Shown here: positions 1 through 64,000 of the stretch, one piece after another | Position numbering within the stretch: position 1 is the stretch's first letter | How the letters are laid out: every line of letters starts with the position of its first letter | From: an uncultured archaeon | GTDB taxonomy: Archaea > Iainarchaeota > Iainarchaeia > Iainarchaeales > VGJJ01 | DNA length: 64,000 nucleotides | Assembly: GCA_964480125.1 (NCBI GenBank) | Contig: CAYZNV010000003.1 | Coordinates: 3,201 to 67,200, forward strand | Direction of reading: 5' to 3' | Notes under the pieces: model-generated | Database searches by the model: none | Told to the model about the DNA's origin: nothing | What the model saw: only the letters and a program-made list of their open reading frames with translations | Translations under genes and position numbers: made by a program

Positions 1-53
1 ATCCCACGTGCGTGTGAGCCTATCCCAAAACCGAACCCCAGGTGATCCCCTGA

Positions 54-962
54 ATGTCTAACCTTGTTTGTCCCGAGTGCGGAAGCACTAAAGTAAGAAA
101 GGACTCCGAAAAAGGAGAAGTTGTCTGCCAGCAGTGCGGCCTAATTGTTTCTGAAGATGAAATGGATTTTGGAAAGGAATGGAGAACCTTCGACGGAGAC
201 GGATTCGAAGATTCTGCTCGTACTGGTTCCCCCATGAAGTATGTCAAGTTGAATAAGGGACTTGTCACCATGATTGACCGCCGCGGATCTGACTCGCGCG
301 GAAACAAACTCTCAAGCAAATCCAAAGCCCAAATGTATCGCCTCATCAAGTGGCACAAAAGAGCGTCAATTTCCTCATCCATGCAGCGTAATTTGAGCAT
401 TGCATTGACGGAACTACGCCGCGTTGCATCCTACCTCAACATCCCCGAGCAGCTGGTGGAAGCAGCCGCATTGCTTTACCGAAAGACTGTAAAGAAAGGC
501 TTGATTCGCGGACGCTTAATCGAAGCCGTTGTTGCTGCAGTATTGTACACGGTCTGTAGAACCTACCAAGTTCCACGCACGCTCAACGAAATGGCCGAAG
601 CCAGTGGTTTGACCAAGAAAGAAATTGGCCGAACCTATCGCTTCCTCGTGAGAGAACTGAAGTTGGAAGTTCCACTGACCAACCCCATCCACTACATTCC
701 TCGCTTTGCTTCCGAGCTCAATTTGAGCGGAGAAGTCCAAGAAGAAGGAAGAAAGATCCTCGAGGATGCCATTGGAAAAGGACTCATCTCCGGAAGAGGC
801 CCTACGGGCGTTGCAGCCGCCGCTGTTTACATTGCGGGTTTGCTGAAAGGCGAGCGCCGAACGCAGAAAGAAGTGGCGAATGTGGCAGGAGTGACCGAAG
901 TTACGATCCGCAATCGCTACCGCGAATTGAAGAAACGCTTGGATATTGAAGTCAGCGCATAA
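54..962 (+). CDS. tfb: Transcription initiation factor IIB (TFB)
   Basis: N-terminal zinc ribbon CPECGS...CQQCG followed by two cyclin-like repeats typical of archaeal TFB; 302 aa. Confidence 0.9.
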   Translation: MSNLVCPECGSTKVRKDSEKGEVVCQQCGLIVSEDEMDFGKEWRTFDGDGFEDSARTGSPMKYVKLNKGLVTMIDRRGSDSRGNKLSSKSKAQMYRLIKWHKRASISSSMQRNLSIALTELRRVASYLNIPEQLVEAAALLYRKTVKKGLIRGRLIEAVVAAVLYTVCRTYQVPRTLNEMAEASGLTKKEIGRTYRFLVRELKLEVPLTNPIHYIPRFASELNLSGEVQEEGRKILEDAIGKGLISGRGPTGVAAAAVYIAGLLKGERRTQKEVANVAGVTEVTIRNRYRELKKRLDIEVSA

Positions 963-2218
963 TCAGCGCTTGCTTTTCTTCTTTTTATATTTTTTACTAC
1001 GCTCAATTATTTTTTTGCGTAATTCAATTAACTCTGGACGAACTTTTTCTTTTCGCGAGAATGGAATCGCATTAGCTCTTTTAATGATTTGTTGTAAATG
1101 ATTTGCAGATATCTTTCCTTCGTTATGAAGTCGTTGAGCTTCACTTATGTATTCATCCTTCGTTGTTCTGCGTTCAGCCATTTTATTATAGGCACTCTCT
1201 CTAAAATTGCCAGTGAATAGAGAATTGCCATCAAATGGTTCTTTTCCTAGTTGTCTGAAAATACTTTCTTTTACGGGTGGAAACCAACCTTTTTTATCTG
1301 GCATCCTTTGTGCATTTTGCAATCGCGGATTAGGTTCTAGCCGCAGCATCCTGGATTGATATAATGCATTAATTGCATCAGTGGTTTGAAGATGTCTTTT
1401 CTCCAGTTCACGCTTTTCATTCTGCATTCGGGTTTTAATTCTTTCAGTTAATTCAGATCTCTTTCTTTCAAGCTGCTTAGGCGTTAATCGTTTTGCAGGC
1501 ACACACAGAGAATTCAATGTAGCTATAAATACTTTCCGGTTAACAGAATTACAATAATTTGTCTCGCCAACCAAAAGAGTTCCAACGCAAGGAGGACTTG
1601 AATTCTTATTTTTTCTTTTCAATATTTTCCTTCTAATATTTTTTTTGTGTCTAATCGAAAGTGGCGTGGTAATAATGGAATGTTCCAATTAGTACCCACT
1701 AGCGCGCCGGTTTTATCTACGTAGATATACTTCCACTGCTTCAAGAAAGTAGCTATCTCCCCATATTCCGCTGCGCCTCGGTGCAATACACGTGCAAGTT
1801 TATGATGCGCATGGATAATCTTGCTCTTGTAAGCCTGTGCGTTCTTCAACCAATACGCAGAACCAATAAGCGCAGCAAAGCCAGCCATGATGGTAAGCCC
1901 CTCGCGTAAGGATGAATTTCTCAGGAGCTGCCCTCCCAATATCAACCCGAACGCCCACTTGGGACTCATTTTCCATTCACGCATAATAGCTTTCTTGCGT
2001 TTCAAGCGCAATCGCGACAGCCGCTTGACGGCATTCAATGTACTCGCTTCATTTTGTTCAAATTCTCCTAGCGGGGTCGCGATGGTAGAAGTATATACTT
2101 TCAAAATTGCCGCACGCTTGGGCATCTTTGAAGGCTTATTCCCAATTTGAAAAAAACCCCATTTCCATCTTCTTCGTTTGAGGGGATTTCTTCCATTAGG
2201 AAAAGAGATGAAGAACAT
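963..2218 (-). pseudogene. Possible single gene split by a frameshift at an A8/T8 homopolymer (ORFs 1619..2218 and 963..1688)
   Basis: Two minus-strand ORFs overlap by 70 nt in different frames. The downstream ORF has no ATG near its N-terminus (TTG start). A T8 run at 1639-1646 lies in the overlap. The product would be a membrane N-terminus with a K/R-rich C-terminus. Confidence 0.3.
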
Positions 2219-2273
2219 AGATGAAAAACTATCAGGAAGTATATAATTACAATTACTGATGCAAAATGACCAT

Positions 2274-4004
2274 TTACAACCATTCCTTTCCCACGTGATG
2301 GGTTTCGCGTTCTTCTAATAGGCGTTCTTTCAGCCTCACCATGTCCACGGGACGCATGGGCTTGCCTTTCTCGAGGAAATGCTCCACATTCTCAGTAAAG
2401 ACGTGCCCTCCAATGATTTCACTCAACACCACATAGTCTGCCCCCGCTTTGTAGAGGTCCCAGGCATCCTCGTAATAGCTGGCCTTCACAAAAACAGGCA
2501 CTTTGGGATAGTTGCGCTTGAGATAATTCAACACAAACTTTGCCTCTTCTTCATCGGGCATCGTGCACACCACTAGGCGCGCTTTCTCCACGTGCAAGTG
2601 ATCCAATATCTCCGTATTATGCGCATTCCCAAATACCCCCATCATCCCTTTCTTGCGGAAGAACTCCACTACATTGGGATCGTGATCCACTACTACAATA
2701 GGAAACTCGCGCGAAAGATTCATCGCCATGTGCTTACCCGTCCTTCCTCCCCCAAGAATGATAATGTGATGATGCAATCTTTTTTCCGAGACATGCTGCA
2801 ATGCTTTCATCTTGCGAGAAAATAACTCATAGTTGGAAAAGAACTTCAACTTTGATGCGCGCTTCAAATCCTCCACCAGGCGCGGACCGTGCTCCATGAT
2901 GTATGGGGTCACGGCCATCGAAAAAGCAGCCAAGAGAATCGTAAACGAATACTCGGCCTGTGGGATTACAGCCGAATTCTTTCCCTGCACCAACAGAATC
3001 AAAGAAAACTCGGACATCTGCAATAAACCAAATGCCACTTTTGAAGCAGTCTGCGTTCCATATCCCGCCACTTGTGTAATCACATAGAATACAAGAGGCT
3101 TGAGAATGAACAACAACGCAACAATGGAAACCGCATACGAAAGAGGAACCGCTCCCACATTGAAATCAAGCTGGGTCCCGAGTGCAACAAAGAATAACAT
3201 CACAAAGAAATCACGCAGCCCACGCATCGAGCTGGCGGCTTCCACGTTGTAAGGGAGACGCGCAATGGCCAATCCCCCCAAGAAAGCCCCAATCGCCAGG
3301 GAGAGCTGTAAGAAATACGCCAATCCAATAAAGGCAAAGCACGTCGCAAGCGCGGTGAGGTATAACAACTCACTACTATGCGCCGCACTCGCATACAAGC
3401 GAGGAAAGGCCATTTTAGAGAGAAGCACGAGCGCACCAATCAACACAATTCCCTTCAGCGCAAGCAACTCAAAATAACCAATATTCAATGAGCTCACGTC
3501 CGCGGCGAGCAGGGGCAGCGCCAGGATGACAGCCAAATCTTGCACCAACAAAAAACCCAAAATCAATTGCCCGTGCAGAGAAGAAAGCATTTTCTTGTCT
3601 TGGAGCAATTTCACCACGAGCATGGTAGAAGAAAGCGCCACCGCAAGACCCACATACATACCCGCTTGTAATCCAAGCGAAGGAAGGACAAATAACACAA
3701 TCAAAATCGTCAACAAAATCTGAGCAAAACCTCCAATCAAGAGCGTTGGACCAGATTTCAAAAACTTCAATAAATCGGTTTCTGCTCCCACCGTAAAAAG
3801 GAGAAAAATAATTCCTAGTTCAGAAACAAGCGCAATTTCTTCTGGGGAATTAATGAGCTTCAACCCAGCCGGGCCCACAATAATCCCCGCGAGCAAATAA
3901 CCCAAGAGCGCGGGTTGCTTGAACCAGCGCGCGATGAATAGCGAAAAGGCCGCCGCCACAATCATGAAGCCCAACGTCAACAAAATAGAGAGTTCGGCCG
4001 CCAT
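2274..4004 (-). CDS. CPA2-family monovalent cation:proton antiporter with C-terminal TrkA-N (RCK) domain (KefB-like)
   Basis: About 12 TM helices followed by a Rossmann domain (IIILGGGRTGKHMA); 576 aa. Confidence 0.8.
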   Translation of the reverse strand: MAAELSILLTLGFMIVAAAFSLFIARWFKQPALLGYLLAGIIVGPAGLKLINSPEEIALVSELGIIFLLFTVGAETDLLKFLKSGPTLLIGGFAQILLTILIVLFVLPSLGLQAGMYVGLAVALSSTMLVVKLLQDKKMLSSLHGQLILGFLLVQDLAVILALPLLAADVSSLNIGYFELLALKGIVLIGALVLLSKMAFPRLYASAAHSSELLYLTALATCFAFIGLAYFLQLSLAIGAFLGGLAIARLPYNVEAASSMRGLRDFFVMLFFVALGTQLDFNVGAVPLSYAVSIVALLFILKPLVFYVITQVAGYGTQTASKVAFGLLQMSEFSLILLVQGKNSAVIPQAEYSFTILLAAFSMAVTPYIMEHGPRLVEDLKRASKLKFFSNYELFSRKMKALQHVSEKRLHHHIIILGGGRTGKHMAMNLSREFPIVVVDHDPNVVEFFRKKGMMGVFGNAHNTEILDHLHVEKARLVVCTMPDEEEAKFVLNYLKRNYPKVPVFVKASYYEDAWDLYKAGADYVVLSEIIGGHVFTENVEHFLEKGKPMRPVDMVRLKERLLEERETHHVGKEWL

Positions 4005-4057
4005 GAGAGAAAGAAAAAAGTTGAGATTATAAATGAAAAGGAATTATGTTGCAGTCG

Positions 4058-5488
4058 TTACTTTTTCTCCTTCAACTCAAATCCTTCTTTGGTATCCAGG
4101 ATCGTAAAACCTTCTTTCTCTATTTGCGCGCGCAATGCATCGCTTTGCGCCCAATCCTTTTTGGCGCGGGCTTCTTCGCGCTGCTGCGCGAGCTGCAATA
4201 CATGCGCAGGGACAATGGCATCGTCTTGCGAAAAATCAAATACTCCCAATATTTCATCCACTTCTTTCAGGAATTCCAAAATCTTACGCGTGTCGGCTTT
4301 GCTTAATTTTTGTTGGTCCATGAGGCCATTCACGCGACGCTGGAACATGGAGAGTTCCCCTAGCGCTTCTGCGGTATTGATGTCGTCATCGAACGCGGCG
4401 TTGACCTTTTCATTCGTCTGCTCAACGAGACCATTGATTTCGTTATTGGAATGTGACCCGGAGTATTTCTGCAGGCGTTGAATGAAGTCATTCCACTTTT
4501 CGAGCGTGGTCTGTGCGGCACGGATGCTTTCCCATGTGAAATTGAGCTCGGAACGATAGTGCGTCGTCAGCAAAAGAAAGCGATACGCCAATGGTTTGAG
4601 GTGGTGATTTTCAATATCCCGGACGAGAAAGACATTCTTCAGGGACTTGGACATCTTCTGATTGTCCACGCGCATGAATGCGGAGTGCAACCAATAGTCC
4701 GCAAACTTCTTTCCCGTTGCTGCCTCGCTTTGCGCGATCTCGTTGGGATGATGAATGTTGATGTGATCATTTCCCCCCGTATGAATGTCAAAGTGCTCCC
4801 CCAAGTATTTCATGCTCATCGCCGAACACTCAATGTGCCAGCCCGGATATCCTCTTCCCCAGGGAGAATCCCATTGCTGCAAGTGATGGGGCTGATTTAA
4901 TTGCCATAAACGAAAATCTGCCGGATGCTTTTTGGCATCATCGCGCTCGACATTTTGTCGCACGGCCTTGAGTTCATCCATATTTAGGTTGGCCATCTTT
5001 CCATAGCTTGGGAATTTCTGTGTATCGAAATACACGCCAGAAGGAGTAGTGTAGGTATACCCTTTTTTTTCGAGTTTTTGGATAAGCACAATCATTTCCT
5101 GCACATGCTGGCGCGCCCGCACGAGATGATGGGGTAATTGGATGCGTAGCTTTTCGAGATCATACACAAACGCATCCGTGTAGAAATCCGCAATCTCATC
5201 GGGGCTTTTTTTCTGCTCGCGCGCGGCTTTTTCTATTTTATCCTCTCCCGAGTCATCATCGCTCACGAGGTGCCCTACATCCGTGATGTTCATGACGTGC
5301 GTGAGCTTGTATTTTCTTTTTTCGAGAAGGCGACGCAATACATCCCATGCCACGTACGGGCGCAGATTCCCGATGTGTGCGAAATAATATACGGTGGGAC
5401 CGCAGCAATACATCCCCACTTTCTGCCCGGGCTCTTTATGGAAGAGTTCCTTGGAGCGGGAAAGCGTGTTGTATAATTGGATGACCAT
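4058..5488 (-). CDS. cysS: Cysteine--tRNA ligase
   Basis: MYCCGPTVY...HIGN (HIGH) and KMSKSLKN (KMSKS) motifs; 476 aa; N-terminus aligns to E. coli CysRS. Confidence 0.9.
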
Positions 5489-5544
5489 ATACCCCTCAAC
5501 TGGGGCGAAAAAGCAATTAAAGGAATGCGCGTTTTAGCTGAAAA

Positions 5545-6207
5545 TTATGCCCCTACGAGCGAAGCAAAGAAGCCCGTGAGCGAGCTGACGATGAAGGAAT
5601 AGAGGAGCATGACAACAATGCTCCAGAACACGCTGGCCTTGAGATAGGTGCTAATGGAGAGGTAGAGCGCATAAATGGAATACAAAACCAGCACCACAAA
5701 AAGCAAAAAGAAAATCAGCGTGATGAGAATGGTAACATCCGATATGTTCGAAAGAAATTCATTCATGACCAATTCAAATTCCTGCGGACCAATTGTTCCA
5801 TTCTCTAACTCTTGAAAGCTTGCCGGGAGTTGGGGCGCAAGAACGAATGGAAAAATAAACCCAATCAATACCAGCATCAAAAAAGAATAGAAACTCAAAC
5901 TTGCGAGCATGGAAAGAGCTTGCACGAACGTGTGAGAATTGGGTTGGATGCGCTTGAAAATCATCCCAAGGACAAATAACAAAACAGCCCCGCTCACGAG
6001 GCGAACCACATCCCCTAAGAGATTTACGAGCAAGGACTGCACGTCCAGTTGTCCTACTAATACGATCATCATCAGCGTCGCGAAGAGAGTGGCGAGAATG
6101 GCCAACCCAAACGCACGAACGGCCGAAGGCTGCTCAAACGCATGAAAAATGGCCTGCTTGGGCCGGAAGAGCAAATCCGAATAATAGGACATACCGCTCA
6201 AACTCAA
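5545..6207 (-). CDS. Yip1-domain-like polytopic membrane protein
   Basis: 220 aa with about 5 hydrophobic helices; family assignment by overall topology only. Confidence 0.35.
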   Translation of the reverse strand: MSLSGMSYYSDLLFRPKQAIFHAFEQPSAVRAFGLAILATLFATLMMIVLVGQLDVQSLLVNLLGDVVRLVSGAVLLFVLGMIFKRIQPNSHTFVQALSMLASLSFYSFLMLVLIGFIFPFVLAPQLPASFQELENGTIGPQEFELVMNEFLSNISDVTILITLIFFLLFVVLVLYSIYALYLSISTYLKASVFWSIVVMLLYSFIVSSLTGFFASLVGA

Positions 6208-6260
6208 AATTGGAGACTATATAAACGGGTGCCCGTGCCCAGCCTTCATAGGCACCCAAG

Positions 6261-7409
6261 CTAGCGCGTGACCTTGAGGGCTTCAAATTCTTCTTTCAAT
6301 TTTAGGATTTTGGGATGCTCTAAGTGCTTGCGCGCGGGAGCGAGGATATCCGCAAGCGTTTGTCCTACGCCTGCTTTCAAATCCATGGGATGCAATTTCC
6401 CATGCGCAAAATCGGCTTCGAGTTCCTTGTAATTGGAATAGGAAACGTTTCCCCCGAACTTTTCCGGGCGAGAAATTTGAATTTCTTTGGTGAAAGGAAA
6501 CACTAAGTGCTGCGCCCAATCCAGCACCGGATTATATCCAATTTCTTTTTCCATGCAAAACGCATGGTTGATTTTTTTCTTCACTTCGGTTTCAGAATCA
6601 CCCAAAAACACCGCGCTCCCTGCGACGGACTTTGACATCTTCATCGCAGCACGCACCTCGCTTAAATTTTCTTGGGGAATCGGCCACACTGGGGGCTTTT
6701 GCAATCCAGAGACTAAGTGATGATGCACCGCAATGGGCGTAATGGCTTTACCCTGGTGCTTAATCCCATGGTATTGCAACTTTTCCGCGACTTCTCTCGC
6801 AACTACATGCGCCTTACGTTGGTCCATTCCCGCGTGTGCAATAGTGAGTTGCTGGAAATAAATGTCCGCAACTTGCATCGCAGGATACAACAACTTGGCA
6901 AAATCCAAACTCTCGCCTTCTTTCCTTCCAAGAATAGTAATCGAACGCTGCATGCGCGCAAGCGTAGTATGCTTCGCCACATCCACGACGGTTTCCCAAT
7001 ACCCATCTTGCTGGTGGTATAACTCGCTCCCCAGCACAAAGCGGATTTTTTCCTCATCCACTCCCACTACTTTTGCGGCCGCCGAAAAACATTCTTTGAA
7101 ATAACCCTTTCCCACGCGCTGAATGGCCTGCTTGTCCCCGCCAAGTTTGTCATTGATCCACGCATGCCAGTCCGCCAAAAAAATAGAACAATCCGCTCCA
7201 GCTTCCATGAAATGCTTCATGTGATAGAGGGACTTGATGGCTGCGCCAATGTGGGGCGTGCCCGAAATCTCAAACCCAATGTAATGTTTTAATGGAACGC
7301 CGGTTTCAATGGCATGCTTCAATGAGTCAGAGGTGAGAATCTCCTCAAGCCCCGTGGAAAAATGCTCCATGCGCGAATGTGTGTCCATAGGCATCATGTA
7401 GAAAAGCAA
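6261..7409 (-). CDS. tyrS: Tyrosine--tRNA ligase, archaeal type
   Basis: YIGFEISGTPHIGA (HIGH), YPAMQVADI and KMSKS motifs; C-terminus RPEKFGGNVSYSNYKELE...LHPMDLK matches M. jannaschii TyrRS. The true start may be the internal Met at about 7370. Confidence 0.85.
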   Translation of the reverse strand: MLFYMMPMDTHSRMEHFSTGLEEILTSDSLKHAIETGVPLKHYIGFEISGTPHIGAAIKSLYHMKHFMEAGADCSIFLADWHAWINDKLGGDKQAIQRVGKGYFKECFSAAAKVVGVDEEKIRFVLGSELYHQQDGYWETVVDVAKHTTLARMQRSITILGRKEGESLDFAKLLYPAMQVADIYFQQLTIAHAGMDQRKAHVVAREVAEKLQYHGIKHQGKAITPIAVHHHLVSGLQKPPVWPIPQENLSEVRAAMKMSKSVAGSAVFLGDSETEVKKKINHAFCMEKEIGYNPVLDWAQHLVFPFTKEIQISRPEKFGGNVSYSNYKELEADFAHGKLHPMDLKAGVGQTLADILAPARKHLEHPKILKLKEEFEALKVTR

Positions 7410-7472
7410 AGATAAAAAGAGAAGGGTGCAAGCACGCCTGCCACCCTGAAGAGAAAATGAAAGGGAAAACGA

Positions 7473-7658
7473 CTAGAAGTCGTCTCCGCCATCGCCATCG
7501 GAATCATCCGAAAAATCATCATCTCCGTCTTCGCCTTCTTCATCTTCAAAGTCAAATTCTTCATCGTCCGAGTCGCCTTCTTCGAAGTCGCCGCCGTCTC
7601 CGTCATCGCCGTCAATCGTAAAGCGTTCCAGGTAGTCAATTGCTTGCATATAATCCAC
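7473..7658 (-). CDS. Small highly acidic (D/E-rich) protein
   Basis: 61-aa ORF with GTG start or internal ATG; more than half of residues are D/E; TATA-like TTTATAAA about 40 nt upstream on the minus strand. Confidence 0.3.
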   Translation of the reverse strand: MDYMQAIDYLERFTIDGDDGDGGDFEEGDSDDEEFDFEDEEGEDGDDDFSDDSDGDGGDDF

Positions 7659-7695
7659 ACTCCTGCGGAAAAAGTATTACTCTTAGTCCCCCAAC

Positions 7696-7707
7696 CATTT
7701 ATAAAGA
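7696..7707 (-). promoter_or_regulatory. TATA-like box upstream of the acidic small ORF
   Basis: The minus strand reads CTTTATAAATGG about 40 nt upstream of the ORF start. Confidence 0.3.
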
Positions 7708-7757
7708 TTCTATCGAGGGGGGCAAAATACATCCCAAAGAAAAAGGATTAATGTAGC

Positions 7758-7809
7758 AGGCCAGTTTCGGCTGGCCACAGCGAGAACAGGTGACCGCTTC
7801 GCGGCACCT
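7758..7809 (+). repeat. Hairpin-pair intergenic element, copy A
   Basis: GGCCAGTTTCGGCTGGCC hairpin, ACAGCGAGAA spacer, CAGGTGACCGC-TTC-GCGGCACCTG hairpin. Confidence 0.75.
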
Positions 7810-7815
7810 GATTGT

Positions 7816-7865
7816 ACCAATTTCTGGCTGGCCACAGCGAGAAAGGGTATCGCTAGCGCGACACC
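7816..7865 (+). repeat. Hairpin-pair intergenic element, copy B (tandem to A; first hairpin has a degenerate 5' arm)
   Basis: ..TTTCTGGCTGGCC, ACAGCGAGAA, AGGGTATCGC-TAG-CGCGACACCC. Confidence 0.65.
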
Positions 7866-7886
7866 CAATATGATTGTTTTTTACTC

Positions 7887-8213
7887 CTACAAAATGTGTA
7901 ATGTGCCGAATTTACCCGTGCTAAGCTGTAATTGCCCTTTATACTCGGAAACCCAGCCGTTTTCAATGCGGATTTTTGTGCCTTCATTGACTTGGTCAAT
8001 CTGTTCATTCCAGAGAGACACTTGGACTTCGCCCGTTTCGTCTTTTCCCGCAACATTGCATACTTTTCCCTGCCCCTTGGCGGAAGCAAATTCGCGAGGT
8101 TCACCCTTGGAAACCACCTCAAGCTCAATAAAGACATTCCCCATGCGAGGTTTCAATTGTTTGACTTTCATTAATTCGGCCATACTAACCAACTCCATCC
8201 TGAAAAGCGGCAA
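7887..8213 (-). CDS. OB-fold nucleic-acid-binding protein (SSB/RPA-like)
   Basis: 108 aa with a single OB-fold-like pattern (VSKGEPREFASAKGQGKVCNVAGKDETGEVQVSLWNEQ). Confidence 0.5.
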   Translation of the reverse strand: MPLFRMELVSMAELMKVKQLKPRMGNVFIELEVVSKGEPREFASAKGQGKVCNVAGKDETGEVQVSLWNEQIDQVNEGTKIRIENGWVSEYKGQLQLSTGKFGTLHIL

Positions 8214-8299
8214 ACCTAGGTCTACACACCCTACGTTAGCAGTATTTCCTCTCCCCTCATTAAAAAAACCAATCTGTAATTTTGCACAAGAACGACCGG

Positions 8300-8307
8300 T
8301 TTTAAAG
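8300..8307 (+). promoter_or_regulatory. TATA-like box (TTTTAAAG) for the peroxiredoxin gene
   Basis: About 52 nt upstream of the ATG at 8359. Confidence 0.35.
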
Positions 8308-8345
8308 CAAAATGTCTCTTTGTTGGAGCGTATTATCCCATTCTA

Positions 8346-8350
8346 GGAGG
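8346..8350 (+). promoter_or_regulatory. Shine-Dalgarno GGAGG
   Basis: 8 nt upstream of the ATG at 8359. Confidence 0.5.
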
Positions 8351-8358
8351 AACATTAC

Positions 8359-8886
8359 ATGACATTAGTTGGACAAAAAGCCCCCGAATTCAATAGCATG
8401 GCCTATCACGATGGAAAATTCAAAAAAGTGAGCCTGAAAGACTACAAAGGAAAGTGGGTCGTGTTATTCTTCTATCCACTAGACTTCACGTTCGTCTGCC
8501 CCACCGAAATAAAGGGATTCGCCCGCAGCGAAGGAGAATTCAAGAAACTCAACGCAGCCATTGTGGGCGCGAGCACGGACTCGGAACACTCCCACAAAGC
8601 ATGGATCGAACGCGATATGCCTGAAATTAAATTCCCCATTCTCGCGGACACCAATCACCACGTCGCACGCTCTTTTGGAGTATTGAAAGAAGACCAAGGA
8701 ATCGCGTACCGAGGAACATTCATCATCGACCCCGAAGGATTCATCCGCTTCGAAACAGTAACAGACTTGGACGTGGGACGCAGCGTCAAAGAAACACTAC
8801 GCGTATTACAAGCATTCCAAACCGGAGGACTATGCGAAGTCGACTGGGCACCCGGCATGGAAAATTTGAATAAGAAGAAAAAGTAA
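8359..8886 (+). CDS. Peroxiredoxin (2-Cys Prx / AhpC-TSA family)
   Basis: FYPLDFTFVCPTEI peroxidatic-Cys motif; 175 aa. Confidence 0.9.
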   Translation: MTLVGQKAPEFNSMAYHDGKFKKVSLKDYKGKWVVLFFYPLDFTFVCPTEIKGFARSEGEFKKLNAAIVGASTDSEHSHKAWIERDMPEIKFPILADTNHHVARSFGVLKEDQGIAYRGTFIIDPEGFIRFETVTDLDVGRSVKETLRVLQAFQTGGLCEVDWAPGMENLNKKKK

Positions 8887-8887
8887 T

Positions 8888-8940
8888 TGTCCAGTTTCGA
8901 TTGGACCAACCGAGCACAGGTGACCGCTATCGCGGCACCT
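8888..8940 (+). repeat. Hairpin-pair intergenic element, copy C
   Basis: Starts 2 nt after the prx stop: GTCCAGTTTCGATTGGAC (compensatory changes relative to copy A), CAACCGAGCA, CAGGTGACCGC-TAT-CGCGGCACCTG; followed by a T-tract. Confidence 0.75.
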
Positions 8941-8962
8941 GATTTTTTCTATTTATCATTTT
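8941..8962 (+). terminator. Oligo-T tract (archaeal-style termination signal) after prx and element C
   Basis: ATTTTTTCTATTTATCATTTTT. Confidence 0.4.
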
Positions 8963-9405
8963 TCTCTCCCATACTTATCCTCAAAGCGCACAATATCATT
9001 CTCATCAAATTCCCCAAATGCAATCTCCAATACGCGCGCATGCTTAGAAGCGCTTAGTCTATGTTTGGTTTCGCGTGGCACGAACAATGTTTCCCCCACT
9101 TTGAGGAAATGCTTTTCTCCCGCGGCCTCGGCAATAATGCCTTCATCCAATGCAATCCATAACTCATCTCTGTGATGATGCAATTGCAAACTCAAAATTT
9201 CCCCGCTCTTAATCGCAATAATCTTCACGGTCGAAAGCTGATTGTGCGTGTACTGAGTAAAACTTCCCCAGGGACGCGACTCGAAATAGATTCTGGAAAT
9301 GGGATTAACCGCGGAATTCTGCACCAAAACATCACCAATCCCCATCCGTGCCCGAAAGGATAAATAATTTCTGGTGGATTGCTCGATGCATCCAAAAAAA
9401 TCCAT
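8956..9405 (-). CDS. Cupin-domain protein (type II phosphomannose isomerase-like)
   Basis: 149 aa; conserved cupin motifs ...HHHRDELWIALDEG...GETLFVPRETKHRL. Confidence 0.5.
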   Translation of the reverse strand: MDFFGCIEQSTRNYLSFRARMGIGDVLVQNSAVNPISRIYFESRPWGSFTQYTHNQLSTVKIIAIKSGEILSLQLHHHRDELWIALDEGIIAEAAGEKHFLKVGETLFVPRETKHRLSASKHARVLEIAFGEFDENDIVRFEDKYGREK

Positions 9406-9435
9406 TTTTAAAGCCGACCCAATTCCTTTCGACGT

Positions 9436-10284
9436 ATGCTCGCATTCATCCTGCGCCCATTCGTCTCACGCTTCATTGCGGGAGAGAATATGGAAGAGGC
9501 ATTCCGCTATGCCAAGACCCTGCACGCCAGGAAGGTAACGCCTATCTTCGATGCACTTGGGGAGCACGCCCAAAAGAAAGCCGAAATCGTACGCGTAATG
9601 GGACAATACCTGGAATTGCTCGAGAAAATGAGCACGGGAAACGTGAAAGGAGCCATTGCGGTCAAGCTCACTGCGCTCGGAATGGACATTGATCCGCTCT
9701 TATGTTATCGCGCGACTCTGCGCATTGTGCAGCGAGCAGAGGATATGAATTGTATTGTGTGGTTGGACATGGAGAATTCCCCCTACACCACGCGCACACT
9801 ATCCATGTACAACAAACTACGCCAACAGCACGCGAATGTGGGAATATGCATCCAAGCATGCCTGAAGCGATCCAAGAAAGACGTGCTCGCACTATTATTG
9901 GATTCTCCCCGCATTCGATTGGTAAAAGGAGCGTATGGGGAATCAAAAGAAATCGCATTCCAATCCCATGAAGAAATTAGGAAAAACTACAAAGCGCTCG
10001 CACACTTGTGCGCAGAAAAACATGCTCCACTTGCCATTGCCACTCACGATCCCGTGCTATTGCGCCATGCCATGGAATTACGCGTGCCCAAAAATATGAT
10101 TGAATTCCAATTATTGAAAGGCGTGCGTGGAGACGAAGAAAGAATGCTCGTGGAAAATGGATTCAGCGTGAAAGAATATTGTGCCTTTGGGACGGAGTGG
10201 CAGCCCTATGTCATACGGCGCATCCAAGAATATTTGAGAAATATAAAATGGTTTTTACACGACCTTTTTGGCTCGAGTGGGTAA
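9436..10284 (+). CDS. Proline dehydrogenase family protein
   Basis: 282 aa with PutA PRODH-domain pattern (WLDMENS...IRLVKGAY...). Confidence 0.65.
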   Translation: MLAFILRPFVSRFIAGENMEEAFRYAKTLHARKVTPIFDALGEHAQKKAEIVRVMGQYLELLEKMSTGNVKGAIAVKLTALGMDIDPLLCYRATLRIVQRAEDMNCIVWLDMENSPYTTRTLSMYNKLRQQHANVGICIQACLKRSKKDVLALLLDSPRIRLVKGAYGESKEIAFQSHEEIRKNYKALAHLCAEKHAPLAIATHDPVLLRHAMELRVPKNMIEFQLLKGVRGDEERMLVENGFSVKEYCAFGTEWQPYVIRRIQEYLRNIKWFLHDLFGSSG

Positions 10285-11343
10285 TCCCACGCGTTTTCGG
10301 AGATTGCGCAAGTGAGTAGTCATCGTTTGTGGACTGATTTTGAGCAATAATGCAACCTTTCTGCGCGTATAGCCCTTGGAAAGCAAATTAATTATTTTGC
10401 GCTGCATCGTGCCAGGCTTTGTTGCTTTGATAAGACCACTCCACTCAATGCGGTTGGATTCCTGCAAGGGGGCAGGAGATTCCACCTCGTCCGGCAACAT
10501 GCTGAGTATCCGCACTTTTTTCTTTTTACGACCGAATTTCTTACGAATCGCGTCAATCATCATGAAACCCACACGGCTACGCACAAATTTTTTCCATTTA
10601 ACCGCAATAGATTCGTTGCTATTGATTTTTTTGGGGTCGAAGAACATCACTTCATTCTCGAGGCGAGAAAACACCAGGCTGATCATCTCATCTTTTGGGA
10701 TAATCGTCTCCTTAATCCATTTTTCCAAGAGAGGATAGACCATAAATAACAATTGACGACGCCTTCCCTTGGAGAGCCTATTCTTCACCCGCACGCGATG
10801 GAATTTCGAATTAGCCTTAGCAATGGCAACTACCTGCTCTTCCTTGGTGCGCAAACCATTCAAACGGATAAATTCATAAATAAAATTTATTGATGGCACT
10901 GGTCGACCGGCCGCGTGCTTCATCAATTCCTCATGAATCTCTTTCGGGATCGCGTGAGGCGCCATCTTTTCGATCGTGCGTATAAACCAAAAACGAGGCA
11001 ACTCCAATACCCAATTACGCGCGGGACCCGAGCGCTTCATCCGGCGATAGAAGTCAAACAATGCCCTTCTGGTATGGGGCTTTGATTTATTCTCAGGAGA
11101 TAATTGACGCAACAACATGACGGTGAGCGAATAAGGTACGTGCGCGCGCTCACTGATATCCCTTGCAGTAGTAAAAGGCAATAACCGGCGCTTAGAAAAA
11201 TATCCACGCTGGCGGGGAGTCATATCCCTAAGAGTACGTTCCACCCAACTATTCACAGGGCGCTTTCCTGGCATGCATAATAGAGAACGAACAGAGTATA
11301 AAAATCTGGAGAAAAAAATAAGACAGGTGCAATCACATTGCAC
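10255..11343 (-). CDS. Hypothetical regulator with C-terminal LuxR/GerE-like HTH
   Basis: C-terminus KIINLLSKGYTRRKVALLLKISPQTMTTHLRNLRKRVG looks like a sigma-70 region 4 / LuxR HTH. The N-terminal start is uncertain. Confidence 0.35.
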   Translation of the reverse strand: MQCDCTCLIFFSRFLYSVRSLLCMPGKRPVNSWVERTLRDMTPRQRGYFSKRRLLPFTTARDISERAHVPYSLTVMLLRQLSPENKSKPHTRRALFDFYRRMKRSGPARNWVLELPRFWFIRTIEKMAPHAIPKEIHEELMKHAAGRPVPSINFIYEFIRLNGLRTKEEQVVAIAKANSKFHRVRVKNRLSKGRRRQLLFMVYPLLEKWIKETIIPKDEMISLVFSRLENEVMFFDPKKINSNESIAVKWKKFVRSRVGFMMIDAIRKKFGRKKKKVRILSMLPDEVESPAPLQESNRIEWSGLIKATKPGTMQRKIINLLSKGYTRRKVALLLKISPQTMTTHLRNLRKRVGLPTRAKKVV

Positions 11344-11375
11344 CTGGATATCGGCACCGCGCGACGAATCGCGCG

Positions 11376-12482
11376 CTAGATATACTTCAAATCAAAATCA
11401 TTGCTTCCGCCGCTGCGCGCAGGGGCTGCATTGCTGCGGCCCAGGCTGGTTCCGCTGGATTGCTTTCCTTTGTTGATGAAAGGACTTTTCACGCCAGTGA
11501 AGACCGTGATGATTTCCACTTTGTTGTCGAATGTGGGATTGATTCTTGCGCCCCAAATGACAGTAGCGCGTGTATCAATCTGTTCGGTCAACATCATTCC
11601 AATCGCATTGGCTTCTCCGAGCGTGAGTTCGGGTCCTCCGGTAATGTGATTCAACGCACCCTTTGCGCCGGCGATGTCGACGTCCAACAAGGTGTTGTTG
11701 AGCGTGTCCGCAACGGCTTCTTCGACGCGATTAACGGACTTGCTTTCTCCCACTGCAATCATGGACAAGCCGTGACCGGTCATGATGCTTCTGACGTCAG
11801 CGAAGTCCAAGTTGATCAAGGAAGGCTGGGTAATGGTTTCCGTGATTCCGCTTACCACGCGAGCCACCAATTCATCCGCCACGCGGAAAGCGTCTTGGAT
11901 GGGGAGGTTGGGCACTAATTCTGCCAAGCGATTGTTGTCGATCACAATGACGGTATCGCAGATATCGCTCAAGCGCTGAATTCCTTCCTCTGCTTTGATG
12001 GTTCTCGCTCGTTCGAGGGAGAAGGGGTAGGTGACCATGGCAATAACAATGGCGCCTTGTGCTTTTGCAATTTCCGCAACGACAGGAGCAGAACCTGTTC
12101 CGGTTCCTCCACCCATTCCAGCGGAGACAAACAACATATCCACTCCCTTGAGCACGGCCTCTAAGTCGCTCTTGGAGACTTCGGCTGCTTTGGCTCCGAT
12201 CTCAGGATATCCACCCGCACCCAATCCGCGAGTGACACTTTTTCCGATGAGAATCTTAGTAATGTTATCCGAGATAATGGACAAGTGCTGCTTATCCGTG
12301 TTGATGGCAACCAACTGCGCGCCCGCGACATTCATGCTCGCGAGACGGTTAACGGCATTACATCCGGCACCGCCGCATCCCATTACCATAATCTTTGGAA
12401 CAGACAAATCATCCATTCGAGTTTCTTTTTCACTATTCATTGCAGGTCCTTTGCGGACTGCTTCATCAATCATGGAACGCAT
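11376..12482 (-). CDS. ftsZ: Cell division GTPase FtsZ
   Basis: GGAGCNAVNRL and GGGTGTGSAPV tubulin/FtsZ signatures; 368 aa. Confidence 0.9.
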   Translation of the reverse strand: MRSMIDEAVRKGPAMNSEKETRMDDLSVPKIMVMGCGGAGCNAVNRLASMNVAGAQLVAINTDKQHLSIISDNITKILIGKSVTRGLGAGGYPEIGAKAAEVSKSDLEAVLKGVDMLFVSAGMGGGTGTGSAPVVAEIAKAQGAIVIAMVTYPFSLERARTIKAEEGIQRLSDICDTVIVIDNNRLAELVPNLPIQDAFRVADELVARVVSGITETITQPSLINLDFADVRSIMTGHGLSMIAVGESKSVNRVEEAVADTLNNTLLDVDIAGAKGALNHITGGPELTLGEANAIGMMLTEQIDTRATVIWGARINPTFDNKVEIITVFTGVKSPFINKGKQSSGTSLGRSNAAPARSGGSNDFDLKYI

Positions 12483-12681
12483 GGTTTCACCCCTGGTTTT
12501 CCCCTATTGCTCCTGCGCGCGAACAAAGTGATTTACTTCTACTACACGCAAAGACGCGGATCCATTTCTGTTGTATTACTCATTTTTACATTAATAAACG
12601 TATTCGAGCAACACGCGAGGAAAAAATCATTCATTCAAAAAAACAACCACTATATTATGTAGCGACGAGCGAGTGTGAGTA

Positions 12682-13542
12682 TTATTCCACCGTCAAGCGA
12701 AAAGAACCCTTTTTCACTTGAAAGGAAGGCCACCAATTCTCAACCGTAAAAGATTCGGTTGCAGTAAATTCCGGAACAACTTGCTGTTGTCCCGCGCGTA
12801 CATTCGTGTAGGAGAATAAATCCACTCCCACTGTCTTGATTGCCTGGCCTCCGAATGAGTTGTTGGTAGTAGAAGAATTGAAAATCAGATTCACCTTATC
12901 GCCTTGATTTACTTTGATCTCGGTCACGCGCGCATTGGAGGCGTCAAAAAAACCATCATCGTTTGCCGTCAGGGAGAATGATTTTGCAGTGGGAGAAGAA
13001 CTCACCGCCACTGGAACAGCATTAGCCGCAGCCGCGCGATTGATTTGATCCACATAGCTCCCGGTGCAGTAATCGGGGCCAATCGCATACACATCATAGA
13101 TTCCATTCGCATTCTTTTCGAGTAAGCACGTGGCAGATGTTCCTGCAAAAGCACTCTCCGAGTCCGCACTCACATACACGCGGACCTTGCATAATTCTTT
13201 TCCTTCCGCGAGAGAAGCAATATCCAACCCTGCGGATTCAAAATCCAATACTTGCCCATCCGAAGTAGACCAGAAGGACGCAGTGGCACGACCGCATGTT
13301 TCAAGGGCATCCTCAAAACACTCTTCGCCCTCATCTCCATTGCCACAGACCTGCAATAACTCCCCTGGCCCCGAAGTAGTAATAGGATCGGGAAGCGAAT
13401 CAATGTAGGCATCCAAATCCTCTCTGTTTGTGCTCGGAGGAGCCGTCGAGGTATTCGTTGGAGGAGATGAATTCGAAACGCACCCCAAAAAAAGAATCGC
13501 CAGCAACGCGACCAACAACACGGAATGGAAACGCATAACCAT
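12682..13542 (-). CDS. Secreted lipoprotein-like protein
   Basis: Start reassigned to MVMRF...; signal peptide ends in a lipobox-like LAILFLGC; Ser/Thr/Pro linker. The ORF-track N-terminal extension overlaps the upstream gene. Confidence 0.45.
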   Translation of the reverse strand: MVMRFHSVLLVALLAILFLGCVSNSSPPTNTSTAPPSTNREDLDAYIDSLPDPITTSGPGELLQVCGNGDEGEECFEDALETCGRATASFWSTSDGQVLDFESAGLDIASLAEGKELCKVRVYVSADSESAFAGTSATCLLEKNANGIYDVYAIGPDYCTGSYVDQINRAAAANAVPVAVSSSPTAKSFSLTANDDGFFDASNARVTEIKVNQGDKVNLIFNSSTTNNSFGGQAIKTVGVDLFSYTNVRAGQQQVVPEFTATESFTVENWWPSFQVKKGSFRLTVE

Positions 13543-13601
13543 GTGTATGCTCAGGGGCATATAAATGTTAAGGAATCCGATGGGCTGGGAAATGACCCAA
13601 A

Positions 13602-14165
13602 TTAGGAGTAGCGCTCTTCCTGCCAGGGATCGGCCGTATTTGAGTAACCTCGGACTTCCCAAAAACCAGGCTCATCCTTTTCCACGAATTTCAATTTCCT
13701 CAACCACTTCGCGGACTTATAGAAATACTTGTGCGGCACCAGCGTGCGAACAGGGCCTCCGTGCTTGGCTTCGATTAGTTGTCCATCGTACCCATCCGCG
13801 ACCATCACATTGGGCTTCAGCATCTCCGCGAGAGAAAGAGAAGTCGTGTGACCTCCCTCGCATTCCATTATTACAAATTTTGCCTTTTTAGTAGGTTTAA
13901 TGATTTTGACTAAATCAGTAAAAAGAATCCCACGCCACTTCGTATCCAACTTGCTCCAAGTAGTCACGCAATGAATGTCCACTTGCACATTGGAATGAGG
14001 AAGTTTTTGCAGCTGCTCAAAATTCCATTTCTGGGGTTTTTCTATTTCCCCATACACTTCCAAATCCCAATTATTCACATTCAACTCATCATGAATCCGT
14101 CCACTCTGCAGCACGGGAAAAGCTTTGGTTTCGAATTGCCCGGGAGGGACACGAGGAGAGGGCAT
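13602..14165 (-). CDS. Sulfite-oxidase-family molybdopterin-binding oxidoreductase (YedY/MsrP-like)
   Basis: 187 aa; oxidoreductase molybdopterin-binding domain pattern (HCVTTWSK...ADGYDG...PVRTLVPHKY). Confidence 0.6.
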   Translation of the reverse strand: MPSPRVPPGQFETKAFPVLQSGRIHDELNVNNWDLEVYGEIEKPQKWNFEQLQKLPHSNVQVDIHCVTTWSKLDTKWRGILFTDLVKIIKPTKKAKFVIMECEGGHTTSLSLAEMLKPNVMVADGYDGQLIEAKHGGPVRTLVPHKYFYKSAKWLRKLKFVEKDEPGFWEVRGYSNTADPWQEERYS

Positions 14166-14296
14166 GCACGAATGATGCGCTCATTGGAATTTAATGATTC
14201 TCCCAATTCCACAAAGAGATGATAATTCACTATCCACTATGAAAATCCAACCCCCAAAACTGAGATTTATTAACCCAAAACCTGCTTCATCCCTAT

Positions 14297-15160
14297 ATGG
14301 TCTTTGAATTCCTGAAGAAACTCCTTGGAGGAAAGAAACCCGAACCCAAGGAAGAAACACGCGAAGAGAATCCATTCGGAGAAGCAGAAGAAACAACGCA
14401 TTCCACTCACCACCCCAAAACACACTCCACGCACGCACACAAAAAAGCAAACGCGCGAATGGATGATGTCTCGGACCCGGACGATGAGACGAAAGCCGAT
14501 TACCCAGAGAAGCTTACTGAAATCCCTGAAGACGAAGAAGCAGATGAAACGGAAATGGAACCCGTATTAGTTCCAAAAAAAGGAACGCAGCGCTTTTCCA
14601 ATGAAGAAGCACTCAAGGTTATGGAAGCCGCGCTCTTCATGAGCAGCAAGGGGCTTAGTATTGAAGAATTAGGAAATACCGCAGCGCTACCATTGCTCAA
14701 AGCACGCGAATTGATTCCCGAGCTGGTGGATGGATTTAATGCACGCAACTCGGCATTAGAAATCGTTGAAGATTTGGGAGGGTATCGCATGAAGGTGCGC
14801 TCTCCCTTTGATGAAAAAGTCAACCATCTTGCTGGAGGAACCGAACTCTCCGCGGGAGAAATGAAAACGCTCGCGTTCATTGCCTACAAGCAACCCTTAA
14901 TCCAATCCCAACTCGTGCAAGTGCGCTCGAATACTGCATATGAGCACTTGCAGCGATTAGTGGAAATGGGATTTGTTTCAAAAGAACCCAAAGGACGCAC
15001 CTACATTTTACGCACTACCAAAAAGTTCTCCGAATACTTTGGCGCGCACGCATTGAAACTACGCCCCATGACAGTGGAAGAAAAACTCGAAAGCCGCTCG
15101 CGCAACATGCAAGCGGAAGAGAATAAGGGCGACCAGAGCGCGAGCGAAGATTTAGTGTAA
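14297..15160 (+). CDS. scpB: Segregation and condensation protein B (ScpB) with an N-terminal charged/His-rich extension of about 95 aa
   Basis: Tandem winged-helix ScpB core (EALKVMEAALFMSSKGLSIEEL...; LSAGEMKTLAFIAYKQPLIQSQL...). Confidence 0.7.
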   Translation: MVFEFLKKLLGGKKPEPKEETREENPFGEAEETTHSTHHPKTHSTHAHKKANARMDDVSDPDDETKADYPEKLTEIPEDEEADETEMEPVLVPKKGTQRFSNEEALKVMEAALFMSSKGLSIEELGNTAALPLLKARELIPELVDGFNARNSALEIVEDLGGYRMKVRSPFDEKVNHLAGGTELSAGEMKTLAFIAYKQPLIQSQLVQVRSNTAYEHLQRLVEMGFVSKEPKGRTYILRTTKKFSEYFGAHALKLRPMTVEEKLESRSRNMQAEENKGDQSASEDLV

Positions 15161-15175
15161 TCACCCATCCAAATT

Positions 15176-16006
15176 ATGCCCCAATCAAATGACATCATCG
15201 GAGAGTTCTACGAAAAATATCCATACCCATTACTCTCTAATCTCTCGCGCAAGCATCTCGAAACATATGCGGATCAACTCCTCGCGTGCGCTAATCTCAC
15301 CACTAAAAAACTCCAAGGAAAAACCATCCTCGACGCAGGATGTGGCACTGGAGAAATCGCATGCAGCATGGCCACACGAGCCAAAAAAGTGATAGGGATT
15401 GACTTGAGCAACGCATCACTTACTCACGCGCGCGGATTGGCCAAAAAATATTCCTTGGAGAATATCACATTCACACAGCAGGATATTTTGCAGTTACAAA
15501 TCAAAGAGCAATTTGACCTCGTGACATCGTTTGGAGTATTACACCACACGCAGAAACCAGAAAAAGGATTTGAAAACATCGCACAACGCGTGAAGCCAAA
15601 TGGATTATTGATTGTGGGGTTTTATCACTCCCTTGGAGGATGGAAGCAACGCGCGCAGAAATGGGTGGTTGGAATGCTCGCAGGCAGAGAAACCCAAAAA
15701 CGACTTGCATTCCTTGAAAGACTCCTCAATAAAAAACTCGGACCCCACCAACGCGCATTTTGGGCCGATCGCATTGCCAATCCGCGCGAAAAATATTATT
15801 CCATTCCTGCAATGAAAAAGAGATTTGAAGAAAATGGGTTTGCTATTGTGGGAATACAAGCACACAAACCCCAATTCAGCGTGAAAAATATTGCCAGCGC
15901 GATTGATGTTCTTTTGTTTGAGTTGTTTTTGTTGGTGAATGGATTCAGGTTCGTTATCATGGCAGGGAAGAAAAATACAAAGAACGGCCTAGCCAAGCAC
16001 GTTTAA
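15176..16006 (+). CDS. Class I SAM-dependent methyltransferase
   Basis: Motif I ILDAGCGTGEIA; motif post-II KPNGLLIVGF. Confidence 0.7.
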   Translation: MPQSNDIIGEFYEKYPYPLLSNLSRKHLETYADQLLACANLTTKKLQGKTILDAGCGTGEIACSMATRAKKVIGIDLSNASLTHARGLAKKYSLENITFTQQDILQLQIKEQFDLVTSFGVLHHTQKPEKGFENIAQRVKPNGLLIVGFYHSLGGWKQRAQKWVVGMLAGRETQKRLAFLERLLNKKLGPHQRAFWADRIANPREKYYSIPAMKKRFEENGFAIVGIQAHKPQFSVKNIASAIDVLLFELFLLVNGFRFVIMAGKKNTKNGLAKHV

Positions 16007-16044
16007 CCACATAAGATTATAATGCAAAATGCATTTCCTCGAGC

Positions 16045-16533
16045 ATGCGATTACGTTTCCCCACACGAGCTGTTCGTGCAATGCGACTAATCAAACAATC
16101 AGAAGCGCTCGAAAAGAAAGTAGATGCGCATGCGACAAAAGAAATAGAAAGCAAACGTAAGGCATACTGGGGAAATGGTGCAGCGGCAAAGAAACATAAA
16201 TTAGTCGCAGTAACCCATAAGTTACGACAGGCAATTATACTCAAAAAGATTGCACAGAACTATGATAGATACGCAAAACTTATGCTCGCCGCTCAGAGAA
16301 AAGAAGATAATGCTTTCAATAGTAAAAGAACAAAAAGGCTACTTTCTAAAAGAATAGAGCAAATAAAAAAACAGTTGGGAAGCAACAGCTCTGCCGAGGA
16401 AATAATTCAATATCTAGATGAAATTACTACTTGGGCGCGCCGAATCCCTTCAAAGCGCACGGCGGCACTCATTTTGAAACTATTGCCGCGCATGAAACGC
16501 ATCGTAGAACGCACGAATTTAGCATCAAAATAA
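16045..16533 (+). CDS. Hypothetical K/R-rich alpha-helical protein (AT-rich codon usage)
   Basis: 162-aa ORF; no recognisable domain; locally AT-rich. Confidence 0.3.
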   Translation: MRLRFPTRAVRAMRLIKQSEALEKKVDAHATKEIESKRKAYWGNGAAAKKHKLVAVTHKLRQAIILKKIAQNYDRYAKLMLAAQRKEDNAFNSKRTKRLLSKRIEQIKKQLGSNSSAEEIIQYLDEITTWARRIPSKRTAALILKLLPRMKRIVERTNLASK

Positions 16534-17184
16534 TTTCGTCTGATAACGTGCATCCAATAAACGCACATTCGTCCCCCACTTCTTGCGCGCGCACGTGGGG
16601 AGGGAATTGAATTCCTGGATGTACTTTTGCAGGAAAGAAATCGTACGCTCATCGTGCGGATAACCACTTCCAATGTCCCCATAGTGTTGGAATTCTTCCT
16701 GGATTTTTCTAATCTCACGATCGCGCTCGACTTTGGCAAGAATCGAAGCGGCAGAAACAATGGGATAATTCACATCCGCTTTGTGTTCTGCGACAATTTT
16801 GGGCTTGAACGTGAGGTAGGCATAAATGCGCTTTCCAAAGTTGCTTGCGAGCGGATCAGGGGAATCCACATACACGACTTCGGGTTTTACTTTGAGGTTA
16901 TTGAGCAAGAGACCAATCTTCATGGCCTCAATCTCATTCAGGGAATCGCTCTCCATCAACGCATCCATTTCAGGGGCGTGCAATTGTACGGTTGCAAAAT
17001 CGGAAAGCGTGGACTGCATTAAGGGAAAGAGTCTTTCGCGCTCGGGCTCGGGAATGAGCTTGGAGTCTTTTGCTCCTAATTCTCGCAAAATAGCCTCTTT
17101 TTCGACCTCAATGACGGCCGCGGCTAGCACCATCGGACCGATGGCTGGACCCCTACCTGCTTCGTCAACCCCACAAATGAGCAT
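16525..17184 (-). CDS. rnhB: Ribonuclease HII
   Basis: N-terminus LICGVDEAGRGPAIGPMVLAA matches the RNase HII catalytic DEAGRG motif. Confidence 0.85.
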   Translation of the reverse strand: MLICGVDEAGRGPAIGPMVLAAAVIEVEKEAILRELGAKDSKLIPEPERERLFPLMQSTLSDFATVQLHAPEMDALMESDSLNEIEAMKIGLLLNNLKVKPEVVYVDSPDPLASNFGKRIYAYLTFKPKIVAEHKADVNYPIVSAASILAKVERDREIRKIQEEFQHYGDIGSGYPHDERTISFLQKYIQEFNSLPTCARKKWGTNVRLLDARYQTKLF

Positions 17185-17261
17185 AGTAGGAGTAACGGCT
17201 CATAGGTTTATAGGTCATAGGCCTAAACCCAATAGCCAGCTCGAGCACCCCCAGGGCGTGG

Positions 17262-17270
17262 CTTTATAAG
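17262..17270 (+). promoter_or_regulatory. TATA-like box (TTTATAAG) for L35Ae; transcript probably near-leaderless
   Basis: About 25-30 nt upstream of the ATG at 17293. Confidence 0.35.
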
Positions 17271-17292
17271 CGTTTTTCAGGGCTTTTCTCAT

Positions 17293-17550
17293 ATGAATGG
17301 CGTAATCAAGAACTACCGACGCGGGAAGAACACCCAGCACGAAAATCAGTATGTGATTGAAGTGGATGGCGTGGAAAGCAAGGCCCAGGCCTCCGGATTG
17401 ACCGGAAAGAAAGTCACATGGGTATCGGTTGGAAACACCAAAATTGTAGGCAAAGTCATGGCCCCCCACGGAAGCTCTGGAGCCGTGCGAGCAAAGTTCC
17501 TCAAAGGACTGCCCGGACAAGCCATTGGACAGCGCGTCTCAATCCAATAG
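17293..17550 (+). CDS. rpl35ae: Ribosomal protein L35Ae
   Basis: 85 aa; NYRRGKNTQ...GSSGAVRAKF matches archaeal/eukaryotic L35Ae. Confidence 0.8.
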   Translation: MNGVIKNYRRGKNTQHENQYVIEVDGVESKAQASGLTGKKVTWVSVGNTKIVGKVMAPHGSSGAVRAKFLKGLPGQAIGQRVSIQ

Positions 17551-17592
17551 CTTCCCTATTCTTTCTTTAATTTTTTCTAATTCATTTTCTTT

Positions 17593-18348
17593 ATGCATCC
17601 CGAAGTGTCCAAGAAATTGCCCAAAATCTTAGTCGGCTGCCCCACCCACCAATACAAGGCCGATTCGCTCCAGGCATTCTTCGAAGGAATTCAAAGCCTG
17701 ACATATCAAAATTTTGATGTCGTGCTAGAGGACAATTCCCCCACCCCTCATTATGCCGACAAACTCAAACTACTTGCCAAGCAATGGGAAGCAACCCATC
17801 CCGGGCACACGTTTCGAGTCATTTATTCCGGAGAAACCACTCCAAAAGCCCGCGCGCGATTAGTGCATGGGCGCAATTTGATTCGAGAAATTGTGCTAAA
17901 AGAAAACTATGATTATTTTCTTTCATTAGAACAAGACGTCGTTCCCCCAAGCGACATCATTGAACGCCTCCTGCAACACCAAAAATCATTTGTGAGCGGG
18001 GTGTACTGGAATAAGGAAACTACCACGGAAGGACAACAAAAACTCGCAGTAATGGCGGGAATCTATCTCAACGAAGAAGAGAAAAAGAAAAAACTCGTGC
18101 GCAGCATCGGACTCATGCAGCTCCTTCCCTCGCGGCTGATTGAAGTGGCATACACGGGATTAGGATGTGCGCTCATCACACGCTCGCTATTGGAAAAAAT
18201 CCATTTCCGATATGATGAAACCCAACGCGCATGTGATGATGTATATTTCTGTTTAGATGCGGAAGCACTTGGAGAAAAAATCTATTTAGATTCAAGCATC
18301 TGGTGCGCGCACCACTTCAATGACGCATTCAAGAAAAGCAAGTACTGA
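17593..18348 (+). CDS. Putative GT-A fold glycosyltransferase (family 2-like)
   Basis: DxD-like EQD and a C-terminal GLGCALITR motif resembling GT2 enzymes. Confidence 0.35.
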   Translation: MHPEVSKKLPKILVGCPTHQYKADSLQAFFEGIQSLTYQNFDVVLEDNSPTPHYADKLKLLAKQWEATHPGHTFRVIYSGETTPKARARLVHGRNLIREIVLKENYDYFLSLEQDVVPPSDIIERLLQHQKSFVSGVYWNKETTTEGQQKLAVMAGIYLNEEEKKKKLVRSIGLMQLLPSRLIEVAYTGLGCALITRSLLEKIHFRYDETQRACDDVYFCLDAEALGEKIYLDSSIWCAHHFNDAFKKSKY

Positions 18349-18371
18349 CGCTTCGTTAAATCTATAAGCTC

Positions 18372-19037
18372 TTGAATGACATTCTATTCATGCCAAAGGT
18401 AAAACGATTCCACTCTCCACATGTGCGAGAGTTACTGCAACATATGGTGAAACAACCACCTGCGAGGCGCATTGGAAGACGTCCAAGCGCACATCTCCAT
18501 ACAATACGAAAATTTGGACGAACGTTTATGGATACGTTTCCAGAAAAAATTGTTCGTAATGCACATGGAATTGTAAGAATCAATGTCAATTTCAGCGCAA
18601 ACGAATCAGGCATTGCCATCGCAACCCTGGATGGCCTTGGAAATATGCACAAAACATTATGCGGCCACATCAAAATAGGATTTGAGCCGGAAGCACTTAT
18701 TGTTGAAGCCATTCAGGGGCACTTCGATAGAAAAGATAGAGTCAAGCAAGTCAATACCGTTCTCGGGAAACCATGGGCCAATTACTCATTGGAGTTAGCC
18801 GAGGAACACGCACGCAGATGCGGACTAAAACATGTAAAAATTGCCTCACCAAGAACCAATTACTGGTTTGAACATCCAGAAAAATTGACGAAAACAGATG
18901 AGGGGTGGAAATATTTGGAATTAACAAACCCGGAAGAAAAGAAAGAAATTCAGCAGCGCATGCTAACATCTTACGCCATCATCGCCAAAAAGATGGGATA
19001 CAAAAAACAAGGCGAATTCTATGTCAAAGAATTATAG
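18372..19037 (+). CDS. Hypothetical protein
   Basis: 221-aa ORF; no motif recognised. Confidence 0.3.
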   Translation: MNDILFMPKVKRFHSPHVRELLQHMVKQPPARRIGRRPSAHLHTIRKFGRTFMDTFPEKIVRNAHGIVRINVNFSANESGIAIATLDGLGNMHKTLCGHIKIGFEPEALIVEAIQGHFDRKDRVKQVNTVLGKPWANYSLELAEEHARRCGLKHVKIASPRTNYWFEHPEKLTKTDEGWKYLELTNPEEKKEIQQRMLTSYAIIAKKMGYKKQGEFYVKEL

Positions 19038-19043
19038 TCGTGT

Positions 19044-20690
19044 TTACTTTTCCAGATTTATTTCTACAATCGTCACGGGCACCTGAATCCCTAAGCGCTG
19101 CAATATCTCGGGATGCATTTCTCCCATGAAACCGTGCAATTTTCGAAGCTGCACATTTGCCGTGCGCCCTTCGATGAAACCAGGGAGGATTTCCGCAGAA
19201 TAAGTTGCATCCACTCCAATCTGCCGCGCCAGCGCTTCCACGACTGCTTTCATTTCGGTAAAAGAAGAAGTCGCATGCGCAAGGACCACACACAACTTAC
19301 TGCGCGTGCGCGTTCCCGTGTCCGTTTTGGAATCCATTTCGATGACATGGCCTACTTCAAATAATTTGAAAGGCAAACGCTTGCTTCTATTTGCAAGTAA
19401 CGCGCGCAGCGTTTCGGGATAGAGCATGTTGCGGCACATTGTGAGACCTTGCTCTTTTACCATCCCCAATTGCACGTGCGGGGTTTCTTCTCTTGAAAAG
19501 GATTTGAAGTGATGCTCGTGCGAAGTAAGCACCCACGTGATGACTTCGTGGAATCCCAATCCCACCATGCAGGATTTCACATCATCCTCGAATTGGGTTT
19601 GGGGGAGAACCCCTCCAACCGTAAATACCTCTGGAACCACCGGTTTGAGATTGTCATAATTATAGGCACGCGCAATGTCATCCACCAAATCCAAGGGATG
19701 CAATACATCCGCGCGAAAGAAAGGATGTTGTACTGTCAATTGTTTGGGATTGACTTTTGTAACGTTGTACATCATGCGCTCCAGCAGAGGAACGATTTTT
19801 TCGGCTTGGAGATTCGTGCCAAGCGTTTGATTGACTAATTCCACTTCCACCACGTGCTCATGCATGTGCAATTCCGGCGTGACAATGGTGCGCTCGGGAA
19901 ATTCCACGTGCACCTCATAGATTTCTCCGCCCATATCCGAGAAGAGCAGTGCAAGCATATCCGCAATCGCACTCTGCGTCGGCCAATAATGCCCAGAGAC
20001 TTCCACAAAGAGATCACGATCTTTTTCCGTGACTTTCCCTACTGTATGCGAATTGATGATGGGAGGCATCGAGAGAATATGATTTTTTGCATCCATGAAA
20101 ATGGGATAAATAGGCATTCCATGCAAGAGATGCGCATATTTCTTTCCTTTGGGATGCTGCTCGAGAATTTCTTTTCCCGTTAGGGGGGATTGCATCTCTA
20201 AGGGCTGGAATTTGATCTCATGGGGTTTCATTCCCTTGAAGGAGACTGGCCAGTGAATCACGGAAAGAGGATAGATTCCAATCGAAGCCTTTTTGCGATC
20301 ACGCGCGAATGTCGCGTGCAATTTTTCTTGCACCCAAATGATTTCTTTTAATTTCTCCTCATCGATGCGTAGATTTTTTACCACAAAAGCGGCCGTGTAA
20401 GGACGCACGGGCTGCACTGATTTTTCCACGATCACTCTGTAATCGGATTTTCTCTTTTCAATCGTGGGAGTGCCTTTCGTGTAACCCAAGAATGCATTCA
20501 GCCCACGAGCCAAACCAGGAGTGGAAACCAAATCGATGCGTTCGGCAGTGATGTCAATCTTTGTTTCGGTGGGATTAGCATCTTCCAATTCCAGACCCAT
20601 CTGATAGAGCGTTTGCTCGAGCTTCGTCATCGTGAGGGGCTTCTTCATGTAGCTGTTCAAATTCTGCAAGGAGGTATCGAGCATGACCAT
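19044..20690 (-). CDS. pheT: Phenylalanine--tRNA ligase beta subunit (archaeal type)
   Basis: 548 aa with B3/4 and B5 domain pattern; adjacent to pheS. Confidence 0.85.
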   Translation of the reverse strand: MVMLDTSLQNLNSYMKKPLTMTKLEQTLYQMGLELEDANPTETKIDITAERIDLVSTPGLARGLNAFLGYTKGTPTIEKRKSDYRVIVEKSVQPVRPYTAAFVVKNLRIDEEKLKEIIWVQEKLHATFARDRKKASIGIYPLSVIHWPVSFKGMKPHEIKFQPLEMQSPLTGKEILEQHPKGKKYAHLLHGMPIYPIFMDAKNHILSMPPIINSHTVGKVTEKDRDLFVEVSGHYWPTQSAIADMLALLFSDMGGEIYEVHVEFPERTIVTPELHMHEHVVEVELVNQTLGTNLQAEKIVPLLERMMYNVTKVNPKQLTVQHPFFRADVLHPLDLVDDIARAYNYDNLKPVVPEVFTVGGVLPQTQFEDDVKSCMVGLGFHEVITWVLTSHEHHFKSFSREETPHVQLGMVKEQGLTMCRNMLYPETLRALLANRSKRLPFKLFEVGHVIEMDSKTDTGTRTRSKLCVVLAHATSSFTEMKAVVEALARQIGVDATYSAEILPGFIEGRTANVQLRKLHGFMGEMHPEILQRLGIQVPVTIVEINLEK

Positions 20691-20691
20691 G

Positions 20692-22245
20692 TTATTTCCC
20701 TCCCTCGTGTAGGTGCTTTTCCTTTATTTCAGAACCTTCCCACGTGTGAGTGGTTTCATTATAGGTGCGAATGAAATCCAAATCCACCTCGGGACCCATC
20801 ACTTCTTTCGTTGTTTTCTTGTCGTGCAAGAGCATGGCCAGTCTTTCTACGCCAAGCCCCCATGAAATAACCGGAACATCAATCCCTAATGGCTTCAATG
20901 TCTCGGGGCGAAAAATTCCAGAATTAATGAGTTCCACCCATTTTTTGAGCTTGGGATTGTAGGCATAGGCTTCCATGCTGGGCTCGGTGTAGGGGTTATA
21001 GGTGGGTTTGAATTTGATTTCTTTCAATCCCAGCTTGGAATAGAACTCTTGAATAATTCCCATCAAGTGGCGCAGATTCATCCCCTCGGCAAGAATGTAG
21101 CCATCCACTTGATGGAATTCCGCGAGGTGCGTAGCATCAATAGCTTCATTGCGAAACACTCTACCAATTGAGAATCGTTTCACAGGCAGTTTTTGGGGCT
21201 GTGCCATCGTGCGATAGGTCGTAGCACTTCCGTGCGTGCGCAAGAGCAATTGCATTCCCACCTGGGGATTCCACTCATATCCATGCCCGCGCGAGCCAGT
21301 CTTTCCTCCATGTTCATGCGTGGCCTTGACGCGCTTCACCAAGTCCGCATCCTCCAATACTGCTTTGCCGGGAAGATAAAAAGTATCTTGAATTTCGCGC
21401 GCGGGATGATCTTGGGGAATGAACATCACATCCATATTCCAGAATGCACTTTCCACTAAGGGAGAAGACATCTCATAGAAACCCATTTCCACCATAATGC
21501 GGCGGATGTCCCGCATCGTATGCGTGAGGGGGTGTAATCTTCCCGGAAAATTTTCTTCCACCGGAATATTCACATCATAGGGCTTGAATGCAGCATCTTT
21601 CCATTTCCCTGAAACAATCAGCTCAGGAGTAAGTTGGGCAATTTTTGTTTGAGAAATAGGAATGGCCGTTTTGAGAATATCCAATCCTTTTGAGGTAATG
21701 GAAAGCAATTCCTCATTTCGTGTTTTGCTTTCAATCAACCCACGGACTTTGAGCTCAACAACAGTAGGAGTGTTTGCCTCCACGCTTTCCCCGCGCGCAA
21801 TGGATTGTAGGACAAGGAATAAAGCAGAATTGGCAGCAGCTTTTTTCCCGAGCGCAGTGATTTCGAGCAGGGTTTTTTCTCCTTCTTTTTTGATTGAAAC
21901 CCAATTTGATTTCTTCGCGAGACCGAATGCCACAGAGAAAGTTTGAGGACTCGGAAAAAAAGACTGGAGCTTTGGAAGTTCCATCGCTTGCGCGTGCAAC
22001 AACTCCAATAACTTCATTTCTGGCAAGCCCTTTTCATCAATGGCTTGTTGGCCATTTTTTGTCAAGGAAAAGGATTCGCTTTTTTCTCGCTGCACGGAAA
22101 CCCAGGCATTCTGTTCCAACTCGGCCAAGGCGCGACGCACCACATCGGGGGAAATCTTCATTTTCTGTGCAATGGACTCAATGGAATGCAATTTCTTGTC
22201 TTGGAGGGACTGTACGATCCCATAGAGCACGGCATCCAGCTGCAT
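20692..22245 (-). CDS. pheS: Phenylalanine--tRNA ligase alpha subunit (archaeal type)
   Basis: Class II core motifs (FRPE..., GLGVERLAML); winged-helix N-terminal repeats; 517 aa. Confidence 0.9.
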   Translation of the reverse strand: MQLDAVLYGIVQSLQDKKLHSIESIAQKMKISPDVVRRALAELEQNAWVSVQREKSESFSLTKNGQQAIDEKGLPEMKLLELLHAQAMELPKLQSFFPSPQTFSVAFGLAKKSNWVSIKKEGEKTLLEITALGKKAAANSALFLVLQSIARGESVEANTPTVVELKVRGLIESKTRNEELLSITSKGLDILKTAIPISQTKIAQLTPELIVSGKWKDAAFKPYDVNIPVEENFPGRLHPLTHTMRDIRRIMVEMGFYEMSSPLVESAFWNMDVMFIPQDHPAREIQDTFYLPGKAVLEDADLVKRVKATHEHGGKTGSRGHGYEWNPQVGMQLLLRTHGSATTYRTMAQPQKLPVKRFSIGRVFRNEAIDATHLAEFHQVDGYILAEGMNLRHLMGIIQEFYSKLGLKEIKFKPTYNPYTEPSMEAYAYNPKLKKWVELINSGIFRPETLKPLGIDVPVISWGLGVERLAMLLHDKKTTKEVMGPEVDLDFIRTYNETTHTWEGSEIKEKHLHEGGK

Positions 22246-22322
22246 AGCAAAGCAAAAGGAGATAAAAGACTTTAAACGACCCCCTGCAAGGCATTTTTAA
22301 GCCAAGAAAACACGAGTATGGA

Positions 22323-22721
22323 ATGCGAAAAGGAATTGTACTAATGGGATTCCTGGGGATTATTTTACTATCCGGCTGCATTGGATTGCCCCCGGAAAGC
22401 GGGTATGACATCGAGAATCAGCCCCTTCCCCAAGTCGATTCGGCGCTTTCCTGCGAGCAGGATGCGGATTGCGTGTATGCCATCAACGCATTCGACTCTC
22501 CACGCTGTTCCTCTCCCAACTGCCCGCCCGAAGAAGAAACACAGCCCCAACCCTATGCGGAAGGATATGAATGGGAAAATGGGTTCAGAGAAGGATGCAT
22601 CAATCCCGCTTCCACGCAAGGAAAAGATGCACGCGGAGAAGAATTCCAAATCAACCCACGCGCAAGTTGTTCCTGCGTCGCGATTGAGAACTCCACTCAA
22701 AAGATGTGCCAGTCGAATTAG
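22323..22721 (+). CDS. Small Cys-rich putative lipoprotein
   Basis: Signal peptide with LLSGC lipobox; 8 Cys; 132 aa. Confidence 0.4.
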   Translation: MRKGIVLMGFLGIILLSGCIGLPPESGYDIENQPLPQVDSALSCEQDADCVYAINAFDSPRCSSPNCPPEEETQPQPYAEGYEWENGFREGCINPASTQGKDARGEEFQINPRASCSCVAIENSTQKMCQSN

Positions 22722-22730
22722 GAATGAAAA

Positions 22731-23480
22731 TTATTCCAATCCCAACAACAACACCATAGCCCCAATTCCAGCAAGTACGGCAAGCAATTGCAAAACGGAC
22801 TTATTCCATTTCACTTCCTTGTGCAACTCGGGAATCAAATCCGCGGCCGCGATGTAGATGAAATTTCCCGCAGCGAATGGAACGAGCCACGTCACGGAAT
22901 CCTGGAAAGCAGAACCAAAATACAACACAATCCCTGCGCCGATAATGGCAGTTACCGCAGTAAGGAGATTGAACAACAGCGCGCGAGACACGGTGAATCC
23001 CCCATGCACCAAAATACCAAAGTCGCCAATCTCCTGTGGAATCTCATGCAAGATGACGGCTACCGTGGTGGCGAGACCCACGGGAAATGAAACCAAGTAG
23101 GCCGCTGCAATAACCATGCCATCAATGAAATTATGCACGGCATCCCCGAACAAATTCACAATCGCAAAGGGGTGCGCATGGTGCATGTGTGCTTCCTCGG
23201 GAATGTGGCAGTGTCTCCAATGAATGACTTTTTCAACAATGAAAAGAGTAAGAATTCCCGCCATCACGCTCAATGAAACTTCCAAACCAAAACCCATTTC
23301 CTCCACGACCTCGGGAAGGAGATGGATGAACGCATCCCCCAATAATGCCCCAGCAGCAAATGCAACTAAGTACGTAAGGATGGACTTCAATCGCTTTTGG
23401 TTTAATGAGAGCGTGAAAACGCCGGCAAGCGAGACCAGACTTACTACGACTACTGAACCCAGTACGTTTTCCCAGACCAT
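22731..23480 (-). CDS. ZIP-family divalent metal transporter (ZupT-like)
   Basis: 8 TM helices; HEIPQEIGDF and HNFIDG motifs. Confidence 0.8.
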   Translation of the reverse strand: MVWENVLGSVVVVSLVSLAGVFTLSLNQKRLKSILTYLVAFAAGALLGDAFIHLLPEVVEEMGFGLEVSLSVMAGILTLFIVEKVIHWRHCHIPEEAHMHHAHPFAIVNLFGDAVHNFIDGMVIAAAYLVSFPVGLATTVAVILHEIPQEIGDFGILVHGGFTVSRALLFNLLTAVTAIIGAGIVLYFGSAFQDSVTWLVPFAAGNFIYIAAADLIPELHKEVKWNKSVLQLLAVLAGIGAMVLLLGLE

Positions 23481-23611
23481 TCCTACACCACAATAAAGTC
23501 AAATAGCAAGCCTTTTTATGAGCTCCTAGGGGTCATTCTAGTATTGGCCTACTGAACCATTGCAAAATGGTTCCAAGGTAGTCCTTCGTATGATCGGGAC
23601 GAAAACCGATT

Positions 23612-23695
23612 GCGGGGTTGGCAGAGTGGTCTATAGCGGCAGCCTGCTAAGCTGTTCTGGGAAACCAGGCGAGGGTTCGAATCCCTCACCCCGCG
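23612..23695 (+). tRNA. tRNA-Ser (anticodon GCU), class II with a 16-nt variable arm; CCA not encoded
   Basis: Acceptor GCGGGGT/ACCCCGC; anticodon loop CU-GCU-AA; T arm GAGGG-TTCGAAT-CCCTC; discriminator G. Confidence 0.85.
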
Positions 23696-23741
23696 ATTTT
23701 TACTATTTGTTTTAACAAGCTCAGAAGACAAATACTAAGCT

Positions 23742-24512
23742 ATGAAATGGCCCGAATACTTGATGCTAATTCGACATGATAAGTCGGCATACAATGCACT
23801 CAAGGACCAGAAAAAAGAACACCCGCGTTATGGGGAGTTCTTGAAAGCATGGGAAACAAAACCCGGGCACCCTGAAACCATTGAACTCGCAAAAGAGATC
23901 CAACAATTATTTGCACTCAAAATCAGTGATGCCCAAACGCCATTGGCAAAAGACGAAGGGCACCAAGCTGTTGAAACGGGAAAAAAACTACGCGAAAAAT
24001 ATGCCCTCCCTGATGTTATTTTTGTCTCTCCATATTTGCGCGCCCAGCTCACCCTCCAAAAAATCACCGAAGGGTGGCCGGAGTTGAAGAGTGTAAAGAA
24101 GTACAACGAAGAACGCATCCGCGAACAAGAACATGGGCTTGCAATTATTTACAATGATTGGCGCGTATTCCAAACACTCCATCCAGAGCAACGCTTAATG
24201 CGCGAACAAGAAGGAAATTATTGGTACCGTTACCCCCAAGGAGAAAATGTTCCGGATGTGCGATTGCGCACGCATAATTGGATGGGAACACTTATCCGCG
24301 ATTTTGCAGGAAAAAAAGTACTTGCAGTAACACACCACCTCACTATCCTCTCACTTCGGGCCAATTTTGAGCGATTGGATGAAAGTGGTTTCTTGCACCT
24401 AGATGAGCATGAAAAACCCATTAATTGTGGCATAACCGTTTATCGTGGATTCCCTGAAAAAGGTAAAAATGGAAAACTCGAGCTAGAAAATTACAATCAA
24501 AAGTTCTACTGA
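23742..24512 (+). CDS. Histidine phosphatase superfamily (phosphoglycerate-mutase-like) protein
   Basis: LIRHDKS (degenerate RHG motif) and VTHHLT second His motif. Confidence 0.45.
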   Translation: MKWPEYLMLIRHDKSAYNALKDQKKEHPRYGEFLKAWETKPGHPETIELAKEIQQLFALKISDAQTPLAKDEGHQAVETGKKLREKYALPDVIFVSPYLRAQLTLQKITEGWPELKSVKKYNEERIREQEHGLAIIYNDWRVFQTLHPEQRLMREQEGNYWYRYPQGENVPDVRLRTHNWMGTLIRDFAGKKVLAVTHHLTILSLRANFERLDESGFLHLDEHEKPINCGITVYRGFPEKGKNGKLELENYNQKFY

Positions 24513-24522
24513 CAGCGAATGA

Positions 24523-24951
24523 TTATTTACAATACTGATCAAATGCTTTCGTAAGTTTTTCGGCAAGTAGTGCGGGATCCCTTCCTTCAATATCGGAACG
24601 CTGCAATGCAAACACACACTTTCCATCTTTCAGCAAAAAAATAGAAGGAGAAGAAGGAGGAAATTCTGCAACTACTGCACGCGCGCGCTGTGTGGCCTCG
24701 CGATCCACTCCTGCAAAAACAGTCACGGAGTGGGTGGGTTTCACGTGATGAGACATCGCCATTTTCACTGCAGGACGCGCACACCCTGCACCACAACCAC
24801 AAACAGAATTAACCACTAATAGCGTTGTGCCTTTCTGCGCAAAGGTGTGTTCCACTTCTTCAACCGTATGCAGGGCTTTGACCCCTACTTGTGTGAGTTC
24901 AGCCTCCATCGGAATAGTCATTGCGGGAGGGTACATGGGTGGGAGTTGCAT
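24523..24951 (-). CDS. Bacilliredoxin-like thiol-disulfide protein (DUF1094, BrxA/BrxB-like)
   Basis: VCGCGAGCARP with the CGC active-site motif characteristic of YphP/YqiW. Confidence 0.5.
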   Translation of the reverse strand: MQLPPMYPPAMTIPMEAELTQVGVKALHTVEEVEHTFAQKGTTLLVVNSVCGCGAGCARPAVKMAMSHHVKPTHSVTVFAGVDREATQRARAVVAEFPPSSPSIFLLKDGKCVFALQRSDIEGRDPALLAEKLTKAFDQYCK

Positions 24952-25024
24952 ACAAGAAAATGGGATTAAACCATTTATTAGGGAGTCACTTTACTCTTAT
25001 AAATTGCAACAATTGCATTAATGT

Positions 25025-26176
25025 ATGAGCACACACCCAAAGAAAGAATACCTATTCCGAGAATCAGAACCTACACCACTTGAAATCGTTGATGCAAAAG
25101 GGACATATTTGATTGCAAAAAATGGAAAAAAATACTTGGACTTTATGGCAGGGTGGTGTGTCGGAAACGCAGGGTGGAAAAAGAAAGAAATCAGGGATGC
25201 AATTAGAGGATTTGATGGACCAGAGTACGTTAACCCCGGCCACCTCTACGAACGATGGGAGGTATTGGCTGAAAAACTAGTTCACTTATTGCCCTCAAAA
25301 GAAGGAGCGTGCTTTCGTGCAACAGGGGGAACGGAGGCCGTGGAACTTGCGCTCAAGATTTCACGAGCATACAATAATCGTAAAAAGTTCATTGCATTCA
25401 ATGGAGCCTATCATGGGCAATCACTTGCATGCTTAGCATTAGTGCGATACCCCATCCACGAAAAACACTTTGGAAAGTTTCCAGCAGAATATTTGCAAGT
25501 TGATGCGAAAAACTGGGAAAAAACAACACACGAAACAGTTAAACTCATCAAAAGCAAGGAGATATCTGCATTTATTTCAGAACCCATCATATGCAATTTA
25601 GGAGTAATTATTCCACCTCAAGAATTTTTTGATAGCGTACAAGAAGCCTGTAAGGAAACAGAAACGCTGTTCATCAGCGATGAAGTCGCAACAGGATTTG
25701 GAAGAACAGGAAAGTGGTTTGGATTTGAACACTACAACACGGACCCGGATATTGTGACGATGGCAAAAGGATTCAGCTCAGGCTATGCAGCAATTGGATC
25801 TACTATTGCAAAACCAGAAGTTGCAGAATCGATGCGATTTGAGTTTAGTAATTATTCTACGTTTGGATGGCACCCCTTCTCAGTAGAAGCAGCCATTTCG
25901 AATATTGACTACATCAAAAAGCATGATTTAATTGAGGAGTCCAATAAGAGTGGGGGATATTTGTCCAAACAACTCTCAGAATTCTGTAAACCTGAAGGTA
26001 GAGGGTTATGCATTGGATTTGAAGAAAAGAAAGCCGGAACAGGCCAACGTTGCTTTGAGGATGGACTAATCATTACCATGCTCGAAGGAAGAATTGCATT
26101 ATTTCCCCCATTGGATGTTTCAAAAAAAGAAATAGACGCGGCAGTGAAGATTATTGAAAAAAATTACAGTAAATAA
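25025..26176 (+). CDS. Class III (omega) aminotransferase, PLP-dependent
   Basis: ISDEVATGFGRTGKWFGFEHY and TMAKGFSSG (PLP Lys) motifs. Confidence 0.8.
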   Translation: MSTHPKKEYLFRESEPTPLEIVDAKGTYLIAKNGKKYLDFMAGWCVGNAGWKKKEIRDAIRGFDGPEYVNPGHLYERWEVLAEKLVHLLPSKEGACFRATGGTEAVELALKISRAYNNRKKFIAFNGAYHGQSLACLALVRYPIHEKHFGKFPAEYLQVDAKNWEKTTHETVKLIKSKEISAFISEPIICNLGVIIPPQEFFDSVQEACKETETLFISDEVATGFGRTGKWFGFEHYNTDPDIVTMAKGFSSGYAAIGSTIAKPEVAESMRFEFSNYSTFGWHPFSVEAAISNIDYIKKHDLIEESNKSGGYLSKQLSEFCKPEGRGLCIGFEEKKAGTGQRCFEDGLIITMLEGRIALFPPLDVSKKEIDAAVKIIEKNYSK

Positions 26177-26178
26177 TA

Positions 26179-26343
26179 TCACTCCAAGTTTTTGGGATCG
26201 ATTCCCAGGCGTTTCAATACGTGCAATTTTTGGGCATCGCTCATACTCATCCAATTGCATACTTCTTCTAAGGTGCGTCCGCAGCTCAAACAAATTTCCC
26301 CATTGGTCTCACATACTTTATTGCAGGGAGAAGGAACGGACAT
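26179..26343 (-). CDS. DUF1289-like small Cys-rich protein (putative Fe-S / metal-binding)
   Basis: SPCNKVCETNGEICLSCGRTLEEVCNW pattern; start reassigned to MSVPSPC. Confidence 0.45.
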   Translation of the reverse strand: MSVPSPCNKVCETNGEICLSCGRTLEEVCNWMSMSDAQKLHVLKRLGIDPKNLE

Positions 26344-26427
26344 TATGATAAGTTGAAGCGAAAAGTAGTTATTGGGTACTGCGAAGCAGCTACCCATTCT
26401 CGGCGCGCCCGGTCAAAACACGGGCGA

Positions 26428-26988
26428 TTAGAATCTCCAATTCCAATCGTGCTGGTGCTTGAAGAACAAATACGCGAGATGAATCCATGAAAGCAAGAAT
26501 GGAAATAACAAGAACGAAATACTCGGGCCCACTAACGTGGAAGTGGAAGTCTGGATGTTCTCAGTAACGAAGAAAGTAATAACCGTATTCGCGTACACAG
26601 GAGAAGGAACTGCATCCACGGCTTGTAAGATTTGCACTAATGGAAAAATGGGAGAGAAAGTGAGCAGCACGCTCAACAGACTTGTGAAAAAGATGGCAAT
26701 TGTGAGAGGGTTCTTGTGAATGTACACATTGCCCAATCCAGGCAATAATAAGTTAGAAAAAATAGAAACGAAAATGGATTTCTGCCCTTCACTTTTTTGG
26801 ATTTTCCTGGAATTGGATTGGATCGCTTTCCAGTCTTTCTTTACATTGATTGCTTTTTCCTTCTGCGTGATTGGCCAAATCTTACTTCTCTTGAAGTGCC
26901 CCAACTCATTCACATCAAAATCCTCAGGATCAAATGTCTGTGCTTGCGCGAGTTTGCGCTTTGAATTTTTTTTAGTGGAACGAGCCAT
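26428..26988 (-). CDS. Hypothetical membrane protein
   Basis: K/Q-rich N-terminus then 3-4 TM helices. Confidence 0.35.
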   Translation of the reverse strand: MARSTKKNSKRKLAQAQTFDPEDFDVNELGHFKRSKIWPITQKEKAINVKKDWKAIQSNSRKIQKSEGQKSIFVSIFSNLLLPGLGNVYIHKNPLTIAIFFTSLLSVLLTFSPIFPLVQILQAVDAVPSPVYANTVITFFVTENIQTSTSTLVGPSISFLLFPFLLSWIHLAYLFFKHQHDWNWRF

Positions 26989-27149
26989 TCTCCAAAGCAG
27001 AAAATCCGACTATATAAAAGGAATATTCTCAGGAGTAAGCGGTTTAGAATGAAACGAACAAAATCAGCGCAATAAATCCATTTCGGGCCGGAAAACAACT
27101 TGCGTCCGGAAAACTCAATTGGTTACTGCTTACAATTGGACACTAGAAA

Positions 27150-27317
27150 CTAGTATCCGGTTGTTTGCTTCTGCTGCATGTAGCAATCTCGGCAGAACAC
27201 AGGTCTTCCGGCTTTGGGCTGGAAAGGAACTTGTGTGGCTTTACCGCACTTACTGCATGTTGCATCGTACATCTGGCGTGGACCTTGTTGAAAGTCTCCG
27301 CGAGGTTGGAATGCCAT
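27150..27317 (-). CDS. CxxC-x17-CxxC zinc-ribbon small protein (55 aa), absent from the ORF track
   Basis: Translates as MAFQPRGDFQQGPRQMYDATCSKCGKATQVPFQPKAGRPVFCRDCYMQQKQTTGY with exactly 17 residues between the Cys pairs; GGAG about 10 nt upstream. Confidence 0.6.
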   Translation of the reverse strand: MAFQPRGDFQQGPRQMYDATCSKCGKATQVPFQPKAGRPVFCRDCYMQQKQTTGY

Positions 27318-27461
27318 GTTTTTCGACTCCTTTTTTACTCGATCTCAAGCCTTTTGAGGGGCCTAAGTAGACCATTTTGGGTTCCAAGGAGTTATAAAGC
27401 CATGGATGGGAAAGCGCCAAAATAAGCCCTTTTATGCAAGAAATTGGGTTTATGACCCCCA

Positions 27462-28055
27462 TTAGGGGGTTTGGTAAAAAGCATCCATCCAACTAAATGG
27501 AACTATTTTCCCCATAATGTCTCCTTTTGAAAAAAAACCTAAGGAACCACTATCTTTGCTGTCATTGCGATTGTCGCCAAATGCCACTACTTTCCCCGAG
27601 GGCACTATCCCATCCGCTGCGCGGAGTTGTTCCATCAGCGCAGAATAATGCGATGGGCCAACGGGCTCCAACAGATAAGGCTCAAGCAGCTGCACGCTGT
27701 TGCGATACAGTGCATTCCCGCGCAACTCGAGCCTATCTCCTTCCACTGCCACAATGCGCTTAACCAATGGAATGACGGAGGAGATCTGGACAATATCCCC
27801 ATGGGCGAGGGATTGAGTAGAATAATAATCCGAAACAAACAGAATACGTTGATTGCTTTGAAGTGAGGGATTCATGGAATTACCCACCACTTGAATGAAT
27901 GTGCACGTGTGTATTTGGCAATACTTTTGACTCAACCCTGGAAAGAAATCCAGCCCGGCTTTGGATTCCAAAAAATACATCCCGCCCATGAGCCCAACGA
28001 GCATCATGAGAATGACGGCTCCGCTGACTAACACCCAGGAATGCGTCATATTCAC
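27462..28055 (-). CDS. Signal peptidase I, bacterial P-type (Ser/Lys)
   Basis: N-terminal TM; box B GNSMNPSL, box D VKRIVAVEGD, box E GDNRNDSKDSGSLG. Confidence 0.75.
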   Translation of the reverse strand: MNMTHSWVLVSGAVILMMLVGLMGGMYFLESKAGLDFFPGLSQKYCQIHTCTFIQVVGNSMNPSLQSNQRILFVSDYYSTQSLAHGDIVQISSVIPLVKRIVAVEGDRLELRGNALYRNSVQLLEPYLLEPVGPSHYSALMEQLRAADGIVPSGKVVAFGDNRNDSKDSGSLGFFSKGDIMGKIVPFSWMDAFYQTP

Positions 28056-28096
28056 ACCACTTACCCTTGGGATAAAAGCCTGCCCAAAAGCACCCT

Positions 28097-28102
28097 TTAA
28101 AT
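28097..28102 (+). promoter_or_regulatory. TATA-like TTTAAA with an A-rich BRE-like stretch upstream of tRNA-Leu
   Basis: AAAGCACCCTTTAAATGG, about 40 nt upstream of the tRNA 5' end. Confidence 0.35.
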
Positions 28103-28140
28103 GGATTCCTTCAACCTCTTCTAGTAAGCCAATATCCCTG

Positions 28141-28224
28141 CACGGGTAGCGAAGCGGTCAAACGCGCCAGACTCAAGATCTGGTGACTTAGTGTCTTCGG
28201 CGGTTCGAATCCGCCCTCGTGCAT
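28141..28224 (+). tRNA. tRNA-Leu (anticodon CAA), class II with a 15-nt variable arm; CCA not encoded
   Basis: Acceptor GCACGGG/CTCGTGC (one G-U pair); anticodon stem CCAGA/TCTGG with loop CU-CAA-GA; T arm GGCGG-TTCGAAT-CCGCC; discriminator A. Confidence 0.85.
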
Positions 28225-28317
28225 GCACGCTTCCGATCGTGCGCACCGGAATCCAGGCACCATTTCTGAATGGTGCCTGTCCGTTCATCATTTTTCTCCA
28301 TCGAACGCATCGCATGA

Positions 28318-28701
28318 TCATGCGCGAGATTCTCTGTGATGCAATAATTTACTCATTTCCTCGCGCAACGCAAGCGGAATGGAAGTGATGCCTCCACTCA
28401 TGTTCAGCGCATGCGTAAAACCATGCGAGCGAAGAAATTGAGTCACACCCATGCTGCGATTCCCATGTGCACAGAGGATAAGGAGAGGAGCGTCTTTGGG
28501 AAAACGATCAAAGTCCGAGGGTTTGGCACTGGACAATGGAATCAAAATAGAATTTGCAATGTGCTCCTGATCCCACTCCCATTGCTCACGGACATCCACG
28601 ATTATCGCATGTGAATCCGAACGCAATAATGCAAGCACTTGCTCGGGAGAAACATGCAGGGACTGAAAATCATCAGCAGAAGCCAAAGCAGGGGAAGCCA
28701 T
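28318..28701 (-). CDS. Rhodanese-domain sulfurtransferase
   Basis: Active-site loop CAHGNRS. Confidence 0.7.
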   Translation of the reverse strand: MASPALASADDFQSLHVSPEQVLALLRSDSHAIIVDVREQWEWDQEHIANSILIPLSSAKPSDFDRFPKDAPLLILCAHGNRSMGVTQFLRSHGFTHALNMSGGITSIPLALREEMSKLLHHRESRA

Positions 28702-28758
28702 ACTATTATTTCCTCATTCCGAGGAATTTAAAATGAGATTTTCATTTTCTCAAGGTAT

Positions 28759-29424
28759 ATGCCCGAAACCCTTCCTGGAAAAAAGCTACGCTGGAAGAAA
28801 ATAGAAAAAGAACTCGAGCAATTATACCCCTCCCCCAAAGTGGGGCTGGAATACGAGGATCCATTCGAGCTGACCATTGCCACCATTTTGAGCGCACAAT
28901 GCACGGATGCGCGCGTGAACATGGTCACAAAAAAATTATTCAAGAAATACAAAAAACCACACGACTACTTACGCGTTCCCCCAGCGGAATTGGAAAAAGA
29001 CATCCACTCCACAGGATTCTACAAAAACAAAGCAAAAAACATCCGCGGGTGCTGCGCGCGATTGATTGAAGTGTTTGGAGGAAAAGTCCCCCAAACCATG
29101 GAAGAACTCATTACACTCCCGGGAGTAGGAAGGAAGACCGCTAATATTGTGTTGTGGGGAGGATTCGGAAAGCTTGAGGGAATTGCCGTTGACACGCACG
29201 TTTTTCGCGTTTCGCGAAGACTTGGATTAGCAAAAGGAAATTCTCCCGAAAAAGTAGAACAAGAACTCATGCAGCTCGTGGAAAAACAAAAATGGGGAGA
29301 CTTTACGAACGTGCTCATCTGGCATGGAAGAAAAGTATGCGATGCGCGCAAACCAAACTGCAGTGGATGCGTGTTATTGAAAAAGAAAATATGTCCTCAA
29401 ATAGGAGTGAAAACCCATGCATGA
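28759..29424 (+). CDS. nth: Endonuclease III (HhH-GPD DNA glycosylase with 4Fe-4S cluster)
   Basis: LPGVGRKTANIVL HhH-GPD motif; C-terminal C-x6-C-x2-C-x5-C. Confidence 0.85.
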   Translation: MPETLPGKKLRWKKIEKELEQLYPSPKVGLEYEDPFELTIATILSAQCTDARVNMVTKKLFKKYKKPHDYLRVPPAELEKDIHSTGFYKNKAKNIRGCCARLIEVFGGKVPQTMEELITLPGVGRKTANIVLWGGFGKLEGIAVDTHVFRVSRRLGLAKGNSPEKVEQELMQLVEKQKWGDFTNVLIWHGRKVCDARKPNCSGCVLLKKKICPQIGVKTHA

Positions 29425-30115
29425 AATACTTCGTCACAATCGCACCATTGGATTCATCCTCCTTGCAGTAGCAGTCGTCGTGGGTGCTTACATGCTGTTC
29501 AACTCTACACCCGTTGCGCCTCCCGCCTATCACGTGCATGCGGATTTTGCCGTGTATGTGAATGGAGAAAAACTAGACTTTGCGCAGCAACGATATATGA
29601 GCGAAAAAGCCCCCGGAAAAACCCTTGCAAAATATGTGCACTTGCACGGGGAAGATGGAAACGTATTACACTTCCACGCGCCCAGAGTCACGCTCGGGGA
29701 TTTTTTTGAGAGCATTGGAATGGAATTGGATGAGAATTGCTTCACGGACGATCGCAATGCCACCTATTGCAAGGACGGATTTACCGCAGGAAATGTGCCA
29801 GGGGATTATTGTTATCTGAATGACCAAAACCAACGGATTTGCACTCAAAACCAGGAAATCAAAACACTCAAATTCTATGTGAATGGGCAGTTACATGAGA
29901 AATTTGGAAACTATGTCCCAAAAGACTTGGATCGCATCCTCATCACGTATGGGAATGAAACCCCTGCGCAGCTGCATGCGCAACTCCAAAGCATCACGGA
30001 TAATGCCTGCATCCAATCCCTCAAGTGCCCCGAGAGAGGCACTCCCACTCCCGAGGACGGATGCGATGTCACGGACGCATGCGTGGCGGATTTGGATGCG
30101 CTCAGTAGTGAATAG
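29417..30115 (+). CDS. Membrane-anchored His-rich/Cys-rich extracytoplasmic protein
   Basis: N-terminal TM; HVHADF...VHLHGEDGNVLHFHAP; overlaps the nth stop by 8 nt (operon-like). Confidence 0.35.
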   Translation: MHEILRHNRTIGFILLAVAVVVGAYMLFNSTPVAPPAYHVHADFAVYVNGEKLDFAQQRYMSEKAPGKTLAKYVHLHGEDGNVLHFHAPRVTLGDFFESIGMELDENCFTDDRNATYCKDGFTAGNVPGDYCYLNDQNQRICTQNQEIKTLKFYVNGQLHEKFGNYVPKDLDRILITYGNETPAQLHAQLQSITDNACIQSLKCPERGTPTPEDGCDVTDACVADLDALSSE

Positions 30116-30174
30116 TCACCATCAGTGAGCAGCATGAATCAGCCTTAAATGCCTCGCGGAGAGAGAAGAAATAT

Positions 30175-30678
30175 ATGGAGCTCCGCGCGCGCATTGGAAG
30201 CATTGAAGAAACACGTCGCTTGCTCGAAGAATTAGGCGGAAAAAAGCTAAACGAGTATGCGTTCGAGGATCGCATCTACTTCTTGCAAGGAGAAACATCC
30301 CTCGAAAAAGGATACGTGCGGATTCGCTCCCCTTCACCCGAAGAAGCCGTTCAACGGTACAAGATTGTGAAGAAAGTAGTATATGATGGAAAACAATTAG
30401 AGACATATCGCAGTTTTTCTTCCACCCTCGAACTCGCCAAAGCCAAAATCCAAGGGCATTGGAATGCCTGCATCATCGCACGCAAGGGAACACAATACCA
30501 ATTGGGAAATGGATGTATGTATGTCGAGGAAATAGAAGAATATGGCAATAGCATCGAAGCCGAATATGCCAGCGAAATGGAAGCCCGAGAGTGGTTACAC
30601 CAATTGAATGTAAACGAGATATCCATGCATTCCTTGCCGCTACTATTCATGATCCATAAGAACAAGCCAAAACCCTAA
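30175..30678 (+). CDS. CYTH-like (triphosphate tunnel metalloenzyme) domain protein, divergent
   Basis: N-terminus MELRARIGS (ExRxR in place of the canonical ExExK) and an EDRIYF block resembling the CYTH D-x-YF motif. Confidence 0.35.
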   Translation: MELRARIGSIEETRRLLEELGGKKLNEYAFEDRIYFLQGETSLEKGYVRIRSPSPEEAVQRYKIVKKVVYDGKQLETYRSFSSTLELAKAKIQGHWNACIIARKGTQYQLGNGCMYVEEIEEYGNSIEAEYASEMEAREWLHQLNVNEISMHSLPLLFMIHKNKPKP

Positions 30679-30706
30679 TTAACTCCTGCAACCAGCATCC
30701 ATACAA

Positions 30707-32431
30707 ATGTCCCTCAACAAAGAAATCGCGGCCATCTTCTATGCCATGGCGGATTTATTGGACTTATTGGGAGTGGAATGGAAACCCATCGCATTCCATA
30801 AAGCCGCACGCACCCTAGAGAATTATCCCGAACCCATCGAGCGCATCGTGAAAGAAAAAGGAATCAAAGGAGTAATGGAACTCCCGGGAATCGGAGAAGG
30901 AATTGGAAAGAAAATAGTACAATATGTAGAAGAAAAGAAGATGGATGAGTATGAGAAACTAAAGAAAGAAGTCCCAGCTGGAGTAAGAGAAATGCTCGCC
31001 GTCCCGGGAATGGGACCCAAAAAGGCAGCGCGATTGTATAAAGAATTGAAAATCGACTCGCTCGAAAAACTAGAAAAGCTTGCACGCAATGAGAAAATAC
31101 GCGTTCTCGCGGGATTTGGAGAAAAAAGCGAAGAGGATATTCTGATGGGATTGGAATTAGTGAAGAAAGGACAAGAAAGAAAACTCATGGGAATTATTCT
31201 CCCATACGCACGCGAGCTCGCAAAGAAAATAGAAAAAATTCCAGGAGTACAGCGCGTAGAGTTGGCAGGGAGTTTGCGCCGGCGCAGGGAAACAGTCAAG
31301 GACATCGACATCCTCGCGCTCGCCAAGGACGGAAAGAAAGTCATGGATGCGTTCGTGCATCTGTCGGATGTAGAAAAAGTCGTCTCGAAAGGAGACACTA
31401 AGTCCGCCGTCATTTTGAAAATGGGACTCAACTGCGACCTGCGCGTGCTTTCTCCAGAGGTATATGGCGCGGGACTGGTGCACTTCACAGGAAGCAAAGA
31501 ACACAATGTCGCGCTGCGCACGCTTGCCATCAAAAAAGGAATGAAATTGGATGAATATGGGCTGTTTGAAAGCAAAAGCGGAAAAAATATTGCATGCAAG
31601 AGCGAGGAAGACGTGTATGCCAAGCTAGGCATGTCTTATGTGCCTCCAGAAATGCGAGAAAATAATGGAGAAATAGAATTGGCACAGCAGAAGAAGCTCC
31701 CAGAGCTCATTCCTTATGAAAGCATTCGAGGGGATCTGCACACGCACACGAGTTGGAGCGATGGAGCCAATACCACTGAAGAAATGGTGCGGCGCGCCGT
31801 GGAATTGGGGTATGAATACTATGCCATTACCGACCACTCCAAGAGCGATGTCATCGCCAATGGGCTGAATGAGAAGCGCGTCAAAGAACACTTCAAAGAG
31901 ATAGATGCCCTGCAAAAGAAATTCCCACGAATCAAGCTATTGAAAGGCGCCGAAGTGGCCATATTGAGCAATGGAAAACTGGATTATGGAAATGAATTGT
32001 TGAAAGAAATGGACATTGTCGCGGCAAGCGTCCACTCGGGATTCAAAACCCCAGCAAAAGAAATGACCAAGCGATTACTTACTGCAATGGAAAATGAATA
32101 TGTGACGTTTTTGGCACACCCAACTGGAAGGTTACTAAACCAGCGCAACCCCTACGAGTATGATATTGAAAAAATACTCGATACTGCGGCGGAAAAAGGC
32201 ATCGCCGTAGAAGTGAATGCCTTTCCCTCGCGCATGGACTTCGACGCTGAACATATCAAGCTTGCGCTACAGAAAAAAGTCAAGCTCGTCATCAATACGG
32301 ACTCGCATTCCGTGCAGAACTTGGATTTTATGGAATTTGGGATTGCACAAGCCCGCAGGGGATGGGCCAAGAAAGAAGATGTGCTGAATACATTGCCATG
32401 GAAAAAATTCCAAAAAGAAATGATGAAATAA
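30707..32431 (+). CDS. polX: DNA polymerase X with C-terminal PHP domain (PolX)
   Basis: HhH repeats; GSLRRRRETVKDIDIL palm motif; PHP HTHTSWSDG...HS..D; 574 aa. Confidence 0.85.
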   Translation: MSLNKEIAAIFYAMADLLDLLGVEWKPIAFHKAARTLENYPEPIERIVKEKGIKGVMELPGIGEGIGKKIVQYVEEKKMDEYEKLKKEVPAGVREMLAVPGMGPKKAARLYKELKIDSLEKLEKLARNEKIRVLAGFGEKSEEDILMGLELVKKGQERKLMGIILPYARELAKKIEKIPGVQRVELAGSLRRRRETVKDIDILALAKDGKKVMDAFVHLSDVEKVVSKGDTKSAVILKMGLNCDLRVLSPEVYGAGLVHFTGSKEHNVALRTLAIKKGMKLDEYGLFESKSGKNIACKSEEDVYAKLGMSYVPPEMRENNGEIELAQQKKLPELIPYESIRGDLHTHTSWSDGANTTEEMVRRAVELGYEYYAITDHSKSDVIANGLNEKRVKEHFKEIDALQKKFPRIKLLKGAEVAILSNGKLDYGNELLKEMDIVAASVHSGFKTPAKEMTKRLLTAMENEYVTFLAHPTGRLLNQRNPYEYDIEKILDTAAEKGIAVEVNAFPSRMDFDAEHIKLALQKKVKLVINTDSHSVQNLDFMEFGIAQARRGWAKKEDVLNTLPWKKFQKEMMK

Positions 32432-32439
32432 ATTACACG

Positions 32440-32462
32440 GCATCGAATGAAAAAATATTCCC
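32440..32462 (+). terminator. T-rich tract after polX
   Basis: AAAAAATATTCCCTTTTTCATGG. Confidence 0.25.
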
Positions 32463-32710
32463 TTTTTCATGGAAAGAGAAAAAATAATTCAATTTTTCCG
32501 AGTGATACGAAAAATTTCTCACTCATCGATATGTATAACGACCCAAAAAGTAGATTTAAAAGTGCAACTCATGGAACTGTATGGATTCACCCTTGCAATT
32601 GGCGTTGATTTTTCGCCAATATCAACGTGACTTACCTACGCACTTACCTACATACCAGAATCAACAAACAAAATAAACGAGCCAGTCAAACCTCCCAGAC
32701 GTGATATGCC

Positions 32711-33517
32711 ATGATGTCAATCCCCGTAATGAAAACCTTCACCGAAAACCTCAATCAATTATGTACGGATTTCCAGCAGAATGTAAAAGAGAGCGAGCAC
32801 CCCAGCATCGATAAGAAAGTCCAGCTCTCCGCTGAGACATTAGAACAATTCCTCCTCACTCAGCACTTCACCCCCGTGCAAGAGAACACGCTGTTGAAAT
32901 TGGACTCAATCGCGCAACTCGTCCCCCAAACCCAGGCAGCCTATCGCTATTACCAAGAAGACCTCGAGCGCTCCTATGCGCAAGAGCTGGTGGCCAACAA
33001 CGAATCAGAATTGGACTTTACCCATTCCCACTTGCGCCGAGAAGGAATGCTCGCCTCAAAAGAAGCCCATTTCTCCAACCTCAGCGAACACGATCGTGTG
33101 CTCGTCATCGGAACGGGGTATTTTCCGCTGCATGCCATGGTGTATGCAGGGCAGTTCGATGCCAAAGTCATCGGATTAGAAGCCCAGCAGCACGTGCGCG
33201 AGCATGCGTCGCGAGTCATTGAGAGCATGGAACTGGATTCCCAAATCAAAATCCAGGACATCCGCAACCTCTACGCGCAAGCCGCCAAAGCCAATGTGAT
33301 TTTCGTGTCGCGCGACATGAATGATAAGGTCCCCCTTATCAATTCCCTAGCCGAACACCTCAAGCCCGGCACACGTGTGATGTGCAGAACAGGATTTGGA
33401 TTGCGCGCCATGCTCCACGCCCACGTGCCCCACAAACAATTACAGGGATTCACCCAAATGGGAGTATTGGACGCAGGAAAGAGCAGCTTACAGAGCTCAC
33501 TCTGTTTGCTGAGATAG
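32711..33517 (+). CDS. Rossmann/MTase-fold protein (possibly nicotianamine-synthase-like)
   Basis: VLVIGTGYFPLHAMVY GxGxxP-like motif in the C-terminal half; assignment tentative. Confidence 0.3.
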   Translation: MMSIPVMKTFTENLNQLCTDFQQNVKESEHPSIDKKVQLSAETLEQFLLTQHFTPVQENTLLKLDSIAQLVPQTQAAYRYYQEDLERSYAQELVANNESELDFTHSHLRREGMLASKEAHFSNLSEHDRVLVIGTGYFPLHAMVYAGQFDAKVIGLEAQQHVREHASRVIESMELDSQIKIQDIRNLYAQAAKANVIFVSRDMNDKVPLINSLAEHLKPGTRVMCRTGFGLRAMLHAHVPHKQLQGFTQMGVLDAGKSSLQSSLCLLR

Positions 33518-33541
33518 AACCTTAGAAAAAGCACATCAAAT

Positions 33542-33604
33542 CAGGTATCGCTTAGCGATACCTGTTCTCGGTCCGCCCGGACGAAACCGGGCCGAAACGG
33601 GTCC
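33542..33604 (-). repeat. Hairpin-pair intergenic element, copy D (reverse orientation, three hairpins)
   Basis: Reverse complement reads GGACCCGTTTCGGCC + GCCCGGTTTCGTCCGGGC, GGACCGAGAA, CAGGTATCGC-TAA-GCGATACCTG; overlaps the last about 16 codons of ORF 33552..34136. Confidence 0.7.
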
Positions 33605-34136
33605 CGCAGTGCGGACAAAACTTATCGCGCCAATCCACCCATTTCCCGCACGCATGGCAATGGATGAATTTTCCAGGAACACGACGCGGGTGCTCGCGCA
33701 ACCATTTTTGGGTTTGTATCAGCGCAAGGAGGCGCTGTTCAATCTTTGGAGCATTACTTCCATAGAAGACGCGGTGTTGCATCATCTCATTATGCTCATA
33801 CGCCACGTGCAATTCCTTTGAAACAAATCCCTTTGATTCTATTTCAACTAAATCATGCAAGTAGAGCTCGAACAAAACTTCTGGAAATTTCAATGACTCC
33901 GCTTGCTTGCTGAGGAAGAGCACGCGTTGCGTGGTGGCGACTAATACTCCATTCAGGCGCGCCGCCACGGGAATATTTTCTTGAACGGGAATCTTTTGAG
34001 GCAACATCCCAAAGAGGGGCTTTTCTTCTTCGACCCATTGCGCTTCAAGTTTGAATCCATCCATTTGCATGGGGAAGAAAAATAACACGGCCTCGCGGGG
34101 ATGCAAAAAAATGTGGGAAATCCATTCCATGCTCAT
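33552..34136 (-). CDS. Hypothetical protein with C-terminal zinc ribbon
   Basis: CHACGKW...CPHCG; the C-terminal tail is encoded by repeat copy D, so the true stop is uncertain. Confidence 0.4.
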   Translation of the reverse strand: MSMEWISHIFLHPREAVLFFFPMQMDGFKLEAQWVEEEKPLFGMLPQKIPVQENIPVAARLNGVLVATTQRVLFLSKQAESLKFPEVLFELYLHDLVEIESKGFVSKELHVAYEHNEMMQHRVFYGSNAPKIEQRLLALIQTQKWLREHPRRVPGKFIHCHACGKWVDWRDKFCPHCGTRFGPVSSGRTENRYR

Positions 34137-34176
34137 ACTATGCGAGGCGAAATTGGACTATTTAATGGAAATTATC

Positions 34177-34779
34177 TCACGGGGCTGATGCACTCGATTC
34201 CAGAGGAAAGATTGTAATAACCTTGCCCCGAACGAAAGAGGCATCAACAAAACCATAATCCAGGCTGTCAAAACCATATTCTATGTTATCGGAAACCGCA
34301 ACTATTTTTTGCTCGGGAACAATACGCTCGAACGAAGGAGAAGGAAACCTAAAAAGATTGAATGAATCAGGAGTGAAGGGGCTCCCAAAAGGATGCATAC
34401 GAACCACCACCCCATTCACTGCGAGATTACCTTCAGTAGTGAGATGAATACGATCCCTTGGCAATCCAATTACGCGTTTCACACGCAAACTATTGTCCAC
34501 GTTGAAATCAATGATGATGATATCATTTCGCTGCAATGGGCGAGAAGAATAATAATCCACTGCAATACGAATGGAATCCCCGTCCCGGATGGTGGGATCC
34601 ATCGAGTACCCTTGCACGGGTTTGATGATGCATTCAAATGAGATGCACGGGTTTTTTTCCTGCATCAATGAATAATTCAGGATAAAAGGTGCAGCAAACA
34701 CTCCAATCAAAAATAACAACAAACCAAAAAATAGAATCATGATACCATTCAATCGCACAATCGAGTTCACCTGACGCAT
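34177..34779 (-). CDS. Signal peptidase I, bacterial P-type (second paralog)
   Basis: N-terminal TM; box B QGYSMDPTI, box D VKRVIGLPRDRI, degenerate box E SDNIEYGFDSLDYG. Confidence 0.65.
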   Translation of the reverse strand: MRQVNSIVRLNGIMILFFGLLLFLIGVFAAPFILNYSLMQEKNPCISFECIIKPVQGYSMDPTIRDGDSIRIAVDYYSSRPLQRNDIIIIDFNVDNSLRVKRVIGLPRDRIHLTTEGNLAVNGVVVRMHPFGSPFTPDSFNLFRFPSPSFERIVPEQKIVAVSDNIEYGFDSLDYGFVDASFVRGKVITIFPLESSASAP

Positions 34780-34809
34780 GCAAAAATTAGTCCGCCTTGA
34801 TTTATTGGA

Positions 34810-35880
34810 TTATCGGCAGACATTCACACAAACCCCAAGCGTGGCATACCACCAAGTATCAGGAGTATACAATCCATTGGAGAATACCCCTGTTCCGGGC
34901 CCAGCAAATGAGGCAGGAGAAGTGGAGAACTGTAATGTAAGATTACTTACACCATTCAATTTCCCTTCACCCCCATTTTCACTAGCACTAGGCTCGCCGG
35001 TTCCGGTGTCGCCAGGCGGAATGCCGCCCCCTGGTTCCCCTGTTGAGGTATAGGTGCCTGAATAGAGTGGCCCACCCCACGCGTCCTTTTCGAGTAGGGG
35101 ATAATCATACGCAATATTACCATTCGGACCAATCACGCTGTCCCGATCCTGACACGAACAAGGGACTGACGAATTCCCAGTGATACGACAAGTCTGGTTA
35201 GCAGGACAACTCCCACCACACCACGCACCCTGTCCCCCGGCATAGGTGTGCTGAGCACATGACGTGCCAGTAAGACCGCCACCACCAGTGGGACCCCCAC
35301 CCGAGCCATTGCCGCCAGTCGAAGCGCTACCTCCACCAGGAGTCCCGCCACCCGGACCGCCTCCAGGAGTATAGGGCGAGGCATTGGATCCAGTAACAAG
35401 GTGATAGTAGAAAGTCGGATTACCCCCGACAACAGAGTGATAAATAGGAGGACCGGGGGGAAACTGATGACTTGATCCTTGAGTAGGAACAACAGTGAAA
35501 GGAATATCAATCGCAGTCGGAACACAATAGTTTGCCACCAGCGTGGGATGAGATAAAGGGCATGAAGGAGCAGAACAAACACCAGTTGCATCATCCACTG
35601 TCAATTGAGGAGAAATCGCCCCCGATTGACTGCCTAACACCTTTGGACCATTCGCCCAAGGACAACTCAATTCAAGCAGTTTGTTGTTCGCCGGAGCCCC
35701 TTGCGCTAGCACTACTTTTGGAGCCAAATAATTGACCTTCAAGTAACTTGCATGGGAAGAATCAATTGCGAGCACTTCCACTGGATGAAATGTAGCAAGC
35801 CCTCCTACGAACAACGCAACCCCTACCACCAAAAGGAATCCAATGATTGCGATTCGAGAAATCAAAACGCTCATGTTCAT
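34810..35880 (-). CDS. Secreted Gly/Pro-rich, Cys-containing protein
   Basis: N-terminal hydrophobic signal/anchor; GGGPGGGTPGGGSASTGGNGSGGGPTGGGG low-complexity core; 12 Cys. Confidence 0.5.
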   Translation of the reverse strand: MNMSVLISRIAIIGFLLVVGVALFVGGLATFHPVEVLAIDSSHASYLKVNYLAPKVVLAQGAPANNKLLELSCPWANGPKVLGSQSGAISPQLTVDDATGVCSAPSCPLSHPTLVANYCVPTAIDIPFTVVPTQGSSHQFPPGPPIYHSVVGGNPTFYYHLVTGSNASPYTPGGGPGGGTPGGGSASTGGNGSGGGPTGGGGLTGTSCAQHTYAGGQGAWCGGSCPANQTCRITGNSSVPCSCQDRDSVIGPNGNIAYDYPLLEKDAWGGPLYSGTYTSTGEPGGGIPPGDTGTGEPSASENGGEGKLNGVSNLTLQFSTSPASFAGPGTGVFSNGLYTPDTWWYATLGVCVNVCR

Positions 35881-36659
35881 GCGTTCTTGGTGCATACATT
35901 CACCATATTCCCCACGTGACCCGCGAAGAATGAGATATCATAATTGATGATGGTTCCTGAAGCATATACCGGCGTCAAAGTATACGTCAAACCCAATCCA
36001 TTAGGTTCGAAATAATATCCCTTTGACGTGTAAGTAATCCCGCCAATCGTGGGACATGCAATCTGATTTGCGCCATTAGGGCAGTTTGCTGCTGAATAAG
36101 TCGAAACCTGCGATTGCAAATCAAATGGCTGACCAGGCGCCGCCACCGGCAACGGGCCTCCTGCGATTGGGCATTTCATGTAAATCACATCATTCCCTGC
36201 AGCCGCTGCAATAATCTGGTCGCGGGTCCAGGTCTCAAGATGATTAGAATTCAGCGCCAGATTCGCAGTATTCGCTGTAACGGCACTCTCTGCAACAACT
36301 CCAGAACCCGTACCCCATGCTGCCGCTTGGACAAACTTTTGCATCGTCGCTAGTGGTTCAGGAACGGGAACGCCTGCAACAGTAGGAGTAATGGGCGCCG
36401 GCCAACCGGAAGGCCAACCACTAAAGGCTTGAGTGAAATCAATTTCTCCCACGGGATGACTAACTGCACCCGAACCGGGAGTCGAACCCGCTTGAGCAGA
36501 AACACCCACGATCAAACCAAGTGCCACCAATCCCACCACTGCAACCACCACTAAATGCGTAGGAATCGAAATCGCACTCGTGCCAGGAGAAGCACGCGAA
36601 GTAGTCGATTGTTGACTGGAATGTTTTTTTTCAGAAAAGCGTCCGGGCATGTGACACAC
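35877..36659 (-). CDS. Secreted protein with N-terminal TM anchor
   Basis: HLVVVAVVGLVALGLIVGVSAQA signal-like segment; ATGA-type overlap with the downstream gene. Confidence 0.5.
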   Translation of the reverse strand: MCHMPGRFSEKKHSSQQSTTSRASPGTSAISIPTHLVVVAVVGLVALGLIVGVSAQAGSTPGSGAVSHPVGEIDFTQAFSGWPSGWPAPITPTVAGVPVPEPLATMQKFVQAAAWGTGSGVVAESAVTANTANLALNSNHLETWTRDQIIAAAAGNDVIYMKCPIAGGPLPVAAPGQPFDLQSQVSTYSAANCPNGANQIACPTIGGITYTSKGYYFEPNGLGLTYTLTPVYASGTIINYDISFFAGHVGNMVNVCTKNA

Positions 36660-36746
36660 CTATGCAAGAGGGACAAATGCCGCCTATAAATACCTTGCTC
36701 CACTCCTGTCGCGCAGAACCATACAAAAATGCACCCAAAGCCACTC

Positions 36747-37844
36747 TCATCCAAAGAACTCATTCAAGCGCTTCTGCTTGGGAGGAGAAGCAAAGCCCCC
36801 CACGCGCAAACCCGCCCGGCGCAAGGGAAGAGGAGCATTCAGGAGAAGGGATTGGAACAATTGCTCGGCCTCCAAAAAAAATTGCTCGGAAGAAACGCAT
36901 GGAACATGAAGCGTCGTGGAGCGAGTCATCTGTTTCAGCGCAATATCAATCCCAACCACACTAATCTGAGTGAAAAACTTTCCCTGCGCCGCGGTCTCAT
37001 CCCATAATTCTTGGGACTTTTCTCTCACGAGCTCGCGCAAGTCATTCCAATCCTGCGTGTCGCGCTGCAGCGTCCAAATGCTCGAGCGCTGTTGCTTCTC
37101 ATAATTCGTCTCGAGTGGAGACTCATCCACTCCCCGAGAAGCATGGAAGAAATACTGTCCGCGCGCCGCACCAAAAAGAGAAACCAACTCGCTCGCACCC
37201 CCACTGCGGAGCTGCGCAATCGATAGGATGTTTTTTTCGGAAAGCAATTGCTCGGTCTTGGGACCCACTCCCAGTAATGCCTTCACGGGCAATGGATCCA
37301 AAAAAGACTGCACCTCATCGGGCCTCACCACTGTGAAACCATTTGGCTTTCTAAAATCAGAAGCAATCTTTGCTACTAACTTATTGGGGGCAATCCCAAT
37401 AGAACAACCCAAATTAAATTCCTTCAAAATCTTTTGTTGAAATTCCCTCATGAGCTTCTCGGCAAGCCCATAGTCTCCCTGCGCTTTCTGCGTGAGATCG
37501 GCATACGCTTCATCGATGCTCGCCATCTCCACCGCATCCCCATACGCAAATAGCTTCGTGAAGATTTGCTCGGAAAGCTGACCATACAGCGTATGATTCA
37601 CCGGTAAAAAATGACCCAATGGACATAAGGACTTCGCCTGCGCGATGGGCATGCCGGCTTTCACTCCTAGCTTGCGCGCATCATAACTCGCAGAGCTCAC
37701 GACTCCCGAATCCAGCGTGCGACCCGAAAAAACGCACACCACGATGGGTTCATTCTTCCACTCGGGATGGGCATTCGCCTCAATGGAAGCGAAGAAGGCA
37801 TTCATGTCCACGTGCGCAATAATCCGAGCCGGCATAACCATCAT
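36747..37844 (-). CDS. dinB: DNA polymerase IV (Y-family, DinB/Dpo4)
   Basis: IAHVDMNAFFASIE N-terminus, catalytic motifs and little-finger domain; 365 aa. Confidence 0.85.
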   Translation of the reverse strand: MMVMPARIIAHVDMNAFFASIEANAHPEWKNEPIVVCVFSGRTLDSGVVSSASYDARKLGVKAGMPIAQAKSLCPLGHFLPVNHTLYGQLSEQIFTKLFAYGDAVEMASIDEAYADLTQKAQGDYGLAEKLMREFQQKILKEFNLGCSIGIAPNKLVAKIASDFRKPNGFTVVRPDEVQSFLDPLPVKALLGVGPKTEQLLSEKNILSIAQLRSGGASELVSLFGAARGQYFFHASRGVDESPLETNYEKQQRSSIWTLQRDTQDWNDLRELVREKSQELWDETAAQGKFFTQISVVGIDIALKQMTRSTTLHVPCVSSEQFFLEAEQLFQSLLLNAPLPLRRAGLRVGGFASPPKQKRLNEFFG

Positions 37845-37903
37845 TCTCCTCGCAAGGAGAAAATACTATTGCTTGAACCATGGGTAATTAAAAGTCCATT
37901 TTC

Positions 37904-38275
37904 GTGATGGTATATATCGCGCTCTTCCAGCGGAAAATAGGTGAAACCATGGTACAAGAACTCAACTCCAACAGCTTCCAATCCAATGTCCTTGAGAGCA
38001 AGCTCCCCGTCATCGTGGATTTCTGGGCAGCATGGTGCGGCCCCTGCAAGCTGCTTTCTCCCATTTTCGAGGATTTAGAGAAAGAATTCAAAGGAAAATT
38101 GCACTTCACCAAAATCAATGTGGATGAGAATCCTGCCATCGCGCAGAATTATGACATCATGAGCATTCCCTGCTTAGTGCTATTCCACAAAGGAAAAGAA
38201 GCCGAACGATTTGTGGGATTGATGCAGAAAGCCGAATTGAAGAAACTCATCAGCGATGCGTTACAGAAAATCTAA
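37904..38275 (+). CDS. trxA: Thioredoxin
   Basis: WCGPCK active site. Confidence 0.8.
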   Translation: MMVYIALFQRKIGETMVQELNSNSFQSNVLESKLPVIVDFWAAWCGPCKLLSPIFEDLEKEFKGKLHFTKINVDENPAIAQNYDIMSIPCLVLFHKGKEAERFVGLMQKAELKKLISDALQKI

Positions 38276-38300
38276 CGCACCCACTATCCTTTTTTTATTG
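38276..38300 (+). terminator. Oligo-T tract after trxA
   Basis: CGCACCCACTATCCTTTTTTTATTGG. Confidence 0.3.
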
Positions 38301-38303
38301 GAC

Positions 38304-38957
38304 TTATTTCACTACAAAATAAATTCCACGCGCATAACGCTGCAATTCCGCAACGAAGCGCTTAGGGATCATCTTTTTCCGCGAGATGGCCCAAATCCTA
38401 AAATGGTGCGCGTGCACCTCAAAGGCATTCCATCCACGCGAGGAAAAACGCAACTCCACGTGAGACGCATCCACGTGCACGCGCTTGAGGGGGGGATGCA
38501 ATAGTAGTGCGTCCGCGAGCGAAACCGATTTCGCATTCGCCTTCACAGGAAAAAGCATGGACTCATCCAATGGAATGTGATGCGACGCAATCCATTTCAT
38601 CCAACCCGAGGAACGCTGCTTCTTCCCAGCGGCAGGAAGCAAAAATGCCAAGCGCTTCGCGAGAGAATGAAAGAAACGCGCTTTCGCCGTAGAAAAAGAA
38701 TGCCGCGCACGATGAGGAGCCGAGCGCACGCGATGGGAAAGCGAAGAAGGAATATGAGAAATACGCACCACCATCGTGCGCCACACCCTCTCAAATGAAG
38801 GAATTTTTTTTTCCTGATTGTAAATCGAAAGCAATGTCGCGGCGAACGACAACAACGCAAGCAGGGCCACTAACCAAAGCCACCCCCACCCAGAAAGGGA
38901 AGCAAACGAAACGAGCTGGAGCAATACACTCATACTCCCACGCAAAAAATCCAACAA
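38304..38957 (-). CDS. Hypothetical membrane-anchored protein
   Basis: Two N-terminal TM helices; R/H-rich remainder. Confidence 0.3.
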   Translation of the reverse strand: MLDFLRGSMSVLLQLVSFASLSGWGWLWLVALLALLSFAATLLSIYNQEKKIPSFERVWRTMVVRISHIPSSLSHRVRSAPHRARHSFSTAKARFFHSLAKRLAFLLPAAGKKQRSSGWMKWIASHHIPLDESMLFPVKANAKSVSLADALLLHPPLKRVHVDASHVELRFSSRGWNAFEVHAHHFRIWAISRKKMIPKRFVAELQRYARGIYFVVK

Positions 38958-39002
38958 TATAAATGACCGCTATGCCTGTGCATCGCGCGGTGGGATATTA
39001 CT

Positions 39003-39752
39003 TCAAATCCCCGGCGCCGCCCCTAACCACGAACCAATGAGGAATCCCGCGAGCGCAGCTCCGGTTCCAATAAGCGCCAATTCGATCCCTGAGCGCCACC
39101 ACACAATTTTGGTAAAGCGTCCCTTTATTGCGCCGGCAATGAAAAGCACCACCAAGGAAAAGGGAACAGAAATTTCAATCGCCGTCTTCACGGGAAACAA
39201 AAAGAAAGGAATCAATGGGAATATCGCCCCGATGAGAGCAGCAATACCCACTACTATGCCCGAACGCAATGGAGACTCGCCGTCCTTGAAGAGCTTCAAT
39301 TCCTCCTCCATCATCACCTGCAACCAACGCGCACGATTCGAGGTGAGTTTCTTCACTACTAGTTCAAGCTCTTTCCCGCGAAAACCCTTTTCATAATAAA
39401 TACGCCGCACTTCCTCTCGTTCTTCTCCTGGCGCGCGCGCAATCTCATCCTCTTCGCGCTTCTTTTCACGATCATAGAATTCCAACGCAGCCTTGCTCGA
39501 GGTGTAAGCAACCGCTCCCATGGAAATCCCTTCCGCAAACATCGCCGCGAGACCGGAAATAATAATGAGGCGCGCATCCTGTGTGGCGGTTGCAACTCCC
39601 AGCACGAGCCCGAGGACATTCACCAATCCATCTTGCCCGCCCAAAATCAAATCACGCAACCACGTGCCGCCCTGCTCGTCATGGGGATCATGCCCCGTGG
39701 CATGGGGGGATTTCCAATTGCGCAAGTGTTTGCGAGGCATGCTATCAACCAA
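39003..39752 (-). CDS. VIT1/CCC1-family iron/manganese transporter
   Basis: DGLVNVLGLVLGVA and the C-terminal TM pattern of the VIT family. Confidence 0.7.
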   Translation of the reverse strand: MVDSMPRKHLRNWKSPHATGHDPHDEQGGTWLRDLILGGQDGLVNVLGLVLGVATATQDARLIIISGLAAMFAEGISMGAVAYTSSKAALEFYDREKKREEDEIARAPGEEREEVRRIYYEKGFRGKELELVVKKLTSNRARWLQVMMEEELKLFKDGESPLRSGIVVGIAALIGAIFPLIPFFLFPVKTAIEISVPFSLVVLFIAGAIKGRFTKIVWWRSGIELALIGTGAALAGFLIGSWLGAAPGI

Positions 39753-39785
39753 AAAAGTAGACTATTTAATGGCACGCGAATGGAG

Positions 39786-40592
39786 TTACTCGGATTTTGG
39801 AGCCAATGGTTCTTTCGCCACCACGGTGCTCACGAAAATCTCCCCAAATAAGGTGTCTTGCCACGCGGCGAGCTTTCCTCCATTCACCAAAAAAAGCAAG
39901 CCCAAGAACAATTCGATCACGTGATTGGTTTTCTTCCCCTCAACCATGTGGGAAAAGAGAGCCAATCCTGTCGTGTCGGCATGCCTCTTCGCGGAGAGCA
40001 TGACTTCATCCATGACTGCGTTCACATTCATCCCTTGGAAAGGAATCTGGAATTGAGGCCTGTTGCGCCCAGAGAGCTCGCGTTGGACTTTTGTTTTTGT
40101 TTTTTCAAGAATGGATTCAATGCTCTCCACCAATTGATCCAGGGTCACTTTTCCTTCTCTCACCAAGCGCGGATTCACCAGCTCGGGCATCATCCCGCCC
40201 AGCAACTGCTCTTCCGTCAAAAGAGATTTGAAATCCATGTCGGCATCTTCTTCAATTGAACTCAAGCGCAGCGCACGGGCTTTGAACTTGAGCAAAATCG
40301 CGGAAGCCAAAATAGCATTCGCGGGCAAGCGCAAATCAGAATGTTGCATGCTCTTTATCTTTTCGAGATATTTTTGCGCGAGAATCTTCACATCAATATT
40401 CCAGGGATCCATCTTTTCGGATTTGATGACAGAAATGAGAATAGTCTTCCAGTCCGGCTGATCGATCAACGAAACAAAATCCTCAGGATTCTGCAACACC
40501 ACTGAGGTCTCAATCGTCTGCGCATCATCAAAATCGGAATCCAACTCATCCACGACTTCCTCGCGCGCAACGGATTTGAGTTTCTTGGGCAT
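39786..40592 (-). CDS. scpA: Segregation and condensation protein A (ScpA)
   Basis: MDPWNIDVKILAQKYLEKI...; start moved to MPKKLK because the ORF-track start overlaps the divergent KaiC-like gene. Confidence 0.6.
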   Translation of the reverse strand: MPKKLKSVAREEVVDELDSDFDDAQTIETSVVLQNPEDFVSLIDQPDWKTILISVIKSEKMDPWNIDVKILAQKYLEKIKSMQHSDLRLPANAILASAILLKFKARALRLSSIEEDADMDFKSLLTEEQLLGGMMPELVNPRLVREGKVTLDQLVESIESILEKTKTKVQRELSGRNRPQFQIPFQGMNVNAVMDEVMLSAKRHADTTGLALFSHMVEGKKTNHVIELFLGLLFLVNGGKLAAWQDTLFGEIFVSTVVAKEPLAPKSE

Positions 40593-40697
40593 CAGAGGAA
40601 GTAGCCCGCTTGGGCATTTTAAGGGTTGCCCGTTGGTGGAACCGCAAACATATAAGAAGCCCAAAAAAGTGCATCGCATAGACGAGGAAAAAACACC

Positions 40698-41420
40698 ATG
40701 CAACGCATTCCATCAGGGATCATCGGATTGGACGAGCTCATCGAAGGGGGTTTCCCGGAAGGAAGCTCCATCCTCATTAGCGGGGGACCTGGAGCCGGAA
40801 AGACAATCGCAGCGATGCAATTCATCTATGAGGGCGCACGCACGTACGGGGAACCAGGCCTGTATGTGACGCTCGAAAGCAACTTGAAAGACATCACGTG
40901 GAACATGCAACGATTCAATTGGGACATCAAATCCATGCAAGAAAAGAACCTCATGAAAATTTATCGATTGAATCTAGGAAACGTAAAGAACGGCGAAGCC
41001 ATGGAAGAACAGATCCAACGCGAGCTAGAGATCATCGCGCGCATGGTAGATAGCATTGGCGCCAAGCGCCTGGCCATTGACTCTACAACATCATTTGGAG
41101 TATGGATTCAAGACCAAGGAAGCCTGAGGCATATTTTGTTCGAGTTCGTGAATAAACTCAAAGACATTGGATGCACCACCGTGTTGACAAGCGAAGTCGC
41201 CAACGAAGACGCAGGAAAAAACAAATTCTCAGCGTTTGGAGTGGAAGAGTTTGTAGTGGACGGAGTTATCGCCCTTTATTTCGTCCCACCAAACCGAAGC
41301 ATCTTCATCCGAAAGCTGCGCGGAACCAATCACACGAAAGCCATTCACGCGTATGACATCACGGACAAAGGAATCGAAGTACGCCCACGCGATGAAATGC
41401 TCTGGAGCTCGTTGCGCTGA
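40698..41420 (+). CDS. KaiC/RadA-like single-domain RecA-superfamily ATPase
   Basis: GIIGLDELIEGGFPEGSSILISGGPGAGKT Walker A block. Confidence 0.7.
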   Translation: MQRIPSGIIGLDELIEGGFPEGSSILISGGPGAGKTIAAMQFIYEGARTYGEPGLYVTLESNLKDITWNMQRFNWDIKSMQEKNLMKIYRLNLGNVKNGEAMEEQIQRELEIIARMVDSIGAKRLAIDSTTSFGVWIQDQGSLRHILFEFVNKLKDIGCTTVLTSEVANEDAGKNKFSAFGVEEFVVDGVIALYFVPPNRSIFIRKLRGTNHTKAIHAYDITDKGIEVRPRDEMLWSSLR

Positions 41421-41447
41421 TAAATTATTTGCAAGCAGAAAATGCAA

Positions 41448-42095
41448 TTATTTACTGATGGAATCCAAGAGCGGTTTTATTTCTTTAAGCACATCCTGAT
41501 GAACCTGTTCAATCGAGGCATTGGCATTAATGATGTGAAACTTTTCCTTTGGCAATAATTTTGGGAGAGTCGCATAATTGGCTTTCACGCGTTCCAAAAA
41601 ATCCTTTTTCTCAAAGGTATCCATCCCTTGCTTCCCGTGCGTGCGCTTGACACAATTGTCCACGCTCGCGTTGAAAATCAACACCAAATCAGGAATAGGA
41701 AAACCAGCATTGTCATCAATGGTTCGTGCAACCGGAATGCCTTGGGCTGCCTGGTATGCGATGGTGGAATACTTGTAGCGATCACAAATGATAATGGCCT
41801 TCTGCTCGAGCAAAGGGATGATTTGATTATCCACATGCTGCTCGCGATCCAACACAAACAATTCCAACAAACGTTCTTTATTTTCCTCAAAGGATTTCAT
41901 CTCACGCAATCGCTGCGAGAGCTCTAAACCATACTTTGATTTGGTGGGCTCACGCGTCAAAAGAATCGAATCGACAACCTTGTAATTGGAAAAAATCCAG
42001 TTCACGAGCAGCTGTGCCTGCGTGGTCTTACCGCAACCATCAATACCCTCACAGACAATAAACAATCCCTTCGAAACCATTCCAACCAACTCCAA
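41448..42095 (-). CDS. tmk: Thymidylate kinase
   Basis: FIVCEGIDGCGKTTQ P-loop and DRY motif. Confidence 0.8.
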   Translation of the reverse strand: MELVGMVSKGLFIVCEGIDGCGKTTQAQLLVNWIFSNYKVVDSILLTREPTKSKYGLELSQRLREMKSFEENKERLLELFVLDREQHVDNQIIPLLEQKAIIICDRYKYSTIAYQAAQGIPVARTIDDNAGFPIPDLVLIFNASVDNCVKRTHGKQGMDTFEKKDFLERVKANYATLPKLLPKEKFHIINANASIEQVHQDVLKEIKPLLDSISK

Positions 42096-42104
42096 AAAAC
42101 ACGC

Positions 42105-42749
42105 CTAGCGCAATAATCCTAATGCAACCTTTGCTTGTTTTAAGGCTGACTGCGGAGAGCGATTCGCATCGATATAGAAGACCGGATAGCGCTGTGCAGC
42201 CCACTCCACTAATGGAAGGGTTTCTTTTGTGTAAACGCGATAACGCGCTTCAAGGACTTTCTTCGAGTCATCATTACGATGAAATAACTTTCCACCACAC
42301 GCATTGCAGATGCCTTTCTTTTTCGGGCGGAGCTGCAACCCATAAATGCGCTTGCACGATTGACATTGTGAACGCGAGCGAATCCGTTTCCAGCTCGTGG
42401 CCTTATCCGTCGAAAAAAGCAAGAATGCAGTAAATTCCAATCCACCTTTCTTCAAAGCTTTTTCCATATCTAGGGCCTGCGCAATATTACGTGGAGTCCC
42501 GTCCAACAACATATTTTTTTTTCTATTCTCACGATAAAAATTTTCTTCAAGGTTTTCAACCCACGCATTTGGGACAAGGCGACCAGATTTCAAGTAAGCG
42601 CGTATTTCATGCGCTCGCTTACTATTTCCTTTTGCCGCTTCACGCAATGCCTCTCCCGCAGAAAAAGATTTCCACCCCTCTTTTTCCACCAGCGATTGCG
42701 CCAGGGTTCCTTTTCCGGAAGCAGGGGGTCCAAGCAAAACAATAATCAT
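42105..42749 (-). CDS. adk: Adenylate kinase, bacterial long type with zinc-binding lid
   Basis: GPPASGKGT P-loop; lid CQSC...CNAC. Confidence 0.8.
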   Translation of the reverse strand: MIIVLLGPPASGKGTLAQSLVEKEGWKSFSAGEALREAAKGNSKRAHEIRAYLKSGRLVPNAWVENLEENFYRENRKKNMLLDGTPRNIAQALDMEKALKKGGLEFTAFLLFSTDKATSWKRIRSRSQCQSCKRIYGLQLRPKKKGICNACGGKLFHRNDDSKKVLEARYRVYTKETLPLVEWAAQRYPVFYIDANRSPQSALKQAKVALGLLR

Positions 42750-42801
42750 ACTCCCACGAAAAAGTCAGACTTATTAAGCATGAATTAAGGAATGGCAGCG
42801 A

Positions 42802-43665
42802 TTATTTTTTCGACCCATTCACGCGAAGGACAGCACACATCTGGACTTTGCGCGGGGAAAATTGCAATACCTTTCGGATGTCCTCCACTTCCGCAGTTCC
42901 TTTGACTTTTTTCAATCCAAGCTGGAGCTTCTTCCACATCGCATGCAGGGGCTTTTTGTTGGAGACAAAGGCATAGCAGTGAATCCTTCCCCCGCGCGGA
43001 GAAAGACACTTTATGGCTTCGGAAAGGTATTTAGTGGCACTCTCAGGGGCGGGCATGATGACGTGATCGCATTGTCCAAGAATGTGCCCAACTTTTTTCA
43101 CGTCCGCGTGGATGGGAACGACAATATCCTGGACTTTGTTCTTGCGCACATTCATTTCAAGCCAGGGAATCGCATCAGGATTCCACTCAATCGCAAACAC
43201 GCGCGCGGGTTTGGCATGCTTCGCCAGCGTCACCGCATATGGACCCACGCCCGCGAAAAAGACCGCGACGGTCTCGCCCTTCTTCACATAAGAAGCGATG
43301 CGCTGGCGTTCCGTGCCTAAGCGAGGAGAAAAGAAAACCTTTCCCGGCATCAACTCAAAATCACAATTCCATTCCTTGTATGAAGTGGATGAAATCTTTT
43401 TGCCCGCAATGAAGCGAACTTTTTCCAGGCGAAACTTTCCCTCGTGCTCGCCTACTTTCTCATACACGGATTCCACATTCTTCACGGCGTGCATCAAAGC
43501 CGAAGCAATTTTCTTCTTCTTTTTCTGGAGTTTTTTGGGAATCTCAATGAGGGCCAGCTTCCCCAACACATCAAAAGCAAAAATAGCCTCTTGCATTTCC
43601 GCAGGAGAAAGGAACTGCGACATCAACTCGCGGAACGAAGGCGCGTGCGTCATATCATCACACAA
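42802..43665 (-). CDS. Trm5/Taw2-like (Met-10+) tRNA methyltransferase
   Basis: Class I MTase core with Met-10+-like organisation; family-level call. Confidence 0.5.
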   Translation of the reverse strand: MCDDMTHAPSFRELMSQFLSPAEMQEAIFAFDVLGKLALIEIPKKLQKKKKKIASALMHAVKNVESVYEKVGEHEGKFRLEKVRFIAGKKISSTSYKEWNCDFELMPGKVFFSPRLGTERQRIASYVKKGETVAVFFAGVGPYAVTLAKHAKPARVFAIEWNPDAIPWLEMNVRKNKVQDIVVPIHADVKKVGHILGQCDHVIMPAPESATKYLSEAIKCLSPRGGRIHCYAFVSNKKPLHAMWKKLQLGLKKVKGTAEVEDIRKVLQFSPRKVQMCAVLRVNGSKK

Positions 43666-43706
43666 TCGGGATTTTCCTTATAAGGCTCTGCCTCAATAGA
43701 AAGAAT

Positions 43707-44570
43707 ATGGCATTTGATATTGGAACATTCATCCAAGAACATTTCATCCAAACCATGCTCGACCCCACAGTGCCGGGATACAATCCGGTGAATACGATTG
43801 CGTATGGGCTCATTTTGCTGGGAATTGCATTCTATCTCATCTATCCATTCCTCAACAAGCGCGGGATCAAATTTGATTTCGCTTTTTTACAGATGCTATT
43901 CCCCTACATCATTTTCGGAAGCAGCCTGCGCGTGTTGGAGGATCAACAGTTGCTCGTGCGTAGTGCAAACCCACTCGAATTCGGATTCTATCTCTTCACC
44001 CCAGGAATATGGTTTCTCACATTTGCATTCGTTGCGATTGGAATGATCATCGCATGGTTCGCGGAAAAGAAATTCAATCACCATTTTCACACCATCGCAA
44101 CACTCTTCGGCGCGCTCATTGCCATTCCATTAGTAATATTCAATCTCTTACAGTTCACCGAGTGGCCTGCATTCATCGCCATCATTGCGCTCGCGAGCAT
44201 CCTTTCATACGGCGTATTTTGGATTGGAAAGAAAAAGCAATGGAAATTCTTGGAGCAACCACTCGCAAAGGCGGCATTCTTCGGACAGCTATTGGATGCA
44301 TCCGCGACATTTATTGCGTTGCAATTCTTTTCCTGCGGCGAACAACACTTTCTCCCGCGCTTACTCTTTGGAGCATTTGGTCCTGTTTCGTTCTTCTTCG
44401 TGAAGATTCCGTTGATGTTGTTGGTGCTGCATTACATCCACAAAGAATTCACCACGGATGAAAAAGCCGACAAGAATTTGCTGGGATTCATCCTCTTATT
44501 CCTGGCTATTTTGGGATTCGCAACGGGATTAAGGGATCTACTTACGGTGGCCGTTGGAACGTGCAATTAG
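43707..44570 (+). CDS. Polytopic membrane protein (DUF63-like)
   Basis: 7-8 TM helices. Confidence 0.35.
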   Translation: MAFDIGTFIQEHFIQTMLDPTVPGYNPVNTIAYGLILLGIAFYLIYPFLNKRGIKFDFAFLQMLFPYIIFGSSLRVLEDQQLLVRSANPLEFGFYLFTPGIWFLTFAFVAIGMIIAWFAEKKFNHHFHTIATLFGALIAIPLVIFNLLQFTEWPAFIAIIALASILSYGVFWIGKKKQWKFLEQPLAKAAFFGQLLDASATFIALQFFSCGEQHFLPRLLFGAFGPVSFFFVKIPLMLLVLHYIHKEFTTDEKADKNLLGFILLFLAILGFATGLRDLLTVAVGTCN

Positions 44571-44607
44571 GGCATATTTAATAGGCCATTTCCGCGAGTG
44601 ATGTCAT

Positions 44608-45366
44608 ATGTTTCGCCTCATTGGGATTGGATTGAACCCCCGACAGCTCACGCTCGAAGCCCTGCATGCCATCCAGGCCAGCGATAAAGTGTATGTGGAA
44701 AATTACACCTCCAAGTTCGCCGAAGGAGACATCCAAAAATTAGAAACCATTATCCAAAAACCCATTCACATGCTCCAGCGCAAGGACGTGGAGGATTATT
44801 CAGAGTCTTTTTTGAACGAAGCGCGGACGCATTCCATTGCACTGCTTATTTTCGGAAACCCTCTCACTGCCACAACGCACATTTCATTATTGGAATACTG
44901 CAAGCAAGAAAAAATATCCTATGAAGTCATCCCGGGTATTTCCATCTTCAATTATCGCGGAATATGTGGGTTGGACGAATATCGTTTTGGACGCACCACT
45001 ACGTTTGTTTTTCCACGCGAAGGAGACGAGCCGCTTTCTCCATTTGATGTGATCGTAAAAAACAAATCCATGGGACTGCATACGCACTGCTTGTTCGATT
45101 TGCACCCCGACGCACAGCGATTCATGAGCGTGGATGAAGCGATTGGATTCATTCGAAGAGCCGCACAAGCACGCGAGATTTCAACGCATGATTGGATTGG
45201 AGTGGGATTAGGAGGAATGGGAAATAGCAAGCAACTCGTACGCGCGGGAAAACTAGATTTTTTGGAGAAACAAATATGGAATATTTTCCCGCAGAGCCTC
45301 ATCATTTGCGGCACGTTGCAGGAGTATGAGCATGAAGCGCTGCAAAAATTAGGAGGAATGAAATGA
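44608..45366 (+). CDS. dph5: Diphthine synthase
   Basis: MFRLIGIGLNP...LHAIQASDKVYVE tetrapyrrole-methylase fold; matches archaeal Dph5. Confidence 0.85.
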   Translation: MFRLIGIGLNPRQLTLEALHAIQASDKVYVENYTSKFAEGDIQKLETIIQKPIHMLQRKDVEDYSESFLNEARTHSIALLIFGNPLTATTHISLLEYCKQEKISYEVIPGISIFNYRGICGLDEYRFGRTTTFVFPREGDEPLSPFDVIVKNKSMGLHTHCLFDLHPDAQRFMSVDEAIGFIRRAAQAREISTHDWIGVGLGGMGNSKQLVRAGKLDFLEKQIWNIFPQSLIICGTLQEYEHEALQKLGGMK

Positions 45367-45710
45367 TGGCGAAAAAAATAACCAAGAAAACAAAAATAAC
45401 AAAATCCAACGCAAACCAAAGCCTTGAACGCGCGCTCGAAACGAAAGTGGCACGCTATGAATCGCTCACAAAAAAGGGATTAGAAAAAATCTCTATTCTC
45501 GCGCGGAAGGGGAGCAAAGAATATGCGATTGCGCTGGATTTTATCTCCATGGCACAAAATTATTTCAATGACGCCAAACACTTCCGAGCACACGGGGAAA
45601 TGCTTATTTCACTCGCGGCTTTCTCGTACGCCCACGCATGGTTAGACGCAGGCGTGCGCGCGGGACTCTTCGATGGAAAGGGCGACGACCAATTATTCAC
45701 ATTGCCATGA
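45363..45710 (+). CDS. Conserved hypothetical protein (DUF357-like)
   Basis: 115-aa ORF overlapping the dph5 stop by 4 nt. Confidence 0.3.
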   Translation: MMAKKITKKTKITKSNANQSLERALETKVARYESLTKKGLEKISILARKGSKEYAIALDFISMAQNYFNDAKHFRAHGEMLISLAAFSYAHAWLDAGVRAGLFDGKGDDQLFTLP

Positions 45711-45723
45711 ACGACGAGGGAAT

Positions 45724-46206
45724 ATGATGCGCATTGCAGAAGGAAATGAGGAAGTTGAGTGTAAAAACTACTTGTTAATCGCGGCCCAACATGCCGAAAA
45801 ATCCGATTGTTTTCAATCAGCGCGAGGAAGTATTATCGTTAAGGAGAACGAGATAATCGGAACGGGATACAATGCATTTCCAGCTGGAAAAAGAGATGAT
45901 AGTTGTAAAATGAACCAACTAGAAAAAAACTTCAAATCTGATCGAAGTTGTTGTGTTCATGCAGAACAACGTGCAATCATGCAAGCGCTTATGAATGAAC
46001 CAAAAAAGCTCATTGGTTCACGCATCTACTACGTTCGATTAGGAGAGAATAAAGAACCTGTTTTTTCTCGTCAACCATCTTGTACCGTTTGCAGTAAAAT
46101 GGCATTAGATGCTGGGATTGCTGAATTTGTGTTATGGCACAAAGAAGGAATTACAATTTATACTACTGAAGAGTATAATCGTTTATCCTTCGCGTACAGT
46201 GAGTAG
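45724..46206 (+). CDS. dCMP/cytidine deaminase family zinc enzyme
   Basis: CCVHAEQRAI and SCTVCSKM zinc-ligand motifs (HAE...PCxxC); start set at MMRIAEG. Confidence 0.7.
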   Translation: MMRIAEGNEEVECKNYLLIAAQHAEKSDCFQSARGSIIVKENEIIGTGYNAFPAGKRDDSCKMNQLEKNFKSDRSCCVHAEQRAIMQALMNEPKKLIGSRIYYVRLGENKEPVFSRQPSCTVCSKMALDAGIAEFVLWHKEGITIYTTEEYNRLSFAYSE

Positions 46207-46212
46207 TTACGT

Positions 46213-46815
46213 CTAAGGCGAAATAATTCCAAGATCAACAAGAAATTCCTTGGCTTCGTATAGAACTTTCTCTTTCGATTTTCCCCCAACTTCAATAATG
46301 TGAGTGGCATATTGTTTAGTTGGTTCAATATACTGGTGGTGCATGGGCAATAATATTTTCTCAATATAAACTGGATCAATAAATTTTGTTCGGCGGCGTA
46401 CGCGCAACTCATCCGGCAGATCAAGAAAAATACTACTATGCAGCTTGCTGCGCACATGCTTATCCCATAATGCCAAATAGCCTTCGAGGAGCATTATTCT
46501 CTTGGGAGCTATCATAAAACTAATGCGTCCTTTTTCTTTATACTCTGGATTAAATCGCTCACTTTTTGTTTGAACATTAATTGTTTCCCCTTTTTCTAGC
46601 GCATTAATATCCTCCAGTAATCGAGTAAAGTTAATTGCAGCTGGGTCATCCCAATTGGGCAAACCATCAACCATAGAAAGCTCTTCACGTTTGCGCTGAT
46701 AGTCATCCAATTGCAGTAGCCCAATGTCATTTGGAAACATATCCATTAACCCAAAGCCAAGGGTAGATTTTCCTGAGCCGCTTCCACCGGCGATTCCAAC
46801 AAAAATAGGTTTCAT
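46213..46815 (-). CDS. Uridine/cytidine kinase family P-loop kinase
   Basis: IFVGIAGGSGSGKSTL matches the Udk/PRK-family P-loop; start set at MKPIF. Confidence 0.65.
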   Translation of the reverse strand: MKPIFVGIAGGSGSGKSTLGFGLMDMFPNDIGLLQLDDYQRKREELSMVDGLPNWDDPAAINFTRLLEDINALEKGETINVQTKSERFNPEYKEKGRISFMIAPKRIMLLEGYLALWDKHVRSKLHSSIFLDLPDELRVRRRTKFIDPVYIEKILLPMHHQYIEPTKQYATHIIEVGGKSKEKVLYEAKEFLVDLGIISP

Positions 46816-46907
46816 AGTAGAGTTATATCCGTGAGGAAATATATTTATCGCATAGTTATTACGTTTCCGAAAGACCAACTTAAAAACCCCAAATCCATTC
46901 ATGCGAT

Positions 46908-47369
46908 ATGAAAGTCTACAAACGCAACCCCCTCGACATGGATTTGGGAGGAATCGAAGGGCTCCTACTCCCTGCGTTGGGTGTGCTCGTCGTATTATTT
47001 TTGGCCTTCCTGCTTATCGGGGGAACCAATGCAAATGTGCTTTCCGCGCGACTAGTGCAGAATCCCTTATCGCTTTCCGCGAATGATTCCACCATTCTGC
47101 AGGTGCACGTGTACAACCCCACTGCACAAATGGCCCAAGACATGGTCGTGCAAGTGAACGCCCCCAGCGCACCATTGCTATCCATTTCCCCAAAAAGACA
47201 AACCATCCCCTTCCTTGGAGGAGACGAAACACGCACGCTCGAATTCCTGGTGTTGCCCGTGGATGCGAGTGGAAACCCATTCACGCCCGGAAGCTACGTC
47301 ATCACAATCTCCACGCAACTCAATGGAAAACCCTATGACACGCAAGTGCAAGTCAACGTGGTAAAGTGA
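46908..47369 (+). CDS. Membrane-anchored beta-rich extracytoplasmic protein
   Basis: N-terminal TM; ST-rich beta-strand pattern. Confidence 0.3.
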   Translation: MKVYKRNPLDMDLGGIEGLLLPALGVLVVLFLAFLLIGGTNANVLSARLVQNPLSLSANDSTILQVHVYNPTAQMAQDMVVQVNAPSAPLLSISPKRQTIPFLGGDETRTLEFLVLPVDASGNPFTPGSYVITISTQLNGKPYDTQVQVNVVK

Positions 47370-47372
47370 GTC

Positions 47373-48647
47373 ATGAAAAAGATACATGTTTCTGGACCCG
47401 TTACGGGCAAGTCATTTTTTCCAAGTTTACAGGGATCCAAAAACGCCGCCCTCCCAATCATTGCAGCTGCTGCCATGTGCAAGAAAATAATTACACTCTC
47501 CAATATCCCACTGCTCGATGATGTTGAAAATCTCATTGCAGTCCTCCAATTCATCGGAGTAAAAATTAAACGTATCAGCACGCACTCGCTGCAAATTGAT
47601 GGTTCAACCATCAAAAAGTGGAAACTCCCTTCGCATCTAACAAAACAATCACGGGGGTCGATGTATGGATTAATCCCGGCATTATCTACATTCAACAAAT
47701 GCAAATTGGGGGTCACTGGCGGAGACGCATTTAATCGTTCATTCGTACTCCAAGAAAGAGTATTGCATGCTTTTGGATTTGCTTGTAAGTACCAAAAGAA
47801 CGGAATTGCCATCAATGGCACAATAAAGCCAGCTCACTTTAGGATCGGCGGAAAAGGAATCATCTCTAATTCAATGGCAGTAATACTATCATCCATGTGT
47901 GAGAAAAAAAGCACCATTGAAGAAATAGACTTTGAGCCAGAGGTCGAAGCAGTAATCGCTTTCATGCAAAGACTAGGGGTTAAAATCAAACGAAGGCGGC
48001 ACGCAATAACTATTACTCCACCAAAGTCCTTCAGGTCCATTCATTTTCAAGTCCCCTCTGATCGGATTCAGGCACAAACATGGGTGCTGATTGGAATTGC
48101 AACACATACAGCCATCTCAATCCCTTCTTCGATGCTTGCAAATTTTGGCGCTTTTACGGAATGCATCAAAGAGATGGGGGTGAAAGTGCAATCCAGCAAA
48201 AAACACACCCGATTTATCCCACCGAAGAAGCTCTTGCCCGCGCGCTTCACCACCAATCGTTTCCCTGCCATCCACTCCGATATCGTGCCTATTTTTGTTG
48301 CCCTACTCACACAATCCCACGGAAATTCATCCATTCGTGAGAGCTATCCCATTAATCGTTTTGCCTATGTCCCTGCGCTAAAACAAATGGGTGCAGTCAT
48401 CAGCCACACAAAAGACACCATTCAAGTTATGGGGCCCACCCCGATTGCTGGAAAAATAATCACGGAAAACATGGGCATTCGTGAAACGATGGCCGTCATC
48501 CTGGCAGGATTAATCGGATCAGGCAAAACCACAATTCAAAATGGACAGGCGATTTTGCGTGGATACGAGTGGCAGTTCATGAATGAGATCAATCGGCTTG
48601 CAAAAGGACAAGTAATCCAACTTGATGGTTTTGACCGCCTCCAATAA
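47373..48647 (+). CDS. UDP-GlcNAc enolpyruvyl transferase (MurA)-like EPT-fold enzyme, Asp variant
   Basis: N-terminus SGPVTG...GSKNAALPIIAAAAM matches the MurA GAKNAALPIL block; the loop GVTGGDAFNRS aligns to MurA SLPGGCTIGARP with Asp replacing the catalytic Cys. Confidence 0.6.
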   Translation: MKKIHVSGPVTGKSFFPSLQGSKNAALPIIAAAAMCKKIITLSNIPLLDDVENLIAVLQFIGVKIKRISTHSLQIDGSTIKKWKLPSHLTKQSRGSMYGLIPALSTFNKCKLGVTGGDAFNRSFVLQERVLHAFGFACKYQKNGIAINGTIKPAHFRIGGKGIISNSMAVILSSMCEKKSTIEEIDFEPEVEAVIAFMQRLGVKIKRRRHAITITPPKSFRSIHFQVPSDRIQAQTWVLIGIATHTAISIPSSMLANFGAFTECIKEMGVKVQSSKKHTRFIPPKKLLPARFTTNRFPAIHSDIVPIFVALLTQSHGNSSIRESYPINRFAYVPALKQMGAVISHTKDTIQVMGPTPIAGKIITENMGIRETMAVILAGLIGSGKTTIQNGQAILRGYEWQFMNEINRLAKGQVIQLDGFDRLQ

Positions 48648-48671
48648 AAAGCCCTTTTTGGTCCCATCAAC

Positions 48672-49745
48672 ATGACCAGCAATTTTGTCCCACAACTATT
48701 CCAAGAAGAATTCTTTGAACAGAATAAAATAGACTCGCTCTATATCGTTTCGAATGAACAGTTAGTGGATCCCCTCCTGTGCAAGCTTACGGGAATCACC
48801 CAACTCAATTTTGGATATCGTTTTTTACAAACTGCAGAAAAAAATCTCCTCTTATGCAGCCCGCTTGAAGCCCGCAGCGTGGGAAAGCAATACCGAGGAA
48901 GGATGAAAATTATCCGCTCGCACAAGGACATCTACAAAAACCTCCATGCGTTCTTCGACAAGAAGCGCGTGGGGTTGAATCATGCATATATGACGGCGGG
49001 GCAACTCCTCGCACTCAAAGAAAAATTCCCCAAAACAAAATTCATCGACGTCAGTAATGCCCTCTATCAATCGCGCGGGATCAAGACAAAAGAAGAAATC
49101 AAAAAAATAAGCGAGGCCGCGCACATCTCGCAAGAAGTATCTCACCAATTCCCAGAGTGGGTGCACAAAAACATTACCGAACAGCAATTAATGGCACGCA
49201 TCAATTATGAATTCGCCCGCAACGCATGCGAGGAAGCATTTCCCACACTGGTTTGTTTTGGAGACAATGCGCGAGACATCCATCACTTCGTTTCCAATAA
49301 AAAATTAAAGAAAAATGAGACAATCCTCATTGATTTCGGGGCGAAGCATGAGGGATATTGCTCTGATCTTTCTCGCACGATGCACTTCGGAAAAGCCAGC
49401 GAGGGAAAGCACGCATTCTATGCAAAAACATTTGAGGCACAAGAAGCAGGAATTGCTGAATTAGTCCCCGGAAACCCTTCAAAGAAAGCCCACCTTGCAG
49501 CGGAAAAAGTGTTGGGGCACAAAATCCCTCATGGGCTAGGGCATGGCGTGGGATTGGAGACGCATGATTCCCCGGGTGTTATTTCTCCCTACCAAGAATG
49601 GAAAGTTTCCCCCGGAATGGTGTTGGCCGTGGAGCCAGGATATTATGGCAGTAGCGGGGGAATACGCATCGAAGACAACATCGTCATCACGCACGGTGGA
49701 AACAAACGCCTGAGCAAAGCACCGAAACACCTGATCGAGGTTTAG
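48672..49745 (+). CDS. M24-family metallopeptidase (Xaa-Pro aminopeptidase/prolidase-like)
   Basis: HGLGHGVGLETHD and the EPGYY...IRIEDN pita-bread motifs. Confidence 0.7.
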   Translation: MTSNFVPQLFQEEFFEQNKIDSLYIVSNEQLVDPLLCKLTGITQLNFGYRFLQTAEKNLLLCSPLEARSVGKQYRGRMKIIRSHKDIYKNLHAFFDKKRVGLNHAYMTAGQLLALKEKFPKTKFIDVSNALYQSRGIKTKEEIKKISEAAHISQEVSHQFPEWVHKNITEQQLMARINYEFARNACEEAFPTLVCFGDNARDIHHFVSNKKLKKNETILIDFGAKHEGYCSDLSRTMHFGKASEGKHAFYAKTFEAQEAGIAELVPGNPSKKAHLAAEKVLGHKIPHGLGHGVGLETHDSPGVISPYQEWKVSPGMVLAVEPGYYGSSGGIRIEDNIVITHGGNKRLSKAPKHLIEV

Positions 49746-49748
49746 GCC

Positions 49749-50564
49749 GTGCCCACTCCATCAAGAAGACGTGCAGAAAGTGAACGGCTACGTCGTGTGA
49801 AATGGAATATGAAAATCAGCCCTGGAGTGGTCAATCCGAATGATCTGCACGGAAGTAGTGCGACCCACCATGGACACCATCACTCGGCATCATACAAAGC
49901 CTATCATTTCATGCCGTTTTTGGTTGGATTAGATATGTATCGAAAACTGGGAAGGGTAATACTGGATGTAGGTAGCGGCAGCATGCGCATCACCGATTCC
50001 CATGGGCACAATCGCTTGCGTGCATACTATCCAACCGAAGGGAAAAAAATCATTCGCGTCGACTTGGCATTCAAAAAACGCAGCCAAATCGATGCGGGAA
50101 TGCTGGAAGTCCGAGCCGACATCGAAAATACGGCATTGAACACGCCCGAACAAAAAAAGCGATTTCTGGCCATCGCCAAGTTCCTCGAAATTGATCCACG
50201 CGAGAAAAAACCACATGTCGATACGTTGCTGTTATCAGATGTGTTGAATTATGTCAATTATCGCAGAGCCATCCTCGGATTGCTTCGATTCGTGAAACCG
50301 GGTGGAAGAATTATCATCTATAATCGCCCCGAGCACGGATTTTCAACTTTGTATTCAGAAAAACGACCAAGAGATAATGCGACCCTCATCCGTTCCCTCA
50401 AGCGCATGGGGCTCGAACTGGATTATGTCCACTATGAAACCCCTGAAGAAGCCGAGGAAATAATCGGGATTCGAGCCCGTCGAGGCATTCAAGGCAGGGG
50501 ATATGTCCCAGATGACAAAGAAAAACGCACCATTATCATCGTCGCACGCAAGAAAGCGCAGTGA
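49749..50564 (+). CDS. Putative class I SAM methyltransferase with His-rich N-terminus
   Basis: ILDVGSGS motif I and VKPGGRIIIY. Confidence 0.4.
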   Translation: MPTPSRRRAESERLRRVKWNMKISPGVVNPNDLHGSSATHHGHHHSASYKAYHFMPFLVGLDMYRKLGRVILDVGSGSMRITDSHGHNRLRAYYPTEGKKIIRVDLAFKKRSQIDAGMLEVRADIENTALNTPEQKKRFLAIAKFLEIDPREKKPHVDTLLLSDVLNYVNYRRAILGLLRFVKPGGRIIIYNRPEHGFSTLYSEKRPRDNATLIRSLKRMGLELDYVHYETPEEAEEIIGIRARRGIQGRGYVPDDKEKRTIIIVARKKAQ

Positions 50565-50618
50565 GTGTCTTGCGGGGGACAATTCCAAATATAAGTCTGC
50601 GCGCACCCATCATACCAC

Positions 50619-51401
50619 ATGGAACTCGAACAAGCCAAGGAAGCGCTCGATCGCGCGCTGGCGAGGAAGGACTTGATCATGTTGATTGGGGATTGCCGCG
50701 TGCAATACCATGGACGCGCCGCGAGCAATCTCCCCACAGGATCGCGCTTGCTCCTGATTAAGGGGGATGGAAGTTTTGCCATCCACCAAAACAAGCTACT
50801 ACGACCTACTAATTATTTGATGGCCAATTCATGGTCTACGAAAATGGATGAAGGAAAACTCGTGATTGCGGCGACGAAGCGCGCTCCGAAAGAATCGCTT
50901 ACGGTGACGCTGGAAAAAGTAGAGATGCTCAATTTGCACACCATGGAAGACAAAAAAAGCGATTTCAAATTAGTGGGAAGCGAACGCGAACTCAGCAATC
51001 AATTGATGGATGATTTAGAGGTATTGGAGAAAGGACTAAAACCCCTCAAGCAGGAATCCCACCTGCGCAAGGGAATGATTGATATTTTGGCGGAGGATAA
51101 GGATGGGAATCTTGTCGTGATTGAACTCAAACGAAGGCAAGCCGATTATGATTCCGTCATGCAACTGCATCGCTACGTGCCCGAAGTCAAGAAGACAAAA
51201 GGAAGAACCATTTTAGTCGCACCCGAAATACGCAAGACCGCAATGGAGTTGCTCAAGAACAATGGATTGGAATACCGCTCATACCAATTTGATGTCACAC
51301 AACCCAAAGCAACGATTGCAGGAATTGAAAAGAAACAGAAAACCATTTTCGAAGCGTTTGATGAAAATACGGTTGTAAAAAAGAAAGAAATAAAAAAATA
51401 A
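50619..51401 (+). CDS. nucS: Endonuclease NucS (EndoMS), RecB-like nuclease
   Basis: N-terminal dimerisation/DNA-binding half plus C-terminal IDILAEDKDGNLVVIELKRRQA RecB-nuclease motif. Confidence 0.8.
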   Translation: MELEQAKEALDRALARKDLIMLIGDCRVQYHGRAASNLPTGSRLLLIKGDGSFAIHQNKLLRPTNYLMANSWSTKMDEGKLVIAATKRAPKESLTVTLEKVEMLNLHTMEDKKSDFKLVGSERELSNQLMDDLEVLEKGLKPLKQESHLRKGMIDILAEDKDGNLVVIELKRRQADYDSVMQLHRYVPEVKKTKGRTILVAPEIRKTAMELLKNNGLEYRSYQFDVTQPKATIAGIEKKQKTIFEAFDENTVVKKKEIKK

Positions 51402-51410
51402 AAGAAAAAT

Positions 51411-51476
51411 CAGGTATCGCAACGCGATACCTGTTCTCGCTGCAGCCAGCCGAAACTGGCTCGGCCGAAACAGGCC
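51411..51476 (-). repeat. Hairpin-pair intergenic element, copy E (reverse orientation, three hairpins)
   Basis: Reverse complement reads GGCCTGTTTCGGCC + AGCCAGTTTCGGCTGGCT, GCAGCGAGAA, CAGGTATCGC-GTT-GCGATACCTG; A/T tracts on both sides. Confidence 0.75.
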
Positions 51477-51961
51477 TACTTCGTTCTCCATCCATCGTAC
51501 AACAATGGGACGCCGCTCACAATCGCGAGAACCGCGGACCCATACGTGCCGATGAGGCTGGGCATGAATGCGATCGCCAAAAATACAATGGCATTCAGCA
51601 CGCCGACTCCATAATAGAATTTCTCACGGGCTTTCCAGGTGTACCCGGTCGCAAGGAATCCGATTGCCATCAATAATGCCCAGAATCCCCATGCGGTGAA
51701 AAACAATGGAACGATTTTCATGACAGCGAGCCAGTGATAGATCATCCCCAGGACGGCGACGATAATCCATACCTTCACCACGTCCAACTTCATGGCATTG
51801 GGCATCCACTTAAGCATCGCAACCACTCCAATGATCGTCAAGACCGTCCATAAGATCATGGGCTGTGGGAAGTTAGGGTCCATGAGCAGGAACTGATAGA
51901 CACCATACCCAATAAAACAAATCAAACCCCATAAGAAAATACTCTTACCAATGTGATTCAT
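51476..51961 (-). CDS. Polytopic membrane protein
   Basis: 5 TM helices; 161 aa. Confidence 0.4.
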   Translation of the reverse strand: MNHIGKSIFLWGLICFIGYGVYQFLLMDPNFPQPMILWTVLTIIGVVAMLKWMPNAMKLDVVKVWIIVAVLGMIYHWLAVMKIVPLFFTAWGFWALLMAIGFLATGYTWKAREKFYYGVGVLNAIVFLAIAFMPSLIGTYGSAVLAIVSGVPLLYDGWRTK

Positions 51962-52087
51962 GACATCCCTCCAATAGGATGATAGTAAGACGGCGAATTA
52001 CTCTTTATAGATGCATGCCATCCCGCGTGGCACGGCAGCATGCGAACCGGAATATACAATTAAAAGCACCCCCTCCATCCATTTGAG

Positions 52088-54616
52088 ATGCAATCCAAAA
52101 TCCATGCTACTCTTTTTTCCTTCATCCTCGTACTAGCAATGATTGGGACAATACCGAGTGCATGGGGTCTAGCCGAAGAGCCCCCAGCTGAACTCGATGA
52201 CACACTCGCGGATATAATCGAGGACGGGATTGCGGTCTCTTATACCACGCAAGCATGGTCTTCCCAGTACAATTTCCCCCAATCCTATTTCTCAGTGGAC
52301 GCGCTGGATTTCTATGATAATGCTATTGATTTTGGAGGAGTAGGATATTTCGCAATCGGCCTTTCTTATTTGCAGAACCCCCAGCTCGCAGACCTGGATA
52401 TCAATCAAAACACTCAGACTGAAATCCGAGCGCTTGCCGATCGCATGCTGCCATTCGTGTGGACTCCCGATGGAACGACGTGGGGAACGCACCACAAAGG
52501 AGTATTACCCAATGGAGTGACAACGAATGTGGTCACGGAATTGAAAGGAATCAATGGCACCAGCAACGCATGTAATGAATTGAGTATCAAATACAACGCA
52601 TGGGCCGTCCCTGAGAGCACGACGAATGCGCTTACCACATCCAACCTCGAATCCATCAGCGGAATCGGCACCCTATTCTTGTTGGCATCCACCACGAACA
52701 CGCCAAATACCACTGCATATCTCACTACGGCCAAAAACATGGGAGAACTTTTACTTTCGGCAATCATCACACCCGAAAGCGAATCATTCGGTATTCATCC
52801 CTCACAGCTCATCGACGATTACAATAATTCCATCCCCATTGGAATGATGCCGCGCGAATTCATCATCAAGACGGATAGCCCTGACACCCCATTGTGCAGC
52901 GATGGGGGCACCATCAAAATCCAGGAGAATGAAAAAACCCAATTAGCATTCACCGCACTTTTCTTCGACCGCTTGTTTCAGGCAACCGATGATGCACGAT
53001 TTGAGCGAGCAAAAGACTATCTCATCGACGGAATCCTTTCCCTGCAGGAATGCGATGGAAGTTTTCGCAATTACTCACGCTGGGAAGGACCGGGAAAGCG
53101 CGTCGTGACATGCACGCCGTCCGACGGGAGTGCGGAATACGAGCCCTATCCCTCTAATGCCACGCTCGCAGACACGCGCGGTCTTTTCTTGGACAATGCT
53201 ACTATCCTCTATTTGTTGCTCCAAGCCCAACCCACGATTTACTCTGATGATGCACGCTTCCGCAAGGCCGTACAATTCCTATTGGAACTCGAAGAAAAGG
53301 ATGGTGGAAATGGATACCGCACGAATGGGAGCCCATTGCGATATGCATCCTACTCCCTTCCTGAAAAGAGCGAGCCCCTGGCGCGATTGCTGATATCTAA
53401 TGTTTTCCTACGCTCTTCCTGCGAAGAAAGCGATTCATCCATCGAAGAAAGATTGCAATCAAAGGCATATTATCTGATGAACGCCAGCCAAGCCTATATC
53501 CAAACCGATATCGATTCCAAAATCAACAACGCAGTCGGACCCACTGTGGGCCCCCACTTCACTGCAATCGCTGCGACCGCGAATAGCTGGAAAATCATCA
53601 CCAAAGGATGCGCAGACTGCGTCGATGTGGATGGAGACGGGCACATTGATGGGGCGTGCGCTGGAGACACTGAGAAATACGATTGCAATGAAAATGACGC
53701 GAGTATTTTTCCCGGGGCCACAGAAGTATGCGATGAAGTCGACAATGATTGTGATGGAAAAGTGGATGATGGATTCGATGCCGATGATGATGGCGTAAGC
53801 ATTTGCGCCAACGACTGCAACGATAATGATGATAAAGTCTATCCAGGAGCACGCGAGCTATTGGATGAAAAGGATAATGACTGCAACGAAAAAACCGACG
53901 ACACTGGAATTTTGGTGCGTGTCATGGATGATTTGAATAATGGAATTCCAAATATCCAAGTCCATTTCACTGCACATGGGAATGCGTGCGTGAATTCATT
54001 CGCACTGCGCGTGGAAAACATTCCCTCGATTGTGCAGCAATGCAAAATAGAAGCCGAATGCACGACTGACCTGAATGGCTCCTGTCTCGGATTCTTCGAA
54101 AAAAATGGAGAATACGACGCCATCGCGGCAGTGGGAAATGAAGCCCTCTTTTCGGATGCCACTACATTCATCGTCGGAAACCGCATCAACCTCGATTTGC
54201 AGACCACTACTGGAATCAACGCAGCCACCCTTAACGGAAGCACCACTACTAGTGGAAGCCCAAAAAACTCCACAACACCCGATGAGGGAAGCTACCTCTT
54301 CATGGGGCTGCTAGTGATACTCCTCGTGGTCGGGGGAATCGGCGTCGCATTATTCTATCGCATGGGAAAAATACCCAAAATCACGCTCAACCTCGGAGGA
54401 AAAAATACTCCAACAAAAGCACCCACCAAGGGAAGCACTTCCCCTAGCAAAGCTGCACCCATTACAACTCCCACCCCAACAAAGAAAACAGATATGATTG
54501 TGGGGTTGAAGAAAGAAATGCCCATTGCCAGCACAACCAATTCCCCCACCCCACGCGAGCCCAACAAGCCCAAGTGGAAAGGCAATGATAGAACGATGCC
54601 GAAGGAATCGCAATAG
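52088..54616 (+). CDS. Large cell-surface protein with MopE-like Cys/Asp-rich repeats and C-terminal TM anchor
   Basis: Signal peptide; three C-x-D-x-D...PGA-E-CD-DNDC repeats (e.g. CNENDASIFPGATEVCDEVDNDCDGKVDDG); C-terminal TM LLVILLVVGGIGVALFY followed by a Thr/Pro/Lys-rich tail; 842 aa. Confidence 0.55.
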   Translation: MQSKIHATLFSFILVLAMIGTIPSAWGLAEEPPAELDDTLADIIEDGIAVSYTTQAWSSQYNFPQSYFSVDALDFYDNAIDFGGVGYFAIGLSYLQNPQLADLDINQNTQTEIRALADRMLPFVWTPDGTTWGTHHKGVLPNGVTTNVVTELKGINGTSNACNELSIKYNAWAVPESTTNALTTSNLESISGIGTLFLLASTTNTPNTTAYLTTAKNMGELLLSAIITPESESFGIHPSQLIDDYNNSIPIGMMPREFIIKTDSPDTPLCSDGGTIKIQENEKTQLAFTALFFDRLFQATDDARFERAKDYLIDGILSLQECDGSFRNYSRWEGPGKRVVTCTPSDGSAEYEPYPSNATLADTRGLFLDNATILYLLLQAQPTIYSDDARFRKAVQFLLELEEKDGGNGYRTNGSPLRYASYSLPEKSEPLARLLISNVFLRSSCEESDSSIEERLQSKAYYLMNASQAYIQTDIDSKINNAVGPTVGPHFTAIAATANSWKIITKGCADCVDVDGDGHIDGACAGDTEKYDCNENDASIFPGATEVCDEVDNDCDGKVDDGFDADDDGVSICANDCNDNDDKVYPGARELLDEKDNDCNEKTDDTGILVRVMDDLNNGIPNIQVHFTAHGNACVNSFALRVENIPSIVQQCKIEAECTTDLNGSCLGFFEKNGEYDAIAAVGNEALFSDATTFIVGNRINLDLQTTTGINAATLNGSTTTSGSPKNSTTPDEGSYLFMGLLVILLVVGGIGVALFYRMGKIPKITLNLGGKNTPTKAPTKGSTSPSKAAPITTPTPTKKTDMIVGLKKEMPIASTTNSPTPREPNKPKWKGNDRTMPKESQ

Positions 54617-54618
54617 CT

Positions 54619-54669
54619 GGCCAGTTTCGGCTGGCCGCAGCGAGAATGGGTGCTTTTTCAAAGCACCCA
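54619..54669 (+). repeat. Hairpin-pair intergenic element, copy F
   Basis: Begins 3 nt after the stop: GGCCAGTTTCGGCTGGCC, GCAGCGAGAA, TGGGTGC-TTTTTCAAA-GCACCCA (second stem completely different but still paired). Confidence 0.75.
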
Positions 54670-54680
54670 CTATTAAAAAA

Positions 54681-55952
54681 TTACTTTCCAAAGATTGCTT
54701 TCTTTCCAAGTGTTTCTTCGATGCGCAGCAATTGGTTGTACTTGTTCACGCGTTCGCTTCGCGAGAGAGCGCCAAACTTCACATAATTAGAATGCAATCC
54801 AACTGCAAAGTCCGCAAGGAACGAATCCTCACTTTCTCCGGCGCGCGCCGACACCAGCGTGGTCCATTTGGCTTCTTTGGCCATCGCATACGCTTGCATC
54901 GCCTCGGAAATCGTTCCAATTTGGTTGATCTTCAAATCCAATCCATTACAGGCCTTCAAATCCATCACGCGCTTCATGCGCATGGGATTGGAAACGAGCA
55001 AATCATCTCCCACAATGGGGTGAGTGGAGCCGATGCGCTGCATGGCACCCTGGAATCCCTGAATGTCGTCTTCGGAGAAGGGATCAATCAACACCGAAAT
55101 AGGGTATTGTGCCACCAAATTAGCATAATAGTTGATCAATTGTCGGTGCGTCAGCGCTTTATCCCCTAAATGATACGCGCCCTTCTTTGAAATGTGAGAT
55201 GCGGCCACGTTCAAGCCCATCTTGATCTGCTTTTCATAGCCCAATTGTTTTGCTGCTTCCATGACATGGTCCAGGGCAGTGTTCAGGTCGTTGACTGGAA
55301 CAGCAAACCCGCCTAATTCTCCCACGTTCACGGAAGTAGGCCCATACTTTTGGGCAAGGATTTGTTTGAGCGAATGATAAATTTCTTGCGTAATCTGCAA
55401 CGCATGCTCGACGGATTTTGCTTTGGTGGGTTCAACTAAAATTTCTTCCACCGGCAACTGATTCCCCGCGTGCTTGCCACCGTTGATGACATTCACAAGC
55501 GGCATGGGCAACTTGTAGAGTTTTTCCTTGCTCTGAGAGAGTTGAGAAACGTGCTCGTACACGGTTTGGTCTTGCAGCTGCGCGCCTAATTTGCAAATGG
55601 CCATTGAAACCGCGACCATGGCATTAGCGCCTAATTTATTTTTTTGCGGAGTGCCATCCAAATCAATCAGTGCTTTGTCGATTTCCTGTTGGGCGCAGGC
55701 ATTCATCCCCTGCAGTTCGCGGGCAATAGGACCATTGACATTCTTGACGGCCTTTGAAACCCCTAAACCCAAATAGGCCTTTTCTTCATCGCGCAAATCG
55801 TGGGCTTCATGTCTTCCTTTGCTGGTTCCAGCAGGGGCGATGGCGCGCGCCATCATTTGCCCTGAAATGGCCTCGACCTCAACGGTGGGCACGCCACGCG
55901 AATCAAATACCTGTCTGGCACGGATTTTTTCGACAGCAAACGGACTTTTCAT
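54681..55952 (-). CDS. eno: Enolase
   Basis: 423 aa with SRGVPTVEVE N-terminus, GANAMVAVSMA, and catalytic residues in conserved context. Confidence 0.9.
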   Translation of the reverse strand: MKSPFAVEKIRARQVFDSRGVPTVEVEAISGQMMARAIAPAGTSKGRHEAHDLRDEEKAYLGLGVSKAVKNVNGPIARELQGMNACAQQEIDKALIDLDGTPQKNKLGANAMVAVSMAICKLGAQLQDQTVYEHVSQLSQSKEKLYKLPMPLVNVINGGKHAGNQLPVEEILVEPTKAKSVEHALQITQEIYHSLKQILAQKYGPTSVNVGELGGFAVPVNDLNTALDHVMEAAKQLGYEKQIKMGLNVAASHISKKGAYHLGDKALTHRQLINYYANLVAQYPISVLIDPFSEDDIQGFQGAMQRIGSTHPIVGDDLLVSNPMRMKRVMDLKACNGLDLKINQIGTISEAMQAYAMAKEAKWTTLVSARAGESEDSFLADFAVGLHSNYVKFGALSRSERVNKYNQLLRIEETLGKKAIFGK

Positions 55953-56028
55953 GGTTTTTTACCCCTATCCCGGATAATGCTGGATACTATGCGCGGGAAA
56001 GATTAAAACCAGATGTATCGGCGCGGTA

Positions 56029-56481
56029 TTACTCTAATAACCTCGGCCCACGCTTTGGAGTCCGAAAGTTCAATATTGTCCTACGAGGACTTCCGCCATG
56101 CCTTAAACGGCTTTTTATCCGCTGCAGCCGGGCATATCTCATTTTGAGACGAACTGCATATTCTCTGATAAATCGCGCAACCGCTTCCAATGACGCCGTT
56201 GGTCGCCCGTGATTACGCGAACGAGCGGCCAGCCAGTTATCCATTTTATTTTTGAAAAAAAGATTCTCTCGTGCCTTCCTAAGTCCTTCTACTCCTTTTT
56301 GCTTGACTATTTCAGCTAATTGAAGTGAAAAATTATAATCCGCCTTCACGCGAAATTCCTTCATGCCTTTCGCATGCGCTGATTTTACAGCCCGATCCCG
56401 GCGGCTACGAATACGAGTCAAGCGCGAGCGACGAGATTGAACTATTTTCTTTCTGGATCGAAGTAATCGACGCTGGTTCAT
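56029..56481 (-). CDS. Hypothetical highly basic protein
   Basis: R/K-rich 150-aa ORF. Confidence 0.3.
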   Translation of the reverse strand: MNQRRLLRSRKKIVQSRRSRLTRIRSRRDRAVKSAHAKGMKEFRVKADYNFSLQLAEIVKQKGVEGLRKARENLFFKNKMDNWLAARSRNHGRPTASLEAVARFIREYAVRLKMRYARLQRIKSRLRHGGSPRRTILNFRTPKRGPRLLE

Positions 56482-56509
56482 TGAAAATCAATTCAAGAAA
56501 ATAGTCTGA

Positions 56510-57307
56510 CTATTTATGCTTGCTTTCTTCTGATGGTGAAGCGGATTCCGAAACGCCCTCAGCAGCATTCTTTTCCTTTATTTTCCGCAAATCAATGACT
56601 TTTTTCTGCAATGAAAATCCTTGGCCGCCAAAGAGCTCTTTGCTGATGGTGGTGACAACAAACTCATCCAGGCGCTTGTAATCAATCACGGGCGCGTTGC
56701 CTTCCAACAAAGGAAGCAACTCCTCCCAATTCAACCCAATGTGCCACAACCCTTCAATCCGTTCCGTGGCCAAGTGACCCTTACTGGTCAACGCGGACTC
56801 GATGAATGCCACATCGACTTTAGAAAAGCGGCGCGTATAGAAACCATCAAACCAATAATCATGACCCACAAACAAAACATTTTCCGGAGACACGTGGAGC
56901 TTTTCCATGAGCTGCAGTAATTGCACTTGGCGCGCGTATTCATCTTTGCATTCGGCATCGGAAACGCACTTGTGCTCATAAATGGTGCGATCCTCCGGCG
57001 TCATCTGTCGGATAAAAGCCTCATTGACCGCGAGCACATTTTTTCCTGGAGCAAAAGAAGGATCCGCGTCCTCGGAAAAAAAATCATCCAATCCAAACTC
57101 CTTGAGCTTTTTTTCTACTACCCCCAGCTTGAGCGCAGAAACACCAAAATAACGGAAACCTGAGTGGGATTTGGCATATTTTTGGAGGGATTTCAAAAAT
57201 TGCTGCACGCGCACCGCATCCACTGCGGAATTCACGGTTCCGGGAAAGAGAATGTCCTCGAGCAATAGCACTAAGACGGTTTTTTTGAGCGAAGAAGCCG
57301 CAGACAT
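56510..57307 (-). CDS. Hypothetical protein
   Basis: 265-aa ORF; no motif recognised. Confidence 0.3.
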   Translation of the reverse strand: MSAASSLKKTVLVLLLEDILFPGTVNSAVDAVRVQQFLKSLQKYAKSHSGFRYFGVSALKLGVVEKKLKEFGLDDFFSEDADPSFAPGKNVLAVNEAFIRQMTPEDRTIYEHKCVSDAECKDEYARQVQLLQLMEKLHVSPENVLFVGHDYWFDGFYTRRFSKVDVAFIESALTSKGHLATERIEGLWHIGLNWEELLPLLEGNAPVIDYKRLDEFVVTTISKELFGGQGFSLQKKVIDLRKIKEKNAAEGVSESASPSEESKHK

Positions 57308-57419
57308 ACATGAAACGTGGAAATGAACGCTTAAAAACGCCTTGCGCGACGCACGGAATTGACTGTTTTGCGAAGTAAAAACACCTGTTTAAAACACTTT
57401 TTCATTATAATGAGTTAAT

Positions 57420-57650
57420 ATGAAGTGTGTGGTTTGCTCAAAAAAATCAACCGCCAACAACACCTTTGGCCTGCCCTCGTGCAAGGACCATTTGAATTTA
57501 CCCCTCGACCCACCCAAGTGCCCCGAGTGCGAAACCCCCATGGAATTACGCCATCGCAAGAACGGCGCATTCTGGGGATGCCCATCCTTCCCTAATTGTT
57601 TTGGCTCACGCAACCTCATCAAGCCCATGGAAGAAATGGATATTTTGTAA
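57420..57650 (+). CDS. Topoisomerase-type C4 zinc-finger small protein
   Basis: CPECETPMELRHRKNGAFWGCPSFPNC matches the zf-C4_Topoisom pattern; 76 aa. Confidence 0.5.
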   Translation: MKCVVCSKKSTANNTFGLPSCKDHLNLPLDPPKCPECETPMELRHRKNGAFWGCPSFPNCFGSRNLIKPMEEMDIL

Positions 57651-57701
57651 CGCCCATTTCGTAGGGCGAATCCGAATCCAGGTTCCATTGCGATGAAACC
57701 T
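57650..57701 (+). repeat. Hairpin-pair intergenic element, copy G (most diverged)
   Basis: CGCCCATTTCGTAGGGCG, AATCCGAATC, CAGGTTCC-ATTGCGATGA-AACCTG; lies between convergent genes and is followed by T-tracts. Confidence 0.55.
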
Positions 57702-57736
57702 GTCCACTTTTGACGAACCTTTTTGTAAAAGATATT

Positions 57737-58435
57737 TCATTTATCTTCTTTTTCCTGCGTGGAGAGTTTTCGATCCTCTGCAGACTCATCCGCATCTTCT
57801 TCTTTGGCCTTTCCACTTCCGGGCAAATTCATCTTAGGCATGGAGGGAATGCGCTCTTTCAATTGCGAGAGATTCTGCAACGCCTGACTAATCCTTTCTC
57901 TTCGAGAAAGTTTCTTGGCCTGCGCGTCATGGAATTCTTTTAATTTCTTCAAACGATCCTCAATCACCGAATGCCAGTGATAATATTTGGAGATGGATTT
58001 TGAATCTAAATAAAATGAATCCACATCCATCAATTGCCCTGCAAACTTTTCTTTGAGTTCTTTTGAAAATAATGTATACTCTGAAAAGTCCCCATGCAAG
58101 GAATGCATCATCAACTGCGCCATGCGAATGCCTTCTCCTTCTCCAACAAACACCACAGAGGAATGCTCATGCGCCCACTGTGCGACTTTCTTAATGGTCG
58201 CAGGATTATGGGCTTTGATAAATGTCATGGCTTGAAAGTGCAACCCCAACTTTTGCAAATTAGGCAAGGCCATGAAGCGATCAATAAATTGTTCTTGCAC
58301 CAAACGCGAGCGAATGCGCGTAACCGTGGGCTGGGAAGTCTTGAGGCGCTGCGCCAATTCACGGTCGGAAAGCCGAGCATTCTTTGAAAGTTCCAAAAAG
58401 ACGGCGCGTTCCTTGCTGGAAAGAGAAGAACTCAT
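57737..58435 (-). CDS. Lrp/AsnC-family transcriptional regulator with extended charged C-terminus
   Basis: HTH LSDRELAQRLKTSQPTVTRIRSRLVQEQFI followed by a RAM-like region. Confidence 0.65.
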   Translation of the reverse strand: MSSSLSSKERAVFLELSKNARLSDRELAQRLKTSQPTVTRIRSRLVQEQFIDRFMALPNLQKLGLHFQAMTFIKAHNPATIKKVAQWAHEHSSVVFVGEGEGIRMAQLMMHSLHGDFSEYTLFSKELKEKFAGQLMDVDSFYLDSKSISKYYHWHSVIEDRLKKLKEFHDAQAKKLSRRERISQALQNLSQLKERIPSMPKMNLPGSGKAKEEDADESAEDRKLSTQEKEDK

Positions 58436-58658
58436 ACCCCCAAGAGAGGGATTTGAGCATTTTAACGCTTTTCATCCATTCATCGAATCATCCTATATGC
58501 CCATAAAACGCCATTATGTCGACTCATACATGCATCAAATGAAAATTTTCAAGCAAAACATGCATCATTCATTCAATTTACACCAGAAAGGGTTTTGGCA
58601 GACTTTTATACGTGAAATCACGTAAGAGTGCAGAGGTGGTTGACGAGACGGCGCTTGA

Positions 58659-59396
58659 TTGAAACAAAACAAACGCGATCCAAACGTGGTTTGGGAGCAG
58701 GCTCACTCAGCTCGAAAGGGTTCATCAACGCTCCCAACCACCTTCCTTACACTTGCTTTTTGGCCCCAGAAAGCAAAACAGAAAGAATGCATAGCACCCC
58801 ATTTTCTCCTCCAACTCGGCCGGTCACGCCAACCCATGCGGGGCCGGCCACTCCTTCTTTTCGTTTGGCATTTATACTCAAACATCTTTCTGAAATGCAT
58901 GCCCAAACGCGTTCCACGAAAGCCAGGGCACCAGCCAGCAACATGGGAGCCAAAACTACGCGCACTTACCCCAAAGAAACGTGAAACAATACTCCAACTA
59001 ATCAATGGTGACCCAAGCATTTTACATTACGACAAAAATCAAAGAGGATACAAGGCGCTAGCAGAAAAATTACGACGATCCAAATTTTTTGGAAGAAAAA
59101 ACATGATCGAATTATTGACGCACGACATTGGGCTCGTGCCTTATGCAATGGGCCCAAACGGATTCAATCCCACTCACCCCACACCCGAATGGTTTGCGCG
59201 CAAAGTGCAACTTGCGATTGAACGCGGAGCATCACACGTACAAGTTGATTGGAGAAAAAATCCAAAACTAGCATATCTGCTCAACTATTCAGCAAAAAAT
59301 CAGCACTTTGGATACCACAGTTGGACGAAATTAGTGGAGGCTATTAAGGCCGGGACATTCCAACCAACTATTATTCGGCGCACTGGCACCCAATGA
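58659..59396 (+). CDS. Hypothetical protein; 5' boundary uncertain (see the candidate RNA finding)
   Basis: The C-terminal roughly 100 aa look protein-like. The N-terminal half lies in a GC-rich segment where four ORFs overlap in different frames. Confidence 0.25.
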   Translation: MKQNKRDPNVVWEQAHSARKGSSTLPTTFLTLAFWPQKAKQKECIAPHFLLQLGRSRQPMRGRPLLLFVWHLYSNIFLKCMPKRVPRKPGHQPATWEPKLRALTPKKRETILQLINGDPSILHYDKNQRGYKALAEKLRRSKFFGRKNMIELLTHDIGLVPYAMGPNGFNPTHPTPEWFARKVQLAIERGASHVQVDWRKNPKLAYLLNYSAKNQHFGYHSWTKLVEAIKAGTFQPTIIRRTGTQ

Positions 59397-59440
59397 GTTT
59401 TAACCCTATCTTTGCGTTTCTCTTATAGTACGGATTCTCG

Positions 59441-62089
59441 TTGTTCCACCCAATACGTGCGTCCGCTCCCAACAATATGATTACGCACCTCACGCAAAAA
59501 TACCCCGAAAAAGAAGTCTATGCGGCGCTACATCCCTTGCTCGGGGCCTACTTCAAGCACCACTTCAAGGGATTCACGGAGCCCCAGCTCTATTCCATTG
59601 TGAATATCCACCAGCGCCAAAACATCCTCATTTCCGCGCCCACCGGAACAGGAAAAACACTCTCTGCATTTGCAGCAGTCCTCTCCGAACTCATGACCCT
59701 TTCAGAAGCAGGAAAGCTCGAGGACAAAATTTATTGCATTTACATCTCACCTTTACGCGCACTCTCTAACGACATCGAAAAAAATCTCAATACCCCACTT
59801 GAAGAAATCAAAAAAGCAGCCGAAAAAATAGGAAAAGAATTCCCCATCCGCGTGGCGGTAAGAACAGGAGACACGACTGCCAACGAGAAAAGCAAAATGC
59901 TATCCAAACCCCCGCACATTCTCATCACTACACCTGAATCACTAGCCATCACGCTCACCGCGCCAAAGTTCTCATTAAACATGAAAGAAGCCCAATGGAT
60001 GATTGTGGATGAAATCCACGCACTGGCAGCGGGAAAGCGCGGTGTGCAGATGTCTCTTACGATGGAATCACTCCAGCGACTCGCTCCCGCGATTACGCGC
60101 ATCGGACTCTCTGCAACCGTTGCACCCCTGGATGAAGTCGCAAAATATCTCGTTGGGAATTGGCATCCTGGCACCGAGAGAGATTGCAAAGTCGTGGATA
60201 TTGCTCACATCAAAAAAATGGACTTGAAAGTACTCTCTCCATTGCCGGATTTGATCAATACTACTACCAAAAAAACACACGAAGCACTCTATCGCACGCT
60301 GGATGATTTGATTCAATCCCACAAAACAACGATTGTCTTCACCAACACCCGTGCCGCTACTGAGCGCGTGGTGCATCATCTCAAGGAGAAATCCCCCGGA
60401 ACGTATGAGGGATTCATTGGCGCACATCATTCCTCGTTATCGCGCGAGCACCGCTTGATGGTGGAGAATCAATTGAAAGAAGGAAAATTGAAGTGCTGCG
60501 TTTCCTCTACTTCACTGGAATTGGGAATCGACATCGGGTATGTGGACCTCGTCATATTGCTGGGAAGCCCCAAAGGAGTCGCACGCGCATTGCAGCGAAT
60601 CGGACGCGCCGGGCATCGATTGCACGACACGGTGAAGGGACGCATTGTGGTATTGGATCGCGATGACCTCGTGGAATGCGGCGTGCTATTGAAGAATGCA
60701 CTCGAGAAAAAAATTGATCGCGTAAATATCCCAAAGAATTGCTTAGATGTACTGGCACAACACATCTTTGGAATGGTCGTGAATGAACCAAGGGGAATCG
60801 ATGAAGTGTTTGATGAAGTGCGACGCGCCTATCCCTATACCAATCTCCCACGCGCTGATTTCCAAGAAATACTGAATTATCTCTCTGGAGTGTATGCGGG
60901 ATTAGAAGTGCGCAACGTCTATGCCAAGATATGGGTGGATGAAAAGACGGGATTGATGGGCAAGCGAGGAAAGCTCGCGCGCGTGCTGTATATGACCAAC
61001 GTGGGAACCATTCCCGACGAAGCCAAGATGACCGTGAAGATTGGAGAAAATAGAATCGGAACTCTCGATGAAGGATTCATGGAACGACTCAAGCGCGGGG
61101 ATAAGTTTGTGTTAGGAGGAAGCGTGTTCGAGTACTTGTTCGCGCGCGGAATGACCGTGCAAGCAAAACCTGCCACGGGACAACTTCCAACAGTCCCTGC
61201 ATGGTTCTCTGAAATGCTCCCTCTTTCATACGACTTGGCCATGGACATCCAAAAATTCCGCCAACTCATGGATGAAAAATTCCGCATGAAGAAGAGCAAG
61301 AAAGAAATCGTAGAGTTCGTGGACAAATATCTCTATGTGGACGCGAATGCGGCGAATGCCATTTATGAATATTTCAAAGAACAATTTGAGTATGCCGAGA
61401 TCCCCCACCATGGAAAACTCGTCATCGAAACCGTGCGCGAAGGAGACATGAGTTACTGGGTATTCCATTCCCTTTTTGGAAGAAGAGTCAACGACGCCCT
61501 TTCACGCGCCTACGCATTCTCGCTCGGAAGACTATTGCACAAGGACATCGATATCTTACTATCTGACAATGGATTCGCACTATTATTCCACGGAAAAGCC
61601 TCTCCCGAGAAACTCATGGGAGCCGTTCATTCTTGGGAGTTCCGCAAAATTCTCGAGGTCGCATTGCGTGAAAGCGAAGTCCTACGCAGACGCTTCCGCC
61701 ATTGTGCCACGCGTGCATTAATGATTTTGCGCAATTATCGCGGACGCGTCAAAAGCGTGGGAAGGCAACAGATGTCTTCACGCTTATTGCTTTCAGCAGT
61801 CATGCGACTCGATGAAAACTTTTCCGTACTACGCGAGGCACGCCGCGAGGTCATGGAAGACTTAATGGACATTACGCACGCGCACGAGATTGTAGTGGCA
61901 TTAGAACAAGGCATGATGGGGACCAAAATCATCCAACCCGAGAGCTTTACTCCCTTCGCATTTGCATTAATTGCCCAAGGACACCACGACACCGTCAAAA
62001 TGGAAGACCGCCTTGCATTCATCAAGCGCATGCACGAGAAAGTACTCCAAAAAGTCGAAGCCAAAGAGGCCAAGGCGAAAAGCAAATAG
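59441..62089 (+). CDS. lhr: Lhr-core-like ATP-dependent DNA helicase (SF2)
   Basis: Walker A PTGTGKT, DEIH box, SAT, QRIGRAGH motif VI; long C-terminal domain; 882 aa. Confidence 0.8.
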   Translation: MFHPIRASAPNNMITHLTQKYPEKEVYAALHPLLGAYFKHHFKGFTEPQLYSIVNIHQRQNILISAPTGTGKTLSAFAAVLSELMTLSEAGKLEDKIYCIYISPLRALSNDIEKNLNTPLEEIKKAAEKIGKEFPIRVAVRTGDTTANEKSKMLSKPPHILITTPESLAITLTAPKFSLNMKEAQWMIVDEIHALAAGKRGVQMSLTMESLQRLAPAITRIGLSATVAPLDEVAKYLVGNWHPGTERDCKVVDIAHIKKMDLKVLSPLPDLINTTTKKTHEALYRTLDDLIQSHKTTIVFTNTRAATERVVHHLKEKSPGTYEGFIGAHHSSLSREHRLMVENQLKEGKLKCCVSSTSLELGIDIGYVDLVILLGSPKGVARALQRIGRAGHRLHDTVKGRIVVLDRDDLVECGVLLKNALEKKIDRVNIPKNCLDVLAQHIFGMVVNEPRGIDEVFDEVRRAYPYTNLPRADFQEILNYLSGVYAGLEVRNVYAKIWVDEKTGLMGKRGKLARVLYMTNVGTIPDEAKMTVKIGENRIGTLDEGFMERLKRGDKFVLGGSVFEYLFARGMTVQAKPATGQLPTVPAWFSEMLPLSYDLAMDIQKFRQLMDEKFRMKKSKKEIVEFVDKYLYVDANAANAIYEYFKEQFEYAEIPHHGKLVIETVREGDMSYWVFHSLFGRRVNDALSRAYAFSLGRLLHKDIDILLSDNGFALLFHGKASPEKLMGAVHSWEFRKILEVALRESEVLRRRFRHCATRALMILRNYRGRVKSVGRQQMSSRLLLSAVMRLDENFSVLREARREVMEDLMDITHAHEIVVALEQGMMGTKIIQPESFTPFAFALIAQGHHDTVKMEDRLAFIKRMHEKVLQKVEAKEAKAKSK

Positions 62090-62125
62090 TTCCATATTAT
62101 TAACAAGAAATGAAACCGATTACTA

Positions 62126-62719
62126 ATGGCAACCAAAAGTGCTACTCGGAAAAAAGTAACGGTAATTGGAGTGCTTCATTCAACCAAAGCAGTTGGATCA
62201 CTGCAATCATTTAGAAAAGCAACAACACGATTGAGAGAAAAATATCCCAGGATGGGAGTAGAGAAAATAGTTGAACCCACTCCAAGAGGAAGTAGTATGC
62301 GAAGCGATCCAGCTTATCGCTATTTCCTTGGACAACAAAAAATTGCACAGCGAGCAAAAGTAAAATTGGAAGAAATTGAAAATCCACTCGCACACCGTAT
62401 GCGCGTCGATTTGGGAGAATCCATGCAAGCATTTGCGTATGACATGCACTCAGGCAAAAAGCATGAATTACGAGTGGGAAAGCACATTTATGGAAAATTT
62501 ACTCATGCCGAAATGAGTGAATTAGTAGATGCTATTGATTATTTCCGGTCACGCATGATGGAAAATGAAGCAAAAAAGAAAGGACTAGAAATCATGTTCG
62601 TTGGGGTGCCCCATGACAGACATATTCGCTCAAAAGGAATTAAATCAAGTGACGCACAACTATATGCAAAGTACAAAACTCTTATCTCTAAAATCTACAG
62701 GGACTTACAACGGAGCTAG
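62126..62719 (+). CDS. Hypothetical protein (AT-rich codon usage) inserted between lhr and the MPE gene
   Basis: 197-aa ORF; no motif recognised. Confidence 0.35.
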   Translation: MATKSATRKKVTVIGVLHSTKAVGSLQSFRKATTRLREKYPRMGVEKIVEPTPRGSSMRSDPAYRYFLGQQKIAQRAKVKLEEIENPLAHRMRVDLGESMQAFAYDMHSGKKHELRVGKHIYGKFTHAEMSELVDAIDYFRSRMMENEAKKKGLEIMFVGVPHDRHIRSKGIKSSDAQLYAKYKTLISKIYRDLQRS

Positions 62720-62721
62720 AA

Positions 62722-63465
62722 ATGTCTACTAATTCTCCCTTACCCATCGAACTCGCACCCGGATTCCATGCGATTGATTTGGGTCTCTATATTGCCGCGG
62801 ACGATTGCTTGGTTATTTCGGATTTGCAGCTTGGAATCGAAGAATACTACAACTCCATGGGAGTCATGCTTCCCCGCTTTAATTTTGCAGAAGTAAAAAA
62901 GCACCTCAAAAAAATATTCGAGAAAAAAATGCATTTCTCTCATATTGTGTTGGATGGAGACATCAAGCACGAGTATGCTAAAAGCTCCAACCAAGAATGG
63001 AGAGAAATCATCGAGTTGTTGGAATTACTTTCATTGCATGCCGCACACATCTCCATCGTCAAAGGCAATCATGATTTGTGGCTGGACCCCATCGCGCGCT
63101 TTGCCAAAGTCGACGTGCACAATCAAGGACTGCTCCTCGAGAAAAGCAACACCTATTTATGCCACGGGCATGAAATTCCCTCTAACTTGGAATATGAAAA
63201 CGCCACCACCATCGTGATTGGACACGATCACCCCGCAATAGAGTTACAAGAAGGCGCCAAGCGAGAAAAATTCAAGTGCTATTTAGTGGGAAAATATGGG
63301 AAGAAAAAACTCATCGTATTGCCTTCATTCAATTTCGCCGCAGTAGGAAGCGATCCTCGCGTTTCCGCGCTATCTCCTTTTCTCAAACAAAATTTAGACA
63401 GCTTCCACGCGTGGATGGTAGAAGATGAAGTGTATGCGTTTGGGAAACTCAAAGACCTGCCGTGA
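62722..63465 (+). CDS. Metallophosphoesterase (calcineurin-like; Lhr-associated MPE type)
   Basis: D-x-H...GDIKHE...GNHD metallophosphatase motifs. Confidence 0.6.
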   Translation: MSTNSPLPIELAPGFHAIDLGLYIAADDCLVISDLQLGIEEYYNSMGVMLPRFNFAEVKKHLKKIFEKKMHFSHIVLDGDIKHEYAKSSNQEWREIIELLELLSLHAAHISIVKGNHDLWLDPIARFAKVDVHNQGLLLEKSNTYLCHGHEIPSNLEYENATTIVIGHDHPAIELQEGAKREKFKCYLVGKYGKKKLIVLPSFNFAAVGSDPRVSALSPFLKQNLDSFHAWMVEDEVYAFGKLKDLP

Positions 63466-63768
63466 TCAAAATCTAATACCAAGAATTTTCTTCATTAAAC
63501 TATAATCAGGCAATATCCCTTTTCGACTACATGCGCGAAAATACGCAGTCATCTGTGTTTGCTGTTTGGGAGTCACATTGTGCTTGAACTGATGCTTTGC
63601 ATACCACCCGATTGCAGAAATAAAAGCCGCATCCTCTGGAGTAGGATGGTTACGCGGGTCTGCGAAGAATGCCTTTTTTTCAGCAGGAGAACCAAATACC
63701 TTCTCATCCCATGGCATTAATTTTCCTCTACGCCGCAGTCTAGAAACGGGTTTTCGAGGACGAGGCAT
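63466..63768 (-). CDS. Hypothetical basic small protein
   Basis: 100-aa ORF. Confidence 0.3.
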   Translation of the reverse strand: MPRPRKPVSRLRRRGKLMPWDEKVFGSPAEKKAFFADPRNHPTPEDAAFISAIGWYAKHQFKHNVTPKQQTQMTAYFRACSRKGILPDYSLMKKILGIRF

Positions 63769-63813
63769 AGGCGGAAGAAGTAAGCGGAAGGATTTAAGGA
63801 TAGGCGAAATAAG

Positions 63814-64000
63814 CTATTTATCTTTCGAAAAATGCCTTTTGATAGGCTGTTTCCACTTGGCAATGGGATATTCCTCGAACTCAGGAAAAAGAGTCTTCTC
63901 ATACAACAAGCGCGAAAAACACTCAGCGGTGCGCTTAGCATCATCTAACGCATTATGCGCTCCCACGCGGCGAGGCAATCCAACGAACTCACAAATATCA
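63814..64000 (-). CDS. DEDDh 3'-5' exonuclease (DnaQ-like), C-terminal fragment; 5' end lies outside the window
   Basis: Frame not listed in the ORF track; translates as ...VGAHNALDDAKRTAECFSRLL... (Exo III motif H-x4-D). Confidence 0.5.
   Translation of the reverse strand, partial: DICEFVGLPRRVGAHNALDDAKRTAECFSRLLYEKTLFPEFEEYPIAKWKQPIKRHFSKDK

Follow-up and report, generated by a model that had tools for sequence, protein, structure and literature searches.

The systems closest to the repeats analysed here are the bacterial REP/BIME elements (REPINs with RAYT), which are short, GC-rich, dispersed extragenic hairpins kept by compensatory change. They accumulate at the 3' ends of genes and at convergent junctions, form mosaic mixes of hairpin types and linkers, behave as rearrangement hot spots and have been proposed to act in mRNA stabilisation and transcription attenuation; their frequent contiguity with stop codons is known (PMC3733652). 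No archaeal report of REP/BIME repeats was found in the literature. Rho-independent terminators also stand directly behind genes, as a GC-based stem followed by an oligo-T run. Other comparable elements are the archaeal MITEs and IS200/IS605-derived PATEs, which are small, do not code for protein, occur in several copies, contain hairpins and differ between close genomes, and the integron attC sites, with conserved structure and variable sequence, which lie directly past or overlap the stop codon in a fixed ORF orientation. All these traits are shared by the repeats described below. The histone mRNA 3' stem-loop (SLBP site), where a conserved hairpin between invariant bases marks the point of RNA-end formation by a CPSF73-type nuclease, may be regarded as working in a like manner, by analogy only and with no sequence or structural similarity to the present repeat. 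Archaea terminate with the CPSF73 homologue aCPSF1/FttA, to which the repeat might be linked by the same analogy.

The window, a stretch of 64,000 nucleotides from a small groundwater archaeon (Iainarchaeota, DPANN), carries double-hairpin repeats of about 52 bases that are flush with protein and tRNA gene ends. In the unit, hairpin 1 has a 7-bp stem and a UUCG loop, the spacer that follows is 11 nt long (NNNN-CGAGAA-N), and hairpin 2 has 10 bp and a base conserved as YRGGU/ACCYR. The UUCG loop, the CGAGAA spacer and this base are the invariant features, and the highest conservation is found at single-stranded positions. The original prediction had described a GTTTCG-containing loop for hairpin 1, which is in fact a 7-bp stem on a UUCG tetraloop, and a spacer with the correct CGAGAA core and a length of 10 nt, one fewer than found. 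Its seven copies are all present with shifts of 1-2 nt, and they were an under-count: a covariance model recovered three further copies (I, H and J, the second also detected by nhmmer), which gives 10 canonical copies plus an inverted variant beside tRNA-Ser. The covariance model scored the seven original copies at 46-75 bits (E 2e-12 to 2e-21), they fold with minimum free energies between -17 and -29 kcal/mol (z-scores between -2.0 and -5.0), and a 31-nt degenerate consensus matched four times in the window and never in 100 shuffles, so the family is not due to chance. The only 3' flanks in the window at -20 kcal/mol or below are those bearing the repeat, which accompanies only about 11% of the genes. 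The family had no match in Rfam at gathering or E-value thresholds and none in viral contigs, and metagenome contigs yielded one true match. None of the papers searched contained a relevant description, and no array is present, as expected for a family that is not CRISPR. These results support the proposal of an undescribed family of structured repeats, of a kind known from bacterial REP/BIME.

The structure of the repeat is conserved by covariation. RNAalifold predicted 17 pairs, with double changes in 10 of them. Among 17 copies, 90.9% of the paired cells were complementary versus 74.5% in shuffles (none of 500 shuffles reached the observed value), and both sides had changed in 12 of the 17 pairs, covering both stems, which bears out the compensatory changes reported from the first seven copies. 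Slid controls gave 26-38% pairing, and the ratio of G-U to A-C in the stems (19 vs 10) provided no clear strand signal.

Copy A (7759..7810, + strand; 70.4 bits; fold -28.6 kcal/mol, z -4.07) comprises hairpin 1 GGCCAGU[UUCG]GCUGGCC, spacer ACAGCGAGAAC and hairpin 2 AGGUG..CACCU. It is antisense to both neighbouring genes and is preceded by the conserved TAATGTAGCA; its site is also filled in the relatives L074, CP064981.1 (L073 18120-18175) and L072. Copy B (7816..7866, +; 53.6 bits), in tandem with copy A, shows a degenerate hairpin 1, an alternative hairpin in its fold and a T6 at 7877-7882, and relatives have a single copy at the A/B site. Copy C (8889..8941, +; 65.2 bits), with a T6 at 8943-8948, begins 2 nt past the TAA of the peroxiredoxin gene 8359..8886. 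Copy I (11324..11375, -; 31.8 bits, E 5e-8; fold z -3.67), which has a UUCG loop, spacer GUGCCGAUAUC and a T7 at 11312-11318, is located at 0 nt from the TAG of ftsZ (11376..12482). Copy H (26373..26426, -; nhmmer E 1.5e-6; 52.2 bits), with hairpin-1 loop UGUUUUGAC, lies 1 nt past the TAA of gene 26428..26988. Copy J (28225..28279, +; 25.8 bits, E 3.5e-6; fold z -4.03), with loop UUCCG, spacer CGGAA and a T5 at 28291-28295, starts 1 nt past the discriminator base of tRNA-Leu(CAA) (28139-28224).

The two reverse-orientation copies recognised at the outset do carry an extra 5' hairpin, apparently hairpin 1 duplicated in part. In copy D (core 33542..33592, whole element to 33605, -; 71.3 bits) it occupies 33593-33605 (-). 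As proposed, this copy provides the final 16 codons and the stop of a Zn-ribbon ORF (33552..34136; Pfam Zn_ribbon at aa 158-181), directly past the CPHC zinc knuckle. In copy E (core 51411..51461, whole element to 51476, -; 75.4 bits), which is followed by T5 and T7 runs, the extra hairpin GGCCUGUUUCGGCC is found at 51463-51476 (-) and begins on the G of the TAG that ends gene 51476..51961; this three-hairpin subtype is also present in CP064981.1 (L007 896-962). Copy F (54619..54669, +; 70.1 bits) is placed 2 nt past the TAG of an 842-aa gene (52088..54616), with the end of the convergent enolase gene 12 nt further on; four independent Logan assemblies break at 54621, and L012 has a related copy downstream of an enolase 86% identical to the neighbour of copy F. 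Copy G (57651..57702, +; 45.9 bits; fold z -2.37) is at 0 nt from the TAA of a 76-aa Zn-ribbon gene (57420..57650), and a weak inverted AU-rich hairpin nearby (57717-57733) adjoins the convergent Lrp-like gene.

Copies are enriched at convergent junctions, which hold seven of the 10 in the window (7/19 convergent versus 2/55 other junctions, p = 7e-4). The convergent placement originally put forward is an enrichment and not a rule; copies also follow tRNA genes and occupy co-directional junctions. A sharper regularity is that the hairpin-1 end stands 0-3 nt past a same-strand gene 3' end, as in eight of the 10 window copies (seven ORFs and one tRNA) and in 15 of 24 copies across seven genomes. 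Ten of these 15 lie past or overlap a stop codon (supplied by the repeat itself in copy D) and five lie past tRNA genes. The hairpin-1 end is the flush one at every convergent junction, with 9-196 nt between the hairpin-2 end and the convergent gene, and this polarity speaks against the bidirectional terminator suggested earlier. The repeat takes its orientation from the neighbouring gene and flips within 3 kb, so the replication strand does not determine its direction. Twelve of 22 copies have a run of T5 or longer within 16 nt past hairpin 2 (against a background of 3.8%, p = 5e-12), starting 1-12 nt past the stem; T-tracts follow on the sense strand, and their presence on both strands, also claimed before, is not consistent. 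tRNAs lacking the repeat lead straight to oligo-T.

Canonical copies are confined to a narrow subclade of Iainarchaeota, to which CP064981.1 belongs. Where the same sites are compared among close relatives, copies have been gained or lost, or a plain hairpin plus T-tract terminator stands in their place, including between genomes at 90-98% amino-acid identity. On the 3' side of ftsZ, a plain GC hairpin with a T-tract is found in L022, L024, L025, L026 and L027, and diverged double hairpins in L020. Past a peroxiredoxin gene that is 99% identical, the window has copy C and CP064981.1 and L072 have unrelated hairpins with T6. Hairpin-1 and hairpin-2 variants common to several genomes are freely recombined, near-identical modules appear at non-orthologous sites of different genomes, and orthologous copies at the OB-fold junction have near-identical flanks and compensated interiors. 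Assemblies break inside copies. Tandem duplication is seen in A-B and in a 104-nt unit of L006, L020 has a duplicated 20-nt tRNA-Ser fragment before one copy, and at the repeat-bearing TyrRS and Prx junctions gene content differs between close relatives exactly there.

The explanation that we prefer, with a probability of about 50%, is that these lineage-specific mosaic repeats are an archaeal counterpart of REP/BIME that occupies the terminator-hairpin slot of genes and works as an RNA 3'-end module. Among the options originally listed, a REP-like repeat with a terminator or RNA-stability role fits best, because copies lie between a gene end and oligo-T, in the slot where relatives have a hairpin and T-tract. 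From this placement we infer that transcripts of the upstream gene would carry the canonical unit as their final ~55 nt: it would separate the stop codon of an mRNA, or the discriminator base of a pre-tRNA, from the oligo-U terminator. The two very stable hairpins would then form a 3'-terminal cap that would assist RNA polymerase in stopping at the U-tract, with less read-through into the convergent neighbour, and would shield the transcript against 3'-to-5' decay, whereas in pre-tRNAs RNase Z would remove the unit. The invariant loop, spacer and hairpin-2 base most likely constitute a putative protein recognition surface, and the gain, loss and homogenisation of copies could be due to gene conversion or ectopic recombination among hairpin modules.

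Several observations count against this 3'-end module. U-tracts alone, with no hairpin needed, have been described as sufficient for archaeal termination (PMC7515710), 10 of 22 copies have no nearby T5 run, and a genome-wide excess of hairpin plus T terminators is not clear (36 versus 24.4 +/- 4.1 expected in the window; 30 versus 27.5 in L022). A sense 3'-end role does not suit about a quarter of the copies, namely A, B and their orthologues (which run antisense to both flanking genes), L027a, and three leader variants in inverted orientation that abut tRNA 5' ends. The repeat also departs from Rho-independent terminators in its extra 5' hairpin and conserved spacer, in the shared sequence of its copies and restriction to a minority of genes, and in the distance of the T-run from the stem, which is 0-2 nt in those terminators. 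Plain hairpins of relatives lie 10-39 nt past the stop, so that the flush placement of the repeat is tighter than termination needs. In contrast to REP/BIME, the repeat is found in an archaeal host, its unit is not a palindrome or inverted pair but joins two different hairpins, always in the same order, through a conserved single-stranded spacer, GTAG and CGTC tags are absent, no RAYT was found here, and copies abut tRNA genes on both sides.

A selfish REP- or IS200/IS605-derived single-stranded DNA hairpin element, moved by a nuclease of HUH/Y1 or other type whose gene lies elsewhere in the genome, is a less likely origin that deserves consideration. Its distribution would mark only the places where a compact genome tolerates insertions, at the 3' ends of genes, at convergent junctions and beside tRNAs, and the element would have no host function. 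The multi-copy mosaic, the turnover between close genomes, the tandem duplications, the tRNA-Ser fragment, the ORF lengthened by copy D, the two orientations beside tRNAs and the stop-codon contiguity of bacterial REPs all agree with such an element, as does an IS200-type Y1 transposase in a relative (L025 1-275); however, that relative has no canonical copies. No transposase was detected among about 60 window proteins scanned, and only IS200-type Y1 enzymes, not RAYT classes, have been reported in archaea (PMC6006769). Terminal inverted repeats, target-site duplications, a conserved flanking tetranucleotide and a GTAG tag were not found for the family, which sets it apart from the MITE considered before and, together with its far smaller size, from PATEs. 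Its orientation follows the neighbour gene and it substitutes for plain terminator hairpins. Target choice or tolerance alone would hardly produce the polar flush placement, seen at 15 independent gene ends whose flanks are unrelated. A DNA-level site, either a folded single-strand recombination site of the attC type or the binding site of a chromosome-organising protein, is very improbable. Stems conserved in structure and not in sequence and the orientation fixed relative to the ORF recall attC, and the gene-content differences at the TyrRS and Prx junctions also agree with such a site, but the genes involved are core and syntenic (ftsZ, peroxiredoxin, tRNAs) and not array cassettes, no integrase was found in the window, the two separate, unlike hairpins are not one bulged hairpin, and RYYYAAC/GTTRRRY (R'/R'') core sites are absent. 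Moreover, a double-stranded-DNA-binding protein would not select compensatory stem changes.

An RNA end-marking or processing signal, cut by a nuclease or by the RNA itself at the outer edge of hairpin 1, is the sole reading that directly explains the flush junctions, since the repeat would then have to abut the mature RNA end (a stop codon, the 3' end of a tRNA or, for the inverted variant, its 5' end); we nevertheless consider it rather unlikely. Its active fold may be a pseudoknot between the hairpin-1 loop (UUUCG) and the spacer (CGAGA), which are complementary in 90% of cells and show two pairing-consistent changes (UUCCG/CGGAA in J and AAUU/GAUU in L007b), within the most conserved part of the repeat. 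This complementarity, at 89.8%, does not exceed that of shuffles (88.8%; 104 of 500 reach it), and a 4-nt linker over a stem of 6-7 bp is sterically tight by general pseudoknot geometry. No Rfam ribozyme matched the repeat (RAGATH-13 reached 19 bits against a threshold of 80, with many non-canonical pairs), an mRNA cut right past the stop codon would terminate translation poorly, and tRNA ends are already set by RNase P and RNase Z.

Two additional elements in the window differ from the canonical unit. The inverted leader variant (23546..23610, -) scores only 10.8 bits. Its hairpin 1 is AUCGG[UUUUCGUC]CCGAU, CGAAGG occurs in its spacer and its hairpin 2 is long. The 5' end of tRNA-Ser, which is encoded on the other strand (23611+), lies 1 nt from the hairpin-1 end, and the variant shares 81% mean column identity with two CP064981.1 copies beside tRNA-Met and tRNA-Thr. 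A stem of hairpin-2 type, UGGGUGCC...GGCACCCG (6226..6258, -), located 2 nt past the TAG of a Tyr/Trp-tRNA synthetase gene (6261..7409), is possibly a solo member of the family, with uncertain membership; the orthologous site in CP064981.1 contains a canonical copy (L073 16587-16640, 43.8 bits).

The seven sites of the original prediction (A, 7759-7810+; B, 7816-7866+; C, 8889-8941+; D, 33542-33592-; E, 51411-51461-; F, 54619-54669+; G, 57651-57702+) have been read in the sequence, and they do share one architecture. It consists of a hairpin 1 with a 7-bp stem closed by a UUCG tetraloop (e.g. GGCCAGU[UUCG]GCUGGCC), an 11-nt spacer with the pattern NNNN-CGAGAA-N and a hairpin 2 of about 10 bp. 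The base of hairpin 2 is conserved and covarying (CAGGU/ACCUG or UGGGU/ACCCA), with free variation in the inner stem and in the loop of 3-4 nt; a short A/U stretch is usually found 3' of hairpin 2. The covariance-model search proposed with the prediction, run (model R1) together with nhmmer, has added to these seven the copies H (26373-26426-), I (11324-11375-) and J (28225-28279+), giving 10 canonical copies in the 64-kb window, plus one variant. All are intergenic save D, which, as had been claimed, supplies the final 16 codons of an ORF (for a Zn-ribbon protein), and also its stop. The extra 5' hairpins announced for the two reverse-orientation copies D and E each duplicate hairpin 1 in part, and this three-hairpin subtype is also present in CP064981.1 (Iainarchaeum). 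A third hairpin module (GAACCUUUCUCAAAGGUUC) is sometimes inverted downstream of hairpin 2, producing dyad composites, and in this inverted form it is carried by some copies only (L008a and L006c of CP064981.1 and, weakly, G). The called GTG start of the HTH-domain ORF 10255-11343- lies within hairpin 2 of copy I, so the real start codon probably has a more downstream position; the similarity of its product to integrases is sub-threshold only (PF13009, E 0.0086).

The compensatory stem changes described originally were recovered by RNAalifold, which predicted 17 pairs from the seven copies, with compensatory changes in 10 of them. When 17 copies from two genomes were considered, 90.9% of the pairing cells were paired versus 74.5% in column shuffles (0/500 shuffles as high) and both-side changes were found in 12 of the 17 pairs, whereas sliding the partner by 1-3 columns as a control left pairing at only 26-38%. 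Folding energies of single copies ranged from -17 to -29 kcal/mol, with z-scores of -2.0 to -5.0, and a strict 31-nt consensus gave 4 matches in the window and none in shuffled sequence.

The placement of the element was polar and flush with gene ends. In the window, hairpin 1 was located at 2 (C), -1 (E), 2 (F), 0 (G), 1 (H) and 0 (I) nt from the same-strand stop codon and 1 nt past tRNA-Leu (J), with D fused to its own ORF; in CP064981.1, three copies were at distance 0 past stop codons and four at 0-3 nt past tRNA genes (Leu-GAG, Thr, Met and Lys-UUU). At convergent junctions hairpin 1 was without exception the flush end, and hairpin 2 was 9-196 nt from the other gene. Location between convergent genes, also part of the prediction, proved to be an enrichment, with copies at 7 of 19 convergent versus 2 of 55 other window junctions (p = 7e-4). 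The orientation of the element switches inside 3 kb (E on the minus strand, F on the plus strand), tracking the gene, and no 5' flanking motif is common to the copies, the flank being TAG, TAA or a tRNA acceptor end. An exception to this 3'-end pattern is provided by copies A and B, which, like their orthologues, lie antisense to the genes on both sides. A run of T5 or longer was found within 16 nt past hairpin 2 in 12 of 22 copies (background 3.8%, p = 5e-12), at a gap of 1-12 nt, the U-run of a bacterial intrinsic terminator following its GC-rich hairpin immediately; the T5 run was missing near the other 10. Archaeal terminators have been described as hairpin-free U-tracts (PMC7515710), and oligo-T follows directly the tRNAs that have no element. 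The usual order is gene end, element and oligo-T, which would place the element within the transcribed 3' flank.

The same slot has been compared among relatives. Behind ftsZ, copy I and a T7 are found in the window, one GC hairpin and a T-tract in five contigs (L022, L024, L025, L026 and L027) and, in L020, diverged double hairpins arranged as an array. Past the peroxiredoxin gene (99% identical), the window has copy C, and CP064981.1 and contig L072 have two unrelated hairpins and a T6. The stop of the Tyr/Trp-tRNA synthetase gene is overlapped by a canonical copy in CP064981.1, and the gene carries a solo hairpin-2-like stem in the window and nothing in L072 and L074. Within the window, 3' flanks folding at -20 kcal/mol or below were element-bearing ones only. 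Thus, some genes keep a 3' hairpin, but which hairpin it is changes rapidly. No clear genome-wide excess of hairpin terminators was found in these genomes. Among genomes 90-98% identical, gene content differs exactly at element-bearing junctions (window 6200-6260 and 8887-8960; L072-L074), with an HD-domain gene, a 165-183-aa gene or nothing past the TyrRS gene, and a glycosyltransferase, a cupin or a 294-aa gene past the peroxiredoxin gene, depending on the genome.

Hairpin-1 and hairpin-2 variants combine in many ways and are shared at non-orthologous sites in both genomes: C and L008a have a common hairpin 1 and spacer, D and E a common hairpin 2, and B and L009a (CP064981.1) another. At the OB-fold junction, four genomes agree in the position and orientation of one copy, with near-identical flanks that include TAATGTAGCA directly 5' of the copy; the interiors differ by fully compensated changes (GGCCAG/CUGGCC versus GGCCGC/GCGGCC, and three inner hairpin-2 stems), a pattern suggestive of replaced modules rather than point mutations. 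Also conserved in four genomes is TAATGTAG (window 7749-7756+, ATG then TAG; equivalents in L073, L072 and L074), 2 nt 5' of copy A and with a palindromic TTTATAAA box upstream, which may be a start-stop mini-ORF or belong to a stand-alone element transcript. Tandem duplications comprise the predicted A-B pair, whose members are 5 nt apart, and a 104-nt unit in L006 (4620-4800+) that consists of ~17 nt from the 3' end of tRNA-Met, one copy of the element and a tail of 26 nt. Contigs of five independent public assemblies end within copies or at their edges (window 54621; the ends of L001-L004; the end of L074 at 19272). In practice, the repeat breaks up metagenome assemblies of this lineage and can lengthen ORF calls, 16 codons being added to one ORF by D; a called start is overlapped by I.

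The window has an inverted leader variant (23546-23610-) adjoining the 5' end of tRNA-Ser, and two others in CP064981.1 (L006 ~4487-4559- and ~1640-1710-) abut those of tRNA-Met and tRNA-Thr, in all cases with the hairpin-1 end at 0-2 nt from the tRNA 5' end. Their mean column identity is 81% at non-orthologous sites, and the apical stem covaries. For these tRNAs, the TATA-like box is found at about -95 to -100, versus about 40 nt upstream normally, and therefore the leader variant would occupy the entire 5' leader. From this placement it follows that, on whichever side of a tRNA the element lies, hairpin 1 always points to the boundary of the mature RNA, and no shared flanking motif accounting for it was found. 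A further arrangement is present in L020 (2091-2172-), where a duplicate of 20 nt from the 5' end of tRNA-Ser and a repeated promoter-proximal hairpin are followed directly by an element copy, with the intact tRNA-Ser ~45 nt beyond, as if an insertion had been accompanied by a long duplication.

The window, which encodes NucS, TFIIB, Lrp-type regulators, FtsZ and similar proteins, is syntenic with Candidatus Iainarchaeum/Diapherotrites MAGs. When 185,579 species genomes were scanned for the strict consensus, only CP064981.1, a complete 1.05-Mb genome, was hit (5 matches); an unbiased 21-kb sample of it contains 2 copies, and the proteins shared with the window are 85-100% identical. Canonical copies are also found in L074 (97-98% identical), L072 (about 91%) and L012 (enolase 86%), the last being the single true one among 10 scan matches in metagenome contigs; relatives at ~60% identity (L020, L022, L024-L027) have diverged versions or none. 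The canonical family simply marks one subclade. TFIIB is 100% identical in four of these genomes. A patchy distribution was considered and rejected because the ftsZ of L008 (5331-6359-, 75% identical to the window ftsZ at 11376-12482) is a paralogue and not the orthologue, other CP064981.1 proteins being 85-100% identical to the window genome; a canonical copy lies flush behind this paralogue. Viral contigs, in three scans (one in the wrong 12-N register), gave hairpin-less chance matches only, and a search for enolase homologues, aimed at the region syntenic to E-G, had no CP064981.1 orthologue among the matches listed. Scanning with a home-made hairpin descriptor was too noisy to serve as a census but exposed the third hairpin module and the diverged copies L022 176-234- and L027 4944-4996+.

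In the Rfam check that the original prediction had proposed, only two tRNAs reached the gathering threshold of Rfam 15, and E-value scans of the copies gave nothing or chance-level hits. A RAGATH-13 identity was rejected as chance (19 bits versus a threshold of 80, many non-canonical pairs), as were, by eye, C/D-box sRNA, K-turn, BHB motif, HDV-like and pistol assignments, with the needed boxes or strand order missing. Regarding DNA repeats, REP/BIME sequences and their RAYT transposases are regarded as bacterial; a REP family is characterised by a cognate RAYT (Y1 HUH) gene in its genome, with REPs on either side of that gene. The element resembles REPs, as suggested initially, in being a short, GC-rich, imperfect palindrome that is extragenic, dispersed and multi-copy; the likeness does not extend to the GTAG/CGTC end tetranucleotide, which is missing, nor to the BIME arrangement of REPs alternating in orientation with linker motifs between them, since the element has two unlike hairpins in direct order. 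Neither a Y1 nor any other transposase was found among the ~60 window proteins scanned. Archaeal Y1 enzymes reported are of the IS200 type only, RAYT classes not having been found in archaea (PMC6006769), and bacterial REPs are able to supply or touch stop codons (PMC3733652). A MITE-like nature, also put forward, was not upheld, the ends being unrelated (no TIR) and the flanks lacking direct repeats (no target-site duplication). The attC sites are single bulged hairpins with RYYYAAC/GTTRRRY sites in cassette arrays beside intI, whereas the element has two hairpins, no core sites and syntenic core genes as neighbours; no integrase is encoded in the window. Unlike PATE elements (IS200/IS605), which have subterminal hairpins, a conserved 5' target tetra- or pentanucleotide and an orientation tied to the replication strand, its flank is not conserved and its orientation follows the gene. 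A CRISPR was rightly dismissed from the start, as copies are solitary, without an array, and A and B have no spacer between them. The family lacks the REP tag, the MITE ends, the CRISPR array and the attC core sites, and is best filed as a member of none of these classes. An IS200-type Y1 transposase fragment with its own terminal hairpin (CCCAGGCCTTTAGGCCTGGG) lies beside the syntenic block in L025 (1-300), which belongs to a relative without canonical copies.

On balance, the element is read, with a probability of about 0.5, as a REP/BIME-like mosaic repeat in the terminator-hairpin slot and a putative RNA 3'-end module, which would assist termination, insulate convergent genes and shield the RNA 3' end, its copies being exchanged via ectopic recombination. 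A purely selfish single-stranded-DNA hairpin element is a weaker candidate although one to be taken seriously, and a DNA-level recombination or binding site is very improbable. The wobble-pair counts of the stems (19 G-U versus 10 A-C, the A-C mismatch recurring within one hairpin-2 subtype) do not identify the acting strand.

No known insertion mechanism explains why the element exactly adjoins stop codons and either end of tRNA genes. The flush junctions are best accounted for by an RNA end-marking or processing signal, an explanation which is nevertheless doubtful overall. For a loop-spacer pseudoknot, loop UUUCG and spacer CGAGA are complementary in 90% of cells, with two agreeing changes, but not beyond shuffles because both sides are nearly invariant. 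Equally doubtful is its strongest form, a new RNA end-marking class in which a dedicated nuclease or the RNA itself would set ends at the hairpin-1 edge. Such a class would have a compact, possibly pseudoknotted fold, would serve in one DPANN lineage mRNAs right past the stop and tRNAs at their 5' and 3' boundaries, and would have spread genome-wide as a repeat. Under the preferred reading as a mosaic repeat, the family would represent REP/BIME-type repeats in the archaea as an analogue, and in a DPANN genome so reduced that its scarce non-coding DNA is unlikely to be retained idly. It also suggests that some archaea use structured 3'-end modules for mRNAs and tRNAs alike, and the exact abutment offers a concrete, testable way of approaching how 3' ends form and how repeats behave in archaea that have not been cultivated.

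Two further features of the window were recorded. DNA-repair genes (HhH-GPD glycosylase, PolX with PHP, Y-family polymerase and NucS) are concentrated at 28759-37844 and 50619-51401, relative to what is a reduced genome, and two S26 signal-peptidase paralogues are encoded at 27462-28055 and 34177-34779.

Follow-up and report, generated by a model that had tools for sequence, protein, structure and literature searches.

What does a MurA-like enolpyruvyl transferase do in an archaeal genome, when MurA is regarded as a bacterial and plastid enzyme and a survey from 2024 recorded it in no archaea (PMC11588093)? The question is raised by a gene in the window, i.e. the whole stretch of 64,000 nucleotides that was analysed, for which a sequence-only reading had described a MurA-type protein with Asp in its catalytic loop, standing in a tight operon with an M24 peptidase and a methyltransferase. 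The coordinates of the reading frame and both sequence strings quoted from the protein could be confirmed, and the genome is indeed archaeal: the host is Candidatus Iainarchaeum, a DPANN archaeon, with an assembly of 0.95 Mb. Since this assembly is 92% complete, absences from it are given here as 'not found'. The genes of the locus are listed in Table 1; the MurA-like protein is referred to as P0001.

Table 1. Genes at the MurA-like locus, with their positions in the window.
Gene product	Position	Strand	Length	Basis or remark
udk-like nucleoside kinase, PRK family	46213..46902	-		105 bits, cut-off of 180 not reached
membrane-anchored protein	46908..47369	+	153 aa	N-terminal hydrophobic anchor; without Pfam family
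putative MurA-like enolpyruvyl transferase (P0001)	47373..48647	+	424 aa	sequence, profile, fold and tree
M24B Xaa-Pro peptidase family protein (P0002)	48672..49745	+	357 aa	Peptidase_M24 and Creatinase_N
orphan gene, weakly class I SAM methyltransferase-like (P0003)	49749..50564	+	271 aa	with GTG start

Membership of P0001 in the enolpyruvyl transferase (EPT) superfamily is evident from the PF00275 profile, which covers residues 20-399 with 129.6 bits (Pfam gathering threshold 22.8). Within the family, sequence, profile, fold and tree agree with the former assignment to MurA rather than AroA: the MurA models TIGR01072 and NF006873 gave 230.3 and 236.9 bits, whereas the aroA model TIGR01356 gave 69.1 bits at a cut-off of 287. 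However, the curated NCBIfam cut-offs of the two MurA models (392.7 and 297, respectively) were both missed. A grouping with AroA or shikimate genes in the flanks, which would speak against the MurA call, were looked for, and neither was observed. The AF2 model is confident and compact (pLDDT 95.1, pTM 0.94), its best 50 PDB matches are all EPT enzymes, and Foldseek TM scores are 0.91-0.92 for MurA (rmsd about 2 A), 0.87 for NikO and 0.78-0.80 for AroA. With canonical MurA, as represented by E. coli (1uae) and C. difficile (6q03), the protein has the same two-domain EPT fold and the N-terminal GxKNAxLP motif in common, at an identity of 24-32%.

Asp118 of P0001 (GGDA) occupies the alignment column of Cys115 in E. 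coli MurA and of the engineered Asp in the C. difficile MurA variant C116D (PDB 6q0a), in accordance with what had been read from the catalytic loop. Furthermore, K23, N24, R94, R122, D303, R329, R370 and R396 are kept; their equivalents in E. coli MurA are K22, N23, R91, R120, D305, R331, R371 and R397, which include the canonical catalytic and PEP-binding residues (K22, R120, D305 and R397, next to Cys115 or a natural Asp). P0001 differs from canonical MurA by A92G, C115D, K160G, S162G, V163I, G164I, D369G and L370I. The canonical K160/S162-V163-G164 segment, which belongs to the UDP-GlcNAc pocket, and the D369-L370 pair thus read G, G-I-I and G-I; the roles of segment and pair are those known from published MurA structures. 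Of the sampled canonical MurA rows, 39 retain S162, 41 retain V163 and 41 retain D369. As judged from its sequence, P0001 is probably an intact and catalytically equipped, putative enolpyruvyl (carboxyvinyl) transferase from the MurA side of the family.

Natural Asp-type enzymes that are fosfomycin-insensitive occur among the canonical MurAs of mycobacteria and chlamydiae, and the sequence-only reading had taken the Asp of P0001 to be of this kind. This comparison does not hold. Like the natural Asp-type MurAs and the engineered C115D/C116D variants (3v4t, 6q0a), P0001 has Asp for Cys in the loop; however, seven sampled rows of canonical Asp-type MurA keep S162, V163 and D369, unlike P0001, and are scattered in the canonical group beside Cys-type sisters. 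Here, rather, the Asp belongs to a set of changes that mark a separate subfamily: A92G, C115D, S162G, V163I and D369G are common to P0001, which has all five, and 14 further proteins. In the numbering of P0001 the signature is G95, D118, G162-I163 and G368-I369, and the subfamily consensus at 160, 162-164 and 369-370 is D, G-I-T/S and G-I. These clade members match P0001 best, with 160-316 bits compared to at most 157 bits for canonical MurA, and P0001 retains 37 of the 44 columns that are invariant in the 13 other members. The best E-value across the 15 members, 1.6e-93, likewise points below the MurA equivalog cut-off.

In the tree, the 15-member group is split from canonical MurA with a support of 99/100, and the split still has a support of 100 after removal of both the signature columns and the long outgroup. 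When the signature columns are removed and the AroA outgroup is kept, support of the clade branch drops to 33, so that the rooting of the clade is unsure. P0001 is sister to P0125 (support 100/99), and its terminal branch is the longest within this pair (1.2 vs 0.76). It appears likely that P0001 belongs to a distinct Asp-loop subfamily and not to canonical MurA (EC 2.5.1.7).

The named hosts of the subfamily are Pseudomonas, Acinetobacter and Methanosarcina, with members for example in Pseudomonas syringae (WP_096116206.1), Acinetobacter pittii (WP_108011609.1) and Methanosarcina sp. (WP_422545034.1); their public labels are haphazard and read MurA, AroA or hypothetical. In the five gene clusters of relatives that were examined, DHQS-like, ROK, DegT, GNAT, HAD, NUDIX, APH and methyltransferase genes recur, a MurB-like gene is present in three, and by gene content the clusters are of the aminosugar/cyclitol type. 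In contrast to these cluster-borne members, with which its identity is about 26-31%, P0001 is solitary, its neighbours being core housekeeping genes. The literature was searched for roles of MurA-like genes in DPANN archaea or in clusters for cyclitols or kirkamide, with no relevant result. A scan of genome contigs with a two-sequence alignment delivered no closer relative (best 30% identity); it was flooded by canonical bacterial MurA via the common SKNAxLPII pattern. In metagenome contigs, no match above 31% identity was obtained with P0125.

Gene order in related genomes allows a further classification of the locus. The packing is as described earlier, with the membrane-anchored protein 3 nt in front of P0001 and the M24 peptidase 24 nt behind it, but the proposed operon had to be given up: the M24 gene is core (present in 17/17 genus genomes), and the closest relative has it immediately behind the membrane-protein gene, the MurA-like and the methyltransferase-like gene both being absent. 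A functional operon with these two partners is ruled out by this gene order. The membrane-protein gene also belongs to the genus core, is present with or without a MurA-like gene after it and is, as far as gene order tells, only a physical neighbour of the latter. The 16 other genus genomes yielded no P0001 gene, the 195 other genomes of the order gave no strong match to it, and neither the closest relative nor the other relatives examined have the udk-like kinase. By their distribution, the MurA-like gene, the methyltransferase-like orphan and the udk-like kinase are separate accessory genes.

On the metagenomic contig L022, a 39%-identical EPT copy occupies the same slot, with flanking genes that are 83% (Dph5), 61% (DUF357) and 68% (membrane protein) identical to those of the host. 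L022 carries the EPT without deaminase or kinase, and G015 carries the deaminase without EPT. Contamination or a chimeric assembly was rejected, since the EPT has Iainarchaeum core genes on both sides and adjoins the membrane protein on L022, an independent contig, as well. The comparison suggests that the P0001 gene is accessory, evolves fast and can be dispensed with, the slot that it occupies between two core genes being variable, and presents the tight packing with M24 as an accident of insertion. P0001 is probably transcribed together with its core neighbours, and for no other reason than the compactness of the genome.

Canonical MurA acts with MurB and the Mur ligases, and neither was found in the host genome, where P0001 is the only EPT-family gene. 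Searches of the 92%-complete assembly for MurB and MurB_C (TIGR00179, PF02873), Mur ligases (PF08245) and an FrhB-type reductase had no result, and a murein or muramic-acid pathway was rejected on this result. The sequence-only reading had left the choice between an acquired peptidoglycan-like pathway and a different substrate; of the two, the different substrate is now favoured. Chorismate synthase and shikimate dehydrogenase were not found in the same genome, and tblastn with 31 cluster proteins had no hits beyond the EPT itself and methyltransferase and nucleotidyltransferase genes of a generic kind. Neither GlmS nor a full GlmU was found, which leaves the supply of UDP-GlcNAc in doubt. The host has AglB, an AglH-like transferase and two genes of the sugar-1-P nucleotidyltransferase type for glycosylation, and no glycosyltransferase, flippase or reductase adjoins P0001 to link it with a glycan.

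We consider it probable that P0001 is a fast-evolving accessory enolpyruvyl transferase with a sugar-type acceptor, belonging neither to murein synthesis nor to an operon with M24. For its activity, its acceptor and what becomes of the product, we infer the following. According to established EPT chemistry, the hydroxyl group of the acceptor would add to C2 of phosphoenolpyruvate, followed by elimination of phosphate. An annotated enolase gene, located some 6 kb downstream, should make PEP available. In acid/base catalysis, Asp118 would stand in for the Cys115 of E. coli MurA, and with Asp in place of Cys a thiol-free catalysis and fosfomycin insensitivity of P0001 are expected. The likeliest acceptor would be an amino sugar of the GlcNAc type, or else a nucleotide- or phosphate-activated sugar or cyclitol, because the clusters of the relatives contain aminotransferase, acetyltransferase, anomeric-type (APH) kinase, nucleotidyltransferase, NUDIX and, in three of five, MurB-like genes; this proposal draws only on the contexts of relatives that are about 30% identical. 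The product would be an unreduced carboxyvinyl-ether sugar, which most plausibly feeds surface glycosylation, where AglB and the AglH-like transferase are present, rather than murein. P0001 has lost seven of the 44 clade-invariant residues, among them the equivalent of Tyr/Phe328, where it has Pro, and the FP(S/T)D motif is changed to IHSD; together with the long branch, these changes fit relaxed constraint.

Relaxed selection may also be read as decay, P0001 being a functionless relic, the last of a larger acquired cluster and heading for loss as in most of the genus. The failure to find the gene in any of the 16 other genus genomes, its loss in the closest relative, the divergence of the syntenic copy to 39% identity between flanking genes at 61-83%, the lost invariant residues and the partner genes not found by tblastn in the host genome all agree with such a fate. 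However, in both of the lineages that have diverged to this level the reading frame is open over its full length and all catalytic residues are kept, and the predicted fold is confident and compact, while a dead gene in a streamlined genome of 0.95 Mb would be expected to gain stops or to be deleted. We regard the relic as unlikely. That P0001 is a genuine UDP-GlcNAc enolpyruvyl transferase (EC 2.5.1.7), serving an acquired murein-like or muramic-acid pathway, is very unlikely: sequence, profile and fold all match MurA best, the equivalents of N23, R91, R120 and D305 are conserved and solved C115D variants of MurA (3v4t, 6q0a) exist, yet the protein misses both curated cut-offs, stands outside the canonical group in the trees, and is altered in the 160-164 segment and at D369/L370, and none of the partner enzymes was found in the 92%-complete assembly.

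NikO/PolA, the UMP 3'-enolpyruvyl transferase of nikkomycin and polyoxin synthesis (PDB 4fqd), is an example of the EPT fold with an acceptor other than UDP-GlcNAc and a role outside cell-wall synthesis. A corresponding function of P0001 would transfer enolpyruvate to a uridine nucleotide and would join it with the deaminase-like and udk-like genes in a route from cytidine via uridine and UMP to enolpyruvyl-UMP; within 3 kb there are in fact three accessory genes tied to uridine nucleotides, including one similar to cytidine/dCMP deaminases, and NikO is a structural match (TM 0.87). In sequence, MurA is by far the better match (131 vs 56 bits for P0001, 300-328 vs 173 for the clade profile), the udk-like kinase is on the opposite strand, L022 and G015 show EPT, deaminase and kinase to be uncoupled, and neither radical-SAM nor other genes of the nikkomycin/polyoxin type were seen near P0001, so this function is highly improbable. 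A role as replacement of AroA, i.e. as EPSP synthase of the host, has next to no probability and was rejected on the aroA score (69 bits vs at least 230 for MurA) and the missing shikimate genes. P0001 is the sole EPT-family gene of the genome and a plant MurA has weak EPSP synthase activity (PMC11588093); no aroA is present elsewhere in the assembly, as the sequence-only reading had thought relevant, yet chorismate synthase and shikimate dehydrogenase were not found there either, and 15 of the 16 other genus genomes have no EPT-family gene detectable with P0001 as query.

A more far-reaching form of the accessory sugar-type enolpyruvyl transferase proposed here, which we hold to be quite doubtful, would have P0001 active in making an unreduced amino sugar similar to a muramate precursor, for surface glycans or for release, and the subfamily as part of an undescribed pathway to muramic-acid-like amino sugars or carbasugars. 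If this is true, the pathway in Pseudomonas, Acinetobacter and Methanosarcina would consist of an EPT with cyclitol synthase, aminotransferase, acetyltransferase and anomeric kinase, some clusters would add a MurB-like reductase, and the DPANN gene would have been taken from it and put to another use. The recurring cluster in these three genera is a testable lead to a new sugar or cyclitol metabolite.

P0001 indicates that enolpyruvyl transferases from the MurA side of the family occur in archaea as a separate Asp-loop subfamily which, with the favoured accessory role, is unrelated to murein. For annotation, proteins of this subfamily should not be taken as evidence of peptidoglycan and should not be counted as fosfomycin targets. 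For the biology of DPANN archaea, P0001 would be a further example of a fast-turnover accessory gene inserted between core genes.

The orphan gene P0003 had been called a methyltransferase 3 nt behind M24. This spacing applies to the GTG start; from the ATG at 49809, the gap is 63 nt and the protein has 251 aa, which is the length of a near-identical public gene call, and the ATG is probably the true start. The methyltransferase call is weakly supported: Methyltransf_11 matches below threshold (16 bits, E 0.015; 19 bits for the one homologue), and a language-model look-alike search gave a methyltransferase as a lead only (score 0.95). Homologues of P0003 form only two clusters among 5.8 billion proteins, and the AF2 model from the single sequence has a pLDDT of 40. 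The AT-richer codon usage ascribed to P0001 is real but modest, with a GC3 of 0.447 compared to 0.51-0.61 in the core neighbours; the truly AT-rich genes are the deaminase (GC3 0.326) and the udk-like kinase (GC3 0.348) just upstream.

P0001, a MurA-like enolpyruvyl transferase (EPT), contains both sequence strings quoted in the sequence-only reading, and its placement with MurA rather than AroA was confirmed: it scores 230-237 bits with the NCBIfam MurA models but 69 bits with the aroA model, and an AF2 model built from 58 homologues (pLDDT 95.1, pTM 0.94) superposes with TM 0.91-0.92 on MurA structures, 0.87 on NikO and 0.78-0.80 on AroA. Among solved structures, C. difficile MurA C116D (6q0a) is the closest in sequence, and its GGDA aligns with that of P0001. 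Structure prediction and active-site comparison, suggested in that reading, returned a MurA fold in which the equivalents of K22, N23, R91, R120, D305, R331, R371 and R397 are kept and, as proposed, Asp118 lies on Cys115 (alignment with E. coli MurA, whose numbering is used here). P0001 stays below both curated MurA cut-offs (392.7 and 297), and of six tests applied to it, four (curated score, residues of the pocket, position in the tree, pathway context) spoke against a canonical MurA. It is expected to act like MurA yet belongs with a separate subfamily that, as far as could be found, is uncharacterised. A recent survey reported MurA in no archaea (PMC11588093).

Among 5.8 billion proteins, a word-indexed search returned only an identical fragment of P0001, followed by bacterial MurA at no more than 32% identity. 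Searched exhaustively with HMMER, 1.84 billion representatives yielded one nearer protein, P0125, encoded on metagenomic contig L022 (40% identity, 316 bits); below it lies a set at about 30% identity (160-191 bits), and all canonical MurA score at most 157 bits. Site mapping revealed that P0001 and the top HMMER matches share A92G, C115D, S162G, V163I and D369G, usually accompanied by K160D, G164T/S, P121S and L370I. Canonical MurA retain S-V-G/T and D-L/I at these sites, and so do, unlike the subfamily, seven sampled canonical MurA with Asp at 115; the Asp of P0001 is thus not of the supposed mycobacterial and chlamydial kind, a C-to-D change within canonical MurA. By its profile, the group of 15 signature proteins is a MurA-side subfamily and not NikO-like, since MurA structures reach 277-328 bits, NikO 173 and AroA at most 107. 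Named members come from Pseudomonas syringae, P. asplenii, P. brassicacearum, P. kielensis, Acinetobacter pittii, A. nosocomialis and Methanosarcina sp., and are labelled MurA, AroA or hypothetical in the databases.

A single branch sets the 15 proteins apart in ML trees; its SH-aLRT is 96 in a quick tree (61 rows) and its support 99/100 in a careful one (45 rows). Because the group had been defined by residues inside the alignment, 12 signature columns were taken out for control trees. The group was then recovered with a support of only 33 when the long AroA outgroup was included, versus 100 when AroA and an odd row (P0131) were left out. On these alignments the split from canonical MurA is therefore robust, whereas the rooting is not. 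The phylogeny, another check suggested earlier, accordingly places P0001 on the MurA side but outside the canonical group, and P0001 and P0125 are sisters in every tree (98-100).

Around subfamily members, one type of cluster recurs in five of the six contexts examined. It comprises a DHQ-synthase-like sugar-phosphate cyclase, ROK kinase, DegT aminotransferase, GNAT, HAD phosphatases, NUDIX, an APH-family kinase and a methyltransferase, in some cases also GH4/GFO oxidoreductases and a nucleotidyltransferase, and in three of the five clusters a MurB-like reductase. At the three tabulated loci this set occurs with GH4/GFO, the Asp-loop EPT and a cupin, the MurB-like reductase being present in L119 and L120 and not seen in L027. 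This gene content suggests the synthesis of a modified amino sugar or aminocyclitol with an enolpyruvyl or lactyl ether; no paper on such an amino-sugar/cyclitol pathway was found in the literature. The Methanosarcina cluster adjoins integrase and DUF927 genes, and in Pseudomonas a LuxR-solo gene lies next to it. The subfamily and its bacterial and Methanosarcina cluster are a more valuable lead than P0001, which is a genuine accessory gene but of modest interest.

Features of the gene run, its surroundings and related loci (window positions unless a contig is named)
Feature	Location	Strand	Remarks
Cytidine/dCMP-deaminase-like ORF	45673-46206	+	nucleotide-salvage-type accessory gene
udk-like PRK-family kinase	46213-46902	-	nucleotide-salvage-type accessory gene
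Membrane-protein gene, 153 aa	46908-47369	+	N-terminal hydrophobic anchor; no Pfam family
P0001, 424 aa	47373-48647	+	
M24 peptidase gene, 357 aa	48672-49745	+	Peptidase_M24 + Creatinase_N
P0003, 271 aa	49749-50564	+	
842-aa ORF	52088-54616		repeated MopE-type putative metal-binding motifs (PF11617)
DHH/DHHA1 phosphoesterase-like gene, ~390 aa	L020:4644-5852; L019:7426-8604; L022:3423-4574	-; +; -	other Iainarchaeum genomes, slot between membrane-protein gene and M24
Recurring cluster loci	L119:1350-13473; L120:137-13903; L027:7174-16836		Pseudomonas, Methanosarcina, metagenomic organisms

The ORF coordinates bear out the positions first given for the four same-strand genes. P0001 follows the membrane-protein gene after 3 nt; the 24 nt to M24 also stand, whereas the 3 nt before P0003 hold only with a GTG start. 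A near-identical public call for P0003 has 251 aa, consistent with an ATG at 49809. The claim of a tight operon with M24 and a methyltransferase did not survive comparison with relatives. In the closest one (complete genome, 75-80% nucleotide identity) M24 comes straight after the membrane-protein gene, no P0003 separates M24 from NucS, and the udk-like kinase is missing; two more distant genus members have an oppositely oriented DHH/DHHA1 gene in the P0001 slot, and M24 is found in 17 of 17 genomes. The "operon" thus combines two core genes with accessory genes that were inserted separately. The DHH/DHHA1 gene is absent from the window genome and the closest relative alike. Codon usage of P0001, described as AT-richer, is so only mildly (GC3 0.447 vs 0.51-0.61 in core neighbours).

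The P0001 gene is absent from all 16 other genus genomes, and 195 other genomes of the order gave no strong match but ten weak ones (at most 55 bits), of which the only one checked against Pfam is AroA. Still, it is not a one-off: the independent contig that carries P0125 has the gene order Dph5, DUF357, membrane protein, EPT, DHH. The L022 organism is a fairly close relative of the host; identities to the window are 83% for Dph5, 68% for the membrane protein and 61% for DUF357, but only 39% for the EPTs. Most simply, the gene would have been acquired once in the lineage and then lost repeatedly, while its sequence diverged very rapidly or alleles were exchanged.

The PEP addition-elimination apparatus is complete in the P0001 sequence, and C115D variants of MurA are active and fosfomycin-resistant; on both grounds P0001 is expected to be a working enolpyruvyl transferase not alkylated by fosfomycin. 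Its acceptor pocket is unlike MurA at the UDP-sugar-holding site, which together with the relatives' amino-sugar/cyclitol clusters makes a GlcNAc-like sugar or activated analogue the probable acceptor; UDP-GlcNAc itself may also serve. Since family searches of the host genome (0.946 Mb, 28 contigs, 92% complete, which bounds all absences reported for it) found no FrhB-type reductase, MurB or MurB_C domain, the product would remain an unreduced carboxyvinyl ether, with a surface glycan as the default guess for its fate. The host encodes AglB, a GT4 resembling AglH and two nucleotidyltransferases of the sugar-1-P type; no GlmS was found in it. A tblastn of the host genome with 31 proteins from three of the clusters matched the EPT and, beyond it, only methyltransferase and nucleotidyltransferase genes of generic type. 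We consider this reading of P0001 reasonably probable.

That P0001 is instead a relic under relaxed selection is unlikely, though it is the most probable of the alternatives. Of 44 columns invariant over the 13 other clade members, P0001 is altered in seven; its changes include the position matching residue 328 and the motif FP(S/T)D, which has become IHSD. P0125 is altered in four, compared with 0 to 4 in other members (leave-one-out counts). Genuine MurA activity as the entry to a route of muramate type is improbable: the acquired peptidoglycan-like pathway once envisaged lacks MurB, MurB_C and any Mur ligase in the host searches. Still less credible is a NikO-like UMP enzyme tied to the nearby deaminase and udk-like genes, against which stands the clade profile with its clear preference for MurA structures over NikO. 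No second EPT-family gene accompanies P0001 in the host genome, where family searches found neither chorismate synthase nor shikimate dehydrogenase, and a role as AroA substitute is hardly conceivable.

The window neighbours are archaeal (DUF63, Dph5-type methylase, DUF357, NucS, enolase), and M24 has an 89%-identical orthologue in the closest genome whose record reads Candidatus Iainarchaeum / Diapherotrites; the window is thus from a DPANN archaeon belonging to this genus. A TATA-like box, AATATAAG, within 50575-50618, about 25-30 nt before the start codon of NucS, points to a separate promoter for this gene and to an end of the same-strand run at 50564. No genes of the stretch are more AT-rich than the deaminase-like ORF and the udk-like kinase (GC3 0.33-0.35 vs about 0.52). 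Both are missing in two compared genomes (G002, G014) and in L022, and this patchy presence marks 45673-46902 as a gene gain/loss hotspot. P0003 is a near-orphan: its sole matches among 5.8 billion sequences are a 251-aa call at 99% identity and a single protein at 41%. It is at most weakly methyltransferase-like, with the motifs DxGSGS, LLLSDVLNYV and KPGGRI and with Methyltransf_11 matches that are sub-threshold; the N-terminus is His-rich (HHGHHH), and a single-sequence AF2 model reaches no more than pLDDT 40. The 842-aa ORF is conserved in the closest relative.
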